Source: an uncultured delta proteobacterium (lineage in GTDB: Bacteria; Desulfobacterota; Binatia; Binatales; Binataceae). From it: a stretch of 64,000 nt of DNA. A program made the translations under genes and the position numbers. The stretch lies in assembly GCA_963782535.1 (NCBI GenBank), contig CAWAKE010000009.1, positions 246,222 through 310,221 on the forward strand, in the 5' to 3' direction. A model generated the notes under the pieces. The model searched no databases, had not been told where the DNA came from, and saw only the letters and a list, made by a program, of their open reading frames with translations. This document shows, one piece after another, positions 1 through 64,000 of the stretch. Position 1 is the first letter of the stretch. Each line of letters begins with the position of its first letter.

Positions 1-46
1 CACGCCGAGCACTGCGCCCTCCGCTGTTCCCGCAACGTCCATAATC

Positions 47-1468
47 TCAGAAGTTGATCGCCTCGCCTTCGACCGCCAGCGCGGCCTCCATGATCGATTC
101 CGACATCGTCGGATGGGGATGGACGCTGTGGCCGAGTTCGGCCGTGGTCGTTTCCAGCGTGCGGCCGAGCACGACCTCGGAAATCAGATCGGTCGCATGA
201 TGGCCGATTATCTGGCATCCGATCACTTCGCTGAATTCCTTGGTCGCCACGATCTTGACGAAGCCTTCGACCTGGTTGATCGCGACCGCTTTGCCGTTGG
301 CGCGAAACGGAATCTTGCCGACCTTCACCTCGATCCCGCGTTCGCGCGCCTGCGCCTCGCTCAGCCCGACCAGCGCGACTTCCGGCTCGCAGTAAATACA
401 GCCGGGGATCGATAGCAGGTCGAAGCCGGGCTCGCGCACCCCCGCCATTATCTCTACCGCCGCGACGCCCTCGGCCGACGCCTTATGGGCCAGCAGGGGC
501 GGGCGCGCGACGTCGCCGATCGCATAGATACTCGGACAGGTGGTGCGAAACGAATCGTCGATCTTGATATAGCCGCCGCGGTCGCTTTCGATTCCGGCCG
601 TCTCGAGTCCCAGCTCGCGGCTGAGCGGATTTCGCCCGACCGCCACCAGCACCGCCTCGGCCTCGATCGTCTTGGACGCGCCGTCGGCCTCCAGCGCGAC
701 CGACCATCCGCCAGTACCCTTGCCCGCACGCGCCATCGATTTGAAGCCGTGGCCGGTCAGCACCTTGACTCCGCGTTTGACGAACGACCGGCGCAGCTCC
801 TCCGCGATTTCGGCGTCGAAGCCCGGCAGCATCTGCTTTTCCAGCTCCACGATCGTCACCTCGGCGCCGAAGGCCCGGTAAAAGTAGCCGAACTCCGCGC
901 CGATCGCGCCCGCGCCGATTATCGCCACCGATTTCGGCAGGCGGTCATGGATCAGCGCCTCGCGGCTGGTCATCACGCCGTCGCCCAGCGTCATTCCGGG
1001 AAACAGCTTCTCGCCCGAGCCGGTCGCGATCAGAATCCGCTCGGCTTCGAGGGTTTCGGCCGGGGGCGCGGGCTTTCCGGCTACCGGCCGCAGCGCCACC
1101 GAATTCGGTCCGGTAATCGCGCCTGCGGCCTCGATATAGTCGATTTTGTTTTTGCGCAGCAAAAAGCGCACGCCCTTCGAGAGCTTGTCGGCGGCCTCGC
1201 GGCTGCGTGCGATCACGCGCTTGAAGTCGAGCTTGATCTCGCCGACTTCAATTCCATGTTCCTTGCCGGCACCGCGAATCGCTGCCATAGTCTCGGCCGA
1301 ATTCAGCAGCGCCTTGGACGGGATACAGCCCCAGTTCAAGCACACGCCGCCCGGCAGATCGCGCTCGATCACGGCGACGCGCATTTTGAGCTGACTCGCG
1401 CGAATCGCGGCGACGTAGCCGCCCGGTCCCGATCCGATCACCAGCAGGTCGTAGCGTGAATTGGCCAA
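47..1468 (-). CDS. lpdA: dihydrolipoyl dehydrogenase (E3 component)
   Basis: 473 aa. N-terminal FAD-binding motif YDLLVIGSGPGGYVAA, redox-active disulfide GGVCLNWGCIPSKALL, NAD-binding GAGAIGAEFG and a C-terminal interface domain. Full-length pyridine-nucleotide disulfide oxidoreductase. Confidence 0.9.
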   Translation of the reverse strand: MANSRYDLLVIGSGPGGYVAAIRASQLKMRVAVIERDLPGGVCLNWGCIPSKALLNSAETMAAIRGAGKEHGIEVGEIKLDFKRVIARSREAADKLSKGVRFLLRKNKIDYIEAAGAITGPNSVALRPVAGKPAPPAETLEAERILIATGSGEKLFPGMTLGDGVMTSREALIHDRLPKSVAIIGAGAIGAEFGYFYRAFGAEVTIVELEKQMLPGFDAEIAEELRRSFVKRGVKVLTGHGFKSMARAGKGTGGWSVALEADGASKTIEAEAVLVAVGRNPLSRELGLETAGIESDRGGYIKIDDSFRTTCPSIYAIGDVARPPLLAHKASAEGVAAVEIMAGVREPGFDLLSIPGCIYCEPEVALVGLSEAQARERGIEVKVGKIPFRANGKAVAINQVEGFVKIVATKEFSEVIGCQIIGHHATDLISEVVLGRTLETTTAELGHSVHPHPTMSESIMEAALAVEGEAINF

Positions 1469-1797
1469 GTTTCACTCGCTCCTTCCGGTCACGTGCGCAT
1501 TTGCTTAAACACTACCGCAGCCACCGCCGGAAGATAAGCCGCCCCCCGAAGGCGCAAATTGTCGGCGGCCAAAAGCCCTTTTCACAGGGCGGAGCCCGCA
1601 TCTTCAGCAACGGGAAGTCTGAATCTCTGTCCTCCGAATCGCGCGCTGCGCGCTGTGCGCACGTCGCAGACTCCTTTGCTCGACTCCGCTGCGCTCCGTC
1701 TAGTGGTGAGGTTTCAGTTTCCTGAAAGAATCTAAAGTTCTGCGCTCTTCAACAACTGGTGTGCTCTCATACAGCTGCGCGCGCGTTGCGCTCCGGC

Positions 1798-2424
1798 TCA
1801 AAACAACTTGCGCTGCGCCGCTTCCTTCACCGGCGCGAAGGATCGCCGATGGATCGGGGTCGGCCCCAGCGCCGCCAGCGCCGCGAAATGGTCGGCCGTA
1901 CAGTAGCCCTTATGGCTTGCGAAGCCGTAGCCCGGATACTCGGCGTCGTACTCGACCATCATCCGGTCGCGCGTGACCTTCGCGATTATCGACGCCGCCG
2001 CGATACAGAAACTCTTGCGATCGCCGCCAACGATTTTAGTCTGCGGCAGTTTCAGATTCGGTATCAGACGGCCGTCCACCAGCACATGATCGGGCCGCCG
2101 CCCGAGCGCCGCCAGCGCCCGCTCGCTCGCCAGCATCGCGGCCCAGTACACGTTTAATTCATCGACTTCGCCCGCTCCCGCGATTCCCACGCCCAGCGCC
2201 AGCGCCTGCTCGCGAATCTGCGGAAACAGACCCTCGCGCTGCTGATGGGATAATTGCTTCGAGTCGTGGACGCCCTTGATAAAGTGTTCCGGCTCGAAGA
2301 TTACCGCGGCCGCCACCACCGGACCAGCCATCGGCCCGACCCCGGCCTCGTCCACCCCGGCGATCGACGCGAGGCCGGTCTTCCACAGGCGCCGCTCGTA
2401 GCGCAAATCCGGCCGTTTGCTCAT
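1798..2424 (-). CDS. rnhB: ribonuclease HII
   Basis: 208 aa. IAGVDEAGVGPMAGPVVAAAV catalytic DEAG motif and overall RNase HII architecture. Confidence 0.9.
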   Translation of the reverse strand: MSKRPDLRYERRLWKTGLASIAGVDEAGVGPMAGPVVAAAVIFEPEHFIKGVHDSKQLSHQQREGLFPQIREQALALGVGIAGAGEVDELNVYWAAMLASERALAALGRRPDHVLVDGRLIPNLKLPQTKIVGGDRKSFCIAAASIIAKVTRDRMMVEYDAEYPGYGFASHKGYCTADHFAALAALGPTPIHRRSFAPVKEAAQRKLF

Positions 2425-2738
2425 TTACCCGCTCGCCCCGCTATCCGTCGTCGCCGTCATCGTTCGCATCGGCTCGCATCGAATCGAAGAAACTCTAGGG
2501 CAGCCGATTTCTTTTGGCGCCGCCGCGCCCTTCCGTCTAAAAAGGAATATAATGCTAGATCGAGTCACGCACGCGGAAACTCGCCCGCACCCGCCCGGCA
2601 AGTCCGCGAATCGGGCAAGCCAGCTGACGAGCGAAAAATTATTTTACAAAACGAACCCATTTCCGCATTTTGCGAAACCGCTCCTCCGCGCCGCCCGATA
2701 GCGCCGCCGGCGGCGGGCCGCATGCGATTCGCCGCGCT

Positions 2739-3275
2739 TCAGGCCAGCCGTTTGAGCCGCGCCTGCCGCAGAATCTCGGCCACCCGCTCGGGATCGGGTA
2801 TGTCCAGCAGCCGGATCATGAAGTCCGCGCTCGCCGCCGACGCCACCCCGACGTTGCCCAGCCCCATAATCCGCTGCATCAGGCTGCGATTAACCTCGAT
2901 CGAGCGCACGTCGGCCAGCTCCATCTCGCGCCGCCGGCTTGAGAGCAGGCCGCGCCGCTCGATCAGCCGATCCGACGTCAGACTCCAACTCGTGTAGCGC
3001 CGCGCCAGATGGACCAGAGCCAGTACCGACACCGCCATCGCAATCAGCAACAGGCCCGCTTGCCGGTTCCCATGGGGTGCGAGAATCTGGAAGAGGCCGA
3101 CGGCGAAAATTATCGCCACCAGTATCAGCCCGCGCAGAAAATGCCACCACGAAGGCAGGATTCGCGTGAGCGCGTACTCATGTTTGGTCTCGGGCCGCGG
3201 CGTCATCAGGCGCGCGCCGCAACGCGAGCAGAAGGCGGCGTTGGCGACCGCCTCGAATCCGCATTGGGGGCATCT
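2739..3275 (-). CDS. zinc-ribbon plus bacterial PH-domain (YdbS/YdbT-like) membrane protein
   Basis: The track ORF runs to 3491, but its first ~70 aa (DHDAHDAHAQDD...) are low-complexity. The internal ATG at 3275 gives MRCPQCGFEAV..CSRCGARL (a CxxC..CxxC zinc ribbon), two TM helices, then a PH-like domain. Confidence 0.5.
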   Translation of the reverse strand, partial: RCPQCGFEAVANAAFCSRCGARLMTPRPETKHEYALTRILPSWWHFLRGLILVAIIFAVGLFQILAPHGNRQAGLLLIAMAVSVLALVHLARRYTSWSLTSDRLIERRGLLSSRRREMELADVRSIEVNRSLMQRIMGLGNVGVASAASADFMIRLLDIPDPERVAEILRQARLKRLA

Positions 3276-3559
3276 CATAAGCGCTGGTTCCCTGTTGATG
3301 CCGCCTCGAGTCGTTCCCGAGGCAAAGCCGTGGCGATTATGGAGCAGCGTCCGTACATGGTCAATTCCAGCCGCATCCGCGCCTGCCCGCGTATCATCGC
3401 GAGCGGCGGGTTGGTCATCTTGAGCGTGTGCATCGTGCGCATCATGATCGACCGTGCCCTCGATCCCACGCTCGATTACATACTTGATCACGTCCGCATC
3501 GGTTGCTCATCAGGCCGAGCGCTGGCCAAATCCGGCGCCTTCATGGTAGTTGTCGCGGC

Positions 3560-4402
3560 ATGAAATTCGGACTGTTCGGCATCAATATGGGTCCCTGTGC
3601 GATTCCGGCGACCGCCGCCGCAGCCGCCCGCGCCGCCGAAGCCGCCGGCTTCGAGAGTGTATGGACGGGCGAGCATATCGTATTGCCCGAACCGCAGGCG
3701 CCGCCCTCGCCAGTGCCCGCAATCACCCCCTTCATCGATACCACCGTCGCCCTGGGCTTCATCGCCGCCCATACCACGAAGCTGCGCCTCGGCACCGGAA
3801 TTATCATCCTGCCCCAGCGCAATCCGGTGGTGCTGGCCAAGGAACTGGCCTCGGTCGACGTCCTTTCGAACGGGCGCCTCACCTTCGGCATCGGGATCGG
3901 CTACCTCAAGGCCGAATTCGACGCAATCGGCGCGCCCTTCGATCACAAGGGACCCCGCACAGAGGAGTTCCTCGCCGCCATGATCGCACTGTGGTCGATG
4001 GAAAAGCCGGAATATCGCGGCCGCTTCGTCTCCTTCGGCGGGGTCAACGCGATGCCCCGTCCGGTTCAGAAGCCGCATCCGGAAATCGTCTTCGGCGGCA
4101 ATACCACGGACGCGTACGGCCGCGCGGCGCGGCTGGCTCAGGGATGGTTCGGGTTTGCGCTCGACGTTGACGCCACGGTCAAGAGTATCGAAGGGCTGCG
4201 CGCGGCCTGCAAGGCGGCCGGACGGCGCTTCGAAGACCTCGAAATCAGCGTCACTCCGCGCGGCAAGGTCGATCGCGACGGCGCCAAACGCTTTGCCGAG
4301 GCCGGCGTCCATCGCCTGATCCTGCTCCACCGGGCCAACGACGAGCGCGGCCTGATGGACTTCATCGGCGAGACCGGTCGCGAGCTGATAGGCAAGGTCT
4401 GA
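3560..4402 (+). CDS. LLM-class F420/flavin-dependent oxidoreductase
   Basis: MKFGLFGINMGP start (typical luciferase-like TIM barrel); SVWTGEHIVLP..LGTGIIILPQRNPVVLAKELASVDVLSNGRLTFGIGIGY. The track ORF starts earlier at 3503. The ATG at 3560 fits the conserved N-terminus. Confidence 0.8.
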   Translation: MKFGLFGINMGPCAIPATAAAAARAAEAAGFESVWTGEHIVLPEPQAPPSPVPAITPFIDTTVALGFIAAHTTKLRLGTGIIILPQRNPVVLAKELASVDVLSNGRLTFGIGIGYLKAEFDAIGAPFDHKGPRTEEFLAAMIALWSMEKPEYRGRFVSFGGVNAMPRPVQKPHPEIVFGGNTTDAYGRAARLAQGWFGFALDVDATVKSIEGLRAACKAAGRRFEDLEISVTPRGKVDRDGAKRFAEAGVHRLILLHRANDERGLMDFIGETGRELIGKV

Positions 4403-5019
4403 TTGCCCAAACCCCGCGCCGCCGCCGAACTCATTTCGAGGCCGCGGCGTGTGCCGATGCGGCACCAACGCATCGCCGATGTTGCGCCGATGCGTCATCT
4501 GTCGCTGATCCAAACCGCCGGCCCTCAAATCGAGTGAATTGGCCGGCGCGGCCCCGGCGCGGGTCGAGCATCGGGATAGCGGCAGACGAAGCCGCCGGAC
4601 AAGTTGCGATCGATCTGAATCAGCATCGCCCGATCTCGTCAAATCCAATGTCGATGGGGCTCGGTCATGAAAGTAAGAATTACAAATTACCGTCCGATTG
4701 TCGCAAAATAGGATACTCTAGCGACACTGAGCAGAAGTTAGGTAACCGACGAAGATTGTAGTGAATCTGCAATTCCGGACGCTTAATCATTGCAAGGTTG
4801 AAACGAGAGGTGACCAATCCTGCACAGCCACGGCGAGCATCTTCAGGCCACAATAGTGGCGAATGGCAAATTCTTGGCGCTGAATTAATGGCAATTTTGA
4901 ACGCTACCGCCCAGATATGCTCAATGCGGGGGACTTATGAGTTCCGGCACGTCAATTGCGTAGAGAAGGGCATAGTCCATCAGTGGGCGTCCAAGGAAAG
5001 CAGGGAGGTCGTTCGCCAA

Positions 5020-5223
5020 ATGAAAACAGACAACAGCCGGGTAATGACCGTCAAGGAATTGTCCGACTACCTCAAAGTTCACCCTTCGACGGTTTATCGT
5101 CAACTCAAGCGCGGACAGTTGCCGGCGTTCAAGGTCGGTAGCGACTGGCGCTTTAACGTCGAGTCGATCGACCGCTGGCGCCTCGAGCAGGACAGCTTCG
5201 GCGCCCTCGGCGAGAATTCCTGA
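5020..5223 (+). CDS. excisionase-family helix-turn-helix DNA-binding protein (HTH_17-like)
   Basis: MTVKELSDYLKVHPSTVYRQLKRGQLPAFKVGSDWRFNVESIDRW is a textbook excisionase/MerR-like HTH. AGGGAGG sits 8 nt upstream of the ATG at 5020. The longer track ORF (from 4798) runs through an AT-rich non-coding-looking stretch. Confidence 0.6.
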   Translation: MKTDNSRVMTVKELSDYLKVHPSTVYRQLKRGQLPAFKVGSDWRFNVESIDRWRLEQDSFGALGENS

Positions 5224-5256
5224 TTTACACCCCCGTCCCGCAGGGAGGGTGACGCC

Positions 5257-7230
5257 TTAGCTGGGGCCTTCGGCGGTTTGTGAAACCGGCCCAAGGTAAT
5301 CCAGAGTGAGCCAGCCCCGGATCGGCTCGACCCGGGCGATCCGCACCACGATGCGAGACTGGCTCGCGAGGTTGGGAGCGCCATGCAGGCTTCCGCGGAC
5401 GGCGTAGGCGTCGAGCTCGGCGCTTGCGCCGTCGCGTAAAGCAACCGCCTGGAGCGGGCGTCCGAGTGCGTTGAGCTCGAGGTAGCGCAGGATCCAGTAG
5501 CGTTTGGCGCGGCGCTCAAGGTCTTTGCCTTCGGCCTCGGCGGCTTCGGCGGTCGCCAGCACGGTCAGGAGTTGATCGGCCTGATAGGCGACGCACGGCG
5601 GGTCAGCGAGTGCGGCCAGGATCTGGCGTTGCAACACGAGGTCCATATAGCGCCGAATCGGCGAACTCAATTGCGCGTAGTAGTCGAGTCCGACGCCCGC
5701 GTGAAACTCCGGATGTAACGACAGTCGCGGCCGTGGTGTCGCGAATTCCCCGCCCACGGTGGGCTGTACCCGATAGATGATCGGCACACGATGGTCGGCG
5801 GCCCAGCGGGCTGCGGCATAGTTGCTCAAGACCATCAGTTCCGCCACCAATTGCCGGCTCGGTGATGTCGAGTCGATCAAGCTCAACTCGATTTCGCCGT
5901 CCTCGCGAACTTTGATTTTGGGCTCGCGCCGATGCACCAACAGGGCGCCGGCTGCCCGCCGCCGCTCACGCAGTTTGAGCGCCGCTTCGTTCATCCGCCG
6001 CAATGCCGAGGCTTGGGCGTCGTTGGAATCGCCGGCCAGGATCGCGTCGCAAGCCTCATAGTTGAGACGCGCGGCGATCCTGATGCGCGAAGGGTAAATC
6101 GAATAGCTGGCGATATCTCCTACGGCCGAAAGCCGGACGTCGGTGGTCAGGACGTGGCGCTCCTTACCCGCGATCAGGCTGGCTGCGTCGCATGCGATCC
6201 GATCGGGCAGCATCCTGATAGTTGCTTCCGGCAGATAGACCGTGGTCGCCCGCGCCGCGGCTTCCTGATCCATGGCCCCGGACATCGCGACGAAATCGGC
6301 CACCAGCGCGATATGGACGCGTACCCGCATGCCGCCGTCGGCGAGCGGTTCGCATGAAAGCGCATCGTCAACTTCGAGGGTATCGTCGTCGTCGATGGTA
6401 ACGGCGGCGGTATCGTCACCGGCGCTTCGCAGCGGGGCAACGGCGCGCTCCGCCTCGTCGAGGGCGGCAGCGGAGAAGCTGGTTCTGATGCCGCCGATCT
6501 TCACGAAACGCGGGCCCGGCGACGGCGCCCCCAGGCGTTCGAGGATTTCGTAGGCCGCTTCGGCCGGCGCGATGTCGGACACCGCCGCCTCGATCATGGC
6601 GGTCAGGTCGCGGCTGCGGGTGAATGGATTGTCGAGATAACGGCGCAGTTCGGCGATTAGCGGATCGGCCTCTTCGGGCGGCAGTACGAGGCCGTCTTCG
6701 AGAACTCCGCGAAGGAGGTTGCGGGTATGGCGGCTGGCTTCGCTGCGCAGGCGCACCTTGTCGTACTGAACCCGCAGGCGCTCGACCTGTTCGGCGCTGC
6801 GGGCGACGAACTCCAGATGGCGGCGAACGAAATAGAGGCGGTCGTTGAATAGCGCCTCGAGCATCACGGAAGTCGCGCTCGCCGACCGCTGGCCGAAGAA
6901 CAGTTCGGCCAACTCGCCGGCAGTAAAGCTCCGACCCTGCTCGCGCACTACCTCCCAGAGCAGGTTGAGATCCAACTCCGCCGCCAGGCGCGCGCGTTCG
7001 GCCTCGAGCGCCGTGACCGCGGCGGCGAGATTGTCGCGGGTGATTTTGCGATCCGGATGCCGCAGCATCACGAGGTCGCGCGCGATCGACCGTTCGCGGC
7101 CGCCGGCTTCGGTCACGGCCAACTGATTGCCCTGCTCACGCACGACCAAGGCGGGCTTCAGGCGGCCTTCGTCGAGGAACTCGACCAGCGCCCCCAGATA
7201 CTTTACATTCGACTCCACGGTAGGGTTCAT
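5257..7230 (-). CDS. RNB-domain 3'-5' exoribonuclease (RNase II/R family)
   Basis: 657 aa with a central RNB catalytic domain (..VDDALS.., HFGLGLDYYAQLSSPIRRYMDLVLQRQ-like motifs: LSLHPEFHAGVGLDYYAQLSSPIRRYMDLV). Confidence 0.8.
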   Translation of the reverse strand: MNPTVESNVKYLGALVEFLDEGRLKPALVVREQGNQLAVTEAGGRERSIARDLVMLRHPDRKITRDNLAAAVTALEAERARLAAELDLNLLWEVVREQGRSFTAGELAELFFGQRSASATSVMLEALFNDRLYFVRRHLEFVARSAEQVERLRVQYDKVRLRSEASRHTRNLLRGVLEDGLVLPPEEADPLIAELRRYLDNPFTRSRDLTAMIEAAVSDIAPAEAAYEILERLGAPSPGPRFVKIGGIRTSFSAAALDEAERAVAPLRSAGDDTAAVTIDDDDTLEVDDALSCEPLADGGMRVRVHIALVADFVAMSGAMDQEAAARATTVYLPEATIRMLPDRIACDAASLIAGKERHVLTTDVRLSAVGDIASYSIYPSRIRIAARLNYEACDAILAGDSNDAQASALRRMNEAALKLRERRRAAGALLVHRREPKIKVREDGEIELSLIDSTSPSRQLVAELMVLSNYAAARWAADHRVPIIYRVQPTVGGEFATPRPRLSLHPEFHAGVGLDYYAQLSSPIRRYMDLVLQRQILAALADPPCVAYQADQLLTVLATAEAAEAEGKDLERRAKRYWILRYLELNALGRPLQAVALRDGASAELDAYAVRGSLHGAPNLASQSRIVVRIARVEPIRGWLTLDYLGPVSQTAEGPS

Positions 7231-7287
7231 TTTGACCTGCGACGGAGCGCAAGACTATATGGATCGAGCGCAACTGCGGAAACCCCG

Positions 7288-7509
7288 ATGCCAGGCATAA
7301 GAATCGTATTGGAACTGTCAGAAGAGTTGGGCGACGAACTCGTGCGAATTACCGACGCGTTCGAGATCGCAGACGTCAACCAGGCGGCATTGATCGCGCT
7401 GTCCGACTGGATCGCGCGTCGCCGGTCGGAACTCGACGAAGGCGATCCCGAACAGCGCTATTTCATTAATGAGGCACTCGACCAACTGGTTGCAGGCAAG
7501 AAGGACTAG
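7288..7509 (+). CDS. hypothetical small acidic protein
   Basis: 73-aa ORF (MPGIRIVLELSEELGDELVRITDAFEIADV...) downstream of and divergent from the RNB gene. No recognisable domain. The track ORF (from 7057) overlaps the RNB gene, so only the distal part is plausible. Confidence 0.3.
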   Translation: MPGIRIVLELSEELGDELVRITDAFEIADVNQAALIALSDWIARRRSELDEGDPEQRYFINEALDQLVAGKKD

Positions 7510-7524
7510 ACGTCGCGTCGCAGG

Positions 7525-8232
7525 TCAATTGAGCGGCCGTTCGATCACTTCAGTGTCGCCAGTCTCGCCGTTCACCAGCAACATCTGAATACGTTTGTAA
7601 TCGCCCTTGGGAAAGAAGACGTAGCCGCTGACGGTGAAGTCGTGCCGCACATTTTGTGCGGGCAGTGCGAGGGCGGTGAGTTGGGTGCGGGCCTGGGCGT
7701 CGGCCTTGGCTGGTCCGGCAGTGGCGCCGTGGAGCGCGCCGGTCCCCGCGCCGATCGCACCGCCGAGCGCCGCACCGGTCGCCCCGCTGTGCAGCAGCGA
7801 TCCGGCGACGGCACCGATGCCAGTCCCGATCGCGCCTTCGACCAGACCGCTCGCGCCGGCGCTGAGCAATGCAGCGCGGAGTTCGCCGGCACCGCCCGCT
7901 TCGCGCGCCGCCTCGGCCGGCGGTAACGGGGCGATGCGGCTATCGGCCTCGTTCAAAGCGAAGATCTGGCTGGGCACGACCGCGCGCGGCGTGTCAGTAC
8001 CGTTGGCGATCGAAACGTAAACCGGCAATACATCGCCGATTGGCCTGCCCGGCGCCGAACTTATAGTCAATTGACCGCTGACCGGTGTGGCGACGACGTG
8101 GGGCACGTCCTTGAGCGGCGCAGGCGCGATCGCACAACCGCATGGAAAAAGCGTGAAGCCGACGACGATAGCGATCGCGAGCGAGCTGTTGCGTCGCACC
8201 GATATGAGGGTCGGCTCGGAAGGCGTCTTCAT
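7525..8232 (-). CDS. glycine-zipper lipoprotein (SlyB/Pcp-like)
   Basis: Internal start MKTPSEPTLISVRRNSSLAIAIVVGFTLFPCGC gives a signal peptide plus a lipobox-like cysteine. C-terminal Gly-zipper run GAIGTGIGAVAGSLLHSGATGAALGGAIGAGTGALHG. Confidence 0.5.
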   Translation of the reverse strand: MKTPSEPTLISVRRNSSLAIAIVVGFTLFPCGCAIAPAPLKDVPHVVATPVSGQLTISSAPGRPIGDVLPVYVSIANGTDTPRAVVPSQIFALNEADSRIAPLPPAEAAREAGGAGELRAALLSAGASGLVEGAIGTGIGAVAGSLLHSGATGAALGGAIGAGTGALHGATAGPAKADAQARTQLTALALPAQNVRHDFTVSGYVFFPKGDYKRIQMLLVNGETGDTEVIERPLN

Positions 8233-8561
8233 GGGGTCCTCCGCGTGATGGAGTCCTCTGCGTGCTGTATCGATAGCCTCAATTGATGCGCGTGGGGCTG
8301 GGTTAAGCAAGTCCCTGGCGGATATTGGCAAGAATGGGCGATGGCGAGCGGCTGGGAGGTTTGCTGCCGTAACCATTAGGGTGGCCGCGCGTCTGTAGGG
8401 AACGTCTCGCCGAAAGGCGGTGAGATTGGCATCGCCATTGCTCTATTGCTTGAGGCGATTAGAAAATCAGGGATTTTGGGTAACTTTTGGGCGACTCCGA
8501 TGTACCAAATCGTGCAGATAGCGCAGATGGGTTTTCTTCCGTCCAGCGCCGTGGGGTCTGA

Positions 8562-9710
8562 ATGAGCGAGAAATCCGAGCGCGACTTGCGCCTCGACTTC
8601 TGTCGCGGCCTCGCGCTAATCGTCATATTCATCGATCACGTGCCGGGTAACCCGCTCGCTGATTGGACGCTGCACAACTTTTCATTTTGTGACGCGGCCG
8701 AAATCTTCGTCCTGATCTCCGGAATAGCGGCATATCTGGCCTACGGATCGCGGCTGTCCCGCGTCGGTTTTGGGGCATGCGCTAAGGCGGCCGGTCGCAA
8801 TTGCTTGAGAATATACGTGACCCATCTGATGCTGATTGCGGTAATTGCCGGATCCATGATCTGGGTCGCCAGCCAATTCCCCGCGACCGACTACATTGCC
8901 TCGCTGAAGCTGCAATGGTTTGTGGAAGATCCCAAGCGCGCAATCTGGGCCGCGATGACGCTGTCTTACCTGCCGCGCTTGATGGATATTCTGCCGATGT
9001 ATATTCTATTTTTGATTTTCGCGCCGGTGTTGATCGTGTTGGTCAAGCGCGACTATCGGATAGCGTTACTGGTGTCGGCGGTAGTCTATGCGTTGACGTG
9101 GGGATTCAGCTGGAATTTGAGCGCCGGTCCGCCTGAGCGCCATTGGTACTTCGACCCGTTCGCCTGGCAGTTCCTCTATACCGTCGGCATCACGGTGAGC
9201 CATTTGAGCCGCAACCAACCGGACACGCTGCCGTGGCGGCGCGGGTGGCTGTGGGCGGCGATCGCATTTCTGGCCGTCACCGCGATCATAACGTGGCCGC
9301 TAAACGAGATGGGGATGACGGAGCTGGCGCCGCTTTCATACATCTGGCCGGCCAATAAAACCTTCCTTGCTCCGCTCCGCGTGCTCAACGTGCTGGCGCT
9401 GCTGTATGTCTTTGCTTACTGCGTTTCGCCGCGGGCGCCATGGCTTAAAAGGCGCCTCGCCGGGCTCTGCATCTCCTGCGGACGCCATTCGCTGACGGTC
9501 TATGGATTTGGCATGGTGCTGAGCTGTGTCGGCTATGTTGCGATCGAGGAGACGGCGTCCAAAGGGGCGATGAAATTTGCCGTGAACGTGATCGGCATCG
9601 CGATCCTGGTGCTGACCGCCGTGCTACTCGACCGCCGCAACGGGTTCAAGCGCGAGGCGCTTCGCGTGCCAGCGTTAGGGATGCCGACGAAGAGCAGCGC
9701 TGTCGCCTAG
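8562..9710 (+). CDS. OpgC-domain integral membrane protein (acyl/succinyl-transferase family 3-like)
   Basis: LDFCRGLALIVIFIDHVPGN opening typical of OpgC, ~10 predicted TM segments, 382 aa. Confidence 0.7.
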   Translation: MSEKSERDLRLDFCRGLALIVIFIDHVPGNPLADWTLHNFSFCDAAEIFVLISGIAAYLAYGSRLSRVGFGACAKAAGRNCLRIYVTHLMLIAVIAGSMIWVASQFPATDYIASLKLQWFVEDPKRAIWAAMTLSYLPRLMDILPMYILFLIFAPVLIVLVKRDYRIALLVSAVVYALTWGFSWNLSAGPPERHWYFDPFAWQFLYTVGITVSHLSRNQPDTLPWRRGWLWAAIAFLAVTAIITWPLNEMGMTELAPLSYIWPANKTFLAPLRVLNVLALLYVFAYCVSPRAPWLKRRLAGLCISCGRHSLTVYGFGMVLSCVGYVAIEETASKGAMKFAVNVIGIAILVLTAVLLDRRNGFKREALRVPALGMPTKSSAVA

Positions 9711-10187
9711 GCGGCGGCTGAAAAAAGTCCTTTAACGTCTGCGCCCTCGTGCTTGTCTTTTCCGATACCGGAGAGAAGTTCGAGCAAGCTGCCGTTGTCC
9801 ATGCAGGTTCTCGAAAGCGACGCCTGACCGATCGTCTAGTCGCATTTTTGCGGATTCTCGACACTCTGCCGGGGAAGCAACAGCGGGCACGGCGGATCGG
9901 TGCAACCTCAGTTCCGTTCCAGAGTCCCGTTCCAGCGAGGTTGTCGGCCGCTCGTGCGCGGGTGCCGGTGAATTGAAATTCAGCGGGCAGCTGTTTTCAG
10001 CGAGTGGCCCCTGCGCTTGTCCGCGGTCCCCCGATCATCCGGCAACGCAAGCATGGGCAATGACGTAGTGCATGCTGCTCAACCGATTGTAGGCGGATAC
10101 TTTAGCCGCTGGCGCCAACTCTCTCATCGGGGCATCGCGATGGGCTATTGTGCGGGCGCGAGCAGCACCATAAAAATCTGGAATCGT

Positions 10188-10272
10188 GCCGGGGTGGTGA
10201 AATGGCAGACACAGAGGACTTAAAATCCTCTGGAGCGTAAGCTCCGTGCGGGTTCGAGTCCCGCCCCCGGCA
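10188..10272 (+). tRNA. tRNA-Leu (anticodon TAA)
   Basis: GCCGGGG acceptor stem pairs with CCCCGGC, discriminator A, D-loop GGTGAAATGGCAGAC. Anticodon stem GAGGA/TCCTC with loop CTTAAAA (anticodon TAA), long variable arm TGGAGCGTAAGCTCCGT. T-arm GCGGGTTCGAGTCCCGC. CCA not encoded. Confidence 0.85.
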
Positions 10273-10455
10273 TTCGAAATCGAGATATTTTTCTTCGTAG
10301 AAGCGGTTAAACAAGGCGACGATTGAGCGGCTGACAGGGATGCTTGGTACCCGTCGGCCTGCGTAAACGCTGATGCTCTGATCCAGTGGGCGAAGAGTAT
10401 GCTCGCGGATTAAGGTGCTTCGAGAATCACGTCTATCTTGTCGGCTCGCTAATGC

Positions 10456-11511
10456 TTGTCGGCCATCTCATGCAGCGATAAAGCTCAAACGATTATGAAG
10501 CAGCAATACTGGGAAGTTGTCCAAGCGATGCCGGCCGCCGAGATGACTGAGCGCATGCGGCGGTTCGAGGACCTCGGAATTTACGGGGTGTGGGCACCGC
10601 AACTGCACTGGCCCCCGTTCGTAACCCTGGCCGCTGCCGCGATGGCGAGCACGCGGCTGAAGCTGGGTACCGGCGTCGCGCTGGCTTTCACGCGCAGTCC
10701 GACGGAAACGGCGTTGAGCGCTCTCGACCTCGATCGGATCAGCGCAGGCAGAGCGGTGCTCGGACTCGGCACGAGCGTGCGCATGTTCAATGAACGGTTT
10801 CACGGCGTCGTCTATGGGAAGCCGGTCGCGCATCTGCGTGAAGTCGTCGAGGCAGTTCGCGCCATCATCGAACGCGGACACCAAGGCGATCTCGGGCAAA
10901 TCGATGGCACCTACCACAAGCTCGACCTGAAGGGCTTCAACACTGGCCGTAAGCCGGTGCGAGCGGCGATTCCAATTTATCTGCCCGCCCTGTTTCAAAA
11001 CACAGTGGTCCTCGCCGCGAAGATCGCAGATGGGTTGCTCGGCCATCCGCTATGGTCTCTCCAATGGATTGTCGAGCAGGCGAAGACGCTTGAGCTAGAA
11101 CTGGCCAGGGCGGGGCGTTCACGTGAGCAGTTCCATGTTAATCTGTGGAACTACGTCGCGGTGGCAAACGAACGCAAACAGGCGATCGACGATATGCGCG
11201 GAACCGTCGCATTTTATTCGAGCATCGCGCAATACGAGAAGTACTTCGCGGCGCACGGCTTTAGCGCGCAGGCTCGTGCGGTGGTTGAAGCGGCTGGGCG
11301 AAACGATTGGGCCGCAATGTTGAAAGCGGTCCCCGACGAAATGGTTACGACCTTCGCGATTGCGGGGACTGCTGACGAAGTGCGCGAGTGCGTTGATCGG
11401 ATGTGGCGGCACGCGGACTCGCTGACGCTGTCGGCACCGCAGAATTTCCTGTCGGCGGCGCGGATTGCCGAGTATCGCGAAGCGATTGTAGCGACGCTTT
11501 ACAGGACGTAG
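10456..11511 (+). CDS. LLM-class F420/flavin-dependent oxidoreductase
   Basis: 351 aa luciferase-like fold (LKLGTGVALAFTRSPTETALSALDLDRISAGRAVLGLGTS). The track ORF begins on TTG. The ATG at MKQQYW (~10495) is an alternative start. Confidence 0.8.
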   Translation: MSAISCSDKAQTIMKQQYWEVVQAMPAAEMTERMRRFEDLGIYGVWAPQLHWPPFVTLAAAAMASTRLKLGTGVALAFTRSPTETALSALDLDRISAGRAVLGLGTSVRMFNERFHGVVYGKPVAHLREVVEAVRAIIERGHQGDLGQIDGTYHKLDLKGFNTGRKPVRAAIPIYLPALFQNTVVLAAKIADGLLGHPLWSLQWIVEQAKTLELELARAGRSREQFHVNLWNYVAVANERKQAIDDMRGTVAFYSSIAQYEKYFAAHGFSAQARAVVEAAGRNDWAAMLKAVPDEMVTTFAIAGTADEVRECVDRMWRHADSLTLSAPQNFLSAARIAEYREAIVATLYRT

Positions 11512-11553
11512 GGGACCGGTTCGAACGATTGCAAAATCACGAGGAGAAAGAAA

Positions 11554-12798
11554 TTGGCAGATCCTAAACTCCGCTTTGGCGCTTTCGTGGCCCCCTTCCA
11601 TCCGGTGGACGAAAATCCGACTTTGGCACTGGAGCGCGATCTCGATCTGATTCAGCTGATGGATCGGCTCGGCTACGACGAAGTCTGGATTGGGGAACAT
11701 CATTCCGGCGGTTACGAGATCATCGCCAGCCCCGAACTGTTTATCGCGACCGCCGCCGAACGCACACGTCATATCCGGCTCGGCACCGGAGTCGTTTCGC
11801 TGCCCTACCACAATCCGTTAATGGTCGCGCAGCGAATCAATCAGCTCGATCACATCACTCGCGGGCGGACGATGTTCGGCGTGGGTCCGGGTGCGCTGCC
11901 GTCGGACGCGATGATGCTGGGGATCGAAGTCGTCAAGCAGCGCGATCGCATGGACGAAGCGCTCGATGTCATCGTCCCACTTTTGCGCGGCGAGACCGTG
12001 ACTGCGCAGACCGATTGGTTCACGCTCAACAACGCGCGTCTGCATCTCAGTCCCTATACACGGCCGCGAATCGAGATGGCGGTCGCGAGCCAGGTTTCAC
12101 CCACCGGCGCACGTGCCGCCGGCAAACATGGCCTCGGGCTGCTCTCGATCGGGGCGACGACTACCGGCGGGTTCAATGCACTCGCTGCCAATTGGGAGAT
12201 TTGCGAGGAGACCGCGCGCGATAACGCAACCAGCGTCGATCGACAATTCTGGCGCGCGGTCGGGCCGGTACATGTCGCCGAGACGCGCGAGAAGGCGCGG
12301 GAGAACGTCCGCTTCGGACTCGAGAAATGGCTATATTATTTTCGTGAAGTCGCGGCGCTGGCGCTGGCTCCGGTAGGCGGCGCCGATCCGATCGACGCCG
12401 TCGTGGACAGCGGACTCGCGGTCATCGGCACTCCCGATGATTGCATCGCGCAAATCGAAAAGCTGCAAAAGCAATCCGGCGGGTTCGGGTGCTTCCTGCA
12501 GCTTGCGCACAACTGGGCGAACTGGGAGGCGACCCAGCATTCCTATGAGATGATCGCCCGTTACGTGATGCCGCATTTTCAGGGTTCGAACACCAATCGC
12601 GATCAATCGATCGAATTTGCCCGGAGCAATTACACCGATCTGGTGGGGCAGGCGAGGGTAGCGGTCGGCACTCGCGTTGCCCAATACGTCGCCGAGAAAG
12701 GCGCACAAAATATCCAGCCCGAAGTTCTGCAGGCATTCGAATCCGAGCTCCGCACAACGCAGGGTCCGGCGAAGAAAAGGGCGGGCGGAAAAGTATGA
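11554..12798 (+). CDS. LLM-class flavin monooxygenase, limonene-1,2-monooxygenase (LimB)-like
   Basis: 414 aa; RFGAFVAPFHPVDENPTLALERDLDLIQLMDRLGYDEVWIGEHHSGGYE is the characteristic N-terminus of the LimB-type LLM subfamily. TTG start per track. Confidence 0.8.
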   Translation: MADPKLRFGAFVAPFHPVDENPTLALERDLDLIQLMDRLGYDEVWIGEHHSGGYEIIASPELFIATAAERTRHIRLGTGVVSLPYHNPLMVAQRINQLDHITRGRTMFGVGPGALPSDAMMLGIEVVKQRDRMDEALDVIVPLLRGETVTAQTDWFTLNNARLHLSPYTRPRIEMAVASQVSPTGARAAGKHGLGLLSIGATTTGGFNALAANWEICEETARDNATSVDRQFWRAVGPVHVAETREKARENVRFGLEKWLYYFREVAALALAPVGGADPIDAVVDSGLAVIGTPDDCIAQIEKLQKQSGGFGCFLQLAHNWANWEATQHSYEMIARYVMPHFQGSNTNRDQSIEFARSNYTDLVGQARVAVGTRVAQYVAEKGAQNIQPEVLQAFESELRTTQGPAKKRAGGKV

Positions 12799-12958
12799 TG
12801 ATCGGATTCGGTTACTGACGATAGCTTCGCAACCCGCGTGAATTGTCGAAGCGTCAGTGCCGCCGATTTCTGTTGCGCCGTTCGTCTCATTGGCGTGACG
12901 GACGCTACTTCAGAGCGCGGGTGTTTCATGGCGGCGCGCCAGGGCTGACGCGGCTCGT

Positions 12959-14080
12959 TCAGTATCCGCTCAGAGTGGCGACGCGCTCGCGATGGAAGGG
13001 CGGCGCGCCGAAATAGGATTCGTTGAAGCGCGCGCGCTTGAACCACAGATGCAGATCGTGGTCCCAGGTGAAGCCGATCCCGCCATGCATCAGTACCGCG
13101 CGGTCCGCGCTGCGCATGTACACCTCGCACATTCGCGCCTTTACCATTGCGGCGGCGCGCGAGGCTTCGCGAGGCAGCGCGTCGAGTGCGTGCGCGGCGT
13201 ACCATAGCAACGAACGGGCTGGTTCCGTGTCGGCGAGGATCTCGGCGGCAGCGTGCTGCAAGGCCTGGTACGAACCGATTGGCCTGCCGAATTGCTCGCG
13301 CACCTTCGAATATTCCACCGCCATCTCGAGTGCCCGCTCAGTTCCGCCGAGCGAGTCCGCAGCGATTGCGACAGAGGCGACATCGACCAGGTGATCGTAA
13401 AGACCAGCGCCGCCGCCGAGCGCCGCCTCTGCGGGAACCACAACCGCATCGAGTTCCATTGCGCAGACCCGCCGCGTCAGGTCGAGATTTTTAAGGCGGC
13501 GGATGTAGACACCCGGATTATTCCGCTCGACCAGAAAGAGACCGAGATCGCGAACGCCCGGACCCGTACGCGCCGCCACTATCACGAAGTCTGCCACATG
13601 GGCATAAGGGACAATCATCTTGGCGCCGTTCAAGACCCATGCGCTTCCGCTCTTCCGCGCTGTAGCGTTGAGGTCGCCGGGATTGATGCTGTCGTTGGCC
13701 TCGACTATCGCGACGGTCCCGAGCGCCCGTCCTTCGGCAAGCGGCGCCAGCCAGCGATCGTTGAGATCATCGGACCCGCCGCCGGCAAGCGTCGCGGCCG
13801 CAAGCACTGACGAAAACAGAAACGGTCCGGGCAGCGCCGCGTAGCCGGATTCCTCGAGCAGCACGATCATATCGAGCATCCCGAGTCCGGCGCCGCCGAA
13901 TTTTTCCGGGACGATCAGGCCGTTCCAGCCGAGGTTGGCGATCTGCTGGTAGAGGCCGTGTGGCATCCCGGCCTCGTCGCTCATGATTTCTCGCACGCGC
14001 GTGGTCGGACATTCCCTGGATAGGAAATTGCGCGCGCTGTCCTTGAGTTGCTGTTGTTCTTCGGCGAGTCCGAAATTCAT
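12959..14080 (-). CDS. acyl-CoA dehydrogenase family protein
   Basis: 373 aa; MNFGLAEEQQQL start, FGGAGLGMLD, C-terminal YQALQH..E and GGIGFT motifs. Confidence 0.85.
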   Translation of the reverse strand: MNFGLAEEQQQLKDSARNFLSRECPTTRVREIMSDEAGMPHGLYQQIANLGWNGLIVPEKFGGAGLGMLDMIVLLEESGYAALPGPFLFSSVLAAATLAGGGSDDLNDRWLAPLAEGRALGTVAIVEANDSINPGDLNATARKSGSAWVLNGAKMIVPYAHVADFVIVAARTGPGVRDLGLFLVERNNPGVYIRRLKNLDLTRRVCAMELDAVVVPAEAALGGGAGLYDHLVDVASVAIAADSLGGTERALEMAVEYSKVREQFGRPIGSYQALQHAAAEILADTEPARSLLWYAAHALDALPREASRAAAMVKARMCEVYMRSADRAVLMHGGIGFTWDHDLHLWFKRARFNESYFGAPPFHRERVATLSGY

Positions 14081-14117
14081 TCGCGATGGCCTCAGGCGCG
14101 GTACTGTTCGATGAACC

Positions 14118-15305
14118 TCAACGCCCCTTGGGCATCTTGAGGCCGCGTTCTGCGATGATATTTTTCTGGATATGCGAGGTGCCGCCGCCGATCACGAGAC
14201 CGAGCGAGAACATCCATTCATAGGGCCAGAAGCCGCGATCCAACGCGTATTCCTCGTTGCGCGCCAACATCGAATAGTCGCCCATCACTTCCATCGCGGC
14301 AGTCGAGAGGTCGTGGTTGAGTTCGGTGCCGACCAGCTTGTTGACCATCGCGGCGATTCCAGGATTGCGCCCGTGAATCGAATCGGTGAGCTGTCGCAGC
14401 ATGTGGTACTTCATCGACTCGACGCGAATCTCGAGGTCGGCGAGGCGCTGGCGGAAGACCGGATCCTTTCCCAGTGGCCTGCCGTTGCGCATGACCGATC
14501 GGGCCAGCAGCTTAAGCCGGTTGAACAGCATCTGCGTGGTGACGGTCGAGCCCAGCGCGTTGCGTTCGTGAAAGAGCGTCGTGTTGGCGACCATCCAACC
14601 TTCATTAAGTTTGCCCACGAGGTTTTCGCGCGGGACGGAGACGTTGTCGAAGAAAACCTCGTTGAAGCCGCGGTCGCCGGTCATCTGCACCAGCGGCCGG
14701 ACAGTAATCCCGGGGGTCTTCATGTCGATGAGGATGTAGGAGATGCCGCGATGCTTCGGCGCCTCGGGATCGGTACGGACCAGGCAGAACATCCAGTCGG
14801 AGTAGTGCGCGCCGGAAGTCCAGATTTTCTGGCCGTTGACGACGAATTCGTCGCCGACGATTTCAGCGCGCGTGCGCAGCGAGGCGAGGTCGGAACCCGA
14901 GCCCGGCTCGGAATAGCCCTGGCACCAAATTTCCTCGCCGCTCAGAATTTTCGGCAGGTAGCGGCGCTTCTGATCTTCGGTACCCCAGGTGATCAAGGTC
15001 GGCCCGAGCAATGGGATACCGCCGCCGACCGGTCCGGGTGCGCGCGCCCGCACCATCTCCTCGTTGACGATCGACTGTCGCACCGGGTCCATCGCCTGTC
15101 CGCCGTACTCCTTGGGCCAGGACAGTGCGAGGTATCCCTCTTCGTGCATTCGGCGATGCCAGACCTTCATCTTTTCGAGCGTGGTCTTTTCCGCATGTGC
15201 GCGGTTATCCGCACCGCGAAGTCCGCTCTTTGGCAGGTTCTCTTCGAGCCAATCGCGAACTTCCTTCCGAAAGCTCGCCTCTTCAGCAGTGTAATTCAGG
15301 TCCAT
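14118..15305 (-). CDS. acyl-CoA dehydrogenase family protein
   Basis: Internal start MDLNYTAEEASFRKEV (typical ACAD N-terminus) at 15305. Rest of the protein has the ACAD middle beta-barrel and C-terminal helical domain (CQGYSEPGSGSDLASL, IGGGTSHIQKNIIAERGL). The 98-aa upstream extension in the track ORF is low-complexity. Confidence 0.8.
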   Translation of the reverse strand: MDLNYTAEEASFRKEVRDWLEENLPKSGLRGADNRAHAEKTTLEKMKVWHRRMHEEGYLALSWPKEYGGQAMDPVRQSIVNEEMVRARAPGPVGGGIPLLGPTLITWGTEDQKRRYLPKILSGEEIWCQGYSEPGSGSDLASLRTRAEIVGDEFVVNGQKIWTSGAHYSDWMFCLVRTDPEAPKHRGISYILIDMKTPGITVRPLVQMTGDRGFNEVFFDNVSVPRENLVGKLNEGWMVANTTLFHERNALGSTVTTQMLFNRLKLLARSVMRNGRPLGKDPVFRQRLADLEIRVESMKYHMLRQLTDSIHGRNPGIAAMVNKLVGTELNHDLSTAAMEVMGDYSMLARNEEYALDRGFWPYEWMFSLGLVIGGGTSHIQKNIIAERGLKMPKGR

Positions 15306-15546
15306 GTCGCGACCATCTCGCCGGCGTTGCCTGGGGACGCGGTCAATCAGCGTCGATTCAACATACTCAAAATCGACCGATGCTACCAAACCAGACAACG
15401 GCCTCGTCCGCGAGCGGATCTGCTTCGGCGATATTCGTCCAATCGCCTTGAAATATCCCGCGCAGTTGGCTAACGCTCGTGGCCAAGCACCAGACAGGTA
15501 TCTGAATATATGCGTGCTGCGCCCACGGCCAAGGAGTTTGCCCCCA

Positions 15547-17370
<1,824 letters not shown>

Positions 17371-17410
17371 CGAAGCGCTGCCGTGGACTTAACGGTTTGA
17401 ACAAAAGCGG

Positions 17411-17444
17411 GGGCCGGCTTAGCGCCGGCCCTCGCTTTATTTTG
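17411..17444. terminator. bidirectional rho-independent-type terminator between convergent BVMO and ACAD genes
   Basis: Perfect 8-bp stem GGGCCGGC / GCCGGCCC with loop TTAGC, followed by TCGCTTTATTTT. Lies between the stop of the + strand BVMO gene and the stop of the - strand ACAD gene. Confidence 0.5.
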
Positions 17445-17458
17445 CACTGCCGCGCGTC

Positions 17459-18619
17459 TCAGTACGATCGTGGCATTCTGAGCAGATGCTCGCCGACGTA
17501 ACTCAGGATCAGGTTGTTGGAGATCGGAGCAGTACGGTAGAGGCGAGCTTCGCGCCATTTGCGCTCGACGTGATACTCCTTGGCAAAGCCGTAACCGCCG
17601 AGCGCGTTCATAGCGGCCTCACCGGCCTCCCAAGCGGCTTCAGAAGCCATATACTTAGTCATGTTCGCTTCGGCGCCACAGGGTAGTCCGGCGTCGAAGA
17701 GTGCGGCCGCCTTGAGCCTCATCAGATCCGCTGCCTGCACGGCGACGTGAGCCTTGGCGATGGGAAACTGCACACCCTGATTCATGCCGATGGGCCGGTC
17801 GAAGACGCGGCGCTCGTTCGAATACTTGACTGAGTATTCGACAAACCAACGTCCGTCGCCGATAGATTCGCTGCCGACCAGAATGCGCTCGGCGTTGAGC
17901 GAACTTAATACATAGGAAAAACCCTTGCCTTCCTCGCCGATGAGCGCATCGCGCGGCAGGGTCAGGTTATCGATGAAGAGCTGGTTGGTCCCGTGATTGA
18001 CCATGGTGGCGATCGGCACCGCCCTGATCGCGTCGCCACACTCTCTGAGATTGACGAGAAAGAGACTCATGCCATCGGTCTTTTTCTTGACCTGGTCGAA
18101 CGGCGTTGTGCGGGTAAGCAGCAGCAGCATGTCCGAGTGCTGAAAGCGCGAGGTAAAGATTTTCTGTCCGTTGATCACGTACTGATCGCCCTGGCGGCGG
18201 GCGAAGGTTTTAATCCTGGGGGTCTCCGAACCCGCGTCCGGCTCGGTGATGCCGAAGGATTGCAGGCGCAACTCGCCCGAGGCGATGCGCGGCAGGTAAT
18301 TCTGTTTCTGACCGGCGCTGCCATGCTTGAGGATCGAGGCCATGGTGTACATTTGCGCATGGCAGGCGACCGCATTCCCGCCGCTGCAATTGATCTCTTC
18401 GAGAATGATCGACGCCTCGAGCATCCCGAGTCCGGCACCGCCATATTCCTCGGGAATCAACGCAGCGAGCCAGCCGGCCTCGCTCAAGGTTTTGACGAAT
18501 TCGTCGGGATAGGCATTTTTCTCGTCGCAACCGCGCCAATACTCATTGCCGAAACGGGCGCACAGGGCGGCGACAGCGGCGCGGATTTCCTTCTGGTTAT
18601 CGGAATACTCGAAATCCAT
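17459..18619 (-). CDS. acyl-CoA dehydrogenase family protein
   Basis: 386 aa; MDFEYSDNQKEIRAAV start, EEYGGAGLGMLEA, GITEPDAGSE, QMYTMASIL. Confidence 0.85.
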   Translation of the reverse strand: MDFEYSDNQKEIRAAVAALCARFGNEYWRGCDEKNAYPDEFVKTLSEAGWLAALIPEEYGGAGLGMLEASIILEEINCSGGNAVACHAQMYTMASILKHGSAGQKQNYLPRIASGELRLQSFGITEPDAGSETPRIKTFARRQGDQYVINGQKIFTSRFQHSDMLLLLTRTTPFDQVKKKTDGMSLFLVNLRECGDAIRAVPIATMVNHGTNQLFIDNLTLPRDALIGEEGKGFSYVLSSLNAERILVGSESIGDGRWFVEYSVKYSNERRVFDRPIGMNQGVQFPIAKAHVAVQAADLMRLKAAALFDAGLPCGAEANMTKYMASEAAWEAGEAAMNALGGYGFAKEYHVERKWREARLYRTAPISNNLILSYVGEHLLRMPRSY

Positions 18620-18741
18620 CTAATTCTCCTCTAAGACGCGGCGAGTGGCCTTCGGCGCAGATACATTTCCGACGCCTTGGCGGGCAGGACTTCAAGATAC
18701 GACCCGTGGACTTCACGACTCCACAAAATACAATCGACTCA

Positions 18742-19527
18742 TCAGCGATTTTTCCAAACCGGGGCGCGCTTTTCGTTGAATGCCGCGATGCCCTCGAGCC
18801 GGTCCTCGCTGCCGATGAGCACGTTGTAGGCCGCGATATCCAGTGCGTAGGCCGTGCGCGAGTCGCAGTCCATACCACGGTGGAGGGCGACCTTGGCCGC
18901 GCGAACCGCCATCGGCGCACTAGCGACGATCGCGTTGGCAATCTCGATTGCGGTTTCGAGCGCGCGGCCCTCCGGCACGACTCGATTAACCAGCCCCCAT
19001 TCGCAAGCAACGTCCGCCTTGATCGCGCGGCCGGTATAGATGAGCTCGCTCGCACGGCGGATTCCGATGGCGCGTGCGAGACGATGGATGCCGCCGCCGC
19101 CGGGCATGATTCCCCGCGTGATCTCCTTGACGGCGAACTCCGCGGTGTCGGAGGCGACAATGAAGTCCGTCCCGAGCGCCAGTTCGCAACCGCCCGCATA
19201 AGCGAAGCCCTCGACCGCGGCGACGATTGGCAGCGGAAAATTCCATAACGCCTCGAACATCTCTTCGATCAGATGATGTTGCTGGCGCCATTGCTCGTTG
19301 CTCATGCCGTTGCGTTCTTTGAGATCGCCGCCGGTCGAGAACGCGCGGCTGCCGGAGCCGGCCATAACCATGCATCGGAGGTCGTCGTTGTAGGACTGTT
19401 CGCGAAAGAGACTAAGAAGTTCGGTCATCATCCGGGTGTTCATGGCGTTCAGCGCGCCTGGGCGATTCAAGGTCAAAACGGCGAGGCCGGCGGTGGCGCC
19501 GGGCCAATCCAATTTCAAGGTTTCCAT
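18742..19527 (-). CDS. enoyl-CoA hydratase/isomerase family protein
   Basis: Crotonase fold: LTLNRPGALNAM, AFSTGGDLKE oxyanion-hole segment, AAVEGFAYAGGCELAL. Start trimmed to METLKLD. Confidence 0.8.
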   Translation of the reverse strand: METLKLDWPGATAGLAVLTLNRPGALNAMNTRMMTELLSLFREQSYNDDLRCMVMAGSGSRAFSTGGDLKERNGMSNEQWRQQHHLIEEMFEALWNFPLPIVAAVEGFAYAGGCELALGTDFIVASDTAEFAVKEITRGIMPGGGGIHRLARAIGIRRASELIYTGRAIKADVACEWGLVNRVVPEGRALETAIEIANAIVASAPMAVRAAKVALHRGMDCDSRTAYALDIAAYNVLIGSEDRLEGIAAFNEKRAPVWKNR

Positions 19528-19694
19528 GGCAATACCTCGATGTTCCAAACCAAATCAGGAGATCTTTCAGGCCGCAAAGCGCCGCAAAGGAATCGGATAC
19601 ATTGCGCGGATCCGGGCCACGATACTACGTAAAAGTGCAGTTGTCCGATGACGATCCGAGATGCAGCGAGACGCTAGCCCCTGTGCGCGAAGCC

Positions 19695-20609
19695 TCACGC
19701 GAGCGGGGGTGGTGAAGTCCAGCAGGGTCCGGCCTTCGGCAACATCGCGGGCAGGGGGTGTTCGAGCATCTCTTCGAACCAGCGGGAAGTTTCGACCAAT
19801 TTGTCGAGGTCGACGCCGGTCTTGATGCCCATGCCTTCGAGCATGAAGACCAGATCGTCCATCGGGATGTTGCCGGTGGCCTTCGGCGCAAAGGGGCATC
19901 CGCCGGCTCCGCCGGTAGAGGCGTCGAGCACGTCGGCGCCTGCGCTCACCGCGGCGAAGGCATTTGCGAGTCCGAGGTTGCGGGTGTTGTGGACATGAAT
20001 ACCGATCCGCACGCCGGAGAATTCCTTGCGCGCGCGCGCCAGGATGCGCTCGATTTGCGGCGGTACCGCCATCCCGACAGTATCGGCGAAATCGACTTCA
20101 GCCACTCCAGCTTCGACAAATTGCGCCGCGAGAGCGAGGACCCGGTCGGGATCGACCGCCCCCTCGAAGGGGCAGCCGAAGGAAGTTGCGATGGTGCCGG
20201 TGAGTTCGACTTGGTCGCGGCTCGCGCGCTCGAAAATTGGGCGATACGCGGCCATCGTGGCTTCGGGGAGTGCGTTAGCGTTTTTCTGGTTCATGGTATC
20301 GGTCGCGGCGACGACCAGTCGTATATAGCGCGCGCCGGCCTGAACCGCGCGATCGTAACCGCGATCGTTCAGCACCAGCACGATTGGCCGAATGCCGGGA
20401 ATTTCCGCGGCGGCGCGAAATACCTCTTCGGCATCGGCCATTTGCGGCACCCACTTGGGGCTGGCAAAGGAAGCGACCTCGATCCAGCGCATACCAGCCG
20501 CGGCGAGGCGGCGGATCAGGTCAAGTTTTTGCGCGGACGAGAGCATGATTTTTTCATTTTGAATGCCGTCGCGCGGGGCCACGTCACACAGGATGATCTG
20601 GTCGTTCAT
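19695..20609 (-). CDS. hydroxymethylglutaryl-CoA lyase-like (HMGL-like/DRE-TIM aldolase)
   Basis: ILCDVAPRDGIQNEK catalytic segment, GIHVHNTRNLGLANA and GGCPFA motifs. Internal ATG at 20609 is preceded by GGAGG. Confidence 0.8.
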   Translation of the reverse strand: MNDQIILCDVAPRDGIQNEKIMLSSAQKLDLIRRLAAAGMRWIEVASFASPKWVPQMADAEEVFRAAAEIPGIRPIVLVLNDRGYDRAVQAGARYIRLVVAATDTMNQKNANALPEATMAAYRPIFERASRDQVELTGTIATSFGCPFEGAVDPDRVLALAAQFVEAGVAEVDFADTVGMAVPPQIERILARARKEFSGVRIGIHVHNTRNLGLANAFAAVSAGADVLDASTGGAGGCPFAPKATGNIPMDDLVFMLEGMGIKTGVDLDKLVETSRWFEEMLEHPLPAMLPKAGPCWTSPPPLA

Positions 20610-20903
20610 ATTGATAACCTCCATCTGCGTGACGATGCGGCGGCACGCCCTCGCAATAACCTAATCCCTTGGAATCCATGAGACCGCTGCGATTATCGCC
20701 GATTACGAGCGGCGATCAAGCTCTGGCGAGAAATGACGGAACTCACGGCCCGGACGCTGCATCATGGCTTGCGTCTGCGAAATCCAATCGGGTGGGAGGC
20801 AGAACCGCCCGTGCGATCAGCCGCGTCGCGAAATCGCTTGCTTGCCGCGCGCCGATTTTTGTGAACATAGGCAATATCAATTGCATCGTGCGGGACGGGA
20901 ACT

Positions 20904-21878
20904 ATGAAAGTCGGCTTCATTGGCTTGGGAACGATGGGCTCGCTGATGGCGGGTAATCTGCAAAAGGCGGGGCATCAGTTGGTCGTCAACGACGCGCGGC
21001 CGGAATGTGCGGCGCCGCTTCTCGCTCACGGCGCGGTTTGGGCCGAGACCGCTGCGGAGGTTGCGGCGCAGGCGGAAGTCGTATTCAGTTCGCTGCCGGG
21101 TCCGGCGGAGGTCGAGGAAGTCGCGTTGGGCGCGCACGGAATTCTCGCCGGTATCGCCGCGGGCGGGGTGTACTTCGATCTATCGACCAACTCGCCATCG
21201 CTGGCGCGCCGCATCAACGGCGCATTTGCGGAGAAGGGATCGCAGATGCTCGACGCACCGGTGAGCGGAGGTCCGGCGGGCGCTGCTACCGGCAAGCTTG
21301 CGCTGTGGGTGAGCGGGGACGAAGCGGCCTTCGATCGCTATCGGCCGCTGCTGTTGGACATCGGGGATCAGCCGCGTTACGTCGGGCCGAGCGGTGCGGG
21401 ATCGGTCGCCAAGCTGGTGCACAATTGTGCGGGTTACATATTGAATACCGCGTTAGCGGAGGTCTTCACACTGGGGGTCAAGGCGGGGGTCGAGCCGCTC
21501 GACCTGTGGGAGGCGGTGCGCCATGGCGCGTTGGGCCGGCGGCGGCTTTTCGATCTGGTGACCGACCATTTCCTGCCCGACAAGTACGACCCGCCGAATT
21601 TTGCATTGCGGCTCGCGCACAAGGATGTGGGACTGGCGACGGCGCTGGGAAAGGAGCTTGGGGTTCCGATGCGCCTGGCAAACCTGACGCTCGAAGAGAT
21701 GACCGAGGCCTTGAACCGGGGCTGGGGGAATCGGGATTCGAGGGTGACGATGCTGCTGGAGACGGAGCGTGCAAACGTAAAAGTCGCCGTCGATCCCGAG
21801 CGGCTGCGCGCCGCGATGGCGCGCGTTGCGCGGAGTTCCCGCGAGTCCCGCGAATCCAATGACAAGCGCCGAGATTGA
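20904..21878 (+). CDS. NAD(P)-dependent 3-hydroxyisobutyrate-dehydrogenase-family oxidoreductase
   Basis: MKVGFIGLGTMGSLMAGNL Rossmann start; DAPVSGG and catalytic-Lys region GSVAKLVHN typical of the HIBADH/6PGDH-NAD-binding family. Confidence 0.75.
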   Translation: MKVGFIGLGTMGSLMAGNLQKAGHQLVVNDARPECAAPLLAHGAVWAETAAEVAAQAEVVFSSLPGPAEVEEVALGAHGILAGIAAGGVYFDLSTNSPSLARRINGAFAEKGSQMLDAPVSGGPAGAATGKLALWVSGDEAAFDRYRPLLLDIGDQPRYVGPSGAGSVAKLVHNCAGYILNTALAEVFTLGVKAGVEPLDLWEAVRHGALGRRRLFDLVTDHFLPDKYDPPNFALRLAHKDVGLATALGKELGVPMRLANLTLEEMTEALNRGWGNRDSRVTMLLETERANVKVAVDPERLRAAMARVARSSRESRESNDKRRD

Positions 21879-21893
21879 AGCTGGGGGTGCGCG

Positions 21894-22703
21894 ATGGCTG
21901 AACGACTAGCCGAATACGAGCTGTTTGCGATTCGATACGCAAGGCGCGACGCGATGCGCCGTGACCACTTCATCATGGGCGATGCGCACGATGCGCCGAT
22001 GCCGATGGATTATTTCGTGTGGGCGGCAGTTTCGCCCGAGCGGAGCGTCATCATCGACACCGGCTTTACCAGTGAGACGGCGGCAAAGCGGGGGCGGGAA
22101 TTTCTGCGCTGTCCAGTGCAATCGCTCGAGCTGATAGGTCTCGACCCGGAAAAAATCCGCGACGTGATTATCACCCATTTGCATTACGACCATGTGGGGA
22201 ACTTCCAACGCTTCGGCAACGCGCGTTTTCATCTGCAGGAGAAAGAGATTCTGTTCGCGGTCGGGCGCCACATGCGGCATCCGTTGCTGCAGCATTCGTA
22301 TGAGGTCGAAGACATCGTCGCACTGGTGCGGGCGAACTATGCGCGGCGGGTCACGCTATATGGTGGGCCCGCAGAAATCGCGCCAGGGATAACAATTCAT
22401 CCGGTCGGCGGGCACACGCCGGGGGTTCAATTCGTGCATGTGCATACGCGGCGCGGATGGGTAGTAGTGGCGTCGGACGTGACTCACTATTACGAGAACA
22501 TGGAGCGTGGCCGTCCTTTTCCGGCGGCGATAAACATACCCGACATGCTCGAGGCGTTTGAAAAGCTGGTGGAAGCGGCGCCGACGCGCAATCATATTAT
22601 ACTTGGGCACGATCCGCTGGTGATGCGGCGGTACCCGCCGGCGGCGGCGAAGCTGGAGGGAATCGTCGTCAGGCTGGATGTTGATCCGAAGATCGATCAA
22701 TAA
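21894..22703 (+). CDS. MBL-fold metallo-hydrolase, N-acyl-homoserine-lactonase-like (probable lactone hydrolase)
   Basis: YELFAIRYA start typical of AttM/AiiB-type lactonases, zinc motif ITHLHYDHVGN (HxHxDH) and later HTPG. Confidence 0.7.
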   Translation: MAERLAEYELFAIRYARRDAMRRDHFIMGDAHDAPMPMDYFVWAAVSPERSVIIDTGFTSETAAKRGREFLRCPVQSLELIGLDPEKIRDVIITHLHYDHVGNFQRFGNARFHLQEKEILFAVGRHMRHPLLQHSYEVEDIVALVRANYARRVTLYGGPAEIAPGITIHPVGGHTPGVQFVHVHTRRGWVVVASDVTHYYENMERGRPFPAAINIPDMLEAFEKLVEAAPTRNHIILGHDPLVMRRYPPAAAKLEGIVVRLDVDPKIDQ

Positions 22704-22793
22704 AGCGTGCGGGAATTTGCGATGCAGAGCAAAGTCGATCGCCCGCATGAATTGTAGCAATCGATACCAATCGAAACATTCGAGGAGGAACCA

Positions 22794-23120
22794 ATGAGTA
22801 CGACCCCATCGAAACCTGCGAATCCGCGGGAACGTCTTCGTCCGATAGTGCCCAAGCTAATCGATTTGACGGAAAAGGTGGTTTACGGCGATGTATGGGA
22901 GCGACCCGGACTCTCGAAACGGGATCGCAGCCTGGTCACGGTAGCTGCGCTGGTGGCGCTTTATCGGCCTGAGCAGCTTCGCGTACATCTGGGCCGCGCG
23001 CTCGAAAACGGAGTGACTAAAGACGAGCTCAGCGAACTCATCACACATTTGGCATTTTACTCCGGATGGCCGACGTCGATGACCGCCGCGTCGATCGCCA
23101 AAGACGTATTCGAGAGCTGA
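22794..23120 (+). CDS. carboxymuconolactone decarboxylase-family protein
   Basis: 108 aa; VVYGDVWERPGLSKRDRSLVTVAALVA..ELITHLAFYSGWP matches CMD/AhpD-like fold. GAGGAGG RBS upstream. Confidence 0.7.
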   Translation: MSTTPSKPANPRERLRPIVPKLIDLTEKVVYGDVWERPGLSKRDRSLVTVAALVALYRPEQLRVHLGRALENGVTKDELSELITHLAFYSGWPTSMTAASIAKDVFES

Positions 23121-23293
23121 TTCAGATAGTAAGTATTCGACTGCCGATCCGCGCGAAGCGGCCGGACGTAAACGTCAGGTGCGTGTAAGTGCGGCGGACC
23201 CGGATGAAAATCGCATCGATTCGTATGTAGGAGATGCGCGGGCGGTTGTGCTAGGCAGACAATAGGCGCCAGGAAATCAGGAGAGATGGGTTT

Positions 23294-24601
23294 ATGGCAG
23301 CGAGCGGAACTGTCGATTACAACGCCCTCGTGCGAGAGGACCGAGTTCATTCCCGCGTCTATACCGACCCGCAGGTTTTCGAAGACGAGATGGAACGGAT
23401 GTTTCATCGCGGATGGGTCTTCGTCGGTCATGCCAGCGAAATACCGGAACCGGGTGACTATCGGCTGGCGTGGGTCGGACGCTATCCGATTATCATGGTG
23501 CGGGGCGCCGACGGCGAGGTGCGGCTATTGTCGAACCGCTGCCGCCATCGCGCGAACACGGTATGTCAGATCGAACGCGGAAACGCGCGATTTTTCCGTT
23601 GTGACTATCACGGATGGATGTACCGGAACGATGGCGGACTGGCGTCGGTGAGTTATCCGGAGGGCTACGATCGGACGTTTCGCAAGGAAGATTACGGACT
23701 GATCCCGTTGCCGCGGGTGGCGAACTATCGGGGATTTATTTTCGGCAGTATCGCGCCGGCGGGGATGAGCCTAAATGACTATCTCGGCAAGGCAACGGAG
23801 CAGATCGATTTATTTGTAGATCTTTCGCCAGTAGGCGAAATCGACGTGCGCGGTGGAATTCATAAGTACAGTTATCACGGCAACTGGAAGTTGCAAATTG
23901 AAAATTCAATGGACGGATACCACCCGAATTTCGTCCACAAGACATTTTTCGGGATGATGGGGCGGCGGGGAATCAAAGCGCCGACGCGGCATTTCGGCGG
24001 TAGTTCGATCGCGGTCGCGCGCGATTTCGGTCACGGGCACGTGATGCTGGACTACCGCGAATGCAATCGCGATGGACAGGTGCTGAACGTAGTGCAGGGC
24101 GGAGAGAAATATCGCGAAGCGATGGATACGCACTACGGTGCGGCGCGTGCGAAGGAGATAATCAACAGCGGCGGCACGCATCTGCTGGTGTTCCCCAACC
24201 TCGTTATGATCGGAGTGCAACTCAGGGTGATTCGGCCGATCGGACCGGAGGAGACCGAAGTGTACCTCTATCCGACGCTATTGAAGGGCGTGGCGCCCGA
24301 GGTGAATCAATGGCGCCTGCGCGGTCATGAGAGCTTCTTCGGACCGGCGGGCTTCGGTGCCCCGGACGATCTCGAGATGTTCGAACGCATGCAGGTCGGC
24401 TTCAGGAACGAACTCGACCCGTGGCTGATACTGTCGCGCGGGACGCATCGGGAGCGCCGTGAGGCTGACGGCACGCGAGTCGGCCATGTGACGGACGAGG
24501 TGACGCAGCGCGGGATTTGGCGGGAATGGAAACGGGTGATGACCGGACGCGAAGACGAGTCGGAGAGCGCAGACGCGTTGCGCATGGCGGCGGCCGATTA
24601 G
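23294..24601 (+). CDS. Rieske aromatic-ring-hydroxylating dioxygenase, alpha subunit
   Basis: Rieske CxH...CxxH (CRHRANTVC ... CDYHGWMY) followed by a catalytic mononuclear-iron domain (DGYHPNFVHK...). 435 aa. Confidence 0.85.
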   Translation: MAASGTVDYNALVREDRVHSRVYTDPQVFEDEMERMFHRGWVFVGHASEIPEPGDYRLAWVGRYPIIMVRGADGEVRLLSNRCRHRANTVCQIERGNARFFRCDYHGWMYRNDGGLASVSYPEGYDRTFRKEDYGLIPLPRVANYRGFIFGSIAPAGMSLNDYLGKATEQIDLFVDLSPVGEIDVRGGIHKYSYHGNWKLQIENSMDGYHPNFVHKTFFGMMGRRGIKAPTRHFGGSSIAVARDFGHGHVMLDYRECNRDGQVLNVVQGGEKYREAMDTHYGAARAKEIINSGGTHLLVFPNLVMIGVQLRVIRPIGPEETEVYLYPTLLKGVAPEVNQWRLRGHESFFGPAGFGAPDDLEMFERMQVGFRNELDPWLILSRGTHRERREADGTRVGHVTDEVTQRGIWREWKRVMTGREDESESADALRMAAAD

Positions 24602-24616
24602 GCTGGAGTGGTTGAG

Positions 24617-25087
24617 ATGGCAAGCCTGCGCGAGCGCGTCGAGGAGTTTCTGTTTTTCGAGGCGAAGCTAATCGACGAACATCGATACGATGAATGGCTT
24701 GGGCTGTGGACTGAGGACGCCCGCTACTGGGTGCCGTGCAACACGGACGATGCTGACCCGTCGCTGCAAGCGATGATCATCTACGATAATCGCGCCCGCC
24801 TGAACGAGCGGATATATCGGATGACCAGCGGGGCGGCTTGGGCGCAACAGCCGCGGTCGCGCACGCGGCGGCTAATCGCGAACGTCGAGGTGCGCGAAAT
24901 TGACGGCGGCTATGCGGTGGAATCGAATTGCATAATCGCGGAATTGCGACGGTCGCGGCAGGATATTTTCGCCGCGCGAATGCTGCATACGCTGCGGCCA
25001 TCTGGCGACAGCTTTCGTATCGCCCTCAAGAAAGTACTGTTGCTCAACAATGACGAGCCGATCGATAATCTGACCTTCCTGGTCTGA
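24617..25087 (+). CDS. ring-hydroxylating dioxygenase beta subunit
   Basis: NTF2-like beta-subunit signature EEFLFFEAKLIDEHRYDEWLGLWTEDARYWVP. Begins 16 nt after the alpha stop (ATG at MASLRE; the track lists a GTG 9 nt earlier). Confidence 0.8.
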   Translation: MASLRERVEEFLFFEAKLIDEHRYDEWLGLWTEDARYWVPCNTDDADPSLQAMIIYDNRARLNERIYRMTSGAAWAQQPRSRTRRLIANVEVREIDGGYAVESNCIIAELRRSRQDIFAARMLHTLRPSGDSFRIALKKVLLLNNDEPIDNLTFLV

Positions 25088-25243
25088 TCCCCTTCCGCTT
25101 CTGATTTTGCCCTGTGCGCGCGACGCCCGTGTTGAAAGCACCGCGTCTGCAGGCGTCCTTATCAATAACCTCATCGGCACGCGCGCCACAGCTTAACCAA
25201 GCCGCGAGATTGTAGCGATACAGGCGCGAGCCGGCGGCCTGGT

Positions 25244-26575
25244 CTATTTGGTTCCCAAGGCCGCGAGCGGACCGCGATCCACTACTGGTACACGCTTGGA
25301 TCCCTGCGCCAGTGCGACGCTACCGGGGGTGCGCTGGAACGGATCGCGAAGGTCGATTTCCTGCGCATGAGCCTTGAGGGCAGGGATTACTTCCTCGGCA
25401 AACAGTCGCATGCTGGTGCGCCGGTCGTCGTCGCCGATGGGACCTTGAATACTCAGAATAATAAAAATCCCGGTGCGCAGAACGCTCATGATTGACTTGA
25501 TCTTGGGGATCAAGGTTTTCGGCGTGCCGGCGAGGACCTGCATGTTCTGTTGTCCGCGCATCAACGCGGCGTGCAGTTTGCGCCGGATCTCCGCGTAATC
25601 GAGTGCGCCGTCATCGCTGCCGTGCATCTGCTGGCGCACCTTCTCGCCGCTGATGCCGAGCCACGCGCTGGTCTGCTGTTTCGCCAGTATGCGAATTGCG
25701 GCCTTGGAGTTGTAGCCGGGGGGCATCGTGAACTCCGGCGCCGAGAACGCATTCTGGCCACCGCCGTAAACGAATCCTTCCGCGACCTTTTGCGCCTTTT
25801 CTTCCGTTTCTCCGACGGCGGTCGCAACCATGTAGCCAAAGTTTTCAGGGCCGGCCTGATACCCATGCTTGGCGGCTTCGTCGGCGTAAAAGTCCCACAG
25901 GTCGCAAGTTGGCGCGAGCGGGGTGCCGAGCCCGATGTAGGGGTAGCGATGCGCGGCGCACCACTGCACGGTTTCGGGACTGAGCGTGCCGGGAATCCAC
26001 ATCGGCGGATGCGGCTTCTGATACGGCAGCGCCCACGGATTGACGTGCCGATAATGAAAATGCTTGCCCTCGTAACGCCACGGGCCGGGCCGCGTCCACG
26101 CCTGCACGATGAAGTCGTGGGCCTCGTTGAACATCTCGCGGTTGTAAGCCGGATTCGCGTTGTTGAAGAATTGCTCGGAGCCGGCGCCACGGACCCATCC
26201 GGTGACGAGGCGGCCGCGCGAAATGAGATCGATCTCGGCCAGCTCCTCGGCCATCCGCAACGGATGCTTGATCACCGGGAGCGGATTGCCAATCAGCACG
26301 AGGCGTACGCGCTTGGTCCGATACGCGAGCACCGACGCCTCGACGTTCATCACCGAGCCCATGCAAATGGGGTTGCCGTGATGTTCGTTGAGCGCGACTA
26401 CGTCGAAACCCAGGTCCTCGGCGTAACAGTTTTCGTCGAGGTAGTAATGGTAGTCGTCGGCCGCTTTTTCACGGTCGTATAATTTATTCGATATGCCGAA
26501 AAACGCACCGTTGCGGAGAATCTCTTCTTCGGGGAGCCAGCGATAGGGCCGTTCGGTGAAATAACCTATCTGCAT
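25244..26575 (-). CDS. LLM-class flavin-dependent oxidoreductase (long, LimB-like subgroup)
   Basis: Trimmed to MQIGYFTERPY; NEHHGNPICMGSVMNV, LVLIGNPLPVIKHPLRMAEELAEIDLIS. 444 aa. The track ORF (504 aa) has an implausible Arg/Ser-rich leader. Confidence 0.8.
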   Translation of the reverse strand: MQIGYFTERPYRWLPEEEILRNGAFFGISNKLYDREKAADDYHYYLDENCYAEDLGFDVVALNEHHGNPICMGSVMNVEASVLAYRTKRVRLVLIGNPLPVIKHPLRMAEELAEIDLISRGRLVTGWVRGAGSEQFFNNANPAYNREMFNEAHDFIVQAWTRPGPWRYEGKHFHYRHVNPWALPYQKPHPPMWIPGTLSPETVQWCAAHRYPYIGLGTPLAPTCDLWDFYADEAAKHGYQAGPENFGYMVATAVGETEEKAQKVAEGFVYGGGQNAFSAPEFTMPPGYNSKAAIRILAKQQTSAWLGISGEKVRQQMHGSDDGALDYAEIRRKLHAALMRGQQNMQVLAGTPKTLIPKIKSIMSVLRTGIFIILSIQGPIGDDDRRTSMRLFAEEVIPALKAHAQEIDLRDPFQRTPGSVALAQGSKRVPVVDRGPLAALGTK

Positions 26576-26926
26576 CGCGATGTCCTTTTTTGTCGGTATC
26601 GTTAATAAAATACGTGCGGCGAAGCGAGCAAATCGGCCAGTACCGGAGCCTCGGCGAGATTCGCAAGCCTGCGCCCGTCCGCGCGGCGCCGAGTGGACCC
26701 GCACCATCCGAGGATACCGGACTTCAGGATTACTAGCCCGAATGGAAGTAATGGGCAATAAAGAACGCTCAAGCGGCGGCGGCCGAGGGCGCGAGCGGGC
26801 TCGATCAAGCGCAAAACCGCTAACCCCCGGTCCGCCTCATGCGCTAGAATCAGCACCCCGCGGTTCCATTGAGCCAGTTGCCTTGAGTGTCGGAGCCGCG
26901 ATGCCTTTTCGCGAAAGGAAAACACG

Positions 26927-27892
26927 ATGGCACGATGCGGCATTTCACTTTCACCGATGTCGGGAATTCCCCATCCGGAGTTCATACAACTCGCACGCGA
27001 GGTCGAGGACGCCGGCTTCAGCGGGGTCTTCATTCCGGAGGCCAACAATGACGGGTTGATGTGTTGCTACGCAGTCGCCGGCGCGACCAAGCGGGTCGAG
27101 ATCGGGACCTGGATCGTCAATATTTATTTGCGCGAGCCCACCCTATGCGCGGCCGCAGCCGAAATGGTTCAAGACGCCGCCGGTGGCCGCTTCATCCTGG
27201 GTTTGGGCGTGAGTCATCGTCCGGCCCTGGAAGCGCGCGGAATCCAGATGGGCAACGCCCGCGACCGCCTGCGCCGCGACACACAGATTATTCGCGCGAC
27301 GCTCGGCGGCGAGACCGCAATGTTCGGGATGAAATTTCGCCAGCCAAAAAACCCGATTCCTATCTACTTTGCGGCTCTCGCACTCGAAACTGCCCGCCTC
27401 GCCGGCGAAATTGCGGACGGCCTGATGCTTTACCTGTGCCCGCCGGAGCGGATGCGCAAATCGATCGATGTCGCACACGCAGCGGCCCAGCAGCACGGTC
27501 GCAAGCCGTCGGCGATCGCGGCGACGGTCGGATTGCCGGTTTTTCTGCACAGCGACCTAAAGGTCGCGTACGCTGCGGCTCAACGCGGACTTGCCTTCTA
27601 TGGGGCGCTGCCGTTTTACAATCGCCTGATTGCGCGCAGCGGCTTCGAATCCGCCGCGAATGCGATCATGGCGGCGGCCAAGCGCAACGACGCCAGCGCG
27701 ATGGCGGCTGCGGTGACGGAGCCGATGATCGATTCACTGGCGCTCGTTGGCCCCGAATCTCGATGCTTCGAGCGGCTGGAGCAGTACCGCGAACACGGCG
27801 CCGAGCTTCCAATCATAGTTCCCAACGCGGTTAACGAGGATTACACAACTGCCGTGCGCCGCATTGTGAAGTCATTCGCGAAGCTCAATTAG
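26927..27892 (+). CDS. LLM-class F420-dependent oxidoreductase
   Basis: AAAGGA RBS 7 nt upstream. GFSGVFIPEANND..FILGLGVSHRPALEARG and C-terminal AVNEDY pattern of F420-type LLMs. Confidence 0.8.
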   Translation: MARCGISLSPMSGIPHPEFIQLAREVEDAGFSGVFIPEANNDGLMCCYAVAGATKRVEIGTWIVNIYLREPTLCAAAAEMVQDAAGGRFILGLGVSHRPALEARGIQMGNARDRLRRDTQIIRATLGGETAMFGMKFRQPKNPIPIYFAALALETARLAGEIADGLMLYLCPPERMRKSIDVAHAAAQQHGRKPSAIAATVGLPVFLHSDLKVAYAAAQRGLAFYGALPFYNRLIARSGFESAANAIMAAAKRNDASAMAAAVTEPMIDSLALVGPESRCFERLEQYREHGAELPIIVPNAVNEDYTTAVRRIVKSFAKLN

Positions 27893-27918
27893 CCGCGGCA
27901 AGAAATAAGGAAGGGCAA

Positions 27919-28479
27919 ATGACTTTATTACCATATCTCGACGAGCGAGACGCCTCACCGGAGGTGCTGAAAATCCTCAAGGCCCAGCCGCAGGTGCTCA
28001 ACGTCCAGCGGGTGATGGCCAACGCTCAGGGTATTTTCCCTCATCGCAGCAAACTGAGTAACGCGCTCTTTACTCAGATCAAACTGGACCCGCGGTTGCG
28101 GGAAATCGCGATTCTGCGCACTGCGAAGGTCTGCCATTCAATTTACGAGTGGACCCAGCATGTACCTGCGGCCCGCCACGTCGGAGTCACCGAGGAGCAG
28201 ATTGCGGCGATCGAGCAATGGGGCGGAGCCGGCTGCTTCAGCGAAGTTGAGCGCCTGGTGTTGCAGTTGACCGACGAGGTCAACGCAAACGTCAAGGGCA
28301 GGCGCGAAACGGTCGAAGCACTGAAGAGAATTCTGAGCCCGGCGGAAATAATCGAGTTACTCATTATAATTGGCCACTGGCGCCAAACCGCGAGCGTTCT
28401 CGAAACCATCGAGGTCGATCTGGAAGACTTCGCGGGAACCATGAATATCCTCGAGGGGATCGCGCGCAAGCCGGCCTAG
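27919..28479 (+). CDS. carboxymuconolactone decarboxylase-family protein
   Basis: 186 aa, two CMD-like halves (..LREIAILRTAKVCHSIYEWTQH.. and ..ELLIIIGHWRQ..). AAGGAAG RBS. Confidence 0.7.
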   Translation: MTLLPYLDERDASPEVLKILKAQPQVLNVQRVMANAQGIFPHRSKLSNALFTQIKLDPRLREIAILRTAKVCHSIYEWTQHVPAARHVGVTEEQIAAIEQWGGAGCFSEVERLVLQLTDEVNANVKGRRETVEALKRILSPAEIIELLIIIGHWRQTASVLETIEVDLEDFAGTMNILEGIARKPA

Positions 28480-28523
28480 GGCCTTGACCTGATCAATCGA
28501 GCAGAACTTGGAGTCGAAAGGAT

Positions 28524-29336
28524 TTGCCGGTGGATAGAACTGACTTTCGATATTTGCTGGTTGAAGACGACGGGATGATCCGCCGCCTGACGCTGAATCG
28601 TCCGGACCGTCTGAATGCGCTCAATTTTCGAATCGGCGCAGAATTGCTGGACGCATTGGAAGATTGCGATCGAAATCCTGACGTCCGGGTGGTGATTCTG
28701 ACCGGGGCCGGGCGCGCGTTTTGCGCCGGAGACGATCTGCGCGGAATGAACGAGCCGGGAGAACCGGACCGCAGGTACCTCGATCCGATCAAGCAATACG
28801 TCGAAGGCGAGGGCCGGTGGCCGTTGATTGTCGCGCGAATGAGGGCGCTTTCGAAGCCGGTAATTGCGATGATCAACGGACATGCGCACGGCGCGGGGTT
28901 TAACCTGGCGCTGGGCTGCGACCTGCGCGTAATTGCGGACTCGGCCACTATGTCGATTCCGTTCGCGAAGCGCGGAATCGCCACCGGCACAAATTTGCTG
29001 CAACAGTTCGTTGGCATCGGCAAAGCGATGGAATGGGCGCTGCTCGGCCCGGTATTGTCGGCGGCGGAGGCTGAGCGCTGGGGATTGGTGAGCCGGGTGA
29101 CGCTGCTCGCCGAGCTGGAGCATGAGACCATGAAGCTCGCGCGGGAGCTGTCCGAAGGTCCGACGCTGGTGCTCGGCTACACCAAATCAGCGGTGGTTCA
29201 TGGGTGGCAGGCGCCACCGGAGACCGCCTACCGATATCAAGGCCAAGCAGTAACCCAATGTCAGCGAACTGAGGATTTCACCGAAGGTATTCAGGCCTTT
29301 CGGGAAAAGCGACCACCGCGTTTTCGCGGACGCTAA
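28524..29336 (+). CDS. enoyl-CoA hydratase/isomerase family protein
   Basis: LTLNRPDRLNAL, AFCAGDDLRG, AMINGHAHGAGFNLALGCDLRV crotonase motifs. TTG start per track. Confidence 0.8.
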   Translation: MPVDRTDFRYLLVEDDGMIRRLTLNRPDRLNALNFRIGAELLDALEDCDRNPDVRVVILTGAGRAFCAGDDLRGMNEPGEPDRRYLDPIKQYVEGEGRWPLIVARMRALSKPVIAMINGHAHGAGFNLALGCDLRVIADSATMSIPFAKRGIATGTNLLQQFVGIGKAMEWALLGPVLSAAEAERWGLVSRVTLLAELEHETMKLARELSEGPTLVLGYTKSAVVHGWQAPPETAYRYQGQAVTQCQRTEDFTEGIQAFREKRPPRFRGR

Positions 29337-29443
29337 GCCCACGGCGCGGCCCGATTGCCGAGTCGCGGGTGCGCGCCGACACCTACTGGCGAAGAAGAAT
29401 CCGGATACCCACGCCGGCGCGCCGGCGTGGGTATCTCGCTAAA

Positions 29444-30520
29444 TCACACCGCAGCGAAATGCGGCATCACCTCGTCCATCAGCATGCGCTGGGAGTTCGC
29501 CCAGCCTTCGGAATTTTCCGATTGATCGAAAGTAAGTACGAGCAAGCAGCCGAAGCCGCCGGTGTCGTGCTGCATGTGTCCCAATTTTTCGGTGACGGTT
29601 TTGGGCGAGCCGACGAGCCAGCAATGGTCAGCCAGGTATTCAATCGTGACATCCGAATCCGGCACTTCCGGATGATGTTTGTACAAGCTGACCATGCCGA
29701 AGGATTTGAACAGCGGCAGCAGATAATCCCGATAGACTCGTCCGAGCATGCCATTGATGGCTTGATCGCGCGCTTCCTTATCGGTTTCTGCTATATACAC
29801 TTCGCGCGCAACCCGCCAGTCTTTGCGAGACGGAGTGCGGCCGGTTTTTTCGGCACCCGCGACTACCGCGTTCCAATGGGTCTTCAGGTAGCTATCGCTG
29901 AGGGCGACACTCATCGGCATGAAGCCGCGCTCGCCGGCGAATTTCAACGTATCCGAGCCCGGCGTCAGACCGGCAATTCCGATTGGCGGATGCGGTTTCT
30001 GGAACGGTCGAATATGAAATTTCAAGGTGTCGAGCATCGTATCGATACGGTTCACCGTCCAGTACTTGCCCACGTATTCGAAGGGCTCGGTGCTTTCCCA
30101 CAGACGCAGGATGATGTCGAGGGCCTCGAGCGTCATGCGTCGGTTTTCGCCGCCGGCGCCATCGACGTTAAACAGCTTCCAGTCGCTGGGCAGGCCGCTG
30201 GTGCCGACGCCAAACATGAAGCGGCCTTGCGCCAGGTGATCCAAATACGCCACGCGATGCGCCAGCTCGGCCGGATGATGATAGGGCAGCAGGTGAGCTC
30301 CGGGGCAGAGCTTGATTTTTTTGGTGCGCAGCAGGCCTTGCGCGATGAGTAAGTCCGGCGCCGGATTCGGCTCCCACGGGGAGGTGAAGTGCTCACCCAT
30401 CCAGGCTTCTTCGAAACCCAGCTTGTCGCACAGTTCGAGATGCTCCAGGTCCCATTGATGACCCGCGAGAAGAGTCCTCTCCGGTGGGTGGGAGGGCATC
30501 ATGAATACACCTGCTTTCAT
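29444..30520 (-). CDS. LLM-class flavin-dependent oxidoreductase (LimB-like)
   Basis: Trimmed to MKAGVFMMPSHPPERTL; EEAWMGEHFTSPWEP, KLCPGAHLLPYHHPAELAHRVAYLDHLAQGRFMFGVG. The 34-aa leader in the track ORF is not protein-like. Confidence 0.8.
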   Translation of the reverse strand: MKAGVFMMPSHPPERTLLAGHQWDLEHLELCDKLGFEEAWMGEHFTSPWEPNPAPDLLIAQGLLRTKKIKLCPGAHLLPYHHPAELAHRVAYLDHLAQGRFMFGVGTSGLPSDWKLFNVDGAGGENRRMTLEALDIILRLWESTEPFEYVGKYWTVNRIDTMLDTLKFHIRPFQKPHPPIGIAGLTPGSDTLKFAGERGFMPMSVALSDSYLKTHWNAVVAGAEKTGRTPSRKDWRVAREVYIAETDKEARDQAINGMLGRVYRDYLLPLFKSFGMVSLYKHHPEVPDSDVTIEYLADHCWLVGSPKTVTEKLGHMQHDTGGFGCLLVLTFDQSENSEGWANSQRMLMDEVMPHFAAV

Positions 30521-30844
30521 ACGATCTCCTTGCCGACAGCTTGCTGTTCCATCGCACATTAAGGGATCGGAGCGCGTGCGGTCAAAGACCCCGGAAGTCG
30601 CGCGCAGAGTCCCGTCAACCATCGAGATCTATCTGTTGGCAGCCGAAAAGTCACCTGTTCTGGCCGCCGAAATCCTGGCCGCGATCAGCCGGGATTTGCC
30701 GCTGAAATTACAGTGGACGTGTTAGGATCGACTTCGAGCGAATCGCCGCGTGAAATTCCGGCAAGATTTGAGTATCGTGCATCCCGCCTCGAGTAGCGTG
30801 CAAACTTTTTCGATGAGCGCCATTATGGGCGCAGGAGAGCTTCG

Positions 30845-31729
30845 ATGGACATAGGCATTCTGGTCGCGACCACGGCTCGAACGGGAGCTATAGATGCGAT
30901 CGCTCGGGCGGTCGAGAACGGCGGATACGAATCGCTCTGGATACCCGAACATCCGGTGATTCCGGTCGGGTTCAAGACCGCAGTTCCCGGCGGTGGCAAG
31001 TTGCCCGAACACTACGGCCGCTGGGTCGATCCGTTCGTCGCGCTTTCAATCGCCGCAGCCGTGACGAAGCGAATCAAGCTTGCGACCGGCATCTGTCTGT
31101 TGCCGGAGCGCGAGCCGCTGATCACGGCCAAGTCGGTAGCGAGCCTCGACCTCTACTCTGGAGGCCGCGTGGTGCTGGGCGTTGGCGCGGGATGGCTGCG
31201 GGAAGAGACCGAGGCGATGGGCGCCCACTTCGGATCGCGCTGGAAGCGGCTGCGCGAGACGGTCGAGGCGATGCGCGTGCTCTGGTCAGAACCGGAGCCG
31301 GCCTACGCGGGCGAGTTGGTTCATTTCCCCGCCGTCAGATGCGAACCGAAGCCCTTGCAGAAGCCCTATCCGCCAATTCTTCTCGGCGGTCACGGACCGA
31401 AGGCCCTCGAGCGGGTGGCGCGGACCTATGATGGGTGGATGCCGCTGGTGCCCAACCCTGAATCGCTCAAGCGCGATGTGACGGCGTTGCGGAAACTCGC
31501 TGCCGACCACGGACGCGACCCCAAGGCGTTGCATATCACCGCGCTGGTTGATCCGGGCGAAAACGGACCGTCGTCAGACGAGCTGCAGAAGTACGCCGAG
31601 GCCGGAGCAAGCCGCGTAGTGCTCTTCTCGCAACGGATGGCGATTGCGATCGCCGACGGTGCAGCACTCGAACTGATCAAACGTTTCGAGCCAGTCGTGG
31701 AACAGGCGCGAAAGATCGGGACAAAGTGA
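30845..31729 (+). CDS. LLM-class F420-dependent oxidoreductase
   Basis: 294 aa; MDIGILVATTAR.., ESLWIPEHPVIP, KLATGICLLPEREPLITAKSVASLDLYSGGRVVLGVGAGW. Confidence 0.8.
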   Translation: MDIGILVATTARTGAIDAIARAVENGGYESLWIPEHPVIPVGFKTAVPGGGKLPEHYGRWVDPFVALSIAAAVTKRIKLATGICLLPEREPLITAKSVASLDLYSGGRVVLGVGAGWLREETEAMGAHFGSRWKRLRETVEAMRVLWSEPEPAYAGELVHFPAVRCEPKPLQKPYPPILLGGHGPKALERVARTYDGWMPLVPNPESLKRDVTALRKLAADHGRDPKALHITALVDPGENGPSSDELQKYAEAGASRVVLFSQRMAIAIADGAALELIKRFEPVVEQARKIGTK

Positions 31730-32198
31730 TCGACGCGGGCGAGAATTGCCGCATCAGCCGATGGTTCGTGTAAGCGGGTCGGTCCGGTGCATCGGCGGTG
31801 CGGTGCCTCATATCGTAGTGGCAGCGTGATGGGCGCGATGATCCGAGATCGCCCGCGCCGCTTGCTAATCGGTACCGTTGCCTATTCAATTGCAGAGCTA
31901 TGCGCAGCATTCGGTAAGTTCGCGCGCTCCGGTCGGCGGTCGGCACCTGATCCTCCTCATCTCCGAAATTACCCTTCCAGAACCGCGCATTCGAATCTGA
32001 ATCATACCGCTAGCCCCCGCATGGGGTTTGGGCTATAACCGGCGGACTCAACTTTGAGTGGCGGGCAACCCAGGAGCATGAGAGACTCCTGCGCCGCCAG
32101 GGTGGCCAGCTAATTTGCCACTGGCCGAACGCTTGCTAATCCGGGCGGAGAAAAGCACGGTGTGCATGCCGGGGGCGTTTTGAGAGCGAGGTGTACCA

Positions 32199-33260
32199 AT
32201 GAGTAGGGGACAGGGAGCGAGGCACGACAGGTTGAAATCGATCTGGATACTGGCGCTGTGCGTCGGCCTGATCATCGCCGGTTGGCCAACAGGGGCATCC
32301 GTTGCAGCTGCGGCATCGCCGGGGCTGGGCGTCGGGCGTGCCAGCCGGCCATGGGAGAACTATTTCGGAGTTGCGCTATTGCAGGCAGATCGCGCGGTGG
32401 TGGTCGGCGATAAGGGCGTCGTGATGACCTCGGCGAATCGCGGGAGCACGTGGACCCGCATCCAACTCAAGAAAGACGACAAATATTACGATCTGTACAG
32501 CGTAGCCTTCGCCCCGGACGGATCCAGTGGGTGGGCGGTAGGAGACGGCGGAGCGATTTTTCACACCGGCGACAGTGGCGCGACATGGACCCTGCAAAAA
32601 TCCGGAGGGTCCACGGCATTGCTCAAAATCGCTGTGATCGACTCCCAAAAGGCGTGCGTGGCCGGTGAGCACGGCTTGATACTCTGCACGGTTGACGGCG
32701 GCGCCAATTGGGTAGCCACGAAATTCGAGGACCTGGTCTTCTTCGACATCGCCTTTACGGACCCGAACCATGGATGGGCCGTGGGCGAATTCTCAACCAT
32801 CGTGCGCACGATTGATGGGGGAAAGACCTGGACCGTTCAGGTTGGCGGCAAGCGGCTGGTGACACTTGACCCGTATTTCGCGCTCGATTTCAAGGACGCC
32901 GAAAACGGCATGGTGCTTGGGCTAAACGGTATTTATATGGCTACCAGCGACGGCGGTAATACGTGGAAAGCCGGCAAACTACCCAATCAGAACCATTCCT
33001 TTTACGCGGAGGTAGCTGCACCGGTGGACGGATCGGTCGCCTACTATGCCGGCGGCGAGAACGGGATGACCGGGCGCATCGTCGATGAGAAGGTAATCCG
33101 CACCGCCACGGCCACCTCGAACTCGATCACTTCCATTGCTTTTAAGTCCAACTTCGGACTGGCGGTCGGTTTATCGGGCACCGTCATGCGGAGCGAAGAT
33201 GGCGGCCAGACGTGGACCCAACTGCAGGGTAGTCGACTCGTCGAAACCCTAGCTAAATAG
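32199..33260 (+). CDS. secreted BNR/Asp-box beta-propeller protein (Ycf48/photosystem-II-assembly-factor-like)
   Basis: Signal-anchor LKSIWILALCVGLIIAG followed by at least five Asp-box-like repeats (SANRGSTWT, TGDSGATWT, TVDGGANW, TIDGGKTWT, TSDGGNTWK, SEDGGQTWT). Confidence 0.65.
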   Translation: MSRGQGARHDRLKSIWILALCVGLIIAGWPTGASVAAAASPGLGVGRASRPWENYFGVALLQADRAVVVGDKGVVMTSANRGSTWTRIQLKKDDKYYDLYSVAFAPDGSSGWAVGDGGAIFHTGDSGATWTLQKSGGSTALLKIAVIDSQKACVAGEHGLILCTVDGGANWVATKFEDLVFFDIAFTDPNHGWAVGEFSTIVRTIDGGKTWTVQVGGKRLVTLDPYFALDFKDAENGMVLGLNGIYMATSDGGNTWKAGKLPNQNHSFYAEVAAPVDGSVAYYAGGENGMTGRIVDEKVIRTATATSNSITSIAFKSNFGLAVGLSGTVMRSEDGGQTWTQLQGSRLVETLAK

Positions 33261-33269
33261 GCAATCACA

Positions 33270-35684
33270 ATGAGAAATCCATCATTCAGTATCGGCGCCC
33301 TTATTTTGCGTTTCCGGGCTCCAATTGGCGCTCTGCTGTTGTCGGTTACGCTCTTCATGGTGTATGCGGCCACGCACGTGGAAGTCGGAACTCGATTCGT
33401 CGATTTCTTTCCGAGCTATCATCCGTACGTCCTGCTCAACGAAAAGTTTCAGCGATCGTTCGGCGGAGCGGAAACGCTCGCGATAATGGTCCACGTCAAG
33501 GACGGCAACATTTTCAATGAGACGACCTTGAAGAAACTTCAAGGTCTGACGGAAGCGATGAACGCGCTCCCGGGCGTAAATCACGAAGAGGTGTTTTCGC
33601 TCGCGTCGTTCCGCATCAACTTCGTCAAGGCTGAGTCAGGCGCACTGATCACCCAAGCGTACATGTACCCGAAAGTGCCGACCACGGCGCAGGGTATCGC
33701 CAAGCTAAAGGCCAATGTAATCGAGCATCAGGACGCCCTGCGCCAACTTGTCAGTGAGGATTTTAAAAGTGCGATGGTCACGGCGTCCTTCAATGACGCT
33801 GCGATCAACTACCGCGTATTCTTCACGGATGTTCAGAACATAATTAAGAAGTACCAGGATGCGAACAATCGCATCTACGTAGCGGGCGAGCCAATTACCC
33901 GAGGATGGGGATACCATTATCTGCCAACCCTGGTAGCTGTCATTTTTATATCGCTCGCGATCATCGTGCTGGTCCATTATTACGGCATTCGCGGGATCGC
34001 CCGATGGTGGGCACCGCTGATGACGGGGGCTTGTTCCGCGCTATGGGGTATGGGCTTTACCGGATTAATCGGATTTCAACTGGACCCGGTGATGCTCGTT
34101 ATACCGTTCATTCTGACGGCGCGTGACGTCAGCCACGGTATTCAGTGGCAGCGCCGTTTCTATAGCGAAATCGAGAGAAGCGGTGGTGACGTCTATAGTG
34201 CGGTAGTTTCGACTACCAACTTGATGTTGCCTCCCGGTCTGGTTTCGATTCTGGCCGACATCTTCGGAATCATCTTCGTTTCTTTCAGCGGTATTCCGGT
34301 CCTCCATCATATAGCGCTTACCGGCGCCGTCTGGGTGGCTGCAAGCCTCCTGATGGTATTTGTGTTCCAGCCGATCGTGATGAGCTATATGCCGCCGCCG
34401 AGACTCGAAGGCAAAATCGATGAACATCTGTCTGGCGGGCTCGAAGGACAGATTGATCGGATGATTGCGAACCTCGTGGAATTTCCGGTTCGTCCCGGGT
34501 GGGCGCGTACTATCATTCTGTGGGGCGCGGCCGGCTTTATAGTCCTGGGCCTGTTATCCGGTCAGCACGCGAGCATTGGTTACAGAACGATCGGTACTCC
34601 GCTGTATCGCTCCACGGCCAAGGTAAACCGGGACATCCAGTCCATCGCCCAGTACTTCCCCGTGGACGAAGGTTGGGTGGTCCTCGAAACGCCGTCCTAT
34701 CCTAGTCCCGAATCCACCCTGGGCCCGAATGCACTTCGCTCGGCGGACGACCTGCGCGACTACTTGCGCGAGCGTGATCCTAACGTATTGCAGGTCATCT
34801 CGTTTGCGTCGGACATCGAGAAGCCATTCAACCAGATGTTCCATTACGCGCATCCGAAATTTCTTCGTATTCCCGAGAATACCGAATTAGCCGGAAATCT
34901 CTGGTACCTGTACCTATCGGGAACCGCTCCCGGCGAAATGGAACGGTACATTCCGAATTCTCAGGCGGATGCTACCTGCATTCGGATTTTACTGCGCGAC
35001 CACACCTACGACACGCTGAATCGCCTGCTCTCTGAGGTCCAGCAGTTCAAAAGGACGCGCGTGCAACCGGATCCGACTCTGAGCAAGCTCAAGATGGCGT
35101 ATCTCGGAGGTATTGCGGGTCTGTACGCGGCCGCCAATCAGGTACTGAAGTATACCGACTTCTTCAATTTGACGCTGACTTTGTGTGCTGTCGGGATATG
35201 CTGTGCAATCGAGTTCCGTTCCTTCACGGCGGGCATCCTGTTTATCGCGGCGAGCGTGCTGGCGAATTTCGGGGCCTTCATTTACATGAATGCCAGGGGA
35301 CTCACTCTCACGATCGATACTATTCCGGTTGTGTCGCTCGGCATCGGACTAGGAATCGACTATGGTATTTACACAGTGGCCGCGATACGAGACGAGGTAA
35401 TCGGCGGAAAAGAGATTACCGAGGCAATTATGATTGCGATGAGGGGTACAGGAGGCGCGGTTCTCAATACCCTGTTCGTAATGCTCGGCGGTCTGTCAGT
35501 CTGGATGTTTTCGCCCATTGACTTTCATGTACGCATGGCCGAACTGTTGATTTTTCTGATGATCACCAACGCAATAACCGGTGTGGTCGTTTTGCCCAGC
35601 TTTATCTCTGCATTCCGGCCGGCGTTCATCAACCGCTATGTTCAACAGGCGCAGGCCGAGCGGGAGCGAAAAATCGCCACATAG
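33270..35684 (+). CDS. RND-superfamily exporter with sterol-sensing-domain topology (MMPL/HpnN-like)
   Basis: 804 aa, two blocks of ~6 TM helices each preceded by a large periplasmic loop. Begins 9 nt after the BNR gene stop, so they are probably co-transcribed. Confidence 0.8.
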   Translation: MRNPSFSIGALILRFRAPIGALLLSVTLFMVYAATHVEVGTRFVDFFPSYHPYVLLNEKFQRSFGGAETLAIMVHVKDGNIFNETTLKKLQGLTEAMNALPGVNHEEVFSLASFRINFVKAESGALITQAYMYPKVPTTAQGIAKLKANVIEHQDALRQLVSEDFKSAMVTASFNDAAINYRVFFTDVQNIIKKYQDANNRIYVAGEPITRGWGYHYLPTLVAVIFISLAIIVLVHYYGIRGIARWWAPLMTGACSALWGMGFTGLIGFQLDPVMLVIPFILTARDVSHGIQWQRRFYSEIERSGGDVYSAVVSTTNLMLPPGLVSILADIFGIIFVSFSGIPVLHHIALTGAVWVAASLLMVFVFQPIVMSYMPPPRLEGKIDEHLSGGLEGQIDRMIANLVEFPVRPGWARTIILWGAAGFIVLGLLSGQHASIGYRTIGTPLYRSTAKVNRDIQSIAQYFPVDEGWVVLETPSYPSPESTLGPNALRSADDLRDYLRERDPNVLQVISFASDIEKPFNQMFHYAHPKFLRIPENTELAGNLWYLYLSGTAPGEMERYIPNSQADATCIRILLRDHTYDTLNRLLSEVQQFKRTRVQPDPTLSKLKMAYLGGIAGLYAAANQVLKYTDFFNLTLTLCAVGICCAIEFRSFTAGILFIAASVLANFGAFIYMNARGLTLTIDTIPVVSLGIGLGIDYGIYTVAAIRDEVIGGKEITEAIMIAMRGTGGAVLNTLFVMLGGLSVWMFSPIDFHVRMAELLIFLMITNAITGVVVLPSFISAFRPAFINRYVQQAQAERERKIAT

Positions 35685-35960
35685 AAGCGATTGTCGGGGA
35701 GCCATTACGTGTCAGAACGGCTCCGGGCGACTAGAAGAAGCATTTCGCTTTGAGGGTCAATTGCGAAGCTAACTCGATTCACGCGGGCGTGCCCACGACG
35801 CCCGCGTGAATCGGTTCCGCTGAGGAACCGAACCGTTCACTCTTGCGAGGACCGATCCGACCACCAATCGAAGTAACTATTTGGCGCGGCGTCTGGTCCG
35901 CAGTCGCTGATGTGCCTCCGAATAGTCAGTTGGCGGCGCGAGTGGATAATCCGGCAGGCG

Positions 35961-37019
35961 TCAGCGCCAGATACCGAAGACACGGAATCCCGTTGATACC
36001 CACGACGTGAAGTGAGCCGTGACCTCCATCGGGCGTGCGCCCATGATGCCCGCAGCAACAATCCAGTTGCGTAACTCATGATCGCCGTTGTTCTCGATAT
36101 CCGGCGAGTCGTAGTCGGCCAACAGGCTCCCTTGTCCGCGTTCGAACCAGTGCATCTTTTCAATATTGCCTTCGAAATCCATGCGCATGCGATCGTATTT
36201 CCTGGTAAGCCATGTGTGCGACCAGGTTGAACTCGGACAAATCATTACGCGCTCTGGTCGTCGCATGAGGACCTGGCGAATTGCCCGGCCCATCGCATAG
36301 AGGCGGTGTGAGGTCGGCGCGGGCGGATACCCGCTGGTCGATTTAGCCTCCAACCCCTGTCCCGACGCCATGGTTCCGAAAATGTTGAGATCGGAGCCAT
36401 AGCAGTTAATCATGATCGGGACGAGCGGGTACTTGCCTCCATCGTTGTGCAGAAAGAGCTGAGTATTGGCGTGTGCGTGGCCCAAGCCGTTTTGCCAGCG
36501 GTCGCTATTCAGATCATTGGAGGAAGCGATGTCGAATTCATTTCTAATCAATTCATCGCGAATAGCCACTGCCAATTCGGAATGACAAGGCCACGAATAG
36601 CGATGATCAGCGGCAACACCCCAGGTGGCCTTGATATATTCCACATCCCCGGGCAGGCGCGACATATTAAACGGCTTTGCGTCCACCTCGTTGCCAACAT
36701 AGATAGCGTAAGGGGGGAGGTTATTGGCCTGGAAGCATTGAGCCTGATCGTCACCGATCATCAGGATCGCGTCCGGGGAGACTTCATCGATGTATTCGCG
36801 CAACCGGTTGAACGCCTGCCAATGCAAATGATGATGCTCCTCGCCCACTTTTGTGGGGTTGTCGCCAAGCTGCGCGACGGCTTCCGGTGGATCCTGGAAC
36901 GGTCGTCCATCCAGCTTTTCCACCATCTTGCAGAGCATCTGGCGCATCCGAAACATGTTTTGCGGCGCGCTCATGAGATAGGGCACGTGAGAAGTCCCGA
37001 TGCCAAAAATTTCTCCCAT
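35961..37019 (-). CDS. class III extradiol ring-cleavage dioxygenase (LigB family)
   Basis: MGEIFGIGTSHVPYL N-terminus and His-rich active-site region (EEHHHLHW.., ..HAHAN..) consistent with LigB/AmnB-type catechol extradiol dioxygenases. 352 aa. Confidence 0.6.
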   Translation of the reverse strand: MGEIFGIGTSHVPYLMSAPQNMFRMRQMLCKMVEKLDGRPFQDPPEAVAQLGDNPTKVGEEHHHLHWQAFNRLREYIDEVSPDAILMIGDDQAQCFQANNLPPYAIYVGNEVDAKPFNMSRLPGDVEYIKATWGVAADHRYSWPCHSELAVAIRDELIRNEFDIASSNDLNSDRWQNGLGHAHANTQLFLHNDGGKYPLVPIMINCYGSDLNIFGTMASGQGLEAKSTSGYPPAPTSHRLYAMGRAIRQVLMRRPERVMICPSSTWSHTWLTRKYDRMRMDFEGNIEKMHWFERGQGSLLADYDSPDIENNGDHELRNWIVAAGIMGARPMEVTAHFTSWVSTGFRVFGIWR

Positions 37020-37033
37020 CGAATTGCCTCCTG

Positions 37034-38029
37034 TCAGGTTCGCAGCGCCAGCTTGAGCAGATCCAGCGCGTTAGCGGCGAGGATTTTGTTTTCGGCCTCG
37101 CGCTCGAGACCCAGCGCCTGGATCTCCTGCACTGGATGAGCTACGCCCGCCGGCAGCGGATAATCAGTGCCGACCACGAAACGCTCGGCTCCGTAACAAC
37201 CCACCAGATGGCGCAACATCGGTGGATTGAGCGCGATGGTATCGAACGAGAGTTGTTCGAGGTAACTCGAGGGCAAACGCGGAATTGCGCTGCGGCATTC
37301 AGGTAAAAGTTTGTAGCCCATGTCCAGCCGCCCGATTATGCTCGGCAAGGTGCCGCCGGCATGGTAAAGCACAACCCGCAGCGAAGGATGCCGCTCGAGC
37401 ACTCCACCATAGATCAGCAGCGCCGCCGCGAGGCCAGTATCGAAGAGATTCCCCACTAGATTGCCAAGAAAATAGCGTGCGAACGCGCCGCGCGGTGCGG
37501 CTTCGAACGGATAAACGCACACCGCGATGCCGAGCGCGGCGGCGGCTTCCCAAAATACCTCGAACGCAGGCTCGTCCAGCTGCCGTTCGATCACTCTTGG
37601 TGGTATTTCCACTCCGCGAAATCCCAGCTTGGCAGCGCGTTCGAGCTCCTTGGCAGCCAGCGCGGGATCCTGCATAGGTACTGAAGCCAACGGAACAAAA
37701 CGATCGGGGTTGCTCGCGCCGACAGCCGCCAGCGCCTCGTTGTTCACTTGCGCAATAGCCAGTCCCAGTTCAGGCGCGACTTCGGGATACATCAGGAACG
37801 GCACGCACGATACCGCTTGCACCGTCACTCCTTCGCGATCCATGTCCGCGATACGCGCACGGATATCCGAGATCGGTCCCTCGATCGGCCTCATTGCGGA
37901 TTCTTGGATAACAAAAAAGCGGCGACCGCCACGTTCGATAATTCGTGTCGAGTAGTGTTCACGCTCGCGTGCGAGAAACGCGATCACCTCGGGTGCGACC
38001 ATGTGGTTGTGCATGTCGACTACTTGCAT
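37034..38029 (-). CDS. amidohydrolase-2 family enzyme (ACMSD/LigW/LigJ-like hydrolase or decarboxylase)
   Basis: Trimmed to MQVVDMHNHMV (metal-binding HxH), later HAGG and VVGTDYPLP (metal Asp) motifs of the PF04909 TIM-barrel. The upstream 74 aa of the track ORF are Arg/Gly-rich and implausible. Confidence 0.7.
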   Translation of the reverse strand: MQVVDMHNHMVAPEVIAFLAREREHYSTRIIERGGRRFFVIQESAMRPIEGPISDIRARIADMDREGVTVQAVSCVPFLMYPEVAPELGLAIAQVNNEALAAVGASNPDRFVPLASVPMQDPALAAKELERAAKLGFRGVEIPPRVIERQLDEPAFEVFWEAAAALGIAVCVYPFEAAPRGAFARYFLGNLVGNLFDTGLAAALLIYGGVLERHPSLRVVLYHAGGTLPSIIGRLDMGYKLLPECRSAIPRLPSSYLEQLSFDTIALNPPMLRHLVGCYGAERFVVGTDYPLPAGVAHPVQEIQALGLEREAENKILAANALDLLKLALRT

Positions 38030-38073
38030 GGTTGCTCCCAAGCCAATCGCCCGGCGGATAGTAGTGAGACCCG

Positions 38074-38568
38074 CTATAAGATGATGCTGACCTTGCCGTG
38101 CGGACGCAGCGTCTCTAAATCCAGAACGGCCTTGCGTTCCCGGATCTTCAGCGCGCCCTCGCGCCGCACCAATTTGAATTCGTAATGGCCCACGTATGCG
38201 TCGACCGTTTCGAAGCGCATCCGATAGACGACGAAGTTTGCCGTCACGCAAATATTTTCGCCGTCGGCTCCGAGCACTCGAACATTAGTAATCAGGCGGC
38301 GGGTGCGCGAGTGAGGTGTCTCAGCGTGCGCCGACTTGCCCGTCAATTGCTTCACGCGCGAATGCAGCCGGACCGCATCGTCCGCGATCAGGAACAGTGT
38401 GTCGCTGGGATTGCCGTCAGGGTTGTCCGTCGGCGGCACATAATAGGAAATGTCATCGGTCAACATCCCGAGCCATTCTTCGAGACGCCAGCCGTCCAGC
38501 AGCGCGGCCTCAGCATAAAGTAGCTGCTCAACCTCGGCTGGTGTGGGTAGATCTGCGCTGCTTGTCAT
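38074..38568 (-). CDS. ring-hydroxylating dioxygenase beta subunit
   Basis: LLYAEAALLDGWRLEEWLGMLTDDISYYVP NTF2-like beta-subunit signature. ATG at 38566-38568 overlaps the alpha-subunit stop (ATGA). Confidence 0.8.
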   Translation of the reverse strand: MTSSADLPTPAEVEQLLYAEAALLDGWRLEEWLGMLTDDISYYVPPTDNPDGNPSDTLFLIADDAVRLHSRVKQLTGKSAHAETPHSRTRRLITNVRVLGADGENICVTANFVVYRMRFETVDAYVGHYEFKLVRREGALKIRERKAVLDLETLRPHGKVSIIL

Positions 38569-39851
38569 GCCGCCTTCCGCGCGCGGCGGGCTTGCGGCGC
38601 CGTTATCAGTGTGTGCCATCGGCGCCAGAATGTACGCATCTGCAGCTCGTCGGAGACCCCGGGCTCGTCGCGCTTCATCCCCCGCGAGATGTCAGACCAT
38701 TCGACTTCGGGATTGGCAAATCCGCGCTGGCACGATTCGAGCGCCTCGACGTCGTCAGGCGTTGCAAATCCGCCGGGCCCGAGAAAAGTCAGAAAATTGT
38801 CGAGCCGAAGGGCGAGATCCTCGGGTCTTTCCTTCACTGGAGAAAGCGCCCATGCGTCCACTTCCATGTAATCGGGCGCGATCGGGAAAAACGTGCGGAT
38901 AGTTATCGCCATGATGTCGTTGATGACGAGATTTGGGAAAATCAACAGATTACGACAGGTATGCGCGATCCGCCCCGCGCGCTCGGGGCCGCACCGATCT
39001 TCGAGCGCACGATAGATTTCATCGATGCGTGCCCTGCGCTCTTGGCCGAACAACGGAATCCATTGCGCGATAGGACGACCGAACGGCGCCGAGTACTCGA
39101 TCACGGCATGGCCGTTGCCGAGATCCACGACCTTTTGACGCCACAACATTTCGCCTTTCAGATTGACTCCGCTGTCGGCCAGGAAATTGAAATAGCGCTG
39201 ATGCGTCGGAAGTGCGTGATAGCCGTCGATGCTGTTCTCGGCCAACAGCTTCCAGTTCGCGCGGATGCTGTACGATTGTGTGCCGCCGACAATTTTCATC
39301 CCGGTTTCCGATTGGTCGCAAACCAGATCCAGATACTCTGTAGCGCCGGCAAGATAATCGACCAGCCGCGGCACCGTACGACTGAAGCTCACGAAGATGA
39401 ACCCGCGATAGCTATCGGCCTGTGGCGCAGGAACGAGTCCCAACTCCTCGCGTTTGAATGCCCGCCCGTAGGAATCCTCGCCCGGAATCCCCACCAGATC
39501 GCCGCGTGTATTGAAAGTCCATGCGTGGTACGGGCACTGAAACGTCCGCGCATTACCGCATTTTTCACGGCAGACCATGGCGCCCCGATGGGTGCAGGTG
39601 TTGAGCAACACTCGCACTGTTCCATCGTCGCCGCGCACGATGATCAACGGGCGACCGGCCACCCGCCGCGCCCGATAGTCGCCCGGAAGCGGCACTTCGG
39701 ACTCGTGACCGGCATAAATCCAGCAATTCGCGAATATCCGCTCGCGCTCCATCTCCAGATATTCCGGCCCGACCATGACCCGGCGATTCACGCGAAATAA
39801 TCCTGCTGTCCGATCATCAATGATCAGATTCGATGGCGACGTGCTGTTCAT
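38565..39851 (-). CDS. Rieske aromatic-ring-hydroxylating dioxygenase, alpha subunit
   Basis: Rieske CTHRGAMVC ... CPYHAW plus catalytic domain (DGYHALPTHQ). 428 aa. Confidence 0.85.
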   Translation of the reverse strand: MNSTSPSNLIIDDRTAGLFRVNRRVMVGPEYLEMERERIFANCWIYAGHESEVPLPGDYRARRVAGRPLIIVRGDDGTVRVLLNTCTHRGAMVCREKCGNARTFQCPYHAWTFNTRGDLVGIPGEDSYGRAFKREELGLVPAPQADSYRGFIFVSFSRTVPRLVDYLAGATEYLDLVCDQSETGMKIVGGTQSYSIRANWKLLAENSIDGYHALPTHQRYFNFLADSGVNLKGEMLWRQKVVDLGNGHAVIEYSAPFGRPIAQWIPLFGQERRARIDEIYRALEDRCGPERAGRIAHTCRNLLIFPNLVINDIMAITIRTFFPIAPDYMEVDAWALSPVKERPEDLALRLDNFLTFLGPGGFATPDDVEALESCQRGFANPEVEWSDISRGMKRDEPGVSDELQMRTFWRRWHTLITAPQARRARKAA

Positions 39852-39884
39852 TTTGACGATCCTCCGTGCGAGGTTGGCGGCGCG

Positions 39885-40709
39885 CTATTCACGAGGCTCC
39901 GACGGATCCCAGGCCCAATAACGCGACACCGTTCCCGCGTCGACCCGCAAGTCGGTTCCCGTGATCATTTCTGCGTCGTCGGAGGCGAGAAATACGGCCG
40001 CGCGAGCATAATGCTGCGGACTCGGCAGCTTTTGCATCGGAGTGCGCCTGCGAAATGGTTCGAACATTTCCACGATGCGCTCGGCGTGCGGAACGGCGCG
40101 GCCCCAACGCGCCGCTCGATCCAAGCTTTCCGCCGGGTCTGTGGCCGTTGGCGTGAGGCTGTTGACGCGAATTCCGTGATCCACCAATTCCATCGCAACC
40201 GACCGCGTGAAATTCAGCAGCCCGCTCTTGCCGGTGCAATAGGCGACGTTGCGCGGCTGCCCCTGATGGCCGGCTGTTGAAATGATATTGATGATGCTGC
40301 CTTTGCGCCCCTGCTCGATCATCAGGTGCGCTGCATACTTGGTAAACAGGAATGTGCCGGTCAGTATGATTGCTGTTTGCCGCGTCCATTCTGCGAGCGT
40401 CATATCGAGCACGCCCTTCTGATTGAAGATCGCGGCGCCGTTGATCAGGATATCGACCCCGCCGAATTCGTTGCGCGCCCGGGCGACCGCGGCTTTGACT
40501 TGTTCCTCGTCGGTGACGTCGCAGGTCACGCCGATGGCGCGTCCGCCGGCGTTAACGATCGCTCGCGCACAGTCGGCCGCATTCTCGGCTTTGTAGTCAA
40601 CGCAAACGATTGCGGCTTGCTCGGCCGCCAGTCCTTCGGCGATTCCCCCGCCGATATTTGCGCTCGTTCCAGTGACTATCGCAACCTTACCGTCGAGCTT
40701 CATGGTCAT
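39885..40709 (-). CDS. SDR-family oxidoreductase (cis-dihydrodiol-dehydrogenase-like)
   Basis: GKVAIVTGTSANIGGGIA cofactor motif, NGAA, catalytic YCTGK. 274 aa, immediately upstream of the dioxygenase alpha gene on the same strand. Confidence 0.85.
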   Translation of the reverse strand: MTMKLDGKVAIVTGTSANIGGGIAEGLAAEQAAIVCVDYKAENAADCARAIVNAGGRAIGVTCDVTDEEQVKAAVARARNEFGGVDILINGAAIFNQKGVLDMTLAEWTRQTAIILTGTFLFTKYAAHLMIEQGRKGSIINIISTAGHQGQPRNVAYCTGKSGLLNFTRSVAMELVDHGIRVNSLTPTATDPAESLDRAARWGRAVPHAERIVEMFEPFRRRTPMQKLPSPQHYARAAVFLASDDAEMITGTDLRVDAGTVSRYWAWDPSEPRE

Positions 40710-41108
40710 GCCCCGTCGCTGATATCCTCCGTTTCACTCCGTTGCTCCATCGCGCAACGCCCCATCTACCAGCTATCGCTGGCGCGCGTGGCCGGGAAGG
40801 CAAACCTCGCCCTTTCCGCGAGAGTACGGCTTTTCGCACGAAATCATCAACCCGAACTTTTGCCCGTGCGGTTCGAAATCTTCTTGAGGCTTTTCGGTCT
40901 GAGCGAACTATGGACACGGTTTCCAGGTGATGCTTCGCGTGCCGAAGCATCGAGAGATTCCGATACTGACGCAGAACGATGCGACTCGGCTCTCCGCGCG
41001 ATTTCCATGAGGGCCCGCGCCGGATAAAACGGCGGCAGCACGGCATTCGGCGATTCAGCGCGAGCGCAGGTTCAGTTCACTGGCAATCTGGTCGTGCGAC
41101 TATCGCAC

Positions 41109-42398
41109 TTATGATTCGCCGTTCTGGCTGATCATGCGGTGAAACTGCACGCTCGCCGCGACCGCCGGGAGGAATCGGGTCTTGAACGCCTCGGGCGAAA
41201 GATTGGTCTCTTTCGCGAGCCGCGTGAGCATCGGTTCCTCCAGATCCTCGGCCTCAAGTCGAATCATGTACGAGCGCGCCACCTGATACGATTCCGCCGT
41301 CACGTCAACGCTGCGCGTGCGCACTCGGCCGGTTGCTGGGTCGAGCATCTCGTCGAGTTTGATCGGTTTGATCCGCCCGTTGACGACCGCGATCATTGCG
41401 CCCGAATTACCGCCGAGCAGATAGCGCACCGCACCGTAGCCAAGCGTGCGGGTATAGTCGATGTCGAACGGAAGCGGTCTCGCACAGCGCAACTCATAGC
41501 CGATCTCTTTGTTGACCACAGTCATCTGGATCCCGAGTCCGGCCAACGCCTCACGTACGTTGTCGCGCAGAAATAGCCCGAGCGGAATCTCTCCCAGCCG
41601 TCGATGGCCGTAAGCATCGCGCTCGACGCTTTCTGCCTGCGGCAGCGACGCCGGATCGATGAGTGCGGCAATGCCCTCGGCAATTACTGCCACACCGTCG
41701 GGCCGCCCGTTGGCCCAGCGCTTGATAATTGCGCCCGCGATCAAATCGACCACGGTCGTGAGTTCAAGCTTCGAATCCAGAAACTCCTCGGGGATCAGCG
41801 CCAGGGTCGCGCCCGCAGCCTTGCACATGCCAAGCGCAAGGGCGCCGGAAGTACGCCCCATTGTAACCACCGTGTACCAGCGCCCCGTGGTCAGCGCATC
41901 CTCCATCAAGGACTCGACCACCGTGGTGCCAAACGAACGCGCCGTCTCGAAGCCGAAAGTTGGCAGGTTCTCGGGCAAAGGCAGGTCGTTATCGATAGTT
42001 TTCGGCACCGTGACTATGCTCAGCTTGTGCCCGGCGCGCTCCGCGATCTTGGCCGCGGCAGTTGTCGTGTCGTCACCCCCGATACACACCAGGTAACGGA
42101 CCGAAAGCTCTTCCAGCGACCGCACCGCGCGCTCGAGACTCGCCTCCTCTCGCGCCGGATTGGTGCGCGAGGTTCCGAGAATCGAGCCGCCGGTGAAATG
42201 AATTCGGCTCACATCGGAGATTTTAAGCTCGACCGCGCGCGACGTGTCACCGCGCGCCAGCCAGTGGTACCCTTGTGGAATTCCGATTACCCGCAGCCCC
42301 GAGTTGATTGCCTCGATAGTCGCCGCTGCAATCACTGCGTTGATCCCGGGGGCGGGTCCACCGCCTACCAAGATCGCCAATGTCTGCTTCTGTGGCAT
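41109..42398 (-). CDS. pfp: 6-phosphofructokinase, pyrophosphate-dependent type
   Basis: LAILVGGGPAPGINAVI, GGDDT (Asp where ATP-PFKs have Gly) and PKTIDND (Lys where ATP-PFKs have Gly), MGR substrate motif. Start trimmed to MPQKQTL. Confidence 0.75.
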   Translation of the reverse strand: MPQKQTLAILVGGGPAPGINAVIAAATIEAINSGLRVIGIPQGYHWLARGDTSRAVELKISDVSRIHFTGGSILGTSRTNPAREEASLERAVRSLEELSVRYLVCIGGDDTTTAAAKIAERAGHKLSIVTVPKTIDNDLPLPENLPTFGFETARSFGTTVVESLMEDALTTGRWYTVVTMGRTSGALALGMCKAAGATLALIPEEFLDSKLELTTVVDLIAGAIIKRWANGRPDGVAVIAEGIAALIDPASLPQAESVERDAYGHRRLGEIPLGLFLRDNVREALAGLGIQMTVVNKEIGYELRCARPLPFDIDYTRTLGYGAVRYLLGGNSGAMIAVVNGRIKPIKLDEMLDPATGRVRTRSVDVTAESYQVARSYMIRLEAEDLEEPMLTRLAKETNLSPEAFKTRFLPAVAASVQFHRMISQNGES

Positions 42399-42952
42399 GA
42401 TTATAGACCTTGTACCCACCCGCCTCCTGACGGCCTTTCAGCGCCAGGTTGTGATTGTTGTTCTGGCGCAATAGTTCGAGATCGCTGGCGAAGAAATTGC
42501 GAAAGTGAATCGGAGCGCGTCTCTTCGCCGGCGAATCCCACAATCGAGCAACCGATGCCGTGTTGGCTTTTCGCGTCCCCTATAAGAATTATCCCTCGGA
42601 CCGGCGCCAGTCGAATGCCCTTCATTCTGCTGATGCGATTATCCCCCTGTTCGCGCCCCGCACGTCCGTCGCAGTTACTGGGGTTCCGCAGCCTGCCGAC
42701 CGGCGCCAGCGCACCGGCTGTGACCGATCCATGAGTTACCATTGCCATCGCCGAAGCCGCCGATTGCTCACACATCACCTGATAAGCAATTTTTGCTCCC
42801 GTGCGGTCCCTCGCACTGCTTACTCTCATAAGAGGTGGCTATTCGAAATTCACGCAGTAGGGTCAACGCAGGCCTTGCGCAGTTCCGGATTGTTGTAATA
42901 GATGAGCTATCGACAGATTAGTAATTGAGACGACGCTTCATAAGGAGAAATC

Positions 42953-43330
42953 ATGGCTGCCAATTGCGAAAAAGTTGTTAGCGATCTGTTCGCGGCGTGG
43001 ACCCGTCTGAACGTCGATGACGTCATGACATATTTCACCGAGGATGCCGTATGGGACAATGTCCCCATGGGCCCGGCCAAAGGGCAGGCCGCCATCCGTG
43101 AGATGACGCATGGTTTCATGAAGGATGCGAGCACGTTCAGCGCCAAGATCCTCAAGACCGCTCATGTCGACAACGTGGTCTTCAACGAGCGTGTGGACAC
43201 GATCGTTATGAAGAACGGCAAGAAGGCCGATATTCCGGTCGCTGGAATGTTCGAGCTGAATGACGCCGGCAAAATTAAAGTCTGGCGCGACTATTTCGAC
43301 CTCGGGACTTTCACCAAGCAGGTTTCCTAG
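42953..43330 (+). CDS. limonene-1,2-epoxide hydrolase family protein (LimA-like, NTF2 fold)
   Basis: 125 aa; ends ...KVWRDYFDLGTF. The WRDYFDL heptapeptide is identical to the Rhodococcus LimA active-site segment. NERVD (catalytic Arg/Asp) and DNVPM (Asn) are also present. Strong AAGGAGA RBS. Confidence 0.8.
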   Translation: MAANCEKVVSDLFAAWTRLNVDDVMTYFTEDAVWDNVPMGPAKGQAAIREMTHGFMKDASTFSAKILKTAHVDNVVFNERVDTIVMKNGKKADIPVAGMFELNDAGKIKVWRDYFDLGTFTKQVS

Positions 43331-43478
43331 GTGCGTAGTTACAGGCGGCGCGCCTGACCGCCATCTTGCTCAATCACTTGCCCTTGCCGCGCGCATTCCC
43401 ACGGTAGATGCGTACGCGTATCGATTGGTATTCCTCGTTCGGAAGTTGGCGCCGTGATACTCACGAGAAACCTGAGAG

Positions 43479-44707
43479 ATGAATCGAACTCAAGCAGAAA
43501 ACGAAAAGAGGCCGCCGGCTGATGAAGCGCGTCTGGCCGGCCGGCTTCTGATCGAGCGGGCAATAGGACTCGCTGCGGGATTGCGCGAAAGATCCGACGA
43601 AGGCACCCGCCTTCGCCGCCTGCCCGATGGAAGCTGGAATGCGTTGCTCGATTCGGGCGTGCTACGAGGGCTGCAACCGTCCCGCTGGGGCGGGGGGAAA
43701 CAAATCTCCGCGACTTTTTTACCGCGGTTTCGGAGGTCGCAAGAGCCGACGGTTCCGCCGGTTGGGTGGCCGGAATTGTCGGCGTGCATCCATGGCAACT
43801 CGCATTTTTCCCAATCGAAACCCAACAGGAAGTTTGGGGCGGCGATCCGACCGTGATGCACTCCTCGTCCTATGCCCCTACCGGGCGAGCGGAAAAGGTC
43901 AGCGGTGGATATCGGCTGAATGGGCGCTGGTCCTTTTCGACCGGTTGCGATCACTGCCAATGGGTCAATCTCGGCGCGGTCACCGGCCCAATCGAAATCG
44001 ACGGAACCCCGGTCCAGGATTTTCGCTCGTTTATGCTGCCGCGTCGCGATTATAAAATCGACGACAACTGGCGCGTCGCCGGACTCTGCGGCACCGGCAG
44101 CAAGGATATCGTGGTAGAAAATGCGTTCGTGCCTGCACACCGCAGCCAATCGCATTGGGACTACATGCTGGGACGCGAAATGCCGGGATGGGAGTTCAAT
44201 CCGGCGCCGCTCTATCGCTTGCCGTTCGCGGCAGTTTTCAATTACGCGCTGTCCGCCTCCGTCCTCGGCGCCACGCGCGGATTCCTCGATGCCTGGATTG
44301 AGAGCACCCGGCCCCGCAAACTGGGTCTCGGCGGAATAGCCAGTGAAGATCCCTTCATCCAGAAGCTCCTCTCCGAAGCCGATTACGCGATTGACGCGGG
44401 CATGCTCAAGCTCCGCCGCGACTGCGACGAGTTGATGGACGCGGGCCGCGCGAGCGTCAGCCTCTCCCTGCAACGCCGCGCGGCAATTCGCTACAACGCC
44501 TGCCGCTCGGCGCAATTGGCCGCTCGCGCAATCGACCGCCTGTTTGAGTCGAGTACCGGCAAAGCGATTTTCCTCGATCATCCGCTGCAGCGGCGCTACC
44601 AGGATATCAAGGCGATGCTCGGCCACGCTTACCTCACTGCCGACAGTCCTGCGCGCATGCACGGCGCCATCGCGCTTGGCCAACCGGTAGTCAATCCGAT
44701 GCTGTGA
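43479..44707 (+). pseudogene. ACAD-fold flavin-dependent monooxygenase (HsaA/DszC/HpaH-like), frameshifted
   Basis: N-terminal 70 aa (frame of 43479) read ..LPDGSWNALLDSGVLRGLQPSRWGGG. The continuation ETNLRDFFTAVSEVARADGSAGWVAGIVGVHPWQLAFF... to the C-terminus is in the +1 frame (track ORF 43766..44707). The break falls in the G6 run at about 43692-43697. One extra G would restore a single ~410-aa ORF. Confidence 0.6.
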
Positions 44708-45120
44708 GCGACCTCCGTTTGCGATCGCAAAGGCCGTGCGGCGTCTCCTCATAAGGTACGGCCAATAAGTGACGGCACACTCCGGACAGTGTCGATTTAC
44801 GCCCGTTCACCTTACCGAACCTGTGCTGCGGCCAAATCGGACCCCTTTGATTATCTCGCTGGCCGCCGTTTTTCGCAATCCGACGCTGGTCATTAGGGCG
44901 GCGCCTGCTCCTCGATGCGGCATCTGTCCGCCGATCCGCGCCTCCCTCTCCAAACCAGTCGCGGGTTCGCTGCGTCACCGGTAATCTTAGCGGAATTATG
45001 ATGACCGACTGGCTACGCTCGGAGCATCAGGGTAATCGTTGCACTGGCGGCCGTCGGGTTACTATTCGCAGTTAGGCCCAGGGCTGTGGCATCTCGCGCC
45101 CAGGCTGACGAGCTCGAAGA

Positions 45121-46743
45121 ATGAAGCGGGAAAGTGGAATGAATATCGGTGACGCGAACGCGGTGATTGCCGCTAACTTGAGTGGGCGCGGGCGTTTGAG
45201 TCGCGTAGCCGTGCCGCGTTGTCGGCGTTTACTCAGATCCATCGCGGTCACGGCAATACTTGTAATCGCATTAGTTGAACCCGTAAAAGTCCACGCGGCA
45301 ATCGACCTGTTAACTATCGCCGGTCAACCGGTAGTGCTGAGCGCAACCGAACAAAACCGCGAACAGGTCTGGAACTGGTTCCCTGCCACCGACCCGGCGC
45401 AGGGGCCGGATTACCAGAACCGCTATAACTTCATGGGTAGCTGGATTCGGGTCGGCCTCGGTTACCAACTCGACGGTATCAAAGCCTTCGCCGAACTGAT
45501 GAGCCCATTTCTTATAAACCTGCCGGACGATGCGATTGTCGCTCCGCCGCCGGGTAAGGTCGGACCGCAAGGGCTGCTAGGTCTCGGCGCCAACTACTAT
45601 CAACCGCATCAGAATCCGAACGACGCCAGCGTCTTTCTCAAGCAGGCCTACCTCGAATTCGGACGCAACCTGATGCCCGGCTTCAATTTCAAGGGCGGCC
45701 GCTTCGAATTATTCGACGGGCTCGAATACCTGCCTGCGGAACTCAACCCGCAGCTCAGGTGGCTGGCCACCAACCGCATCGCACAGCGGCTGATCGGTAA
45801 TTTCGGCTTCAGTGACATCATGCGATCGTTTGACGGTGCGGTCGCAACCTACGGTAACGATACGTGGCAGGCGACCGTTATGTACGGTGTCCCGACCAAG
45901 GGCGTGTTCGACCTCAACGCCATGGAAGAGGTGCGCAATATGGACGTGGCCTATGCGTCGCTCAACGCTGGGCCGAGCGCTTTTCAATCCGATCTGTGGG
46001 GCGATTCTATCGGCCGGTTCTTCTATATCTATTACAACGACAGTCGCGGGCTGGCGCTGGTGGATAATCGCAGCCTGAGCGCAACGGCGGCTACGGGACC
46101 CGTCTCGATTGACACGGTGGGCGCGGATTACGCTCGCACGCTGACCGTGGGTCCGGGCAGCGCAGACTTTCTATTGTGGGGCGCAGGACAGTTCGGGTCC
46201 TGGGGTGCGCTCAGCCAGCGCGCCTACGCGATGGTGGCTGAGACCGGATATCGGTTTACCCATGCGCCCTGGAAGCCATGGCTACGCCTTGGTTACACCA
46301 TCGGTTCAGGCGACGGTAACAACCATGACTCGACCCACGCCACCTTCTTTCAGATTCTTCCCACCGCCCGGATTTACGCGATGACACCGATTTACAATAT
46401 GATGAATATCAACGACGCTATGGCGCAGTTGATGCTCGACCCGCTCACGAATCTCCAGATCCAAAGTGCGCTCCATGGATTGTGGCTCGACGCCAAAAAG
46501 GATCGCTGGTACGCGGGCGGAGGCGCTTTCGACAACCGAATCTTTGGTTATGCTGCGCGGCCCAGCAATGGTTACGGCTATCTCGGCACCCTGGCGGATT
46601 GTCAGATGACGTGGAAGGCTAACTCGCACTTTGCGTTGCAGCTTTACTACGGTCACGTCTTTGGTGGCAGTGTAGTCGGCAGTATCTATCCCGCGGGCCG
46701 CGAGTCTGACTACGGCTTTATTCAGACAACGTGGTCCCTCTAG
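45121..46743 (+). CDS. putative outer-membrane beta-barrel protein (alginate-export/DUF1302-like)
   Basis: N-terminal signal-like hydrophobic segment (LLRSIAVTAILVIALVEPVKVHAA), Gly/Tyr/Asn-rich alternating amphipathic strands throughout, aromatic C-terminal residue (..TTWSL). Family assignment is by general resemblance only. Confidence 0.45.
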   Translation: MKRESGMNIGDANAVIAANLSGRGRLSRVAVPRCRRLLRSIAVTAILVIALVEPVKVHAAIDLLTIAGQPVVLSATEQNREQVWNWFPATDPAQGPDYQNRYNFMGSWIRVGLGYQLDGIKAFAELMSPFLINLPDDAIVAPPPGKVGPQGLLGLGANYYQPHQNPNDASVFLKQAYLEFGRNLMPGFNFKGGRFELFDGLEYLPAELNPQLRWLATNRIAQRLIGNFGFSDIMRSFDGAVATYGNDTWQATVMYGVPTKGVFDLNAMEEVRNMDVAYASLNAGPSAFQSDLWGDSIGRFFYIYYNDSRGLALVDNRSLSATAATGPVSIDTVGADYARTLTVGPGSADFLLWGAGQFGSWGALSQRAYAMVAETGYRFTHAPWKPWLRLGYTIGSGDGNNHDSTHATFFQILPTARIYAMTPIYNMMNINDAMAQLMLDPLTNLQIQSALHGLWLDAKKDRWYAGGGAFDNRIFGYAARPSNGYGYLGTLADCQMTWKANSHFALQLYYGHVFGGSVVGSIYPAGRESDYGFIQTTWSL

Positions 46744-46914
46744 CAAGGCGATGAACGCGGTTCCGAGTAGTATGAACGATCGCCTCACTCTGTATCATGG
46801 TTCGATGTGCGAATGGGCTGATGATGGCTGGACACCGGCTCAAGTGAAGTCCGAGTGCGAATTTGAGCATGAATAATCAGCGACCATGCAAGTCGTCTGC
46901 GAGATGGATTAATT

Positions 46915-47523
46915 ATGGCCAAACATAAGCATGGCGAACACGGCGGCGACGATCGGCATGGCGCACGGCAACCCGAGCGGTTCGATCCTGCCCGCGCGGC
47001 GCTGCTCGACGATCCTGCGCGCTTCGAATATTTGCCGCCGGACGAAGTATTCGCGCTGTCGGCAGCGCCGGCCGGTGGCCGCGTTGTGGATTTCGGCACC
47101 GGAACGGGAGCCTATGCAATCGAGCTTGCCAAGCGGCGGCCCGACCTTGAGGTGATTGCGCTCGACGAACAGGCGCAGATGCTCGATCTGCTGCGGGCGA
47201 AGCCAGCGGCGATAAAGCTCGCAAATCTCAGTCCGGTTCACACTGCCGAAATCGCGCGGCTGCGCGGCACCGCCGATCGGGTGCTCGCGCTCAACGTATT
47301 GCACGAGGTCGGCGATGAGGCCTTGCTTGCGCTGGCGGCTCTGCTCAAGCCCGATGGCGCGGCGCTCATCGCTGACTGGAACGCCGGCGTCGAGCGCGCG
47401 GTGGGTCCGCCGCCAGACCATGTATACACGGTCGCGGAAGCCTGTGAGCGGATCCAGCGCGCCGGCCCCCGCATCGAGAGCGAGCACATGTTGAAATATC
47501 ATTACGCACTGATCGCGCGTTAG
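46915..47523 (+). CDS. class I SAM-dependent methyltransferase (small, His-rich N-terminus)
   Basis: Motif I VVDFGTGTGAYAIELA, acidic post-I residue (ALDE), motif II/III region. N-terminus MAKHKHGEHGGDDRHG. No conserved Cys triad, so not a canonical ArsM. Confidence 0.7.
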   Translation: MAKHKHGEHGGDDRHGARQPERFDPARAALLDDPARFEYLPPDEVFALSAAPAGGRVVDFGTGTGAYAIELAKRRPDLEVIALDEQAQMLDLLRAKPAAIKLANLSPVHTAEIARLRGTADRVLALNVLHEVGDEALLALAALLKPDGAALIADWNAGVERAVGPPPDHVYTVAEACERIQRAGPRIESEHMLKYHYALIAR

Positions 47524-47681
47524 CAGTTTCAACGTTGGCCCGACCGCGGGGGACCCGGAGCGGCTCGAAGCGATGGCGATGAGCCATCGTGCGCGGAGAG
47601 GCCGGCGAAATGCCCTTCCCCGCGCAGAATCGTCGGGCTCGCCCGGGCCGGCCCGAAGCGGAAAATGCGACTGATTCCCGA

Positions 47682-48212
47682 TCAGCAGCATGCTCCCGGT
47701 TTGCGCGGTTGCGCGGTATCGTGTGAGGCCGCGGGCACGCAGCAGGGCGCGTCTGAGGCTTCGGCGGCGGAGCTTTTACGATTGTGAAGCGGGATGCAAC
47801 AAGGCTCACCGTCAGAGCGCCTCATGCTCGTATCGTTGCCAAAGATTGGCACTTCGCCGAGAGTCTGAAAGTTCTCCCAAGCAAGGCCCTGCGGGTCGAG
47901 CACCCAATATTTGTTTCCCTTGGCGTAGCAACATTCGACCTCGGTCTCTTTTAAAGCCGCGGCCCCGCTCGCCTGCTCGGCGCGCATACTCAGTTCCGCG
48001 AGTTCCGCCGAATCCTCGGCCTGAAATCCCAAGTGATTGAGGCCGGGTTGGTGACCGCGCGCTGAAATCGCAAAATTTATGCGCGGCTCCTCCAGCATCC
48101 ACTTGGCATAATCGGCTCGCACAACCGTCGGCTGGATGCCGAACAAATCGGTATAGAACTTGATACTTACTTCCAGATTTTCCACTGCAACGTGAACATG
48201 AAAGCGTTTCAT
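47682..48212 (-). CDS. ArsI/CadI-family VOC (glyoxalase-fold) metalloenzyme
   Basis: Glyoxalase-like betaalphabetabetabeta start (MKRFHVHVAVENLEVSIKFYTDLFG), vicinal cysteine pair ..ETEVECCYAKG.. at about residues 94-95, and a C-terminal tail with three more Cys pairs (EPCCIPLH, APCCVPAAS, GACC). Confidence 0.6.
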   Translation of the reverse strand: MKRFHVHVAVENLEVSIKFYTDLFGIQPTVVRADYAKWMLEEPRINFAISARGHQPGLNHLGFQAEDSAELAELSMRAEQASGAAALKETEVECCYAKGNKYWVLDPQGLAWENFQTLGEVPIFGNDTSMRRSDGEPCCIPLHNRKSSAAEASDAPCCVPAASHDTAQPRKPGACC

Positions 48213-48593
48213 AGAGGCCTCCTCATTCTTGTTTAAAGAAATCTTGCGACAGGCTCGCCGGATGCCGCCGATTGCTTAACTCGCTCGAGCTTCAAGCTTG
48301 ACTGACGCTACTTATAATTCTATAAATATAAAACTATAGAGATGTCAAGCGGGCGACCTGCAGCCGTCGCCGAAATCCGCGGCCGACGCTCAACCTGGGA
48401 CCTCTCAATACCGAAGTGTAGGGAATCCAGGCGTGGACAGTTCGTTTAGTGGTCCCACTTTGCGAGGTAAGCGAGTTTTCGTGAATCAGAGGTTAACGCA
48501 GCGTTACGTCTTGGTTTGTTTTCGGTTGAATCACGCGAACGCAAGCCTTCGAAGATTGATTTCATCAAGGCATAACTCTAGACAGGTAGAACT

Positions 48594-48974
48594 ATGAGGA
48601 AATCGAATGTCATCTCGGGGTTGAGTGCCTTAGCTCAGGAAACCCGTCTCGATATCTTCCGGCTGCTGGTGACGAGAGGGCCCGAGGGACTGCCGGCGGG
48701 TGAAATCGGCATGCGTCTTGGACAGCCCTCGCCCACGCTTTCGTTTCATTTGAATCAGCTCAGGTTCGCTGGGCTCGTGACTTCACGCCGTGAGAGCCGC
48801 TCAATTCTTTACAGCGCAAACTTCAAGGCGATGAACGATTTACTCGCTTATCTGACGGAAAACTGCTGTGGTGGACGCTCGGACTTGTGCGCTCTCGATG
48901 CGTCCGCAACTCGCGAATCAATTCCGGCCTCGATAAAAGCCACGCGTGGCAATAGGACCGACGGTAAAAAATAG
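48594..48974 (+). CDS. arsR: ArsR/SmtB-family metalloregulator
   Basis: LAQETRLDIFRLLV...EIGMRLGQPSPTLSFHLNQLRFAGLV winged-HTH core plus C-terminal Cys cluster ENCCGGRSDLC (type-2 As(III)-binding site arrangement). Divergent from the VOC gene, upstream of acr3. Confidence 0.8.
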   Translation: MRKSNVISGLSALAQETRLDIFRLLVTRGPEGLPAGEIGMRLGQPSPTLSFHLNQLRFAGLVTSRRESRSILYSANFKAMNDLLAYLTENCCGGRSDLCALDASATRESIPASIKATRGNRTDGKK

Positions 48975-49230
48975 GAGAGGGCTCAATGGCCCGTCGCGAA
49001 TTAAACTACCGGTATCGACGATGCAAAGCGCAAATTCTTTTCCCGCATCTATTCGGAACTGGAGAATCGCATAAAAATCATTGCCAGCTTGCCGATCGAT
49101 GCCCTCGACCGCCAGAAGCTGGAGAATCATGCACGCGAGATTGGCAAGGTGAAGCTTCCGAGTAAGGAAGAACGTTGAACACGCCCGTTCGCGATTTGAT
49201 AATGTCCCAACCCGCACCCAGGAGAATACC

Positions 49231-50370
49231 ATGAGCGCGATTCCGGCGAAGCCGGATACTCACATCATGAGGCGGTTGTCGTTTCTCGACCGCTACCTGA
49301 CGCTTTGGATATTTTTTGCGATGGCGCTGGGAGTCGCGATGGGAAATATCCGGCCCGGCGTGAAAGGAGCATTCGATCGACTGACTATCGGAACGACATC
49401 CGTACCGATTGCGATCGGGCTGATCTTGATGATGTATCCGCCGCTGGCAAAAGTAAATTACGACGAACTCGGCGACGTGTTTCGGAACTGGAAGATTCTG
49501 GGCCTATCGCTGGTGCAGAACTGGATCATCGGTCCCGTCCTGATGTTCGCGCTCGCAGTGATCTTTCTGCGCGACCGCCCCGAGTACATGATCGGTCTCA
49601 TCATGATCGGTATCGCGCGCTGTATCGCGATGGTGATCGTGTGGAACGACCTGGCCGATGGCGACGCCGAATATTGCGCCGGATTGGTGGCCTTCAACTC
49701 AATTTTTCAAGTGCTCTTCTATTCGGTCTATGCCTTTGTCCTGATTACTGTTGTCCCGCGGTGGTTCGGGCTTGCCGGTTCGGTCGTGCACATCACGATC
49801 GGTCAAATTGCCGAAAGCGTGGCGATCTACCTCGGGATGCCTTTTGTAGCGGGATTCGCTACATGGAAGGTGCTTACCCATCGCAAGGGTAAGCTCTGGT
49901 ATCGAGAACATTTTATTCCGAAGGTGAGTCCGCTCACCTTGATTTTTCTTCTATTCACTATTGCTGTGATGTTTTCGATCAAGGGTGCTGCGATCCTTCA
50001 ACTGCCGCTCGACGTTGTACGAATCGCGGTACCGTTGCTGCTCTATTTCGCGATCATGTTCGGCGTCTCTTTCATACTGAGCATGAAGGCGGGCGCGACT
50101 TATCCGCAGACGGCTACGCTCTCATTCACTGCCGCATCCAATAATTTTGAACTCGCGATCGCGGTCGCGGTGGCGACCTTCGGCATCGACAGTGGGGCCG
50201 CCTTCGCCGCTGTCATAGGGCCATTGATCGAAGTTCCGGTAATGATCGGATTAGTTGACGTAGCGCTGTGGGCGCGGCGCAGATATTTCGCCGATTCGAC
50301 GGCCACGATCTCCGCGGCGGAATGTTGCAACACGGCGGTCGAAAGCGCCCGCCGCAACCGGCGGATATGA
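49231..50370 (+). CDS. acr3: ACR3-family arsenite efflux permease
   Basis: [21 protein letters not shown] hallmark, conserved TM4 cysteine in [17 protein letters not shown], 10 TM helices, 379 aa. Confidence 0.9.
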
Positions 50371-50434
50371 GTATTCAGGTTGGTTCGCAGCCCTTATGCT
50401 GGACAACCGCGGCGTGTCGCATTACTGCTAGCTC

Positions 50435-50728
50435 ATGGCCATCGACAAGCACGAGTACATAGCCGCTTATGAATCGCACCACGTAGGTTATCTCGAGAGC
50501 TTCGGCGATTACGAAATGGCCGCGCAGTTCCTTCATGGCTGGACCACTGACGTGCATACGTGGCCGATCTGCATCTACGACAGTGCCGACAACCACTTAT
50601 GGCTATGGTGTGGATATAGGACGCTTGATATCAGCCGCGAATCGGCACTCGAAGACGCCCGCGCAATTCTCCGGCTCGGAGCAGATCATCAATTCAGCAA
50701 GATCGAAACAATGGCCGAGAATTTGTGA
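50435..50728 (+). CDS. hypothetical protein (orphan, lower GC)
   Basis: 97-aa ORF MAIDKHEYIAAYESHHVGYLESFGDYEMAAQFLHGWTTDVHTWPICIYDS... No recognisable domain. Lies between acr3 and the IS5 left end. Confidence 0.3.
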   Translation: MAIDKHEYIAAYESHHVGYLESFGDYEMAAQFLHGWTTDVHTWPICIYDSADNHLWLWCGYRTLDISRESALEDARAILRLGADHQFSKIETMAENL

Positions 50729-50759
50729 GCGATGACGATCAAGGGATAGCCGGCGTTAG

Positions 50760-51932
50760 GGAGCCTCTGCACAGGTCGTCATACAGCGGCAGTTCGACAT
50801 AGTAATGAGGATTATGAGGAGGAACGGCAGCAGCGCGCTGGGGTGATCGCTGCTGAGAAGCCATCAGGAGCATTGGTTGCCTCTGGTTCTTGTTCACAAC
50901 CCACACCAGGCCCCGGCTGGGAGCAACCGATGCCGGAGTTGGTAGAGATTGGCCAGCGCGAACATGGTTTCGGCCCGAGCCAGATTCTTGGCCAGCCCGC
51001 GATATCTAACCTTGCTGAAGCCCCACAACTGCTTGAGTACGCGGAAGGCATGCTCGCCGCAAGCGCGGGTGCGCGAACGCACCCGGTTGATCATCCGCCA
51101 GCGCTTGCTCAACGGCCGCTGCGCGGTAGGACGGCGATTGATCCGATAATGTATTCCCCGCGATTCAAGGAAGCTGCGGTCATCTTCCTTCCAATACGCC
51201 TGGTCGCCGAACACCTCGCGCTCGTACCCGTGCAAAAGCTCCGGCAGTTGGGTGACATCGGCGACCGCGGCGTCGGTCGCGGTTACGCTGTGCACGATGC
51301 CACGCTGGTCAGCCCCGATGTGCAGTTTCATCCCGAAGTGCCAGTTCTGGCCCTTACGAGTCTGCTTCATCTCGGGGTCGCGCGTCCCACTGGCGTTCTT
51401 GGTGGAACTCGGCGCCGCGATGATGGTCGCGTCCACAATCGTCCCCGAGCGCAGCAACAGGCCGCGGGTCTCGAGCAGACCGCCGATCGCGGCGAAGATT
51501 GCCTTGGTCAAATTGTGCTTCTCGAGCAGATGACGAAAACGCAGAATCGTGGTCTCATCCGGCACCGTGTCCTCGCCCAGCTCCACCTTGGCAAACCGAC
51601 GCATCGACTCACTGTCGTAGATCGCGTCCTCGGCCTGCGGGTCGGAGAGATTGAACCATTGTTGCAGGAAGTAGATGCGCAGCATCTTCTCCAGCCCCAG
51701 TGGCTGGCGCCCGTTGCCGGCTTTGGGGTAATGAGGCTCGATCAGGCGCAAAAGCCGCGCCCACGGAATCACCGCATCCATCTCGCCCAGGAATCGCTCG
51801 CGCCGGGTAACTTTGCCTTTCCCATTCCATGCCATCGATGCGAACGTCCGCTGATTCCCCATCACCGCACCTCCACTCCTGCCGCTCCCACTTATGATTT
51901 ATACCAAACCGAAACACTTGTGCAGAGGTTCC
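50760..51932 (-). mobile_element. IS5-family insertion sequence (IS5 group), intact, with 4-bp TTAG target-site duplication
   Basis: Imperfect terminal inverted repeats GGAGCCTCTGCACAGGTCGT (left, from ~50760) and GGAACCTCTGCACAAGTGTT (right, reverse complement, ending ~51932), 16 of 20 identical. Flanked by TTAG at 50756-50759 and 51933-51936. Encloses one transposase ORF. Confidence 0.8.
50894..51865 (-). CDS. IS5-family DDE transposase
   Basis: 323 aa with the IS5 signature KQTRKGQNWHFGMKLHIGADQRGIVHSVTATDAAVADVTQ...GDQAYW (DDE triad region). Confidence 0.9.
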   Translation of the reverse strand: MMGNQRTFASMAWNGKGKVTRRERFLGEMDAVIPWARLLRLIEPHYPKAGNGRQPLGLEKMLRIYFLQQWFNLSDPQAEDAIYDSESMRRFAKVELGEDTVPDETTILRFRHLLEKHNLTKAIFAAIGGLLETRGLLLRSGTIVDATIIAAPSSTKNASGTRDPEMKQTRKGQNWHFGMKLHIGADQRGIVHSVTATDAAVADVTQLPELLHGYEREVFGDQAYWKEDDRSFLESRGIHYRINRRPTAQRPLSKRWRMINRVRSRTRACGEHAFRVLKQLWGFSKVRYRGLAKNLARAETMFALANLYQLRHRLLPAGAWCGL

Positions 51933-51943
51933 TTAGTGATTGA

Positions 51944-53506
51944 CTAGGAGTCCGTCCGAGAAATTTCGCCGGTTAAGTTGATCTCCGGATTGGAGCGATT
52001 GGCTATTGATGATGCCGGTCGCCCCAGGATCCTGCGAAGCGCCGGCTGGTCGGCTGGCGACTACAAAGAGGTGCGCGTTTTGCTGCGGTATTTCTCGTGA
52101 CCGCCTGGATGACGGTTACGCATTGCAGAGCCGGTGCAACTTCAAAATGTTGTGGGTGAGACAGACCAGCGCCCACTCGCCCCGGACTTTAGCCAAGCCG
52201 CGCAAAAGAAAGCGGCGAAACCCGCGGGCCTCTTTGATCTGGCCGAAGACCGGCTCCACGATCGTTTTCCGTGTCACATAGATTGCCCGCCCCACCTTAG
52301 TCTGAAGCTTGCGTTTCATGCGGTCGACCCGCGTCGCATTGCGCGGTAACGGTCCGCGCGAGCAGGGCTGGCGGTATTCGTCATGCTTCTGCTTGCCAGT
52401 CGCGATATAGCAATCGATCGGGTCTCCAGACTGACCGAGAGCCGCCAGATACGCGAGGTTCTTCTCCGAGCAATAGCCACTGTCGGCCACGAGGCCGGTG
52501 GGTCGCTGTCCGCTCTGTTGCTCGATCACCTGGACCATCGGTTCGATTTGCTGTTTATCGTTGGCTGCCGGCGTCACGCTCTGCCCCACGATTAACTGCA
52601 ACACCGGCTCCACTGCCGCCTGCGCATTGTAGCCTTGCACCAGACCGTCGCTGCCCTGCATCAGGCGCGACTCCGGGTCGGTGAAATTGTATTGATCTTT
52701 GTCCGCGGGCTTCGCCGATTGCACTTCTGCGCGCGGCTTTCCGGCCTTCTCCGCCGACTGCCGCGCCCGCTCTTCCAGCGCCCGTTGCGCCGCGCGAATC
52801 TTCCTTAGCCGGCTCTCGCGCCGCTGCAACTCTGCGGGTAGCTCGTCGCCCCGCCGATCGGCCCCGTAGTGCGCGTCTTCGGCGGCGTCCACCGCCTCGG
52901 CCTGGGCCAGCAGTTCCCGGACCTCTGCGCGCAGTTGCCGTTGCCGCTCCTGCATCCGGCCATAGCTCATCGCTTTGTGCTTGCTGGCGTTGGCTTTCAG
53001 CTTGGTGCCGTCCAACGCCACCCGCCCCAGTTTCAGCGCTCCCGCTTCCAGCGCGATCTTCAGCACCTCTTCAAACAGCCCGGCCAGCGTCGCCAGATGG
53101 AGCTTGCGAAAATCTGCGATGGTACGGAAGTTCGGCGCGTTGCCCGCCGCCAGCACGCGAAACCCCACGTCCTCGATTAAACGCCGCTCGATGCGCCGCG
53201 AGCTAAATACCCCCACGCAATACCCATACACCAGCACCTTGGTCATCATCCGCGGATCGTAGGGCGGCTGCCCGCGTTGCTCGTCCCCATACGCCGCATC
53301 CAGCGCCGATAGGTTCAGATTGTCGACCACATCGCTGACGAAGTAGACCAGATGATTCTCGGGCAACCATTCACGCAGGCTCGGGGGAAGCAGAAACTCT
53401 TGATCCGGATGGTACGGTCGGTAGCTCTTACCCATGCCTAATTATCTACTACTCACACCCCGTTTTCTTCCTCAGTCAAATAACTATTTCTCGGACACGC
53501 TCCTAG
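51944..53506 (-). mobile_element. IS1182-family insertion sequence
   Basis: 21-bp imperfect IRs CTAGGAGTCCGTCCGAGAAAT (51944-51964) and CTAGGAGCGTGTCCGAGAAAT (reverse complement of 53486-53506), 18 of 21 identical. Encloses one 439-aa transposase gene. Begins 7 bp from the IS5 right-hand TSD. Confidence 0.7.
52116..53435 (-). CDS. IS1182-family transposase
   Basis: MGKSYRPYHPDQEFLLPPSLREWLPENHLVYFVSD N-terminus characteristic of IS1182-family transposases. Coiled-coil middle and C-terminal DDE domain (DSGYCSEKNL). Confidence 0.85.
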   Translation of the reverse strand: MGKSYRPYHPDQEFLLPPSLREWLPENHLVYFVSDVVDNLNLSALDAAYGDEQRGQPPYDPRMMTKVLVYGYCVGVFSSRRIERRLIEDVGFRVLAAGNAPNFRTIADFRKLHLATLAGLFEEVLKIALEAGALKLGRVALDGTKLKANASKHKAMSYGRMQERQRQLRAEVRELLAQAEAVDAAEDAHYGADRRGDELPAELQRRESRLRKIRAAQRALEERARQSAEKAGKPRAEVQSAKPADKDQYNFTDPESRLMQGSDGLVQGYNAQAAVEPVLQLIVGQSVTPAANDKQQIEPMVQVIEQQSGQRPTGLVADSGYCSEKNLAYLAALGQSGDPIDCYIATGKQKHDEYRQPCSRGPLPRNATRVDRMKRKLQTKVGRAIYVTRKTIVEPVFGQIKEARGFRRFLLRGLAKVRGEWALVCLTHNILKLHRLCNA

Positions 53507-53594
53507 GCCCCCGACGCGCTGTGCATCGGGGGCCTACCTCACGTGATTTCAACAACGTTCGCGATAGTAAGTCGGAAGAATTCAGATGGCGGCT

Positions 53595-54713
53595 TCAGGC
53601 GGCCACATGAGCCGTCATCGTGAGATCCGCGGGCTCCTGCAAGGGCTCGGTCTTCCAGCTCTTGACTTCGGGCATCACGTGTTTGACGAAGCATTTCAAG
53701 TTTCGCTCGGCTTCGTCGTATGGCATGCCGGCGTAGCTGAAGTTGAGCATGAAGCCGTTCGCGTCGATGGTCTCGCGGATCGTAGAGAGCTTCTCGATCA
53801 CCTGGCCCGGGGTCCCCCACGGCATCAATTTCGCAAAGTCGGCGGCCGCACCATCGATTCCGTGCTTAGCGATAAACTTGCCGACCTGACTATAGAATTC
53901 ATAACCCTTCTGACTGCCGAATTTGGACGAGGTCATTTCATAATGTTTAATCACCGTCCGGTATTGTGCGGATAGCCACTTCATCGCCTGCTCTTCGGCG
54001 CGGTCCTTGTTCTCATCGACAAACACGAAGCCTCCGCTCAGCGGTTTCGGCGCCGGTGTGGCTCCGTTAACTTCGCGCCACACGCGATGGTAGTTTTCGA
54101 AATCGACCTTTACGGCCTCCCACGGCTTCTGGGGAATGACCAGCAGACCGACGCCAAGCTTGGCCATGATCGGCATCGATTCTGGCGATACCGCGGCGGC
54201 ATAGGTGCGGCCTTTGAAGGACTTAAAAGGAAAGGGCCGAATTTCGCGGCGCGGCTGCTTGGTGTAGGCGCCGCCTTCCATGTAACCGGTTTCGAGGGCT
54301 CGCGTGATCAGCTGTGCATATTCGACGAAGAGATTCCGCCCTTCGTTTTGATCGAGGCGAAAGCCATCGTACTCGATTGGCGCAAGTCCGCGGCCGATCC
54401 CGAAGAGAAAGCGGCCGTCTGATACATGGTCGAGCATTGAGGCCTGCTCGGCGACACGAATCGGGTCATGCCAGGGGAGGACCACGACCATCGAGCCGAG
54501 CTTCACATGCTTGGTTCGCCCTGCCATGTAAGTCAGAAATTGAACGGGATCGGGACACATTGTGTAATCATCAAAATGATGTTCAATCGACCAGACGGAA
54601 TCGAAACCCAAGGGCTCGGCCATCTCGGCGAGTCGGATTTCATTGCGCCAGACCTCGCGGTCGGAGAGTTGATTATTGGGGTTTTGAAAGACTAATCCAT
54701 AACCGACGTGCAT
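53595..54713 (-). CDS. LLM-class flavin-dependent oxidoreductase
   Basis: Trimmed to MHVGYGLVFQNP; FDSVWSIEHHFDDYTMCPDPVQFL, KLGSMVVVLPWHDPIRVAEQASMLDHVSDGRFLFGIGRG. Confidence 0.8.
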   Translation of the reverse strand: MHVGYGLVFQNPNNQLSDREVWRNEIRLAEMAEPLGFDSVWSIEHHFDDYTMCPDPVQFLTYMAGRTKHVKLGSMVVVLPWHDPIRVAEQASMLDHVSDGRFLFGIGRGLAPIEYDGFRLDQNEGRNLFVEYAQLITRALETGYMEGGAYTKQPRREIRPFPFKSFKGRTYAAAVSPESMPIMAKLGVGLLVIPQKPWEAVKVDFENYHRVWREVNGATPAPKPLSGGFVFVDENKDRAEEQAMKWLSAQYRTVIKHYEMTSSKFGSQKGYEFYSQVGKFIAKHGIDGAAADFAKLMPWGTPGQVIEKLSTIRETIDANGFMLNFSYAGMPYDEAERNLKCFVKHVMPEVKSWKTEPLQEPADLTMTAHVAA

Positions 54714-54798
54714 AGTAGCCTCCTCGGGGGCAGAATTTTCCACGAAAGTTGACCGCACTCGCCACCGACAAATCTCTCAGGTTTTTATCGTCGCCATA

Positions 54799-55656
54799 TC
54801 AGAAACGGGCCTTCGGTACCGGAAGTCCCGCGATTTCCGAGCGCGCACGAAAGACGGTGCCCTTGAGATCGCGATTCTCAGTATTGTTTGCGGTAACCAC
54901 ATAGAGATCGCACATATCCGGACCGCCAAACGCGAGGCTCGTCACGGTTCGCGCTGGGATCTTGATTCGTTGGTCGAGCGTGCCGTTGCTTTTGAAGCGG
55001 ACTACTTCACCGGGACCGGCGACGACCGCAACCCAGACCCCGCCTTCCGCGTCAATCGTCAATCCATCCGGCATACCCTCGGGCAGCCGCGCAAATACGC
55101 GGCGATCACTGACGGTACGGTCCGGACGTACGTCATGCACCCAAATCGCGCGCGTGGTTGAATCGCTATGATAAAGCAGCTTGCGATCGCGGCTGAATCC
55201 AAGGCCATTAGTCACTTCCACGCCTTCCCACAATTTGGTGACTTTTCCCGGCGGATCGATCCGGAAAAGTGAACCGGGCGGAGGGGTGCTCTTGAAGTCG
55301 AACTGGTTAATGTCGCAGCCGAAGGTTCCACTCCATATACTACCTTGGTCGTCGACAGTTAGGTCATTCATGCCGAAGAGTGGTTTTCCCTCCCACTGCG
55401 CAAACAAATCGGTGATGCGTCCGCTTTTCTCATCCCAATGCGCCAGTGTCGCTCCGGTGACGATCAATCCGCCCGAAGCGTTCAAGGCGATACCGCCCAC
55501 GGACTTGCGTCCCGGTATCAGAGTTTCAATCGCGCCATCGGGACTGCGCCGGAAAACGCCACCACCGCGTATGTCGCTATAGTAAAGGCGATTTTGCTCA
55601 TCGGTCCGCGGTCCTTCGAGTAGGCCGTAGCCGGTTGCCAAGGTTTCGAATTGCAT
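54799..55656 (-). CDS. SMP-30/gluconolactonase/LRE-family six-bladed beta-propeller hydrolase
   Basis: 285 aa. EGP..D...LYYSD opening, repeated ..DG.L.. blades, PDGLTIDAEGGVWVA. Confidence 0.8.
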   Translation of the reverse strand: MQFETLATGYGLLEGPRTDEQNRLYYSDIRGGGVFRRSPDGAIETLIPGRKSVGGIALNASGGLIVTGATLAHWDEKSGRITDLFAQWEGKPLFGMNDLTVDDQGSIWSGTFGCDINQFDFKSTPPPGSLFRIDPPGKVTKLWEGVEVTNGLGFSRDRKLLYHSDSTTRAIWVHDVRPDRTVSDRRVFARLPEGMPDGLTIDAEGGVWVAVVAGPGEVVRFKSNGTLDQRIKIPARTVTSLAFGGPDMCDLYVVTANNTENRDLKGTVFRARSEIAGLPVPKARF

Positions 55657-56095
55657 AGGCCTGTTCCTTTACGCCGTCGCTAAAACTATGATTCCTGATC
55701 GGGCAAGACTCGCGATGTCGAGATCTTGCGGTACACCCCCAACGACGCCGCGAGCGAAGCCGCAGCGAGTACGCAATCTTCAATCCGTTCCGCGGGGCCG
55801 GTCACCAGCGAACCCGCGGAGTCGCCACCATAATTGTCCGAAACTTACCGCTGTTGCATTATTGACTGCAAACGGTATTGGAGACTGGGCAAAGGTGGGG
55901 ATGGGGAACCGACCCTGCGCACGCGATACGCGATATCCTTGGCGCTGGCTGTTGCGCCAATAGGGTGGTAATCAGTCACATGTCGAACCGATCGCTCGGC
56001 CCGCAATTTGGACGGAGGCTAACGGGTGGAATGGGGTTAAGCCTATTCATCGCGAATGCTCGATTGGCGCGGCGATTTAACAATGGGAGAGCAAA

Positions 56096-56881
56096 ATGAC
56101 GGAATCGAAATATGGCGACGTGTCGGTCGAGGTCAAGAACTATGTAGCGTGCGTCGAGATTCATCGGCCGCCGCACAATTTTTTCGATGTTCAACTCATC
56201 CGCGACCTCGCCACTGCGTTCAACGCGCTGGATGAGGATGCGGCGTGTCGGGCCTCTGTCCTGTGTGCTGAGGGCAAGTCATTTTGCGCAGGCGCCAATT
56301 TCGCGAATCGCAACGCTACCGGCGTCGAACCCGGCGTCGAAAAGCGCAACCCGCTCTATTCCGAAGCGGTGCGTCTGTTTGCCTGCAAGAAACCTATAGT
56401 CGGTGCAATTCAAGGTGCGGCGATCGGCGGCGGCCTCGGACTCGCGCTGGTTCCCGACTTTCGCGTTGCAGCTCCGGAGGCGCGCTTCGCCGCGAACTTT
56501 GTCAAAATTGGCTTCCATCCGGGATTCGGCCTCACTTATATCCTGCCGCGACTGATCGGCGTCCAGAAAGCCAACCTGATGTTTCTTACGGGCCGGCGCA
56601 TTTCGGGCGAGGAGGCTTTTGCATGGGGACTCGCCGATATGCTGGTCCCGGCCGATCGGCTGCGTGCGACAGCGATGGAACTCGCGGCCGAAATCGCGGA
56701 AAATGCGCCTCTGGCAGTGGTTTCAACTCGCACGACTGGCCGTCGCGGACTCAGTGAAGCAGTACAGGCACAGACCGATCTCGAGTTCGTCGAGCAAGAT
56801 CGGCTGATGCGTACCGAGGACCATCGCGAGGGAATCAAAGCCGTCGCCGAACGTCGTCCCGGACGCTTCGTTGGTAAGTGA
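56096..56881 (+). CDS. enoyl-CoA hydratase/isomerase family protein
   Basis: EIHRPPHNFF, SFCAGANFAN, AIQGAAIGGGLGLALVPDFRV crotonase motifs. Confidence 0.8.
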   Translation: MTESKYGDVSVEVKNYVACVEIHRPPHNFFDVQLIRDLATAFNALDEDAACRASVLCAEGKSFCAGANFANRNATGVEPGVEKRNPLYSEAVRLFACKKPIVGAIQGAAIGGGLGLALVPDFRVAAPEARFAANFVKIGFHPGFGLTYILPRLIGVQKANLMFLTGRRISGEEAFAWGLADMLVPADRLRATAMELAAEIAENAPLAVVSTRTTGRRGLSEAVQAQTDLEFVEQDRLMRTEDHREGIKAVAERRPGRFVGK

Positions 56882-56952
56882 CAGGCGCGCAGACAGAATC
56901 GAAGATTCAACCGGACTCATAACGCCGACACGGCGCAAGCAGGAATCGAGCA

Positions 56953-58119
56953 ATGACGAAGGTGCAGGTAGACGGCAAGTGCGACGCGCGTTTTGAGCGC
57001 ATGCGCGAGGCGTTCGTCCGGAATTTCGTCAGCCGTGGCGACGTTGGCGCCGCGGTCGCCGTGACCATCGATGGCAAAATGGCCGTTGACCTGTGGGGCG
57101 GCCACGCCGACAAAGAGCGCACGCGGCCTTGGCGGCGTGACACGATTGTGAATGTCTATTCGGCGACCAAGGGTGTTGCCGCAACCTGTTTCAATCGACT
57201 CGTCGATCAAGGTCGAGTCGATCTTGACGCACCGGTTGCGACCTATTGGCCGGAATTCGCGCAGGCCGGAAAAGAGACTATTCCAGTACGGTGGCTGTTG
57301 AGTCATCGCGCGGGCTTGCCTGCAATACGAAAAACACTGCCCTCGGATGCATTACTCAGTTGGGACATGATGACAACGGCGCTGGCGGAACAGGCACCAT
57401 GGTGGGAACCCGGCACCAGACACGGATATCACGCGCTGACCTTTGGCTATCTGGTGGGCGAGGTGGTGCGCCGGGTGAGCGGAAGGAGTCTTGGCCAGTA
57501 CTGTCGCGAGGAAATCAGCGGTCCGTTGGCGATTGACTTTCATATCGGTCTCGATGCGAGCGATGACGCGCGTTGCGCCGAGGTAATCGCGGCGCTACCA
57601 CCGCTGGCCGGAGTATCGAATCCGCTCAACGATGCGGTGACGAGCGATCCCGAGTCGATGCCGGCGAAGGCGTTGAACAATCCGGTGGGCGCGTTGAAGC
57701 TGAGTATGATCAATTCGCCAGCCTGGCGTCGCGCGGAGATTCCAGCGGCCAATGGCCACACCAACGCCCGGGCGCTCGCACGCTTTTATGGAGCGCTGGC
57801 GTGCGGCGGCGAGCTGGATGGCGTACGCATACTGAGTCCGGTCCAGGTCGAGCGGTGTTACGCGGAGGAAGCGAGCGGTATCGATGCCGTACTGTCAGTG
57901 CCGATGCGCTTTGGTCTCGGCTACCGGCTGACCCAGCCCGCGGCTCCATACGGACCGAATCCGCACACCTTCGGCCACACGGGCGCAGGCGGTTCACTTG
58001 GGTTCGCCGATCCCGACGCACGCATCGGGTTTGCTTACACGATGAATCAAATGGGATCGCAGATACTGCTCGACTCACGGGTTTCCGTACTCCTCGACGC
58101 GCTGTATTCGGCGGTATAG
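56953..58119 (+). CDS. serine hydrolase, beta-lactamase/esterase (EstB-like) family
   Basis: SxxK nucleophile motif SATKGV, later YHA and HTGAGGS elements of class-C-like serine hydrolases. 388 aa. Confidence 0.75.
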   Translation: MTKVQVDGKCDARFERMREAFVRNFVSRGDVGAAVAVTIDGKMAVDLWGGHADKERTRPWRRDTIVNVYSATKGVAATCFNRLVDQGRVDLDAPVATYWPEFAQAGKETIPVRWLLSHRAGLPAIRKTLPSDALLSWDMMTTALAEQAPWWEPGTRHGYHALTFGYLVGEVVRRVSGRSLGQYCREEISGPLAIDFHIGLDASDDARCAEVIAALPPLAGVSNPLNDAVTSDPESMPAKALNNPVGALKLSMINSPAWRRAEIPAANGHTNARALARFYGALACGGELDGVRILSPVQVERCYAEEASGIDAVLSVPMRFGLGYRLTQPAAPYGPNPHTFGHTGAGGSLGFADPDARIGFAYTMNQMGSQILLDSRVSVLLDALYSAV

Positions 58120-58178
58120 CAGGAGGTTGCAATAGCCAGTCGCGGATTGCGCAGAGCCGATCATTCAAAGTGCTTCTG

Positions 58179-59189
58179 CTAATTTGTCAGGGCGGAGCGC
58201 GTGACCTTCGCAAGTTTGACTATTGTGCGCAGGGGCCGGGAAGTATCTTTTCTCGGAAACCACAGTTCGGCGGTCACGGATACTTCACCGACATAAATGT
58301 CGCCGGCGGAATCCACTGCGATGCCGTGAGGAGCGATCATCTGGTTCGGTCCATCGCCTTGCGCATTGTCGAGCAGATTCGCTCTGAGTTTTCCGTCTAG
58401 ACTATAGATGCTAATTCGCGGTCCGCAGGCGGGTTGATTGCAAATCTCCCAAAGCTCTTTCGCGTTTTGACACCACCAAGCCGAGGATAGCTCGCCGATG
58501 TAACAGGTTTGCGAGCCGCGGGTGTCGATGTACATACCACACGGACGGGCCATTCCGGTCCATATATCTTCGAGTTTGCCGTTCGGAGTAAATATCTGGA
58601 CACGCTGGTTCTCGCGATCTGCAACGTAAACGTATCCGTCGCGGTCGGTGGCTATATTGTGCGGGAGATTGAATTGCCCTGGGCGATTTCCCGGCTCTCC
58701 CCATGAATTGAGCAATCGCCCGTCGGGAGTGTACTTGTGCACGCTGGCGTTGCCGTAGCCGTCGGAGACGAATAACTCTCCACTGACAGGGTGAATCGCG
58801 AGGTGAGTACATCGGCAGAAGGGCAGGCCGCTCATGCTCCTGGCGGGTTTGCCGCTGGTGCCAAGCGTCAGCAGGACCTTGCCGTCGGGGGTGCATTTTC
58901 TGACTGTGTGGTCCAGCGTATCGGTCAGCCAAATGGAGTCGTCAGGGCCGACCGTCACCGCGTGCGCGTTGGGAAACATGGATTTGTCGCCCCAGGAGCG
59001 GACGAATTCACCGTGGCGATCCAACACGATCACGGGACGCTTGCCGCGATTGAATAAATATACGTGTCCCCTGGAATCCACGCCCACGCCGGCTACGTCG
59101 GAGGTCCCGTCGATGCCGGTTGCGCCCGACATGCCCCAGCCTTCCACGATTTCGTAGGTGTATTCGTCGTTGCCAGTCAGTATTGACAT
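58179..59189 (-). CDS. NHL-repeat six-bladed beta-propeller protein
   Basis: Trimmed to MSILTGNDEYTYE. Repeated NHL-like units (..PHGIAVDSAGDIYV.., ..PHNIATDRDGYVYVAD.., ..HAVTVGPDDSIWLTD..). Confidence 0.65.
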   Translation of the reverse strand: MSILTGNDEYTYEIVEGWGMSGATGIDGTSDVAGVGVDSRGHVYLFNRGKRPVIVLDRHGEFVRSWGDKSMFPNAHAVTVGPDDSIWLTDTLDHTVRKCTPDGKVLLTLGTSGKPARSMSGLPFCRCTHLAIHPVSGELFVSDGYGNASVHKYTPDGRLLNSWGEPGNRPGQFNLPHNIATDRDGYVYVADRENQRVQIFTPNGKLEDIWTGMARPCGMYIDTRGSQTCYIGELSSAWWCQNAKELWEICNQPACGPRISIYSLDGKLRANLLDNAQGDGPNQMIAPHGIAVDSAGDIYVGEVSVTAELWFPRKDTSRPLRTIVKLAKVTRSALTN

Positions 59190-59227
59190 CGCAGTTCTCC
59201 CGAGGAGGCAGTGATGCGGTTCATCAG

Positions 59228-60370
59228 TTACCACAGCTTTTGCGAGGCGAGTTTTGCGCCCTCTGACATCGATTTCAATTTCGCCCAAGTGATTGTCGGG
59301 TCAACCGGAGTATAGTTCGCAACCGTTGCAAACCCACAGTCGCTGCCAACGATCACGTTTTCGCGGCCCACCACGCCGGCGAGATTACAAATACGCTGGG
59401 CGATGAGTTCCGGATGCTCGATGTAGTTATTGGTGGAGTCGATTACCCCCGGTATCAAGATTTTTCCGGCGGGCAGTTTGACGTCTCTGAACACCGCCCA
59501 TTCGTGTTCGTGGCGGGGGTTGGCGCCCTCGTACGAGATGCCCGCCGCATGAGCTTTGAACACGATATCGATGATGTCGCGGATGGGAATGTCGCGGTGG
59601 TGCGGCCCTTCGTAGTTTCCCCAGCACAGATGGATGCGGACGCGGTCTTCTGGAATATCGGCGAGCGCATGATTGAGCGCTTCGACGTGCATTTCGAGAT
59701 GCTTGCGAAACTCGGCTACAGTCGCGTCGGGAAATTGAATGTGACGCCCCATCGCGAAGTCCGGACAATCGACCTGGAGGATAAATCCGGCCTGATGGAT
59801 AGCATTATATTCGGCCTTCATCGCGTCGGCGAGCGCAGCCAGATAGGCTTCGTGAGTTTTGTAGTAGTGATTGCCTAAAAAGATCGAAATCACCCCCGGC
59901 GACGCCGCGCTGAGGAAGGCTTCGGCGGGGTTGAAATCGGCGACAGCGGCTTTGAGATTGGCGATATCCCGGCTGACGGCGCCGTGTTCCCGATAGGTAA
60001 TCGCCTCAGTGCACGCGGGTCGTTTGAGGGTCTCGAGCACGCCTTGACGGGCGAAGCGCTCGCCAAATTCCGGGTAATCTGCGATGTCGCCGATGGCCAT
60101 CACGTCCGCTTCGCCCTGAAACCCGGTCAGGCGATCCTTGACGTAGGTGGCATAGGAGGGCTTGCTGGCCTCGCCGTCATTGACGATATCGACCCCAGCG
60201 TCGATTTGCTGACGCACGACCTCGGTGACGGCCGAACGAACGCGTGCGTCGAGCCGCGCGACGTCGGCTTGCTGACAACTCTCGGCGGCTGCGAAAAGCG
60301 GAAGCAAATCGTTCGGTCGCGGCAGGCTTCCGGTATGGGTAGTGAGGATGCGTTCGGTGCTGCGTTTCAT
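59228..60370 (-). CDS. cobalamin-independent methionine-synthase (MetE C-terminal domain)-like protein
   Basis: TTHTGSLPRP opening and Zn-ligand-like His/Cys/Glu pattern (..IHLCWGNYEG.., ..GSDCGF..) of the UroD/MetE TIM-barrel family. 380 aa, AAAGGAG RBS. Confidence 0.7.
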   Translation of the reverse strand: MKRSTERILTTHTGSLPRPNDLLPLFAAAESCQQADVARLDARVRSAVTEVVRQQIDAGVDIVNDGEASKPSYATYVKDRLTGFQGEADVMAIGDIADYPEFGERFARQGVLETLKRPACTEAITYREHGAVSRDIANLKAAVADFNPAEAFLSAASPGVISIFLGNHYYKTHEAYLAALADAMKAEYNAIHQAGFILQVDCPDFAMGRHIQFPDATVAEFRKHLEMHVEALNHALADIPEDRVRIHLCWGNYEGPHHRDIPIRDIIDIVFKAHAAGISYEGANPRHEHEWAVFRDVKLPAGKILIPGVIDSTNNYIEHPELIAQRICNLAGVVGRENVIVGSDCGFATVANYTPVDPTITWAKLKSMSEGAKLASQKLW

Positions 60371-60528
60371 GGCGATCTCCTTTCATGCCGACTCTGGCGC
60401 GGTGGCAGGCGAGGGCTTAGAAAAGTGGGTTTGTTTTGTGAGAAAATAATTTTGCACTTCGCCGACGATCCGGCAACCAGCCGATAACCTGTATCGGCGA
60501 CCGCGGCATCCCGGCAAGCTATCGCATC

Positions 60529-60831
60529 ATGGACAGCTTCGGCTCGCACTCCTTCCAGTGGGTAAACGCCGCGGGCGAAGCGGTCCCGGTGAAATACCAT
60601 TTCAAGTTCGAACAGGGGATCGCAACTCCGCCCGCCGGGGAGGCCGCGCGACTGGCCGGCGCGCTTTATCGATTGATGAACGAGGCCGAAAAACAGCGGC
60701 TGACCGCAAATACTGAGGACCGTCTTGGGCGGGTGAGCAAGGACGAGATAGTTGAGCGGCCGATCATGAATTTCCGCAAGGCCGATCCCGATTATGGTGA
60801 AAGTGTGGGGACGGCGGTGGCGGCGAAGTGA
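60529..60831 (+). pseudogene. catalase remnant (5' half missing, internal in-frame deletion)
   Basis: FGSHSFQWVNAAGEAVPVKYHFKFEQGI matches the catalase core segment (FGSHTFK.VN..G.....KFH.K..QG). ..ALYRLMNEAEKQRLTANT...IMNFRKADPDYGESV matches the catalase C-terminal helical region. These normally lie ~200 aa apart but are contiguous here. Nothing catalase-like lies upstream of 60529. Confidence 0.65.
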
Positions 60832-61044
60832 GCCGCGTGTTAGCCGACGCGCGTCATGCGGCAGACGACCGGCGATCGCACGGCACGATTCGGGTCACCC
60901 CGGCGACATCGCTTGACGCGGACGCCACGCGCGGGCCAAGTTAAAATGACTTGGTGACTAATGGGTCAAGGTCCCACTAGTCGTTTTGAGCGATGAGGTA
61001 AGCGTCGAACTCGCGAGCGCAAAGCTGCGCTGGAATGCTAGTCT

Positions 61045-62094
61045 ATGAAAGTCACTTTCGCGGTTAGTATCGACCCGGGCGGGCCACTTATCAGTCGCGC
61101 TGATGTTGACCGCTACTTCGACCTGGTGAAGATGGCTGAAGACTACGGCGCAGTAGCGATCGGCACGTACGATTCGGCCTTTATCGGCGGCGACGCTTTC
61201 GTCAGGGCGACCCTGATCGCGCAAGCTTCGTCACGCGCTCGAGTGGGCTTGCGGCCGACCAATCCAATCACGCGCGAGCCTCAAGTGATGGCGTCGTTTC
61301 TGGCGTCGATCGACAGCCTCACGGACGGACGCGCGTTCATGGATATAGCGAGCGGCGACAGCGCCGTGCTCAATATTGGCTATAAAATCGCGTCGCGTGC
61401 ACGTATCGAAGAGTACATAACCTGCGTACGCGATTTGCTGGCGAAAGGAGAAGCCACTTATCGCAACCGTCCGCAGCGGGTTCGCTGGAGCGGCACCGCG
61501 GTGCGCAATCGAGTGCCGATTTCGATCTGCGCCGAAGGACCCAAAATGCTGCATCTGGCCGGGCGAGTCGGCGACGGCGTGATAGCCGGGACCGGGCTTT
61601 CCCCGGAGGTGATAGCGGATACGATTGCGAGAGTCGAGGCTGGCGCGCGTGCGGCCGAACGCGACCCGGCGGAGGTCGATATCTGGTTCACGACGCGAAC
61701 CTCGCTGCATGAGGATCGTGATCGCGCGATCGAGAATGTAAAGGCGTCGGTGTCGTCGATACTCAATCACTCGATGCGCTACAGCCTGGAGGGCAAGTGC
61801 GTACCGCCCGATTTGAGTTCCAAAATACAGGCCTATGTCGATGGTTATGTACTTTACGATCACGTATTGCAGGCGGGGCAGAATCCGCGGCGGATGGATG
61901 AACTCGGACTGACCGATTATGCGATTCGGCGTTTTGCGCTGGCCGGGAACGCGAGCGACTGGATATCGCGTATCGAAGAAGTTGCACAAGCGGGCGCTTT
62001 TCAGTTGTGGGTAAGCCCGGGAAGGGGCCGGCTCGAACGCCAGTTGCATTACATGCGGATTCTGGGCGGTGAGGTAATGGCGCATTTTGTCTGA
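61045..62094 (+). CDS. LLM-class F420-dependent oxidoreductase
   Basis: 349 aa; MKVTFAVSIDPGGP.., VAIGTYDSAFIGGDAF, ICAEGPKMLHLAGRVGDGVI typical of F420-type (MER-like) luciferase-like reductases. Confidence 0.75.
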   Translation: MKVTFAVSIDPGGPLISRADVDRYFDLVKMAEDYGAVAIGTYDSAFIGGDAFVRATLIAQASSRARVGLRPTNPITREPQVMASFLASIDSLTDGRAFMDIASGDSAVLNIGYKIASRARIEEYITCVRDLLAKGEATYRNRPQRVRWSGTAVRNRVPISICAEGPKMLHLAGRVGDGVIAGTGLSPEVIADTIARVEAGARAAERDPAEVDIWFTTRTSLHEDRDRAIENVKASVSSILNHSMRYSLEGKCVPPDLSSKIQAYVDGYVLYDHVLQAGQNPRRMDELGLTDYAIRRFALAGNASDWISRIEEVAQAGAFQLWVSPGRGRLERQLHYMRILGGEVMAHFV

Positions 62095-62174
62095 CAGCAG
62101 GCACACTGCGACATCGTCCGCATTGCGGAGCATAATCGAAGATTCTCGGCACAACCGATACTGAGGTGCATTAG

Positions 62175-62690
62175 ATGTCACGTGGGCTTAGCTTTATCTT
62201 CGGTGTCATCACGACGATCGTAGTTTTAATTGCGGGCACGATTCTGTTCGTCAAAGGCGGGGGATTTCCCATGGCAACCTCTGCGCCGCCGCTTCCATTC
62301 GAAGCGACGCTCGCCGACATGGCGCTGCACGCGAGCATCGGTGACGCAGCGGCTCAGAAGAATCCGCTGCCGATGAACGAGAGCAACCTGCTGGCCGGCG
62401 CGCAGGTTTTCAAAGAGCATTGCGCAGGATGCCACGGCATGCCGGGCAATCCGCCCACGGCGATGTCAAAAGAAATGTTCCCGCTGCCGCCGCAATTGTT
62501 TACGCCGGACGAAATGGTAACCGACGATCCCGAAGGTGAGACCTTCTGGAAAGTGACTAATGGGATTCGGCTTTCCGGCATGCCGGGATTTGGCTCGACG
62601 CTACCGGAAAACCAACGCTGGCAGGTGACGATGCTGGTGGCGCATGCGGACAATCTACCGCCACCGGTGAAGTCGGCGCTCAGCCATTAA
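62175..62690 (+). CDS. membrane-anchored monohaem c-type cytochrome
   Basis: N-terminal TM anchor GLSFIFGVITTIVVLIAGTILFV, haem-binding CAGCHG, distal Met candidates (..IRLSGMPGFG..). Confidence 0.75.
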   Translation: MSRGLSFIFGVITTIVVLIAGTILFVKGGGFPMATSAPPLPFEATLADMALHASIGDAAAQKNPLPMNESNLLAGAQVFKEHCAGCHGMPGNPPTAMSKEMFPLPPQLFTPDEMVTDDPEGETFWKVTNGIRLSGMPGFGSTLPENQRWQVTMLVAHADNLPPPVKSALSH

Positions 62691-62743
62691 CCGGCGGCCG
62701 AGCGCGCCGACCGACTAATAGCCCGCGCGCGATTGCCACCCCT

Positions 62744-63199
62744 TTACTCATTGAACGGTTCGATCAGTTCGAGAAATGTACCGTCGGGATCCTTGAAGCA
62801 GAAAAACTTCGCTCCGGCCTTGTTGCGAAACCGGATTTCGACCGGCTCCGAAACCATCGTAACGCCGGCCGCCTTGAGGCGCTTATATTCATCGTCGATG
62901 TTTTTCGTGAACAGCGCTATGCGCGCGATCCCGGTGTGATACAGATGCGGCGGCGCCTCGCCTTCGGTCTTGGGCTTCTTCCATTCGATCAAATCGATGC
63001 GGGTTGCGCGCGGATCATCGCTCAAAGCCAATAACGCCGCGCGCGCGACGCTGTTGGGGATGTTGAGGCCGACGTCGTTGCCGGGGTTCGGACCCTCGCC
63101 GATGTCGAGGATCACCTTGAATCCCACGGTCTCATAGAAGGCAAGTGAGCGATCGAAATCGGTCACATTAATGTTGACGTGAAAGATTGACTTGATCAT
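62744..63199 (-). CDS. VOC-family (glyoxalase/bleomycin-resistance/extradiol-dioxygenase fold) protein
   Basis: Trimmed to MIKSIFHVNINVTDFDRSLAFYETVGFKV. C-terminal second betaalphabetabetabeta unit (..HTGIARIALFTKNIDDEYKRLKAAGVTMV..). Confidence 0.7.
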   Translation of the reverse strand: MIKSIFHVNINVTDFDRSLAFYETVGFKVILDIGEGPNPGNDVGLNIPNSVARAALLALSDDPRATRIDLIEWKKPKTEGEAPPHLYHTGIARIALFTKNIDDEYKRLKAAGVTMVSEPVEIRFRNKAGAKFFCFKDPDGTFLELIEPFNE

Positions 63200-63323
63200 G
63201 GCGTATGCTCCCTGGGTTATGCGCTTTGCAATATAGCGCTGTTCGAGCAATACCATAATCCGGCGATGACTCGTTATCGGTTACGGGCGATGGGTAATTC
63301 ACTCGCATCGAGCGAGCCGTAGC

Positions 63324-64000
63324 TCATAATCGGGCGGATTCCGGTTCTGCCAGTCGGCGATCCGATTGATCCGGAGTGCGCCACATGATCCATCCGAGCA
63401 GCAGCAGCGCCGGCACCGTGGCAACGGTGGTGAGCAGAAAGAACGGTACCCAGCCCAGGCGGTCGGCGAGGACTCCGCTCGATGATGCGATCAGCGTGCG
63501 GCCGACGGCGGCGAGAGATGAGAGCAATGCGTACTGGGTTGCGGTAAAGGCCGGCGAGCACAGGCTCGATAGATAGGCTATCAGTGCGGCGCCCGCCATC
63601 GCGCCGCTGAGGTTTTCGGCGGCGACGCACAGCGCTAGATAGTCGAGTCGATGGCCGCCGACGGCCTGCAATACGTAAAACAGATTACCGGCGGATTGCA
63701 GGATCCCGCACAGAATCAGCGCGCGCATCATGCCGAAGCGCACCGTCACGACGCCACCGATGATAGCGCCGACGATCGTGGCGCAAAAGCCGACCAGTTT
63801 GGAGATCGCCGCAATCTCGGCAAGCGAATAGCCGAGGGCGATATACAGCGGCATCGCCATCACGCCCGCCATCGCTTCGCCGAGTTTGTAGCCAACGATG
63901 AATATCAGAATCGCGAGCCATTGCGGGCGGTGCATGAAATCGGCGAACGGCGCGACCACGGCGGTCGCAAACCAATGCTCCAGCCCGCCAGCTTCACCCG
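63324..64000 (-). CDS. MFS transporter (AmpG-like), N-terminus beyond window edge
   Basis: Seven hydrophobic helices in 211 aa with an MFS loop motif (..RFGMMRALI..). The reading frame stays open to the end of the window, so the gene is truncated here. Confidence 0.6.
   Translation of the reverse strand, partial: GEAGGLEHWFATAVVAPFADFMHRPQWLAILIFIVGYKLGEAMAGVMAMPLYIALGYSLAEIAAISKLVGFCATIVGAIIGGVVTVRFGMMRALILCGILQSAGNLFYVLQAVGGHRLDYLALCVAAENLSGAMAGAALIAYLSSLCSPAFTATQYALLSSLAAVGRTLIASSSGVLADRLGWVPFFLLTTVATVPALLLLGWIMWRTPDQSDRRLAEPESARL

Follow-up and report, generated by a model that had tools for sequence, protein, structure and literature searches.

The 64,000-nucleotide stretch of DNA analysed here (the window) carries nine genes of the luciferase-like (LLM) flavin/deazaflavin oxidoreductase family of TIM-barrel proteins, numbered LLM1 to LLM9 along its length. 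We consider it probable, at roughly two chances in three, that these encode enzymes independent of one another and spread over at least seven transcription units, four of FMN type and five of F420 type, brought to this density via a Binatia-wide expansion of the family. Since Binatia relatives also scatter the LLM family densely, the window is a dense case of a type of family expansion that is already known, not a new system.

Family membership and likely cofactors

All nine open reading frames matched PF00296 (Bac_luciferase) strongly, with E values of 1e-34 to 1e-62 and scores of 118-211 bits (gathering threshold 27.9 bits), and the nine LLM genes claimed in an earlier, sequence-only reading of this DNA are therefore genuine. 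A hidden Markov model built from the nine and run against the six-frame translation of the window recovered exactly these genes, with no tenth copy and no fragments. For the minus-strand genes at 25244, 29444 and 53595, the "start" given in that reading is the low coordinate and thus the stop end. The gene models are as follows.

LLM1, 3560..4402, plus strand: 280 aa; TIGR03619 family, predicted F420-dependent; PF00296 178 bits
LLM2, 10456..11511, plus strand: 351 aa; Mer-like, putative F420 type, under curated cut-offs; PF00296 178 bits
LLM3, 11554..12798, plus strand: 414 aa; FMN-type monooxygenase-like (weak assignment); PF00296 156 bits
LLM4, 25244..26575, minus strand: 443 aa; Binatia-typical LLM subfamily; PF00296 119 bits
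LLM5, 26927..27892, plus strand: 321 aa; Mer-like, putative F420 type, under cut-offs; PF00296 180 bits
LLM6, 29444..30520, minus strand: 358 aa; 3,6-diketocamphane-monooxygenase-like; PF00296 142 bits
LLM7, 30845..31729, plus strand: 294 aa; TIGR03619 family, predicted F420-dependent; PF00296 178 bits
LLM8, 53595..54758, minus strand: 387 aa, or 372 aa if translation begins at the ATG at 54713; LuxA-like, putative FMN type; PF00296 211 bits
LLM9, 61045..62094, plus strand: 349 aa; Mer/Fgd-like, putative F420 type, under cut-offs; PF00296 129 bits

A 504-aa frame for LLM4 was rejected as starting too early, its orthologues being 441-445 aa long, and the length of LLM6 equals that of its counterpart predicted on Logan contig L001. 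The two length classes proposed earlier hold, at 280-351 aa (LLM1, 2, 5, 7 and 9) and 358-443 aa (LLM3, 4, 6 and 8), and track the likely cofactor type.

The short class looks to be of F420 type. Against the NCBIfam TIGR03619 cut-off of 166.9 bits, LLM1 scored 237.4 and LLM7 271.5, so the nine do not all score as FMN-dependent enzymes of the SsuD/LuxA type. LLM2, LLM5 and LLM9 reached no curated NCBIfam F420 cut-off. The top family of LLM2 was TIGR03617 (194 bits vs. a cut-off of 278), its subsequent matches were all F420 families, and six of its eight PDB matches by phmmer, including every strong one, were to Mer (best 82 bits). LLM5 scored highest with TIGR03564 (127 bits vs. 234); its best 13 families were all F420 families, and its PDB matches were exclusively Mer or putative F420 oxidoreductases. 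FMN families gave at most 45 bits on LLM2 and LLM5. For LLM9, TIGR03842 (131 bits vs. 295) was followed by Mer at 120 and 117 bits, and the PDB matches were exclusively Mer, Fgd and fHMAD. A published phylogeny places the F420-dependent LLMs in one clade, with the Mer-type reductases within it (PMC6279831). The F420 signatures read earlier in the short class are backed by a curated cut-off for LLM1 and LLM7, while for LLM2, LLM5 and LLM9 we infer the cofactor from matches to F420 families and Mer structures that lie under every curated cut-off.

The long class resembles FMN-dependent two-component monooxygenases, and FMN is its presumed cofactor at scores with which none of the four proteins passes any curated NCBIfam cut-off. 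LLM6 aligned with 3,6-diketocamphane monooxygenase (3,6-DKCMO; PDB 4uwm) over residues 1-354 of 358 (E 1.3e-60, 209 bits) and is probably a two-component, FMN-using enzyme like the type II Baeyer-Villiger monooxygenases, a group that Landry et al. put together with LimB (PMC5395668). LLM8 matched the homodimeric luciferase 8cbb (129 bits) and LuxA (109 bits) over their full length by phmmer, at E 1e-30 to 1e-36. The top NCBIfam family of LLM3 was the MsuO8-type (MsnO8), at 94 bits vs. 167; its phmmer matches in the PDB were RslO1 (7bip, 89 bits), 3,6-DKCMO (76 bits, partial) and LuxA (65 bits), and it shares 28.9% identity with LLM6 across 360 aa. LLM4 fits no curated subfamily model, all NCBIfam families giving 62 bits or less. 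The best 33 Foldseek PDB matches of its AF2 model, a weak one (pLDDT 66.7), were FMN enzymes, and nearest sequences and folds tentatively suggest an FMN type. The LimB/flavin-monooxygenase character ascribed earlier to the long class is therefore borne by LLM6 and the LuxA-like LLM8, with LLM3 and LLM4 weakly assignable. The LadA/NtaA/SsuD type is absent among the nine (TIGR03860 at most 60 bits vs. a cut-off of 280).

Host lineage and density of LLM genes

The sequence-only reading had called this density unusual "even for Actinobacteria", a frame that does not fit the host. LLM4 homologues with 71-94% identity occur in ~80 MAGs with the NCBI organism names Binatia/Binataceae, frequently two per MAG, and an Alginate_exp outer-membrane porin is encoded in the window. 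The host is an uncultured, Binataceae-like member of the Candidatus Binatia, a diderm soil lineage, and is not an actinobacterium.

The genome of M. smegmatis is ~7 Mb in size. It encodes 45 predicted F420-dependent LLMs (PMC8498797), a rate at which ~0.4 LLM would be expected in 62.7 kb. The density in the window (0.14 LLM per kb) therefore greatly exceeds what chance would give in a typical genome, and even in an LLM-rich one, at ~20 times the average for F420-LLMs in M. smegmatis, or ~12 times for the F420-type genes alone. Within the Binatia the excess is smaller. Around LLM4 homologues, 80 Binatia loci contained 93 additional LLMs in 1,335 kb of flanking DNA (0.07 per kb overall; 0.03-0.07 per kb at distances of 4-10 kb from the anchor), and the window exceeds this only about 2-fold, relative to a background biased upward by loci anchored on an LLM gene and in many cases orthologous to each other. 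On that background the probability of at least eight more LLMs is 0.08 to 0.015, and up to six LLMs fall within 21.3 kb of the window vs. a maximum of four in the 80 loci. Given this upward bias, and since RNase II-anchored loci are LLM-poor (~1 non-syntenic LLM in ~80 kb), the window may be a true hotspot. LLM-dense neighbourhoods recur across the Binatia; other contigs show three LLMs in 21 kb next to SMC/FtsY/TyrRS genes. Among 84 neighbouring Binatia LLMs scanned, matches at E<=1e-45 were to NtaA/DmoA (13), TIGR03560 (13), TIGR03619 (5), the MupA-type TIGR04020 (3) and TIGR03617 (2).

Gene neighbourhoods and alternative readings

The nine LLMs are divided among seven or more transcription units. 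LLM1 is a core gene of a conserved housekeeping block, Lpd-RNaseHII-bPH-LLM1-HTH17-RNase II, and its orthologues (72-91% identity) keep this gene order on 14 metagenome contigs. LLM2 and LLM3 form a tandem with a 42-bp spacer; LLM5 heads a string with CMD (27919-28479) and ECH (28524-29336) downstream; LLM6 and LLM7 are divergently oriented, and in relatives the LLM6 orthologue adjoins hisB-hisD-aroA-prfA. LLM8 lies 40 bp downstream of a same-strand SMP-30/gluconolactonase-family gene (SGL, 54799-55656) and directly adjoins two IS elements; in 11 Binatia loci its homologues (72-82%) lie no more than 10 kb from an LLM4 homologue. A c-type cytochrome gene (62175-62690) follows LLM9. An arsenic-resistance-like cluster is also present in the window. 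The other features of the surroundings are these.

tRNA-Leu(UAA), 10187..10273, plus strand: ARAGORN; Rfam RF00005 59.5 bits; 183 bp upstream of LLM2; a context marker only
Catabolic context A, 12959..25087: three acyl-CoA dehydrogenases, enoyl-CoA hydratase, HMGL-like lyase, beta-hydroxyacid dehydrogenase, MBL hydrolase and CMD (Pfam)
PtlE-like type I BVMO (context A), ~15610-17370, plus strand: NCBIfam PtlE 806 bits vs. a cut-off of 1100
Rieske oxygenase alpha/beta (context A), 23294-25087, plus strand: Pfam
Catabolic context B, 35961..44707: minus-strand string of SDR, Rieske alpha/beta, amidohydrolase_2 and LigB; also PFK (Pfam)
Limonene-epoxide-hydrolase-fold protein (context B), 42953-43330, plus strand: Pfam
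HsaA-like flavin monooxygenase oxygenase subunit (context B), frameshifted: NCBIfam HsaA 295 bits vs. 450, profile positions 74-382

In Pfam or NCBIfam scans of ~60 ORFs, the window showed no gene for F420 biosynthesis, Fno, Fgd or flavin reductase, as the sequence-only reading had reported, and none of these supply genes was seen in the Binatia DNA inspected. It is conceivable, though rather doubtful, that the Binatia do not synthesize F420 at all, and that FMN or another cofactor serves the five "F420-type" LLMs, whose labels would have been transferred from actinobacterial models. The missing supply genes would agree with this, as would the sub-threshold LLM2, LLM5 and LLM9 and the 62-92 bits, also below threshold, that TIGR03619 gives on LLM3 and the clearly FMN-like LLM6. 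An F420-gene motif screen of ~1.7 Mb of related DNA was likewise empty; being crude and covering few distinct genomic regions, it carries little weight. In a 2021 review of where F420 occurs, the Binatota are absent from the F420-encoding phyla listed, and no paper linking Binatia with F420 was found in the literature searched. However, LLM1 and LLM7 score 70-105 bits above the TIGR03619 cut-off, and other Binatia loci match TIGR03617 at E 2e-110 and TIGR03619 at 2e-77. These families were reportedly defined by Selengut and Haft in 2010 via co-occurrence with F420 biosynthesis. In addition, the PDB matches of LLM2, LLM5 and LLM9 fall almost wholly in the F420-dependent clade, reported to be monophyletic (PMC6279831). 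F420 is presumably available in the host, which may rely on it heavily.

A single dedicated catabolic island, in which most LLMs would be successive steps of one co-regulated pathway for, e.g., an alicyclic substrate resembling camphor, limonene or a steroid, is unlikely. The DKCMO-like LLM6 is co-located with the PtlE-like type I BVMO and the HsaA-like oxygenase, the limonene-epoxide-hydrolase-fold protein, the lactonase beside LLM8, three ACADs and three ECHs are at hand, the six LLMs in 21.3 kb exceed each of the 80 Binatia loci, and a tRNA-Leu gene with IS elements is typical of islands. Yet the genes occupy both strands in many short units, broken by PFK, the arsenic-resistance-like cluster and the two IS elements, and the orthologues of LLM1 and LLM6 stand in housekeeping contexts elsewhere. 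Gene order is not shared around LLM4 orthologues of 93% identity, and no LLM pair keeps its synteny in relatives; the window has no integrase, no att-like repeat (the tRNA-Leu 3' end has no second copy in it) and no regulator common to the units. The adjacent pairs LLM2-LLM3, LLM4-LLM5 and LLM6-LLM7, the IS elements by LLM8 and the tRNA gene by LLM2 might instead suggest recent lineage-specific tandem duplication, or joint horizontal transfer from an actinobacterium, but the identities already contradict both and leave them hardly any chance. Because no pair among the nine exceeds 36% identity, they are anciently diverged and not recent duplicates, and the lineage-specific duplication burst raised earlier falls away. 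Adjacent pairs share 23-35% identity in partial alignments only, and the closest pair, LLM1-LLM7 (35.6%), is 27 kb apart. Homologues of LLM1, 4, 5, 7, 8 and 9 reach 66-93% identity in Binatia or related contigs, those of LLM6 (61-87%, in Binatia and other phyla) reach 87% in Binatia-kind MAGs, and GC is even across the window (0.56-0.64).

Related systems and implications

The closest analogue is the LLM expansion of SAR202 (Chloroflexota), in which five partial genomes hold 152 FMN/F420-dependent monooxygenase paralogues, many modelled on 3,6-DKCMO, i.e. type II Baeyer-Villiger, and read as oxidizing alicyclic, recalcitrant organic matter (Landry et al. 2017, PMC5395668). The pattern in the window is alike, with deeply branching luciferase-like paralogues among enoyl-CoA hydratases, dehydrogenases and ring-hydroxylating enzymes. 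However, SAR202 are marine Chloroflexota and the Binatia soil diderms, and only one of the nine LLMs is clearly DKCMO-like, whereas five are of the Mer/TIGR03619 F420 type. The mycobacterial and actinobacterial F420-LLM (LLHT) repertoire is similar in its TIGR03619 members (TIGR03617/03619 in other Binatia loci), in several paralogues without an assigned substrate and in unlinked F420 supply genes (Grinter and Greening 2021, PMC8498797), and differs in host, in the lower average density of F420-type genes in M. smegmatis and in that three of our five lie under curated cut-offs. LLM6 aligns full length with the 3,6-diketocamphane 1,6-monooxygenase of the P. putida CAM plasmid (PDB 4UWM/5AEC), whereas other camphor-pathway genes (P450cam, 2,5-DKCMO etc.) were not seen in the window. 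LLM6 has no adjoining flavin reductase gene, and the CAM plasmid enzyme is not known to have one either. Multiple ladA homologues, with several LLM-class alkane-monooxygenase homologues per genome, were described in the Binatota by Murphy et al. (2021), who mention neither F420 nor LLM family size (PMC8262859). They share phylum and superfamily with our genes, but none of the nine is of the LadA/NtaA/SsuD type, true NtaA/DmoA members occurring in other Binatia loci.

In our preferred reading of nine independent enzymes, LLM3, 4, 6 and 8 would most likely be the oxygenase components of class C monooxygenases, two-component systems that depend on FMN. An NAD(P)H:flavin reductase encoded by a separate gene would provide their FMNH2, on which a flavin C4a-(hydro)peroxide would form before oxygen is inserted; LLM8 may act together with the adjoining lactonase-family protein. 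LLM1, 2, 5, 7 and 9 would most likely be F420-type hydride transferases of the Mer/TIGR03619 kind, reducing or oxidizing substrates through direct hydride transfer, for which other parts of the genome would provide the F420H2/F420. The high density would reflect lineage-wide expansion and scattering in the Binatia, neither a local duplication nor an actinobacterial trait. Eight of the nine LLMs lie within a mosaic of oxidative catabolic genes that is rearranged and carries IS elements, and their probable substrates are read from family-level similarity only. With its ACADs, ECHs, type I BVMO, two Rieske oxygenases, LigB, epoxide-hydrolase-fold and HsaA-like genes, this mix suggests that the host may break down alicyclic, terpenoid-like and aromatic compounds.

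Nine luciferase-like genes and their Binatia host

The sequence-only reading had named nine luciferase-like (LLM) oxidoreductase genes, numbered here LLM1 to LLM9 by position, and each of these ORFs matches PF00296 (Bac_luciferase) at 118-211 bits, membership being taken as a whole-protein score above the Pfam gathering score of 27.9 bits. The gene positions that it listed as starts were correct, but for the three minus-strand genes the value is the low coordinate rather than the start. The two length classes that it had described are real according to the refined gene models.

Luciferase-like genes of the window
3560-4402, plus strand: LLM1, 280 aa, short class
10456-11511, plus strand: LLM2, 351 aa, short class
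11554-12798, plus strand: LLM3, 414 aa, long class
25244-26575, minus strand: LLM4, 443 aa, long class
26927-27892, plus strand: LLM5, 321 aa, short class
29444-30520, minus strand: LLM6, 358 aa, long class
30845-31729, plus strand: LLM7, 294 aa, short class
53595-54758, minus strand: LLM8, 372-387 aa, long class
61045-62094, plus strand: LLM9, 349 aa, short class

An HMM built from the nine found no tenth copy or fragment in the six-frame translation of the window. A minus-strand ORF at 3488-4648, considered as LLM1, has no family match; the gene lies on the plus strand and begins at the ATG at 3560.

The source of this DNA is a diderm Binatia bacterium and not an actinobacterium, so that the actinobacterial frame of reference used earlier was that of the wrong taxon. 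Homologues of LLM4 with 71-94% identity occur in ~80 MAGs, often in two copies per MAG, and these are labelled Candidatus Binatia, Binataceae or, for the same soil MAGs, by the older name 'delta proteobacterium'; the NCBI names agree. The window also encodes an outer-membrane porin (Alginate_exp) and a c-type cytochrome. Several MAGs in which an LLM4 or LLM6 gene of the Binatia type was found, with 71-88% identity (L081, L108 (CAYTVL01), L062, L011, L029 and L053), carry the labels Enterobacteriaceae, Bryobacteraceae, Acidobacteria or Thermodesulfobacteriota, and are probably mislabelled or mis-binned.

Recent duplication of the nine is ruled out by their pairwise identities: every pair is at or below 36%, and the closest are LLM1-LLM7 (35.6%), LLM3-LLM6 (28.9%) and LLM2-LLM5 (27%). 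Judged by these values, the genes represent ancient subfamilies and not local duplicates. Binatia-type DNA holds counterparts of LLM1 at up to 91% identity, and the highest identities for LLM5, LLM7, LLM8 and LLM9 are 66%, 69%, 82% and 76%, respectively. LLM6 has homologues at up to 87%, those at 66-69% being also labelled Gammaproteobacteria and Nitrospinae. No close counterpart of LLM2 or LLM3 was found in the limited DNA sampled. In many of the Binatia loci fetched around LLM4 homologues, the LLM4 orthologue is directly adjoined by one or two LLM4-like paralogues (55-57% identity) or by a 459-aa LLM (for example L015 15777-18500, L016 15491-18239 and L041-L059 at about 8435-9811). Tandem arrays of the LLM4 subfamily therefore exist elsewhere in the lineage, but not in the window.

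Cofactor class of the short and long proteins

Membership of the F420-dependent LLM class (LLHT) was judged by whether a protein exceeded the curated cut-off of any model specific to F420-dependent LLMs (NCBIfam TIGR03619, TIGR03617, TIGR03564, TIGR03842 and others). Only LLM1 and LLM7 passed a curated NCBIfam cut-off, both against TIGR03619, an F420-dependent LLM family (237 and 271.5 bits, respectively, above a cut-off of 166.9). The other three short proteins fall below every curated cut-off, although their top matches are all F420 families: TIGR03617 for LLM2 (194 bits vs. 278), TIGR03564 for LLM5 (127 vs. 234) and TIGR03842 for LLM9 (131 vs. 295). FMN families reach at most 45 bits on LLM2 and LLM5, and the PDB matches of LLM2, LLM5 and LLM9 are almost only the F420-dependent methylene-H4MPT reductase (Mer), Fgd or other F420 enzymes. 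Since F420-dependent LLMs form one clade that includes the Mer-type reductases (Mascotti et al., PMC6279831), the F420 assignment is the most economical one for these three. The Mer models TIGR03555 and NF002619 give 126/125 bits for LLM2, 95/114 for LLM5 and 117/120 for LLM9, all under the equivalog cut-offs of 348.7 and 276 bits, and there is no Mer orthologue among the nine. The three are Mer-like in fold and clade without being Mer orthologues. Nor do the nine include an F420-reducing Fgd, the best score being 46 bits for LLM9 against an equivalog cut-off of 420. Mascotti et al. (2018 and 2021) give no sequence motifs that separate F420 from FMN enzymes, and our classification therefore rests on profiles and nearest structures. 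On this basis the predicted F420-type class includes LLM1 and LLM7 firmly, and LLM2, LLM5 and LLM9 with moderate confidence.

For the long proteins, we looked for significant full-length similarity to a characterised member of the class C FMN monooxygenases (LuxA, SsuD/MsuD or diketocamphane monooxygenase, DKCMO). Such similarity was found for LLM6 and LLM8 and was weaker for LLM3 and LLM4. LLM6 matches 3,6-diketocamphane 1,6-monooxygenase, a type II Baeyer-Villiger enzyme, over its full length (E 1.3e-60), and LLM8 matches a homodimeric luciferase (129 bits, E 2.5e-36) and LuxA (109 bits, E 2.5e-30), also at full length. The matches of LLM3 to RslO1 (89 bits), DKCMO and LuxA are weaker than these, and LLM4 is only weakly similar to luciferase and SsuD/MsuD (64 bits). 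An AlphaFold model of LLM4, built from a shallow alignment, is of modest quality (pLDDT 66.7, pTM 0.73) and was used only to rank FMN against F420 neighbours; in a Foldseek search of the PDB with it, ranks 1-33 were FMN enzymes and the first F420 enzyme came at rank 34. We consider LLM6 and LLM8 to be firmly of the FMN type, while LLM3 and LLM4 are placed there tentatively. No LadA/NtaA/SsuD type occurs among the nine, with best scores of 60 bits (LLM1) and 57 bits (LLM7) against cut-offs of 279.7 (TIGR03860) and 518.2 (TIGR03565). DKCMO and LimB have been grouped together (PMC5395668), and through this grouping the DKCMO match of LLM6 gives the nine their only, indirect, link to LimB. The proposed split into short F420-like and long flavin-monooxygenase-like proteins is therefore supported by the NCBIfam and PDB matches and by the fold ranking of LLM4, with a certainty that differs from gene to gene.

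Gene neighbourhood and electron supply

G+C content is ~60% throughout the window. LLM1 sits within a conserved housekeeping block (Lpd-RNase HII-bPH-LLM1-HTH-RNase II) whose order is kept on 14 metagenome contigs, and the far side of RNase II is not conserved. From tRNA-Leu onward, both strands of the window carry short units in a mosaic (Pfam, NCBIfam). These are the tandem LLM2-LLM3; two adjacent acyl-CoA dehydrogenases (ACADs), a PtlE-like type I Baeyer-Villiger monooxygenase (BVMO), a third ACAD, an enoyl-CoA hydratase (ECH) and an HMGL-like lyase; a string of beta-hydroxyacid dehydrogenase, MBL hydrolase, CMD and Rieske alpha/beta; LLM4 as a single-gene unit; an LLM5-CMD-ECH string; the divergent LLM6 and LLM7; BNR-MMPL; a minus-strand string of SDR, Rieske alpha/beta, amidohydrolase and LigB; PFK; a limonene-epoxide-hydrolase-fold protein, HsaA-like oxygenase and porin; an arsenic-resistance-like cluster amid the catabolic mosaic; two IS elements; lactonase-LLM8; ECH, beta-lactamase-family esterase, NHL and MetE-like genes; a catalase remnant; LLM9-cytochrome c; and an MFS transporter ORF.

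Other located features of the window
10187-10273, plus strand: tRNA-Leu(UAA), in a 746-bp gap between an OpgC-like gene and LLM2
12959-15599, minus strand: two adjacent acyl-CoA dehydrogenase genes, same strand
23294-25087, plus strand: first Rieske ring-hydroxylating oxygenase alpha/beta pair
38074-39851, minus strand: second Rieske ring-hydroxylating oxygenase alpha/beta pair
43478-44707, plus strand: HsaA-like flavin-dependent monooxygenase oxygenase gene, split
46915-50370: arsenic-resistance-like cluster
46915-47523, plus strand: SAM methyltransferase
47682-48212, minus strand: glyoxalase-fold protein
48594-48974, plus strand: ArsR-type regulator
49231-50370, plus strand: SBF/ACR3-family transporter
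50757-51935 and 51944-53506: two adjacent IS elements, directly beside LLM8
60529-60831, plus strand: catalase remnant, 100-aa ORF, just upstream of LLM9
63324-63959, minus strand: MFS transporter ORF, 211 aa

The tRNA gene lies near the point where synteny with relatives ends; a genomic island at this site was rejected, as there is no second copy of the tRNA 3' end, no integrase and no att-like repeat. The side-by-side ACAD genes resemble in their arrangement the heteromeric ACADs that degrade the side chains of steroids and terpenoids. The 493-aa ORF listed for the second of them probably begins ~100 codons too early, as it would otherwise overlap the BVMO ORF. In the HsaA-like gene, the N-terminal ~70 residues and the remainder (NCBIfam HsaA profile 74-382) are read in different frames, with the switch at a run of six G near 43692-43697; this frameshift reflects either a sequencing error in the homopolymer or a true pseudogene. 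A 'bile-acid' reading of the SBF transporter was dropped because ArsR, glyoxalase and methyltransferase genes adjoin it, and the cluster is likely one of arsenic resistance. Its methyltransferase ORF overlaps a longer opposite-strand ORF without a family match. Each IS element has a DDE transposase (DUF772 + DDE_Tnp_1) between imperfect 20-21-nt inverted repeats, and G+C falls to 0.555 in this stretch. The ORF upstream of LLM9 joins part of the core domain of catalase (profile 185-229 of 383) to a catalase-related C-terminal domain and looks like the leftover of a deleted catalase gene. The MFS ORF covers about half of its profile (MFS_1 16-186 of 347) and may have been shortened by truncation or a frameshift.

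The arrangement in the window is not a conserved set of operons. In none of the 80 Binatia loci is the LLM4-LLM7 cluster kept in synteny, not even where LLM4 is 93% identical, and the LLM6 orthologue in two relatives adjoins hisB-hisD-aroA-prmC-prfA-rpmE. Such close LLM4 orthologues have different neighbours. The nine are not one system; they are most likely a set of independent enzymes.

The earlier remark that F420 biosynthesis, fno/fgd and flavin reductase genes were not visible was borne out for the ORFs scanned. Among these, in the 64-kb window, we found no F420 biosynthesis gene (cofC/fbiD, cofD/fbiA, cofE/fbiB, cofG+H/fbiC), no Fno or Fgd, and no Flavin_Reduct, FMN_red, nitroreductase or Fre-like domain. 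A HIBDH-like protein (20904-21878) was considered as Fno and rejected, since PF03807 (F420_oxidored) matches it weakly (38 bits vs. 147 bits for NAD_binding_2/NAD_binding_11); it is, by its profile matches, a beta-hydroxyacid dehydrogenase. The window likewise yielded no ferredoxin or ferredoxin reductase, despite the two Rieske pairs. The LLMs, the HsaA-like oxygenase and the two Rieske oxygenases must draw their electrons from partners encoded outside the window. A flavin reductase partner encoded elsewhere is common, as with the CAM-plasmid DKCMOs. In another genome, a Fer2 and FAD_binding_6/NAD_binding_1 pair (Pfam) lies 4 kb from the LLM4 orthologue.

A search of ~1.7 Mb of Binatia-related DNA gave no match to F420 biosynthesis or Fno motifs, a null that is not informative, the motifs being crude. 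The literature searched, including the supplements of Murphy et al., yielded no link of Binatota or Binatia to F420 or luciferase-like genes, and a 2021 F420 review does not list the phylum. Curated F420 families recur in the lineage: at E <= 1e-45, the 84 neighbouring Binatia LLMs scanned include NtaA/DmoA (13), TIGR03560-like (13), TIGR03619 (5), MupA-type (3) and TIGR03617 (2) matches, the best TIGR03617 match having an E of 2e-110.

From family similarity, we infer the following functional steps. The four long proteins would take FMNH2 from an unlinked reductase and oxygenate their substrates via a flavin peroxide; LLM6 may be a Baeyer-Villiger lactone-forming enzyme, and LLM8 perhaps works together with the lactonase-family protein encoded next to it. 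In the five short proteins, hydride would pass between F420(H2) and the substrate. The beta-oxidation-like, ring-hydroxylating and ring-cleaving neighbours suggest alicyclic, terpenoid-like and aromatic substrates.

Density and meaning of the expansion

Nine LLMs in 64 kb amount to 0.14 per kb. The genome of M. smegmatis is ~7 Mb, and its 45 F420-dependent LLMs correspond to ~0.006 per kb; the count is a published one (PMC8498797). Binatia flanks of LLM4 homologues hold 93 further LLMs in 1,335 kb (0.07 per kb), and even 4-10 kb away from the LLM4 anchor they number 0.03-0.07 per kb. Two Pfam-annotated Binatia contigs carry three LLMs per 21 kb beside SMC, FtsY and TyrRS genes. At the Binatia flank rates, eight additional LLMs in 62.7 kb have a P of 0.08 to 0.015. 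This background errs on the high side, since an LLM served as the anchor of every locus and many of the loci are orthologous to one another. Loci anchored on RNase II have about one non-syntenic LLM in ~80 kb, and the peak in the window is 6 LLMs in 21.3 kb vs. a maximum of 4 in the 80 Binatia loci. Taken together, these rates and the peak make the window a dense spot within an LLM-rich lineage.

That the luciferase-like family can expand in an oxidative catabolic generalist was known before, from SAR202 and mycobacteria. SAR202 has an expansion of deeply branching FMN/F420-dependent monooxygenase paralogues, many of them DKCMO-like, and these co-occur with the same helper families as the LLMs of the window (PMC5395668). 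This is the closest known phenomenon; for the F420-type members, the nearest parallel is the LLHT repertoire of mycobacteria. For Binatota, Murphy et al. report 'multiple ladA homologues', with F420 and family size unmentioned (PMC8262859).

Our broadest reading, to which we give a probability of about 0.4, is that Binatia are an unrecognised F420-using phylum with an LLM expansion comparable in scale to that of SAR202 or mycobacteria (perhaps one per 15-30 kb), in which the window is among the densest hotspots. The LLM4-type subfamily (443 aa) would then be typical of the lineage, conserved at 70-94%, found at least twice per genome and abundant in soil metagenomes, with neither a curated model nor a close solved structure, and the window would combine oxygenases of the FMN type with hydride transferases of the F420 type in the turnover of alicyclic and terpenoid carbon in soil.

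What had looked like an odd locus of an actinobacterium thus becomes a trait of a soil phylum that is uncultured and occurs worldwide, and the result provides cofactor-class predictions for nine enzymes, a candidate for a camphor-type Baeyer-Villiger enzyme among them. The question of some wider consequence is whether F420 is made in Binatia. If they lack F420 biosynthesis, then the curated 'F420-dependent' models, which two of the proteins pass, over-predict outside Actinobacteria. If they encode it, the list of F420-using bacterial phyla would grow, and Binatia would be a source of new F420- and FMN-dependent biocatalysts.

Follow-up and report, generated by a model that had tools for sequence, protein, structure and literature searches.

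Catabolic units rich in luciferase-like monooxygenase paralogs in a Binataceae contig: probably a lineage-specific mosaic rather than a single limonene-type pathway

The limonene route of Rhodococcus erythropolis DCL14 proceeds via LimB, LimA (a limonene-epoxide hydrolase, LEH), LimC or a diol dehydrogenase, a monoterpene ketone Baeyer-Villiger monooxygenase (BVMO), an epsilon-lactone hydrolase, CoA activation, and beta-oxidation, with the epoxide hydrolase and SDR/diol dehydrogenase as defined steps (PMC4097962). The camphor pathway of the Pseudomonas putida CAM plasmid employs type II BVMOs, the 2,5- and 3,6-diketocamphane monooxygenases (DKCMOs) (PMC4631483, PMC6352141). LimB and the DKCMOs were placed in one subfamily in a study of SAR202 (Chloroflexota), which reported paralog expansions of FMN/F420-type luciferase-like monooxygenases (LLMs) together with dehydrogenases and beta-oxidation enzymes (Landry 2017, PMC5395668). 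Multiple ladA-type LLMs were also noted in Binatota (Murphy 2021, PMC8262859). Among type I BVMOs, the PtlE/PntE/PockeMO-type clade accepts bulky substrates, including steroids and bulky ketones (PMC6058054).

Here, we analyzed a window of 64,000 nt from an uncultured delta proteobacterium (GCA_963782535.1 CAWAKE010000009.1:246222-310221), in which the region from 10,456 to 31,729 had been interpreted, in a sequence-only reading, as a dispersed Lim-like supercluster. We consider it probable that this region is a lineage-specific mosaic of paralog-rich catabolic units for hydrophobic compounds in Binataceae (Binatota), not one limonene-type pathway; a terpenoid or alicyclic substrate appears plausible for some of its units. 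Profile searches recovered all previously named genes at their coordinates and in the expected Pfam families (LLMs, BVMO, MBL, acyl-CoA dehydrogenases [ACADs], crotonases, HMG-CoA lyase [HMGL], HIBADH, and CMDs), and their arrangement in short divergent and convergent units, not one operon, was borne out. Absent from that inventory were three further LLMs (LLM1, LLM4, and LLM6) and a Rieske oxygenase alpha/beta pair. Gene starts shorter than the maximal ORFs apply to LLM1, the large ACAD, LLM3, and LLM5, and that of LLM1 rests on a 338-aa gene call in the close relative L165. The features are as follows.

10187..10273, +, tRNA-Leu (anticodon UAA), left edge of the catabolic stretch (Rfam, 59.5 bits; ARAGORN)
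10496..11511, +, LLM1, luciferase-like flavin oxidoreductase, 338 aa (PF00296, 177.9 bits)
11554..12798, +, LLM2, 414 aa (profile match)
12959..14080, -, small-subunit-like ACAD, PimD/IpdE2-like (TIGR03203, 186 bits, cut-off 653; IpdE2, 162 bits, cut-off 450)
14118..15305, -, large-subunit-like ACAD, PimC-like, 395 aa, ATG at 15305 (TIGR03204, 311 bits, cut-off 624)
15547..17370, +, type I BVMO, 607 aa, PtlE/PntE/PockeMO clade
17459..18619, -, ACAD3, generic homomeric-type acyl-CoA dehydrogenase (profile match)
18742..19548, -, ECH1, enoyl-CoA hydratase (crotonase) (profile match)
19695..20624, -, HMG-CoA-lyase-family enzyme
20904..21878, +, beta-hydroxyacid dehydrogenase, HIBADH/tartronate-semialdehyde-reductase-like (199 bits, below cut-off)
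21894..22703, +, MBL-fold hydrolase, lactonase clade (HxHxDH motif HLHYDH, residues 95-100)
22794..23120, +, CMD1, small PcaC-like carboxymuconolactone decarboxylase-family protein (PcaC, 74.5 bits, cut-off 155.7)
23294..24601 and 24608..25087, +, Rieske ring-hydroxylating oxygenase alpha and beta, BenA/AntA/HcaE-like (237 bits, cut-off 781)
25244..26575, -, LLM3, 443 aa, Binatia-rich LLM subfamily with generic annotation only
26927..27892, +, LLM4, first gene of the co-directional LLM4-CMD2-ECH2 unit
27919..28479, +, CMD2, AhpD/CMD-type, 186 aa, second gene of this unit
28524..29336, +, ECH2, PaaG-like crotonase, third gene of this unit
29444..30520, -, LLM5, 358 aa (as its homologs), type II BVMO-like (DKCMO similarity)
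30845..31729, +, LLM6, 294 aa (TIGR03619 member, 271.5 bits, above the 166.9-bit cut-off)
35961..40709, -, aromatic-type operon: SDR, Rieske alpha2, Rieske beta2, Amidohydro_2, LigB-like dioxygenase (profile search)
42953..43330, +, LEH-family protein (PF07858, 67.8 bits)

An RND/MMPL-like transporter is encoded next door to the region, and glyoxalase/extradiol-fold proteins were found at 47682 and 62744.

Conservation of gene neighborhood was assessed for five anchors (BVMO, MBL, LLM2, LLM3, and LLM5) within 10 kb on either side of each homolog, covering 80 BVMO-centered and 80 MBL-centered loci plus the contexts of LLM2, LLM3, and LLM5 homologs (73-89% identity). None of the five anchors kept the rest of the region genes as neighbors. 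Across the BVMO-centered loci no window neighbor recurred, the commonest neighbor family being SDR (11/80), and the BVMO-ACAD adjacency was not conserved. Homologs of LLM5 (83-87% identity) adjoin hisB, hisD, aroA, prmC, and prfA; those of LLM2 (73-75%) have as neighbors either an ACAD and a crotonase other than those of the window or an acyl-CoA ligase together with a TetR regulator; and those of LLM3 (81-88%), labeled Binataceae, occur in three unrelated contexts. The only recurrent units were HIBADH-MBL-CMD, ACAD-crotonase, and LLM1-LLM2 with the ACAD pair, the last in a single contig of ~94% identity. L007, the nearest relative with comparable sequence, retains only the BVMO, ACAD3 (92% identity), ECH1 (85%), and PFK (87%), with a BVMO-ACAD3 gap of 2.9 kb (amidohydrolase and alpha/beta hydrolase) versus 90 bp in the window. 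Homology stops at window position 19527, and in place of the 21.6 kb present in the window, L007 carries 3.7 kb encoding DUF3313 and sulfatase proteins; missing is the entire 19.6-41.1 kb segment, from HMGL, its first gene, through the SDR. The proposed supercluster thus failed both in the synteny of its anchors and in the closest relative. At the left edge, L165 contains a 4.5-kb insertion that begins within ~25 bp of the tRNA-Leu 3' end, its alignment to the window breaking between 10273 and 10298. Some links between units may nevertheless be older than they look, since in L003 the BVMO is closely followed by an 84% identical copy of LLM1 and homologs of LLM3 and LLM4 are 4 kb apart in L172.

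The region contains six LLMs in 21.3 kb, versus three in the remaining 42.7 kb of the window, and six comparison loci around Binataceae-type LLM genes held ~4 extra LLMs in roughly 120 kb. This amounts to 4-8 times the local background, with a Poisson probability of ~1e-4 to 5e-3 in a post hoc test on a region that the earlier reader had picked for its density. As the mutual identity of the 10 LLM paralogs in the 64 kb is at most 36%, they are considered old and deeply divergent. Other Binataceae contigs also carry LLM genes among ACADs, crotonases, esterases, SDRs, and amidohydrolases. As an argument against a mosaic, the LLM density might stem from functional clustering and not solely from a hot spot of accessory genes.

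LLM1 is nearest to the TIGR03617 "F420-type" class, below threshold (194 bits versus a 278-bit cut-off). LLM2 belongs to a highly conserved family with homologs of 72-97% identity in Binataceae, Parvibaculum, and Tepidicaulis, which JGI/IMG names limonene 1,2-monooxygenase, an automatic label. LLM5 matches 3,6-DKCMO (4uwm) at 1.3e-60 over essentially its full length (residues 1-354 against 3-372), with an identity in the 30-40% range as judged by eye, whereas LLM2 shows only local similarity to 3,6-DKCMO and 29% identity to LLM5 across 360 aa. Hence, among the three LLMs that had been called LimB-like, this affinity holds for LLM2 by its JGI name and for LLM5 by diketocamphane monooxygenase similarity, but not for LLM3, a member of a different, generic LLM subfamily. 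In the LLM4-CMD2-ECH2 unit, the intergenic gaps are 26 and 44 bp.

The BVMO scored 805.7 bits against the PtlE family NF045818, below the 1,100-bit equivalog cut-off, and matched the structures of PockeMO (5mq6, 1.5e-133) and PAMO (1e-74). It carries BVMO motifs in stretches of 27 and 15 residues, and an N-terminal extension precedes the FAD-binding Rossmann motif beginning at residue 77. Its clade occurs widely across Proteobacteria, Actinomycetota, and Binatia, with the best relatives in Candidatus Binataceae metagenome-assembled genomes (72-81% identity). Divergent from the BVMO gene lies the large ACAD, and judging from its profile matches the small ACAD at 12959 is probably one half of a heteromeric enzyme.

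We propose that the mosaic extends to ~48 kb in the chromosome and that its short transcription units, at least eight in number, were each separately inherited or acquired and are probably regulated independently. They would encode six LLMs, a type I bulky-ketone BVMO (NADPH/FAD), and a Rieske oxygenase, as well as a probable heteromeric ACAD pair, an ACAD-crotonase pair, HMGL, and a dehydrogenase-MBL lactonase-CMD unit. LLM2, LLM5, and the BVMO might oxygenate or lactonize hydrophobic ketones, probably alicyclic or branched, relying on other parts of the genome for reduced flavin or NADPH. CoA thioesters produced by ligases or transferases encoded elsewhere would be the substrates of the ACAD and crotonase units, and HIBADH-MBL-CMD with the adjacent Rieske pair may process an intermediate, a lactone or a carboxylate, that belongs to a different route of the muconolactone or organic-acid type. 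Together, these units would form a toolbox rather than a single ordered pathway. Profile searches of the 64-kb window detected no acyl-CoA ligase, CoA-transferase, thiolase, carboxylase, or flavin reductase, and its ORFs of at least 150 aa, all assigned except those overlapped by called genes, contained no AMP-binding, CoA-transferase, or carboxylase domain, in agreement with the sequence-only reading, which had noted no acyl-CoA ligase or biotin carboxylase.

The HIBADH-MBL-CMD unit and its neighbors invite the alternative that aromatic-acid catabolism forms the core of the island, with two Rieske dioxygenases, a PcaC-like CMD plus lactonase, and the SDR-Amidohydro_2-LigB operon, and with the LLMs, BVMO, and ACADs as bystanders. 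Both Rieske alpha/beta pairs are BenA/HcaE-like (the second, at 38074-39851, being 37% identical to the first), CMD1 adjoins the lactonase-clade MBL, the layout of the 35961-40709 operon is that of classic dihydroxylation, dehydrogenase, and extradiol cleavage, and the glyoxalase/extradiol-fold proteins would fit as well. We regard this explanation as unlikely, considering that all scores fall far under equivalog cut-offs, that no ferredoxin or reductase is encoded close to the first pair or elsewhere in the window, and that six LLMs, the BVMO, and three ACADs would be left unexplained. Homologs of the MBL, 60-69% identical in soil metagenomes, had HIBADH beside them in 19 of the 80 MBL-centered loci and CMD in ~20, but never the Rieske pair, the BVMO, or other region genes. 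Their other neighbors were MmgE/PrpD, TctC, OYE-type reductase, CoA-transferase III, and HpcH/CitE lyase genes. The description of the MBL as AHL-lactonase-type applies at clade level but not to the specific family (58.6 bits versus a 375-bit cut-off).

A single dispersed Lim-like pathway for limonene or monocyclic terpenoids, leading from epoxidation or hydroxylation through ketone formation, BV lactonization, and MBL hydrolysis to Liu/Atu-like beta-oxidation with HMG-CoA-type cleavage, seems quite improbable to us, although the enzymes themselves lend it some color. Several oxygenases have their nearest characterized or annotated relatives in terpenoid or alicyclic ketone chemistry: the JGI name of LLM2 homologs and the DKCMO-like LLM5, DKCMOs sharing a subfamily with LimB (PMC5395668), point this way, as does a sesquiterpenoid BVMO as the nearest relative of the window BVMO. 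The assignment of HMGL as HMG-CoA-lyase-like was upheld (NF004283, 294 bits, above the 246-bit cut-off; structure matches to 6nds at 8e-68 and 2ftp at 1.8e-62). The LEH-family protein matches LEH structures (1e-17), to which its ERVD and WRDYFD motifs align, and catalytic Arg, Asp, Asp, and Asn are kept; such an intact catalytic triad in the same window, together with oxygenases converging on alicyclic/terpenoid ketones, would speak against a mosaic. None of the six region LLMs is SsuD-type (top score 43.8 bits versus a 518-bit cut-off), and no Ksh/Hsa, fadD19, ltp2, or ipdAB-type genes occur across the 64-kb window, so the alkanesulfonate and steroid identities that had been named as refuting a Lim-like route were not found. 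On the other hand, NCBI names the same LLM2 homologs generic LLM oxidoreductases, and ACAD3 and ECH1 are generic family members rather than LiuA/LiuC-like enzymes. The MBL shares no homology with MlhB-type hydrolases, MlhB being an alpha/beta hydrolase, and it accompanies organic-acid genes elsewhere. Within the 10.5-31.7 kb region, profile searches found no epoxide hydrolase, SDR, diol dehydrogenase, or regulator, and the CoA ligase, thiolase, and carboxylase that the route also requires (PMC4097962) are likewise missing, contradicting the claim that every chemical step of the Rhodococcus route is covered; the SDR (39885) and LEH-family (42953) candidates lie 8-11 kb outside, in other units. 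With no anchor keeping another as a neighbor and HMGL through SDR wholly missing in L007, what persists of the terpenoid interpretation are the affinities of LLM2, LLM5, BVMO, and HMGL, not a single ordered supercluster.

Polycyclic substrates, for instance rings of the sterol, hopanoid, or resin-acid-like type, opened by the BVMO and followed by dehydrogenation of bulky acyl-CoAs by a heteromeric ACAD, would suit a polycyclic ketone monooxygenase as best solved BVMO relative in a clade taking steroids and bulky ketones (PMC6058054), the PimCD/IpdE-type resemblance of the ACAD pair, the neighboring transporter, and the sterol/hopanoid-like substrates invoked in SAR202-type proposals (PMC5395668), but are very unlikely given IpdE2 and PimCD scores far under cut-offs, the unconserved BVMO-ACAD adjacency, a window devoid of an HsaABCD-like set, IpdAB CoA-transferase, Ltp2/ChsH aldolase, and FadD ligase, and the absence from it of a KshA-type oxygenase, since its Rieske enzymes are BenA/HcaE-like and include beta subunits.

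Compared with described systems, the mosaic that we favor shares family-level counterparts with Rhodococcus DCL14, namely, the LLM that JGI labels limB-like, the LEH-family protein with its catalytic residues, a type I BVMO, lactonase-type hydrolases, ACADs, and crotonases. It differs in that the LEH and SDR candidates belong to units outside the claimed region, the lactonase is MBL-fold and not an alpha/beta hydrolase, a CoA ligase is lacking, and the counterpart genes are not clustered in any relative examined. LLM5 aligns near full length with the CAM-plasmid 3,6-DKCMO, of the same TIM-barrel luciferase-like family; however, the window lacks a camphor hydroxylase, an OTEMO-type partner set, and a flavin reductase, and the closest LLM5 homologs reside among housekeeping genes. 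The best family and structure matches of the BVMO are PtlE/PntE and the fungal PockeMO (PMC6058054), with which it shares the N-terminal extension, yet it remains below the PtlE equivalog cut-off, is not part of a terpene biosynthetic cluster, and belongs to a clade without conserved neighbors. As in the Pseudomonas Liu/Atu leucine/acyclic-terpene pathway, an HMGL, here similar to P. aeruginosa LiuE (2ftp), adjoins a crotonase and an ACAD, but biotin carboxylase and carboxyltransferase subunits are missing from the window, isovaleryl-CoA dehydrogenase is not the nearest match of ACAD3, ECH1 is generic, and HMGL is unlinked to ACAD3-ECH1 in L007. The flavin monooxygenase expansions of SAR202 appear to be the closest analogy to the window's toolbox. 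Unlike SAR202, the window represents the phylum Binatota, most of its related contigs come from terrestrial metagenomes, soil included, and it adds a type I BVMO of the PtlE/PockeMO clade. In common with SAR202, it holds many deeply divergent LLM paralogs, at least one of them DKCMO-like (type II BVMO), interleaved without fixed operon structure with ACADs, crotonases, ring-hydroxylating oxygenases, and SDRs.

The sequence-only reading had proposed a Lim-like supercluster for alicyclic and terpenoid degradation at 10456-31729. Genes in this region were called as open reading frames (ORFs) whose third-position GC well exceeds the bulk GC of 59-64% and were scanned against Pfam and NCBIfam. All twelve coordinates proposed earlier coincide with real ORF boundaries, and the family stated for each ORF was confirmed by these scans. 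The named genes are therefore present, but three luciferase-like monooxygenases (LLM1, LLM4, and LLM6) and a pair of Rieske oxygenase subunits had been overlooked. Several maximal ORFs in the region overstate the true gene length.

Genes called in the region (window coordinates, strand, product)
10496-11511, plus strand, LLM1
11554-12798, plus strand, LLM2
12959-14080, minus strand, small-subunit-like acyl-CoA dehydrogenase (ACAD)
14118-15305, minus strand, large-subunit-like ACAD
[quoted passage not shown]
17459-18619, minus strand, ACAD3
18742-19548, minus strand, crotonase ECH1
19695-20624, minus strand, HMG-CoA-lyase-family enzyme (HMGL)
20904-21878, plus strand, HIBADH-like dehydrogenase
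21894-22703, plus strand, metallo-beta-lactamase-fold (MBL) hydrolase
22794-23120, plus strand, CMD1, a small protein of the carboxymuconolactone decarboxylase (CMD) family
23294-25087, plus strand, Rieske oxygenase alpha and beta subunits
25244-26575, minus strand, LLM3
26927-27892, plus strand, LLM4
27919-28479, plus strand, CMD2
28524-29336, plus strand, crotonase ECH2
29444-30520, minus strand, LLM5
30845-31729, plus strand, LLM6

A domain scan of all genes in the region revealed no regulator, short-chain or other alcohol dehydrogenase (SDR/ADH), epoxide hydrolase, CoA ligase or transferase, thiolase, 3-hydroxyacyl-CoA dehydrogenase, carboxylase, ferredoxin, or flavin reductase, and these functions are absent from the region because no space is left for additional genes. 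Across the whole window, domain scans found no CoA-transferase, thiolase-like, or AMP-binding gene and no flavin reductase or nitroreductase domain; the partner NAD(P)H:flavin reductase expected for a type II BVMO may be encoded elsewhere. The earlier statement that acyl-CoA ligase and biotin carboxylase are missing from the whole window holds, with all ORFs of at least 150 amino acids accounted for (excluding those overlapped by a called gene), and neither the called genes nor the unassigned ORFs of the window contain a carboxylase domain.

The proposal of a single cluster did not survive comparison of gene neighborhoods. For none of five anchor genes (BVMO, LLM5, LLM2, LLM3, and MBL) was the co-localization of pathway genes conserved in relatives. 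Among 80 genome loci (±10 kb around the BVMO homolog), no window neighbor was recurrent, and de novo clustering of ORFs located at most 6 kb away yielded no neighbor family in more than 11 of the 80. Even with Binataceae BVMO orthologs (79-81% identity), homology reaches only about 20-30 bp past the start codon in the upstream direction. In L007, the nearest relative with several common genes, the order BVMO, ACAD3 (92%), ECH1 (85%), and PFK (87%) is kept, with only ACAD3 and ECH1 adjacent, and the genes upstream of the BVMO are wholly unlike those of the window. The BVMO-ACAD3 gap spans 2.9 kb in L007, with Amidohydro_3 and alpha/beta hydrolase genes, but 90 bp in the window. The ECH1-PFK interval is 3.7 kb in L007 (16821-20483), containing a DUF3313 lipoprotein gene and a split sulfatase gene, compared to 21.6 kb in the window (19548-41109), where it holds the genes from HMGL to an SDR at 40.7 kb. 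The BVMO ortholog of L007 (9890-11833) is itself spread over two frames, reflecting either a pseudogene or a long-read assembly error, and one related metagenome-assembled genome (MAG; locus L056, 10001-14410) carries two convergent BVMO paralogs, 80% and 60% identical to the window BVMO.

The remaining anchors gave a similar picture. LLM5 homologs (83-87% identity) adjoin hisB, hisD, aroA, prmC, prfA, and rpmE. At 73-75% identity, LLM2 homologs sit beside either an ACAD and crotonase unlike those of the window or a TetR regulator together with an acyl-CoA ligase. LLM3 homologs (81-88% identity) were found in three contexts, each different: an ACAD pair accompanied by amidohydrolases plus a CoA-transferase, an SDR with an amidase, and an aldo-keto reductase with icd. 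The 94%-identical metagenome contig L165, from JGI 3300081965, retains the order RNase II, OpgC, LLM1, LLM2, and ACAD pair, as expected at strain or species distance. In 80 metagenome loci around MBL homologs, only HIBADH (19 loci, at most 70% identity) and CMD1 (about 20 loci, at most 71%) were recurrent among the window genes. Rieske, BVMO, and HMGL genes never accompanied MBL homologs in these 80 loci, and LLM-like matches were near them in two, at 24-26% identity. Other common MBL neighbors encode MmgE/PrpD, TctC, an OYE-type reductase, CoA-transferase III, an HpcH/CitE lyase, CinA, and an M81 peptidase.

Because the neighbors around the anchors differ, only small units have evidence in their favor, namely HIBADH-MBL-CMD1, ACAD3-ECH1, and the two Rieske subunits. 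The ACAD pair is probably a unit, and LLM4-CMD2-ECH2 can be grouped by spacing alone. Nothing found joins these units into one pathway. Of the 80 loci from soil and other metagenomes, about 20 carry the HIBADH-MBL-CMD unit (20904-23120), with identities of 58-71% (L109, L114, L119, L140, L147, L150, L152, L159, L160, L162, L163, and others), and OYE-type reductase, MmgE/PrpD, TctC, or CoA-transferase III genes frequently accompany it.

Accessory genes accumulate in flexible regions for nonfunctional reasons, and this region does look flexible, considering its start at a tRNA-Leu gene, an insertion in L165, the absence of most of the segment from L007, and the presence of IS transposases. The tRNA-Leu(UAA) gene (10187-10273) is located directly upstream of LLM1 at the region start. 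L165 harbors a 4.5-kb insertion (4254-8744) between window positions 10273 and 10298, at most about 25 bp from the tRNA-Leu 3' end, encoding a 555-amino-acid GerE/HTH protein and hypothetical proteins. This suggests that the tRNA-Leu site is a hot spot for integration. Neither an integrase nor an att repeat was evident with the L165 insertion, and a search for an att repeat of the tRNA-Leu 3' end matched the tRNA itself only. Two adjacent DDE transposase genes (DUF772, DDE_Tnp_1) lie on the minus strand at 50894-51865 and 52116-53435 and coincide with the GC minimum of the window (about 0.53 at 48-50 kb). A window-wide repeat search detected no inverted repeats, long repeats, or composite-transposon structure, its sole similarity being a chance-level 60-nt match between two ACAD genes, and no compositional break was found. 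When the 21-kb stretch was compared with plasmids by megablast, only short gene-fragment matches and no known catabolic plasmid island were returned. Counts from scans for sigma-70 promoters and intrinsic terminators at 10-30 kb did not exceed the shuffled expectation, and the tRNA was the only match in an Rfam scan. The convergent BVMO and ACAD3 genes are separated by 88 bp, within which a perfect all-GC hairpin of 8 bp, followed by a T-rich tail (17411-17431), looks like a real terminator; it is the only convincing such site in the region.

LLM genes are concentrated in the region, with 6 in 21.3 kb versus 3 in the remaining 42.7 kb of the window. As background, six Binataceae-type loci around other LLM genes contained about 4 further LLMs within roughly 120 kb. 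The Poisson probability of this concentration is about 1e-4 to 5e-3, in a test that is post hoc because the region had been selected for that density.

Among these LLMs, LLM5 aligns end to end with 3,6-diketocamphane monooxygenase (4uwm; 1.3e-60, residues 1-354 on 3-372), and by this full-length similarity it is a predicted type II (FMN, luciferase-like) BVMO of the diketocamphane monooxygenase (DKCMO) type. Its best match in the protein collection shows 87% identity. LLM2 matched DKCMO only locally, falling short of full-length similarity, and a structure search with LLM3 returned no DKCMO match. Within the region, LLM2 and LLM5 are more similar to each other (29% over 360 amino acids) than either is to another LLM. 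The LLM2 family is strongly conserved, with 72-75% identity between Binataceae and Parvibaculum or Tepidicaulis; its members are named limonene 1,2-monooxygenase in JGI and generic LLM oxidoreductase in NCBI. LimB and DKCMOs have been placed in one subfamily (PMC5395668), and the putative LimB membership draws on the JGI labels and this subfamily statement. LLM3 belongs to a distinct Binatia-rich subfamily bearing generic names only, and many LLM2 and LLM3 homologs carry Binataceae or Binatia labels. LLM1, LLM4, and LLM6 resemble so-called F420-type LLM classes, and of these three only LLM6 passes a family cutoff.

The sequence-only reading had named SsuD-type LLMs as evidence against itself, and none was found, the six region LLMs scoring at most 43.8 bits against an SsuD cutoff of 518 bits. 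An assignment of the LLMs as LadA-type alkane hydroxylases was rejected; LadA is missing from the structure matches of the four LLMs searched, and this reading is further disfavored by scores of at most 46 bits for the NtaA/DmoA family in the six LLMs scored with NCBIfam. A previous study had reported multiple ladA-type LLM genes from Binatota (PMC8262859). The best solved relative of LLM2, 7bip, was discarded as a functional clue, being a weak match from a paper on polyketide (rishirilide) biosynthesis.

The BVMO contains the Rossmann motifs GGGFGG at residue 77 and GTGATA at residue 254, as well as the fingerprints [15 protein letters not shown] at residue 107 and [12 protein letters not shown], the latter being the FxGxxxHxxxWD motif with Y replacing F. 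This combination of two Rossmann and fingerprint motifs assigns it, at the sequence level, to the type I BVMOs. It scored 805.7 bits against the PtlE/PntE equivalog NF045818 (neopentalenolactone/pentalenolactone D synthase), under the 1100-bit cutoff, and among solved structures it is closest to polycyclic ketone monooxygenase (PockeMO; 1.5e-133), with phenylacetone, cyclohexanone, and steroid monooxygenases trailing at about 1e-70. The PtlE/PockeMO clade takes bulky substrates (PMC6058054). The closest relatives of the BVMO are from Candidatus Binataceae MAGs, at 72-81% identity (GTDB contigs, one genome per species). The lineage is placed as Candidatus Binatota; Binatia; Binatales; Binataceae.

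HMGL scored 294 bits with NF004283, over the 246-bit cutoff, and matched HMG-CoA lyases in the PDB at 1e-52 to 8e-68, making its family assignment solid; its exact sequence had no match in the protein collection. ACAD3 best matched a generic ACAD and glutaryl-CoA dehydrogenase, with isovaleryl-CoA dehydrogenase (IVD) at just 1e-35 to 1e-41, and ECH1 is under every equivalog cutoff; both are generic. The ACAD pair (12959 and 14118) is similar to heteromeric PimCD/IpdE-type enzymes, far under the cutoffs (IpdE2, 162 bits versus 450). The MBL protein keeps the HxHxDH metal site as HLHYDH. The sequence-only reading had likened it to AHL lactonases (AiiA, AidB, and AttM), to which it appears only distantly related, with 58.6 bits versus a 375-bit cutoff and about 4e-10 for AiiA in the PDB. 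CMD1 is PcaC-like.

Further catabolic genes are located in the window outside the region.

Catabolic features outside the region (window coordinates, strand, product)
35961-40709, minus strand, SDR-headed operon with an aromatic-catabolism layout
53595-54758, minus strand, LLM7, LuxA-like
54799-55656, minus strand, SMP-30/gluconolactonase-like lactonase, directly upstream of LLM7

The operon encodes, in order, the SDR, Rieske alpha and beta subunits, an Amidohydro_2 protein (37034-38020), and a LigB-type extradiol dioxygenase, with no accompanying ferredoxin or reductase. LLM7, which is LuxA-like and not DKCMO-like, and the SMP-30-like protein possibly form a monooxygenase-lactonase pair, better-looking than that of the region. 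Right after LLM6, genes for a BNR/Ycf48-like beta-propeller and an 804-amino-acid RND/MMPL-like membrane protein (32199-35684) might act together in the transport of hydrophobic compounds; L081 likewise carries an MMPL-like gene, together with a LolA-like (TP_0789) gene. An ACAD-fold gene with an Acyl-CoA_dh_2 C-terminal domain (43479-44707) extends over two frames (43479-43856 and 43766-44707), probably due to a frameshift or as a pseudogene, and L007 encodes an intact 401-amino-acid relative with 30% identity. An ArsR-type regulator gene followed by an SBF/ACR3-like transporter gene (48594-50370), amid catabolic genes, is a probable arsenite-resistance pair. A 100-amino-acid ORF at 60529-60831 matches the C-terminal part of catalase only (Catalase and Catalase-rel domains) and is likely a gene remnant.

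We rate the region as an ordinary but real feature. Some of its units (LLM2, LLM5, the BVMO, and perhaps the ACAD pair) would be compatible with oxidation of alicyclic, terpenoid-like, or bulky hydrophobic substrates. The HIBADH-MBL-CMD1 unit and the adjacent Rieske pair look like a different, lactone- or carboxylate-type chemistry. Plant terpenoids bring in much of the carbon of the soils in which Binatota are abundant. A Binataceae-specific alicyclic/terpenoid catabolic island, composed of strain-shuffled units and combining LLM2 as a LimB-type epoxidase, a protein of the limonene-epoxide-hydrolase (LEH) family, type I and type II BVMOs, non-canonical MBL/SMP-30 lactonases, and a carboxylase-independent HMG-CoA-lyase step, seems improbable to us; if real, it would give the uncultured phylum Binatota its first proposed route of terpene degradation. 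If the region is a mosaic, the lesson for paralog-rich uncultured lineages, such as Binatota and SAR202, is caution: runs of LLM, BVMO, ACAD, and crotonase genes fit almost any alicyclic scheme, and pathway annotation needs synteny or expression evidence. The modest gain of this work is a Binataceae example of a dense, divergent flavin-monooxygenase neighborhood and a small recurrent beta-hydroxyacid dehydrogenase-MBL lactonase-CMD unit, widespread in soil metagenomes. Three oxygenases, LLM2, LLM5, and the BVMO of the PtlE/PockeMO clade, stand out as candidates for acting on terpenoid ketones.

The Rhodococcus limonene route proceeds via limonene 1,2-monooxygenase, epoxide hydrolase, diol dehydrogenase, and BVMO to lactone ring opening, CoA activation, and beta-oxidation (Marmulla and Harder, PMC4097962). 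The claim that the region covers every chemical step of this route is incorrect, because epoxide hydrolase, dehydrogenase, and CoA activation have no candidate within 10456-31729. Unlike the Lim cluster, the region encodes no LimA counterpart, neither LEH nor another epoxide hydrolase, and no SDR/ADH that could act as carveol or limonene-diol dehydrogenase, the only SDR of the window being at 39885-40709. It also lacks an alpha/beta-hydrolase gene for an MlhB-type epsilon-lactone hydrolase, the candidate here being MBL-fold. A type I BVMO, nearest to PtlE and PockeMO, is present and would be the candidate for acting on monocyclic monoterpene ketones. The window does encode a 125-amino-acid LEH-family protein (42953-43330), outside the region and in a separate unit 30 kb from LLM2, beyond PFK and adjoining the split ACAD-fold gene. 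It keeps the catalytic Arg-Asp-Asp triad and Asn, with Trp in place of Tyr53, as also found in LEH chain 5aif, its second-best structure match.

Of the Liu/Atu-like beta-oxidation proposed earlier, the HMG-CoA lyase (LiuE) has a family counterpart, and the biotin-dependent carboxylase (LiuBD/AtuCF) is absent from the window. The genes compared with its isovaleryl- or citronellyl-CoA dehydrogenase and methylglutaconyl-CoA hydratase were ACAD3 and ECH1, both generic. Steroid catabolism, raised by the sequence-only reading as grounds for reassignment, is not supported, as no KshA, HsaABCD, FadD19, Ltp2, or IpdAB markers occur in the window. The Rieske enzymes are two-subunit and BenA/HcaE-like. 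The closest described phenomenon appears to be the SAR202 expansion of flavin monooxygenases accompanied by dehydrogenases and beta-oxidation enzymes (PMC5395668). As in that expansion, divergent LLM paralogs are interspersed here with dehydrogenase and beta-oxidation genes, amounting to 10 Bac_luciferase genes in 64 kb with at most 36% identity.

Follow-up and report, generated by a model that had tools for sequence, protein, structure and literature searches.

A Ycf48-like propeller and an HAE3-like RND permease in Binatota: a two-gene form of a known module with a probable role in hydrophobe transport

The locus described here raises the question of what is accomplished by a gene for a secreted beta-propeller followed almost immediately by a gene for a large RND permease, whether the two products work as one unit, and in which direction such a unit would move its substrate. 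The window, i.e. the whole stretch of 64,000 nucleotides that was analyzed, comes from an uncultured soil member of the Binataceae (Binatota) and not from a proteobacterium; the host is presumably diderm, since outer-membrane barrels are encoded in the window and in related loci. The features of the locus are collected in Table 1, and both open reading frames were found exactly where they had been placed originally. The junction of the two genes reads AAA TAG gcaatcaca ATG, with both genes in the same frame and no Shine-Dalgarno sequence in the 9-nt spacer, and in orthologous loci the genes are separated by 1-45 nt or overlap slightly. Translational coupling of the propeller and RND genes is likely. 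Ahead of the propeller start codon, a Shine-Dalgarno-like GAGGTG (32188-32193) is located at a distance of 5 nt, and no ORF of at least 150 aa is listed between that ATG (32199) and the preceding LLM (luciferase-like monooxygenase) gene, which ends at 31729. A sigma-70 consensus scan of this intergenic region yielded no match and did no better than on shuffled sequence, thus the promoter placed there is only presumed. A simple scan of the region downstream of the RND gene found no terminator-like hairpin. According to our best overall explanation, which we consider reasonably probable as a whole, the two genes make up a self-contained two-gene operon encoding the inner-membrane half of a transporter for hydrophobic compounds.

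Table 1. Coordinates of the propeller-RND locus, in positions of the window
Feature	Position	Strand	Description
Upstream intergenic region	31730..32198	+	469 nt; presumed promoter region of the bicistronic operon
Propeller gene	32199..33260	+	353 aa, secreted/periplasmic, Ycf48-like (COG4447) 7-bladed BNR/Asp-box beta-propeller
Junction gcaatcaca	33261..33269	+	9 nt, propeller TAG to RND ATG
RND permease gene	33270..35684	+	804 aa, HAE3/MmpL-like, AmeD-type lineage; 12 TM, two periplasmic domains
RND periplasmic domain 1	33396..33917	+	residues ~43-216, TM1-TM2; from AF2 secondary structure and hydropathy
D286-V-S-H289 codons	34125..34136	+	TM4, helix 273-303 in the AF2 model
D330 codon	34257..34259	+	acidic residue within the fifth TM helix
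RND periplasmic domain 2	34566..35111	+	residues ~433-614, TM7-TM8; from the AF2 model
D697-Y698 codons	35358..35363	+	TM10, in GIGLGIDYGIY; Asp-Tyr proton-relay motif
Downstream region	35685..35960	.	276 nt, RND stop to convergent LigB-like gene; marks the operon end (ORF map)

The product of the first gene matched PSII_BNR (PF14870) in Pfam above the cutoff (E 1.5e-32) and scored 121 bits against the Ycf48 equivalog model NF010237, below its 326-bit cutoff; thus the protein is Ycf48-like and not Ycf48 itself. The JGI names of its homologues agree with the COG4447 name. A Sec-type signal peptide spans residues 1-39 and has a positive n-region, a hydrophobic stretch (residues 15-29) and the sequence AAA-S at residues 37-40, where cleavage would occur between the last A and the S. 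Six Asp-box motifs are present, at residues 78, 123, 164, 204, 249 and 332. The AF2 model (pLDDT 85.6) comprises a helix (residues 6-27) and then a 7-bladed propeller, and the best 12 fold matches in the PDB were all Ycf48. Like Ycf48/HCF136 (PDB 2xbg, 5ojr), the protein is a PSII_BNR propeller with seven blades that is exported across a membrane. Ycf48/HCF136 binds a polytopic membrane protein on its exposed (lumenal) side, whereas the propeller described here is paired with the RND permease, and no photosystem genes were found in the window.

The second product exceeded the gathering cutoff of Pfam MMPL (PF03176) with 47.5 bits against 20.5 bits (E 1.6e-12, residues 610-756). Its top NCBIfam model was HAE3 (TIGR00921, TC 2.A.6.7), with the best-scoring part at residues 13-417, but the score of 112.4 bits remained under the curated cutoff of 351.9 bits, and therefore the protein is best called HAE3-like. 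The AF2 model was of moderate confidence (pLDDT 66.6) and had the RND layout of 12 TM helices and two periplasmic domains, the second of which carries an insert (residues 513-565) modelled with low confidence. In Foldseek searches, the top matches of this model were MmpL4, MmpL5 and MmpL3, followed by NCR1/NPC1 and Patched. The MmpS4-MmpL4, MmpS5-MmpL5 and MmpL3 structures (PDB 9syj, 8zkp, 6ajf) are the closest solved folds (E ~1e-23 to 1e-18, TM ~0.67), and MmpL3/4/5 are also the closest PDB sequences, with 13-15% identity. The Asp-Tyr proton-relay motif is common to the RND and the MmpL proteins: D697-Y698 was invariant in 91/91 aligned sequences and aligned to D256-Y257 and D645-Y646 of MmpL3. 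H289 was likewise invariant in this alignment, D330 was kept in 90 of the 91 sequences, all three proteobacterial homologues among them, and D286 in 88, the three exceptions being the proteobacterial references (S, C, G). MmpL4/5, too, require an accessory protein, a small one whose gene directly precedes theirs; in the mycobacterial systems this is MmpS, whereas here it is a 7-bladed propeller, and the window permease, unlike the MmpL systems, has neither a coiled-coil extension nor an AcpM partner. An HAE1-type tripartite pump (AcrB/MexB) was not indicated, as the RND matched only MMPL at E<0.01, with no ACR_tran-type match, and the window ORFs that were scanned included none of the HlyD or OEP type.

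The pair is a two-gene form of a known module and represents a further member of it, from a new phylum, not a new kind of system. By tblastn, the RND aligned over 94-99% of the query, with 24-27% identity and E down to 9e-80, to permeases of cassettes annotated as YCF48-related/MMPL/DUF1302/DUF1329 in Aromatoleum EbN1 and Methylibium PM1. A recurring module, sometimes accompanied by DUF1302 and DUF1329, had been mentioned in the original prediction, and the annotated proteobacterial cassettes, as well as those of Binatota described below, bear this out. The nearest taxon-named relatives outside Binatota belong to Desulfobacterota (Syntrophorhabdaceae, Syntrophales; ~30-33% identity), and the outgroups of our tree were three proteobacterial cassette RNDs other than AmeD (CDM25262). 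In Castellaniella defragrans 65Phen, AmeC and AmeD show the same arrangement, with a gene for a signal-peptide-bearing Ycf48-like propeller directly upstream of a gene for a COG1033/HAE3-type RND of ~790-800 aa (PMC6394551). As with AmeABCD, hosts of the module degrade hydrophobic compounds, and paralogous cassettes of Binatota have the same four-part composition. Unlike AmeABCD, the orthogroup of the window pair is without AmeA (DUF1302) and AmeB (DUF1329), its host belongs to Binatota, and its RND has ~25% identity, across 96% of its length, to the tested proteobacterial RNDs of the AmeD type.

Deletion of ameABCD decreased monoterpene tolerance and increased Nile Red accumulation (PMC6394551), and in Pseudomonas putida PP_2018/PP_2019 were required on Tween 20 and butyl stearate (bioRxiv 10.1101/2020.07.04.188060). 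A strong contact between PP_2018 and PP_2019 was predicted by AlphaFold-Multimer (PMC10866462), and the four module genes were cofit in several bacteria (bioRxiv 10.1101/072470). The growth defects known for the family, on Tween 20, butyl stearate, limonene and phenanthrene, fit uptake equally well. In P. putida KT2440 (PP_2018/PP_2019 apart from PP_0765/PP_0766) and in P. stutzeri, the pair lies away from DUF1302/DUF1329, as it does here, and the split loci of P. putida provide a precedent for a stand-alone pair that uses outer-membrane parts encoded elsewhere. The homologous pair on a P. aeruginosa plasmid stands alone in its annotated neighbourhood, as far as the incomplete PLSDB annotation goes. 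Another known relative is Sama_1588-1591 of Shewanella amazonensis, in which Sama_1590/1591 are the propeller-RND pair. The 'Nanopod' cluster of the benzene degrader ORM2a (Desulfobacterota), known by expression evidence only, is highly expressed on benzene and also includes a YCF48-related protein and an MMPL transporter (PMC13101534); it has DUF1329, a porin-like protein and a universal stress protein besides, whereas the window locus has only the pair. The earlier statement that no substrate had been assigned is therefore partly outdated, given monoterpenes for AmeABCD, Tween 20 and butyl stearate for PP_2018/2019 and benzene for ORM2a.

Gene-neighbourhood conservation, which had been suggested as a check, supported the pairing: in the window orthogroup the propeller gene was directly upstream of the RND gene and co-oriented with it in 16/16 evaluable loci, which take in 13 species-representative genomes. 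The adjacency extended to another 31 loci, all paralogous, and to proteobacterial homologues with ~25% identity, and it is far beyond chance. The pairwise divergences of propeller and RND were correlated (r=0.94 over 47 pairs), which indicates that the two were inherited and duplicated as a unit. A propeller gene adjoined 47 of the 88 RND copies found in Binatota; since the other 41 were without one, the propeller is not needed throughout the RND lineage. The Binatota RNDs fell into at least 10 clades, in which propeller, DUF1329 and DUF1302 are present or absent in every combination. Paralogous loci include the full four-gene cassette, as in L088 (order DUF1302-DUF1329-propeller-RND), which shares a contig with L012, an orthologue of the window pair, and four of five tested barrels from such cassettes scored above the Pfam DUF1302 cutoff. 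A DUF1302 barrel was found in 0/17 loci of the window orthogroup, and neither proteobacterial nor Binatota profiles matched DUF1302 in the window at E<=10. DUF1329 was likewise undetected in the window, whether the closest Binatota DUF1329 served as a tblastn query or a Binatota HMM was applied at E<=10. Within the orthogroup it occurred in only one contig type, beside an 86%-identical orthologue (L002-L004), and was absent from L011. As DUF1329 is unlinked in P. putida too, the lack of a linked copy is not disqualifying.

Transport of a hydrophobic compound, as proposed originally, remains the best reading of the pair, and we favour, as the probable function, an AmeCD-type, proton-driven outward mover of such a compound, in which the propeller would dock on the periplasmic domains of the RND. 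In this mechanism the RND (COG1033) would be driven by the proton gradient through its membrane-embedded Asp, Tyr and His residues, would capture a small molecule of hydrophobic or amphiphilic character, either in the periplasm or at the outer leaflet of the inner membrane, and would move it outward via its two periplasmic domains. The propeller, produced in step with the permease, would act as an obligate accessory subunit, as MmpS does when docked on MmpL4/5. Where the cassette is complete, the route would be extended by DUF1329, a LolA-like carrier, and by a DUF1302 barrel in the outer membrane. Since the window orthogroup appears to have shed both, the route may end at the periplasm, as in MmpL3 and HpnN, or may use outer-membrane parts supplied in trans from a paralogous locus.

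The same genes could be read in the opposite sense, as an uptake device for hydrophobic growth substrates (terpenoids, fatty esters, and hydrocarbons of the aromatic or aliphatic kind), which would draw them out of the periplasm into the inner membrane and supply the LLM, Rieske and LigB-type oxygenases encoded nearby. Carriage of benzene across the membrane has indeed been proposed for the ORM2a cluster (PMC13101534), the Foldy authors propose substrate transport, and the pair is located among oxygenase genes in the window. However, all characterized fold relatives are outward transporters or lipid extractors, the nearest solved structures being the lipid/siderophore exporters MmpL4/5/3; the increased dye accumulation and toxicity upon ameABCD deletion are a signature of lost efflux, and small hydrophobic molecules enter membranes by partitioning, without a pump. 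The neighbourhood speaks against uptake as well. The flanks do contain LLM (at least eight such genes in the window), LigB-like, Amidohydro_2, Rieske and SDR genes, as described originally, but in the 13 genomes with orthologues the only genes that recur near the pair are LLM, MFS and ECH, with no recurrent Rieske or LigB. Because the flanking genes vary and LLMs are genomic background, a tie to the adjacent dioxygenase genes is not supported, and we consider uptake unlikely. A broader version, in which Binatota turned the module into a multi-paralogue hydrophobe-trafficking toolkit and the stand-alone pair works in the inward or retrograde direction, bringing growth substrates to the inner membrane for the LLM and Rieske oxygenases, of which the phylum has a very large set, with no dedicated outer-membrane partner, appears quite doubtful. 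It is also improbable that the propeller is a mere transient assembly or stability chaperone of the RND and not a working subunit, in the way Ycf48 serves photosystem II D1. Ycf48 is an assembly factor (PDB 5ojr, 8am5), an assembly role has been suggested for AmeC by Puentes-Cala and Harder, and the copies without an adjacent propeller indicate that a dedicated propeller is no prerequisite for the permease fold. On the other hand, the 9-nt gap with no separate ribosome-binding site, together with the co-divergence of the two proteins, suggests a tight 1:1, stoichiometric partnership; propeller and RND mutants are cofit in several species, and the interface predicted for the P. putida pair is strong and stable.

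Two further proposals concern the identity of the RND and of its partners. The RND has a negligible chance of being a housekeeping hopanoid exporter of the HpnN type. HpnN is the characterized member of HAE3, nominally the same family of the RND superfamily as our protein, and its model TIGR03480 gave a weak C-terminal match, but with 17.5 bits against a cutoff of 751.85; in PDB searches HpnN was matched neither by phmmer (E<0.01) nor by the family profile (E<=1), whereas MmpL3/4/5 were, so that identity with HpnN is refuted at the sequence level. Moreover, HpnN functions without a dedicated periplasmic partner, the scanned ORFs of the window included no hopanoid genes, and the two to four or more RND copies per genome, seen in about half of the genomes sampled, also count against a housekeeping HpnN. 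A grouping with HpnN, named in the original prediction as what would speak against it, was thus not observed, and its 'HpnN-like' label is misleading, since the nearest solved relatives are MmpL3/4/5. As for the outer membrane, the barrel at 45121-46743 is present as described, in the same window 9.4 kb downstream of the pair, and DUF1302 barrels are reported to be AlgE-like in fold (PMC13499233). A dispersed tripartite system with this barrel as the partner is nevertheless very improbable, and we rejected it. The barrel matches Alginate_exp and not DUF1302 (a Binatota-specific DUF1302 profile misses it even at E<=10), and no homologue was found in any of the 89 related loci. Between it and the pair there are seven opposite-strand ORFs, a phosphofructokinase among them, and one same-strand acyl-CoA-dehydrogenase-like ORF. 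Its closest homologues (78% and 64% identity) come after an MFS gene, within a nitrate/nitrite-reduction cluster and a copper-oxidase/cytochrome cluster, and neither has a propeller, RND or DUF1329 gene in its vicinity.

The window locus alone adds no new principle. The module to which it belongs is widespread in degraders of hydrocarbons, terpenes and lipids and recurs in fitness and proteomic screens, and it is an already described, poorly understood means of moving oily molecules across the cell envelope. What the locus does is to add Binatota to the hosts of this module, which has given rise there to many paralogues that differ in their partner sets. This variation (propeller only, propeller with DUF1329, full cassette, RND alone) offers a route to the role of each partner.

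The ORF map placed the propeller and RND permease genes at exactly the positions of the original prediction, with the same 9-nt gap (AAA TAG gcaatcaca ATG). Because of this short gap, the lack of a Shine-Dalgarno sequence at the junction on reading of the sequence, and the presence of a GAGGTG motif 5 nt 5' of the propeller ATG, the layout suggests that the pair is expressed from a single bicistronic mRNA with translational coupling. A 469-nt gap on the 5' side and a convergent gene on the 3' side separate the pair from its neighbours, and scans for promoter and terminator consensus sequences gave a result no better than on shuffled sequence. The two genes have a common reading frame, and read-through of the TAG stop and the following 9 nt would give a fusion protein; a functional propeller-RND fusion produced in this way is unlikely, being disfavoured by membrane topology.

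The propeller protein matched Pfam PSII_BNR (PF14870, E 1.5e-32) and contained six Asp-box motifs. Since it reached 121 bits against the model of the true Ycf48 equivalog, below the cutoff of 326 bits, we classify it by sequence as Ycf48-like, not as Ycf48. The N-terminus is compatible with a Sec signal peptide, as its n-region is positive, residues 15-29 form a hydrophobic core and an AAA|S site follows near residue 39; cysteine 21 lies within the hydrophobic core and outside any lipobox. The AlphaFold2 model, built with 25 homologues, was confident (pLDDT 85.6, mostly >90 in the propeller region); in it, a disordered linker joins a helix at the N-terminus to a seven-bladed propeller. The best 12 PDB matches were all Ycf48 structures, and Ycf48 was matched at the sequence level too.

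The permease matched Pfam MMPL above the cutoff, and its best NCBIfam model was HAE3 (TIGR00921), with 112 bits and the cutoff of 352 bits not reached. It scored 17.5 bits against HpnN (TIGR03480, cutoff 752). In phmmer searches of solved structures the permease found Patched alone (E about 2e-3), and by this measure it appears to have no closely related solved structure. A 12-member family profile found MmpL3 (E 2.4e-8), MmpL5 and MmpL4 among the solved structures, and HpnN was absent from its matches even at E<=1. The firm grouping with HpnN that the original prediction had named as speaking against it was thus not found, and HpnN membership was rejected, together with the 'HpnN-like' label given to the transporter.

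The AlphaFold2 model of the permease was of moderate confidence (pLDDT 66.6, pTM 0.62) and had the RND layout of TM1, periplasmic domain 1, TM2-6, TM7, periplasmic domain 2 and TM8-12. In Foldseek, the top-ranked structures were MmpL4, MmpL5 and MmpL3; NCR1/NPC1/NPC1L1 and Patched came next. The cargo of all these proteins is lipids or other hydrophobic molecules. The TM10 motif GIGLGID697Y698GIY aligned with both Asp-Tyr proton-relay motifs of MmpL3, and D697, Y698 and H289 (TM4) were invariant across the 91 sequences compared (88 copies from Binatota, three homologues from Proteobacteria). D330, which the helix count of the model places on the fifth TM helix, was kept in 90 of them, and conservation of D286 on TM4 was confined to Binatota. 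With its conserved relay residues, the permease has the appearance of a functional RND pump driven by protons.

For both proteins, the nearest homologues were encoded in metagenome-assembled genomes of Candidatus Binataceae (Binatota) and not in Proteobacteria. When 1.84 billion representatives were searched exhaustively with HMMER, 477 clusters were obtained at E<=1e-30, in which identity dropped sharply from 45-53% for Binatota paralogues to at most 36% for the next relatives; the named ones, at about 30-33%, belonged to Syntrophorhabdaceae and Syntrophales (Desulfobacterota). The JGI names of the homologues were those of COG1033 (permease) and COG4447 (propeller), the same two COGs as AmeD and AmeC of the Castellaniella defragrans cassette (PMC6394551). 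In that cassette a DUF1302 barrel (AmeA), a DUF1329 LolA-like protein (AmeB), a COG4447 propeller (AmeC) and an HAE3 RND protein (AmeD) are co-induced by monoterpenes (PMC6394551); unlike the window pair, it has DUF1302 and DUF1329 partners linked to it. Alignments to permeases on proteobacterial megaplasmids covered 94-99% of the window permease, with 24-27% identity, and in Aromatoleum EbN1 and Methylibium PM1 the matched permeases lie inside annotated YCF48-related/MMPL/DUF1302/DUF1329 cassettes. The recurrence in Proteobacteria stated in the original prediction, with DUF1302/DUF1329 in some cases, is confirmed by these cassettes and by the Ame literature. The homologue carried by a P. aeruginosa plasmid is paired with a propeller gene, and the PLSDB annotation, which is incomplete, lists neither DUF1302 nor DUF1329 in the vicinity. 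A 2026 study described a porin-like/DUF1329/YCF48-related/MMPL cluster with high expression in a benzene-degrading member of Desulfobacterota, ORM2a (PMC13101534).

In a scan of species-representative genomes, we found 79 loci in 47 genomes, all Binatota save two probable mis-bins, with 23 of the 47 contributing two to four loci. The 88 non-redundant full-length RND copies fell into about ten clades, and a propeller gene was directly upstream on the same strand in 47 of them. The clade of the window pair comprised 17 loci at at least 69% identity, with 13 species genomes included. The propeller was present in 16 of these loci, the exception being truncated by a contig end, and no DUF1302 gene was found within 6 kb of any of the 17. 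DUF1329 occurred in a single contig type of the clade (loci L002-L004), between amidase and propeller genes (L002 6936-8306). In L011 (7186-8938), a close relative of L002, the amidase is kept and DUF1329 is missing from an otherwise near-identical orthologous locus. Searches of the 64-kb window by tblastn, phmmer and lineage-specific HMMs returned no DUF1329 or DUF1302 gene.

Full cassettes were found in other Binatota clades in three gene orders (L088; L084/L086/L087; L066/L072/L077/L080/L089), and four of five cassette barrels tested exceeded the Pfam DUF1302 cutoff. One full cassette (L088) and an orthologue of the window pair (L012) share a 657-kb contig. Further clades have lost the propeller, and their RND gene is preceded by unrelated MFS, amidohydrolase or porin genes, or by a DUF1329 gene. 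Two or three RND genes stand in tandem at L066 (6193-15957), L077 (45-15962) and L080 (6245-15951), where a propeller-less RND gene directly precedes a full propeller-RND-DUF1302-DUF1329 cassette and L077 has one more RND gene upstream; one partner set may be common to two permeases at these loci. Between paralogues the propeller evolves faster than the RND protein (63% vs 47% divergence), and because the two divergences correlate (r=0.94), the pair is an evolutionary unit. As the four-gene state is common to Proteobacteria too, it is probably ancestral, and the window orthogroup would represent a stripped two-gene form.

The outer-membrane barrel encoded further downstream had been proposed as a distant partner of the pair. 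It belongs to the Alginate_exp family (E 8.9e-29) and gave no DUF1302 signal, the Binatota DUF1302 profile being blind to it at E<=10. No homologue was found near any of the 89 related loci within the 10-kb flanks to which this test was limited. Of its closest homologues, one (78% identity; L093 8688-11608, the closest on a long contig) comes after an MFS gene within a nitrate reductase/NirBD cluster, a second (64%) lies in a copper-oxidase/cytochrome c cluster, and no propeller, RND or DUF1329 gene is close to either of them. On these grounds we rejected the partnership, and the best reading of the barrel is as an unrelated channel of the porin type. The position of the 78% homologue directly behind the MFS gene of the nitrate reductase/NirBD cluster hints that this is a subfamily of anion channels, for nitrate or nitrite, and not of polymer/lipid exporters. 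Just upstream of the barrel, a minus-strand ORF without family match is probably spurious, since the ORF overlapping it on the opposite strand is an acyl-CoA dehydrogenase fragment, matching the C-terminal domain at E 6e-20; the plus strand probably carries the real gene.

Features of the window around the propeller-RND pair
Feature	Position	Strand	Remark
tRNA-Leu (anticodon TAA)	10187-10273	+	sole RNA gene in window by Rfam and ARAGORN
LLM gene	10456-11511
LLM gene	11554-12798
Rieske alpha subunit gene	23294
Rieske beta subunit gene	24608
LLM gene	25244-26758		near pair
LLM gene	26927-27892		near pair
CMD gene	27919
LLM gene	29444-30622		near pair
LLM gene	30845-31729		near pair
Propeller gene	32199-33260	+	353 aa
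RND permease gene	33270-35684	+	804 aa
LigB-like gene	35961-37019	-	downstream of pair
Amidohydro_2 gene	37034		downstream of pair
Rieske gene	38565		downstream of pair
SDR gene	39885		downstream of pair
Phosphofructokinase-family gene	41109-42419	-
ORF, probably spurious	43490-44752	-	420 aa
Acyl-CoA dehydrogenase fragment	43766-44707	+	overlaps preceding ORF
Alginate_exp barrel gene	45121-46743
GC dip	48001-50000		GC 0.525
SBF transporter gene	49231-50370	+
DDE transposase gene	52116-53435	-	DUF772, DDE_Tnp_1, DDE_Tnp_1_6
LLM gene	53595-54758
LLM gene	61045-62094

The luciferase-like monooxygenase (LLM) and dioxygenase genes flanking the pair were as described in the original prediction, and the functional tie proposed with them was not supported. 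The window contains at least eight LLM genes, so LLM adjacency is background and uninformative in this genome; LLM genes are also the most frequent neighbours at related Binatota loci, a striking family expansion. Orthologous pairs have differing flanks (amidase and TauD; DUF179/MFS/PNPOx/Lactamase_B; hydrolase and DUF899). Among 124 flanking ORFs of 13 orthologous genomes, scanned together against Pfam, only LLM (15), MFS (10), ECH (9) and SDR (6) recurred, and no recurrent Rieske or LigB genes were found. The tie to the aromatic dioxygenase operon therefore has no comparative support, and we rejected a conserved catabolic neighbourhood.

The window also has acyl-CoA dehydrogenases, one enoyl-CoA hydratase and one BVMO-like flavoprotein. 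The LigB-like protein, whose gene is paired with the Amidohydro_2 gene and a Rieske oxygenase, matched LigB weakly and in its C-terminal third only (E 1.4e-10, residues 231-337), and may be a divergent extradiol dioxygenase. The phosphofructokinase-family gene lies amid otherwise catabolic/oxygenase genes, the SBF (sodium/bile-acid symporter family) transporter is a further candidate carrier for amphiphilic carboxylates, and the transposase gene is likely an insertion sequence.

We favour, with some confidence, a reading in which the permease, driven by protons, would collect its cargo, hydrophobic or amphiphilic in nature, in the inner membrane or the periplasm and pass it outward, with the propeller as its stoichiometric periplasmic partner. 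The analysis establishes the identity and fold of the two proteins, their pairing, the relay residues and the homology to the known cassettes. Docking of the propeller on the RND protein, the outward direction and the action of partners in trans are what we infer here; for the P. putida propeller/RND pair PP_2018-PP_2019, a strong contact was predicted by AlphaFold-Multimer (PMC10866462). In C. defragrans, ame deletion lowered monoterpene tolerance and raised Nile Red accumulation (PMC6394551). The main rival, that the pair is an uptake device for hydrophobic growth substrates, is compatible with several growth phenotypes in the literature, and we consider it rather improbable. PP_2018/PP_2019 and PP_0765/PP_0766 are required on Tween 20 and butyl stearate (bioRxiv 10.1101/2020.07.04.188060).

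Under outward transport, the window orthogroup would either do without the outer-membrane leg (DUF1329 and DUF1302) or obtain it from a paralogous cassette. Cofitness of the four module genes was reported for Shewanella, Kangiella and Pseudomonas, with P. stutzeri having them divided between two loci (bioRxiv 10.1101/072470); P. putida and P. stutzeri, in which the leg is encoded at a separate locus, offer a precedent for the second option. The two-gene pair of the original prediction is thus confirmed, and its interpretation is supported in part. The window pair is a new, stand-alone two-gene member of a known module and extends that module to a new phylum.

Follow-up and report, generated by a model that had tools for sequence, protein, structure and literature searches.

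The gene at positions 42953-43330 of the window, by which we mean the whole 64-kb stretch of DNA that was analysed, encodes a protein that belongs without ambiguity to the limonene-1,2-epoxide hydrolase (LEH) family. Its product is probably a functional LEH-type epoxide hydrolase with an NTF2-like fold, of the 'Trp-type' seen in Tomsk-LEH, a reading that draws on the Pfam LEH score, the PDB and Foldseek matches, an invariant pentad of active-site residues, the dN/dS ratios and the activity of Tomsk-LEH itself. The protein is already recognisable as an LEH and its homologues are publicly named so; it is an uncharacterised member of a known family.

The gene and the family of its product

The open reading frame exists exactly as described in an earlier note on this DNA, as judged from the list of open reading frames and the alignments. 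It and its ribosome-binding site lie as follows:

42953..43330, plus strand: LEH-family gene, ATG start, 125 residues plus stop (open reading frame list)
42942..42947, plus strand: Shine-Dalgarno sequence AAGGAG, 5-nt spacer to the ATG (sequence inspection)

The position of AAGGAG bears out the claim of a strong ribosome-binding site, and the motif is unchanged in a relative of 97% identity (L086). Across the open reading frame GC3 is 0.73 against a GC2 of 0.36, which matches the genuine genes of the window; the reading frames found inside the upstream intergenic region, where GC1-3 is flat, and those antisense to the LEH gene have a composition unlike that of real genes. A tblastn search found no second LEH-like gene in the 64-kb window.

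The best-scoring model for the protein is Pfam LEH (PF07858), at 67.8 bits against a cutoff of 24 and covering profile positions 5-119 of 122. The generic model SnoaL_2 is the runner-up at 53.8 bits, above its cutoff of 27, and Pfam SnoaL (PF07366) reaches 25.9 bits, under its cutoff of 28.4. Comparison with LEH chains by phmmer gives E = 3e-16 to 9e-18, the top PDB sequence matches are all LEHs, and HMMER alignments to the solved LEH chains run without gaps across the N-terminal two thirds. Given these E-values and the Pfam LEH score, we conclude that the similarity reflects homology and not chance. Chains of ketosteroid isomerases match the protein weakly (E about 0.01), under family thresholds.

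The NCBIfam model TIGR02246 (SgcJ/EcaC) scores 33.7 bits, barely under its cutoff of 33.95, and this borderline score explains the inconsistent names that homologues carry at NCBI. It also lends something to a different reading, namely that the protein is catalytically irrelevant or fills another NTF2-like role, as a small-molecule binder or as the 'SgcJ/EcaC family oxidoreductase' that some NCBI records make of it, and a variable genomic context is uninformative on the point. We hold such a role to be quite unlikely, given that TIGR02246 describes a generic NTF2-like subfamily and Pfam LEH scores twice as high, and that the exact LEH catalytic residues are invariant despite saturated dS, which is hard to explain without LEH-type catalysis.

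An AlphaFold2 monomer model of the 125-residue protein, built on 37 clade sequences, has a pLDDT of 94.5 and a pTM of 0.86. All of the top 50 Foldseek matches to this model in the PDB are LEHs, with TM scores of 0.85-0.92, and no SnoaL structure is present among those 50. Sequence, profile and predicted fold all back the description of the protein as an LEH homologue with an intact active-site segment. Both the nearest sequences and the nearest folds are those of LEHs, not of SnoaL-type cyclases, the relatives that the earlier note had set against its own reading.

The best structural match is Tomsk-LEH (5AIF/5AIG; TM 0.92/0.93, rmsd 1.5 Å, 125 columns), a hot-spring metagenome LEH reported by Ferrandi and colleagues in 2015. 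Both proteins fall in the 125-residue length class, with no N-terminal extension, and share the W-N-R-D-D pentad and the WRDYFD motif. They differ in that identity, as with any characterised LEH, is only about 32%, in that Tomsk-LEH has Trp, Phe and Val at the positions of A64, I84 and A59, and in their origin, a thermophilic mat as against soil and peat Binataceae, which are a different lineage. The LimA protein of Rhodococcus erythropolis (Re-LEH; 1NWW, 1NU3) has the same fold (TM 0.88), Asp101-Arg99-Asp132 and Asn55 are kept here and WRDYFDL is identical, whereas Tyr53 is replaced by Trp, a 23-residue N-terminal extension is missing and six of nine pocket-lining residues differ. CH55-LEH (5AIH/5AII; TM 0.86) resembles our protein in its VVYDNVPM segment (AVWDNVPM here) and in its ERxD and WRDYFDLG motifs, but its water-binding position is occupied by Tyr and four additional residues are inserted ahead of the ERTD strand. 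The mycobacterial protein Rv2740/Mb2760 EphG (2BNG) belongs to the same family (E 4.7e-6) but is far more distant, at 30 bits; EphG is an LEH-fold enzyme outside the limonene pathway that reportedly acts on sterol and fatty-acid epoxides. SnoaL-type cyclases and ketosteroid isomerases have the alpha+beta cone fold in common with the protein, which differs from them in its LEH-specific Asp-Arg-Asp triad.

The active site and the exchange of Tyr for Trp

The residues to which we would assign catalytic roles are encoded by three short segments:

43052..43060, plus strand: codons of W34-D35-N36, the water-positioning pair corresponding to Re-LEH Y53/N55 (alignment to LEH chains)
43190..43198, plus strand: codons of R80-V81-D82, corresponding to Re-LEH R99/D101, the bridging Arg and the general-acid Asp (alignment)
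43283..43303, plus strand: WRDYFDL with D113, corresponding to Re-LEH D132, the general base (alignment)

The earlier note had singled out WRDYFDL, the Arg/Asp pair of NERVD, the Asn of DNVPM and a Trp in place of the LimA Tyr that precedes this Asn, and the HMMER alignments uphold all four observations: residues 111-117 are identical to Re-LEH 130-136, R80/D82 correspond to R99/D101, N36 corresponds to N55, and W34 aligns with Tyr53. The retention of the Asp-Arg-Asp triad is likewise evident from the alignment, in which D82, R80 and D113 stand opposite D101, R99 and D132 without nearby gaps; neither of the two outcomes that the earlier note had named against its own reading is thus seen. In the water-positioning pair N36 is kept, and Tyr is swapped for Trp34 as in the active Tomsk-LEH. 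Among 136 clade sequences W34, N36, R80 and D113 never vary, and 135 have D82, the exception being a single D82N.

In the full-length Re-LEH sequence of the pocket alignments, residues 24-142 agree with the HMMER alignments save for the engineered substitutions of the variants shown there. The numbering used is consistent with that of PMC3734700, according to which the nucleophilic water of Re-LEH loses a proton to Asp132 and the oxirane receives one from Asp101, while Arg99 keeps the two carboxylates in position and Tyr53, Asn55 and Asp132 hold the water.

By homology to Re-LEH, catalysis would take place in a single concerted acid/base step. D82 (D101) would protonate the oxirane oxygen, while D113 (D132) would deprotonate a water held by N36 (N55), by D113 and by the indole NH of W34, which from its place in the alignment presumably replaces the Tyr53 OH in water binding. 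R80 (R99) would bridge and position the carboxylates of D82 and D113. The water would then open the epoxide to a vicinal trans-diol without a covalent intermediate, with the substrate sitting in a hydrophobic pocket that appears to be reshaped relative to that of Re-LEH.

On the alignment, the hydrophobic residues of this pocket are F13, W16, F55, I84, I94 and V96, and F13, W16, F55 and V96 are near-invariant in the clade. Relative to Re-LEH the lining differs by M32F, L35W, L74F, M78A, I80T, V83A, L103I, L114I and I116V, and a lining so unlike that of Re-LEH implies that limonene oxide need not be the substrate. Positions 59, 61 and 64 are small throughout the clade (A, T, S or V), as against Trp59 and Trp64 in the nearest outgroup.

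Conservation of the two water-positioning residues among LEHs has been described as 'high', not complete (PMC7429986). We tallied position 34 in a family survey in which 1.84 billion cluster representatives were searched exhaustively. In that search 1323 clusters matched at E<=1e-3, and the stricter limit of E<=1e-10 left 297; the tally covers 133 of the best 150 clusters, namely those that span all five positions. Tyr is present in 88 of these 133 representatives, Trp in 32 (24%) and Phe in 6, the last 7 having other residues, and the exact W-N-R-D-D set occurs in 20 of the clusters, which are defined at 50% identity. Tomsk-LEH (segment EDVVWHNIPM) and CH55-LEH (EDVVYDNVPM) are both reported as active, characterised LEHs, and the epoxides that the former hydrolyses include limonene oxide and cyclohexene oxide (PMC7429986, PMC5408032). 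Trp at the Tyr53 position is thus a common natural state of the LEH family, and given its presence in 32 of the 133 representatives and in the active Tomsk-LEH, the exchange is no sign of divergence. The earlier suggestion that it marks a diverged enzyme, or an isomerase or cyclase, is unsupported, since a crystallised and active LEH (5AIF) shares the same W-x-N.

The broader form of that suggestion is that the protein turns the LEH scaffold to a non-hydrolytic reaction, as an isomerase, a MonB/Lsd19-like epoxide-opening cyclase or a SnoaL-type cyclase. SnoaL_2 does score above its cutoff, the epoxide-opening cyclases MonBI and MonBII are detectable relatives of Tomsk-LEH (E about 3e-6), and the titles of PDB entries 7XEE and 7XEF record crystals of engineered Y53F/N55A LEH variants in which the ligands are an oxetane amine and a pyrrolidine methanol; we take these variants to catalyse non-hydrolytic ring-opening. 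However, LEH is the best-scoring model and SnoaL itself stays below its cutoff, N36 is invariant, all five of the catalytic and water positions are kept, and the only change among them, to Trp, coexists with hydrolase activity in Tomsk-LEH. Neither the window nor any related locus offers a polyketide or polyether biosynthetic context. We thus consider a non-hydrolytic reaction unlikely, and hydrolysis of an epoxide the probable function.

Conservation and gene context in the Binataceae

A protein search returned 671 matches, the best 120 of which are all 77-100% identical to the query and nearly all 124-126 residues long. Many carry the JGI name 'limonene-1,2-epoxide hydrolase', while NCBI records for Candidatus Binataceae read either 'LEH family protein' or 'SgcJ/EcaC family oxidoreductase'. 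In species-representative genomes there is a close tier at 73-89% identity, drawn from metagenome-assembled genomes (MAGs) that are mostly Binataceae or unclassified delta-/proteobacteria and include one labelled Bryobacteraceae; the next tier, at 50% identity or less, comprises Alphaproteobacteria, Myxococcota, Acidimicrobiales and others. The orthologue group, at 73-100% identity, is confined to MAGs of the Binataceae and forms one full-length cluster at 50% clustering. The Binataceae lineage is not known to have cultured representatives. Our literature search found no paper connecting Binatota with LEHs, and none for the newer LEH PDB entries 9GOM and 9GOL.

Against nine clade members, dN/dS is 0.05-0.15 and dS is saturated or nearly so, from which we conclude that the gene is functional and strongly constrained. 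The same constraint invites a more specific proposal, that the Binataceae clade is a lineage-specific, near-housekeeping enzyme and not a catabolic accessory, acting on an endogenous or ubiquitous epoxide. Arguing for it are the identity of at least 73% with saturated synonymous sites, the single cluster at 50% identity, the fixed Trp34, the small residues at positions 59, 61 and 64, two of which are Trp in the nearest outgroup, and neighbourhoods that differ between genomes. We regard the proposal as speculative and rather improbable. Candidate substrates could be the epoxide of a lipid or an isoprenoid, or the reactive epoxides that the many monooxygenases of these genomes would produce. If true, the proposal would give LEH-fold enzymes a physiological role outside terpene catabolism. 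The strong conservation of the clade in uncultured Binataceae hints at a natural epoxide substrate. The gene carries little weight for basic biology and is mildly notable as a small conserved enzyme in shifting contexts. Characterised wild-type LEHs are few (PMC7429986), and the biocatalysis toolbox could gain from a mesophilic LEH of the Trp type whose aromatic pocket has another shape, although the applied value is modest.

The context of the gene was compared across about 85 related loci. Gene order in the window runs MMPL, LigB, amidohydrolase, Rieske, SDR and PFK on one side and LEH, HsaA-like, porin, methyltransferase and glyoxalase on the other, and recurs only in an identical contig and in L086, which comes from a different sample. 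A tblastn search of 85 related loci found the window's neighbours beside the LEH gene in none of the approximately 80 others, and all-vs-all clustering of the neighbours in about 85 loci gave no conserved partner gene. In other Binataceae the LEH gene usually lies 13-170 nt after a gene on the same strand whose identity varies: a thiolase in three loci and, in one locus each, an alpha/beta-fold epoxide hydrolase, OpgC, Zn-ADH, a glyoxalase-family protein, GNAT, Kelch or a protein without a Pfam match; in one further locus the LEH gene is divergent from a carboxylesterase gene. With upstream genes so heterogeneous and no conserved partner, we rejected any attempt to read the substrate from the operon or its context.

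In the locus with the alpha/beta-fold enzyme (L002/L003, 4694-6378), an epoxide hydrolase of the EHN plus Abhydrolase_1 type is followed 144 nt downstream by the LEH-family gene. This locus thus sets two mechanistically unrelated classes of epoxide hydrolase in tandem, with three luciferase-like monooxygenases flanking them.

The limA gene sits in a limonene operon. No such context surrounds 42953-43330, and neither at this locus nor across the roughly 85 loci is the gene linked to genes for limonene monooxygenase and diol dehydrogenase; it does not serve as the limA of a limonene operon. That it might nonetheless be a true LimA orthologue, supplying the epoxide-hydrolase step of limonene or monoterpene degradation, is suggested by the family name and by the many monooxygenases of the window, of which five are luciferase-like, two are Rieske enzymes and one is HsaA-like. 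We judge this highly improbable, since there is no conserved monooxygenase or diol-dehydrogenase partner, the upstream genes in Binataceae are heterogeneous, the adjacent flavoenzyme is an HsaA-like aromatic hydroxylase, and the pocket residues are unlike those of Re-LEH. Luciferase-like monooxygenases do recur near homologues in related Binataceae loci. As this window alone holds five of them and two Rieske genes, we take the recurrence as lineage background and not as linkage, and have set these enzymes aside as partners.

The flanks of the gene and the rest of the window

The neighbouring features are as follows:

41109-42419, minus strand: PPi-PFK gene (NCBIfam NF041103 equivalog, 581.5 bits against a cutoff of 550; GGDD and PKTIDND motifs)
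42420..42952, no strand assigned: divergent intergenic region common to the LEH and PPi-PFK genes, presumed promoter and 5'UTR
43342..43356, plus strand: GC-rich palindrome CAGGCG-GCG-CGCCTG, a possible terminator or stabiliser stem 12 nt past the stop codon, without a T-run
43479-44707, plus strand: HsaA-like flavin monooxygenase oxygenase subunit (Acyl-CoA_dh_2 fold; NF045629, 357.8 bits, below the equivalog cutoff)

The earlier note had placed the LEH gene downstream of a PPi-PFK gene, after an intergenic region of 530 bp. NF041103 supports the PPi-dependent identity, and the non-coding gap measures 533 nt when the GTG at 42419 is taken as the PFK start and 554 nt with the 429-residue gene call, in keeping with that length. 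The PFK is however on the minus strand and the two genes are divergent, so that the LEH gene is not transcriptionally downstream of it. The PFK gene itself stands isolated between catabolic genes.

The intergenic region is 90% identical to that of L086, and the last ~110 nt before the ATG are nearly invariant. Within 42420..42952 Rfam gave no match to a regulatory RNA, either at its gathering threshold or with the limit relaxed to E<=1, and the region is free of direct and inverted repeats; a promoter and terminator scan gave chance-level results only, with one weak sigma-70-like match. Beyond the stop codon, the fold at 43342..43356 is unremarkable in the window (z 0.13), and it is only in L086 that the orthologous site is significant, with a 12-bp stem of -24.9 kcal/mol (z -2.15).

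The description of the gene as an orphan that stands alone is partly right. It has no lim-operon partners and its neighbourhood is unconserved beyond the nearest relative, yet it lies in a catabolic region rich in oxygenases, and the HsaA-like gene, for the oxygenase subunit of a two-component flavin monooxygenase, starts 149 nt past its stop codon on the same strand, so the gene is not strictly alone. We rejected this flavoenzyme as an epoxidase partner, as it is of the aromatic-hydroxylase type, has a broken reading frame, and is unlinked to LEH genes in other genomes.

The HsaA-like gene is split by a 1-nt frameshift in the G6 run at 43691-43696 (between RWGGG and ETNLRDFF), and the same break is present in the identical Logan contig, L001. 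In L086 the gene is in frame at this point (GGAGGGG), and some 90 nt upstream it has a 1-nt insertion of its own. The body of the gene is still under purifying selection (dN/dS 0.11), and the break is either that of a recent pseudogene or the product of homopolymer assembly errors. On its 3' side lies a gene for an outer-membrane beta-barrel of the Alginate_exp family (45121-46743, plus strand), an arrangement kept in L086; the barrel may serve the catabolic region as a porin for substrate uptake.

On the other side of the PFK gene an aromatic-catabolic cluster (35961-40709, minus strand) encodes a LigB-type extradiol dioxygenase, an Amidohydro_2 protein, Rieske beta and alpha subunits and an SDR, the Rieske subunits being BenA-like but far under the equivalog cutoff. 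The five luciferase-like monooxygenase genes lie within about 30 kb (25244-31726 and 53595-54755), and to them come a further Rieske alpha subunit, the second of the window (23294-24598), a gene of the CMD family and two genes for enoyl-CoA hydratases, so that the density of oxygenases is very high. A single RNA gene was detected in the window, a tRNA-Leu(UAA) at 10187-10273 on the plus strand. Two adjacent DDE transposase genes (DUF772 and DDE_Tnp_1; 50894-53435, minus strand) suggest an insertion-sequence hotspot, and just upstream of them GC content falls to 0.525 in the bin 48001-50000.
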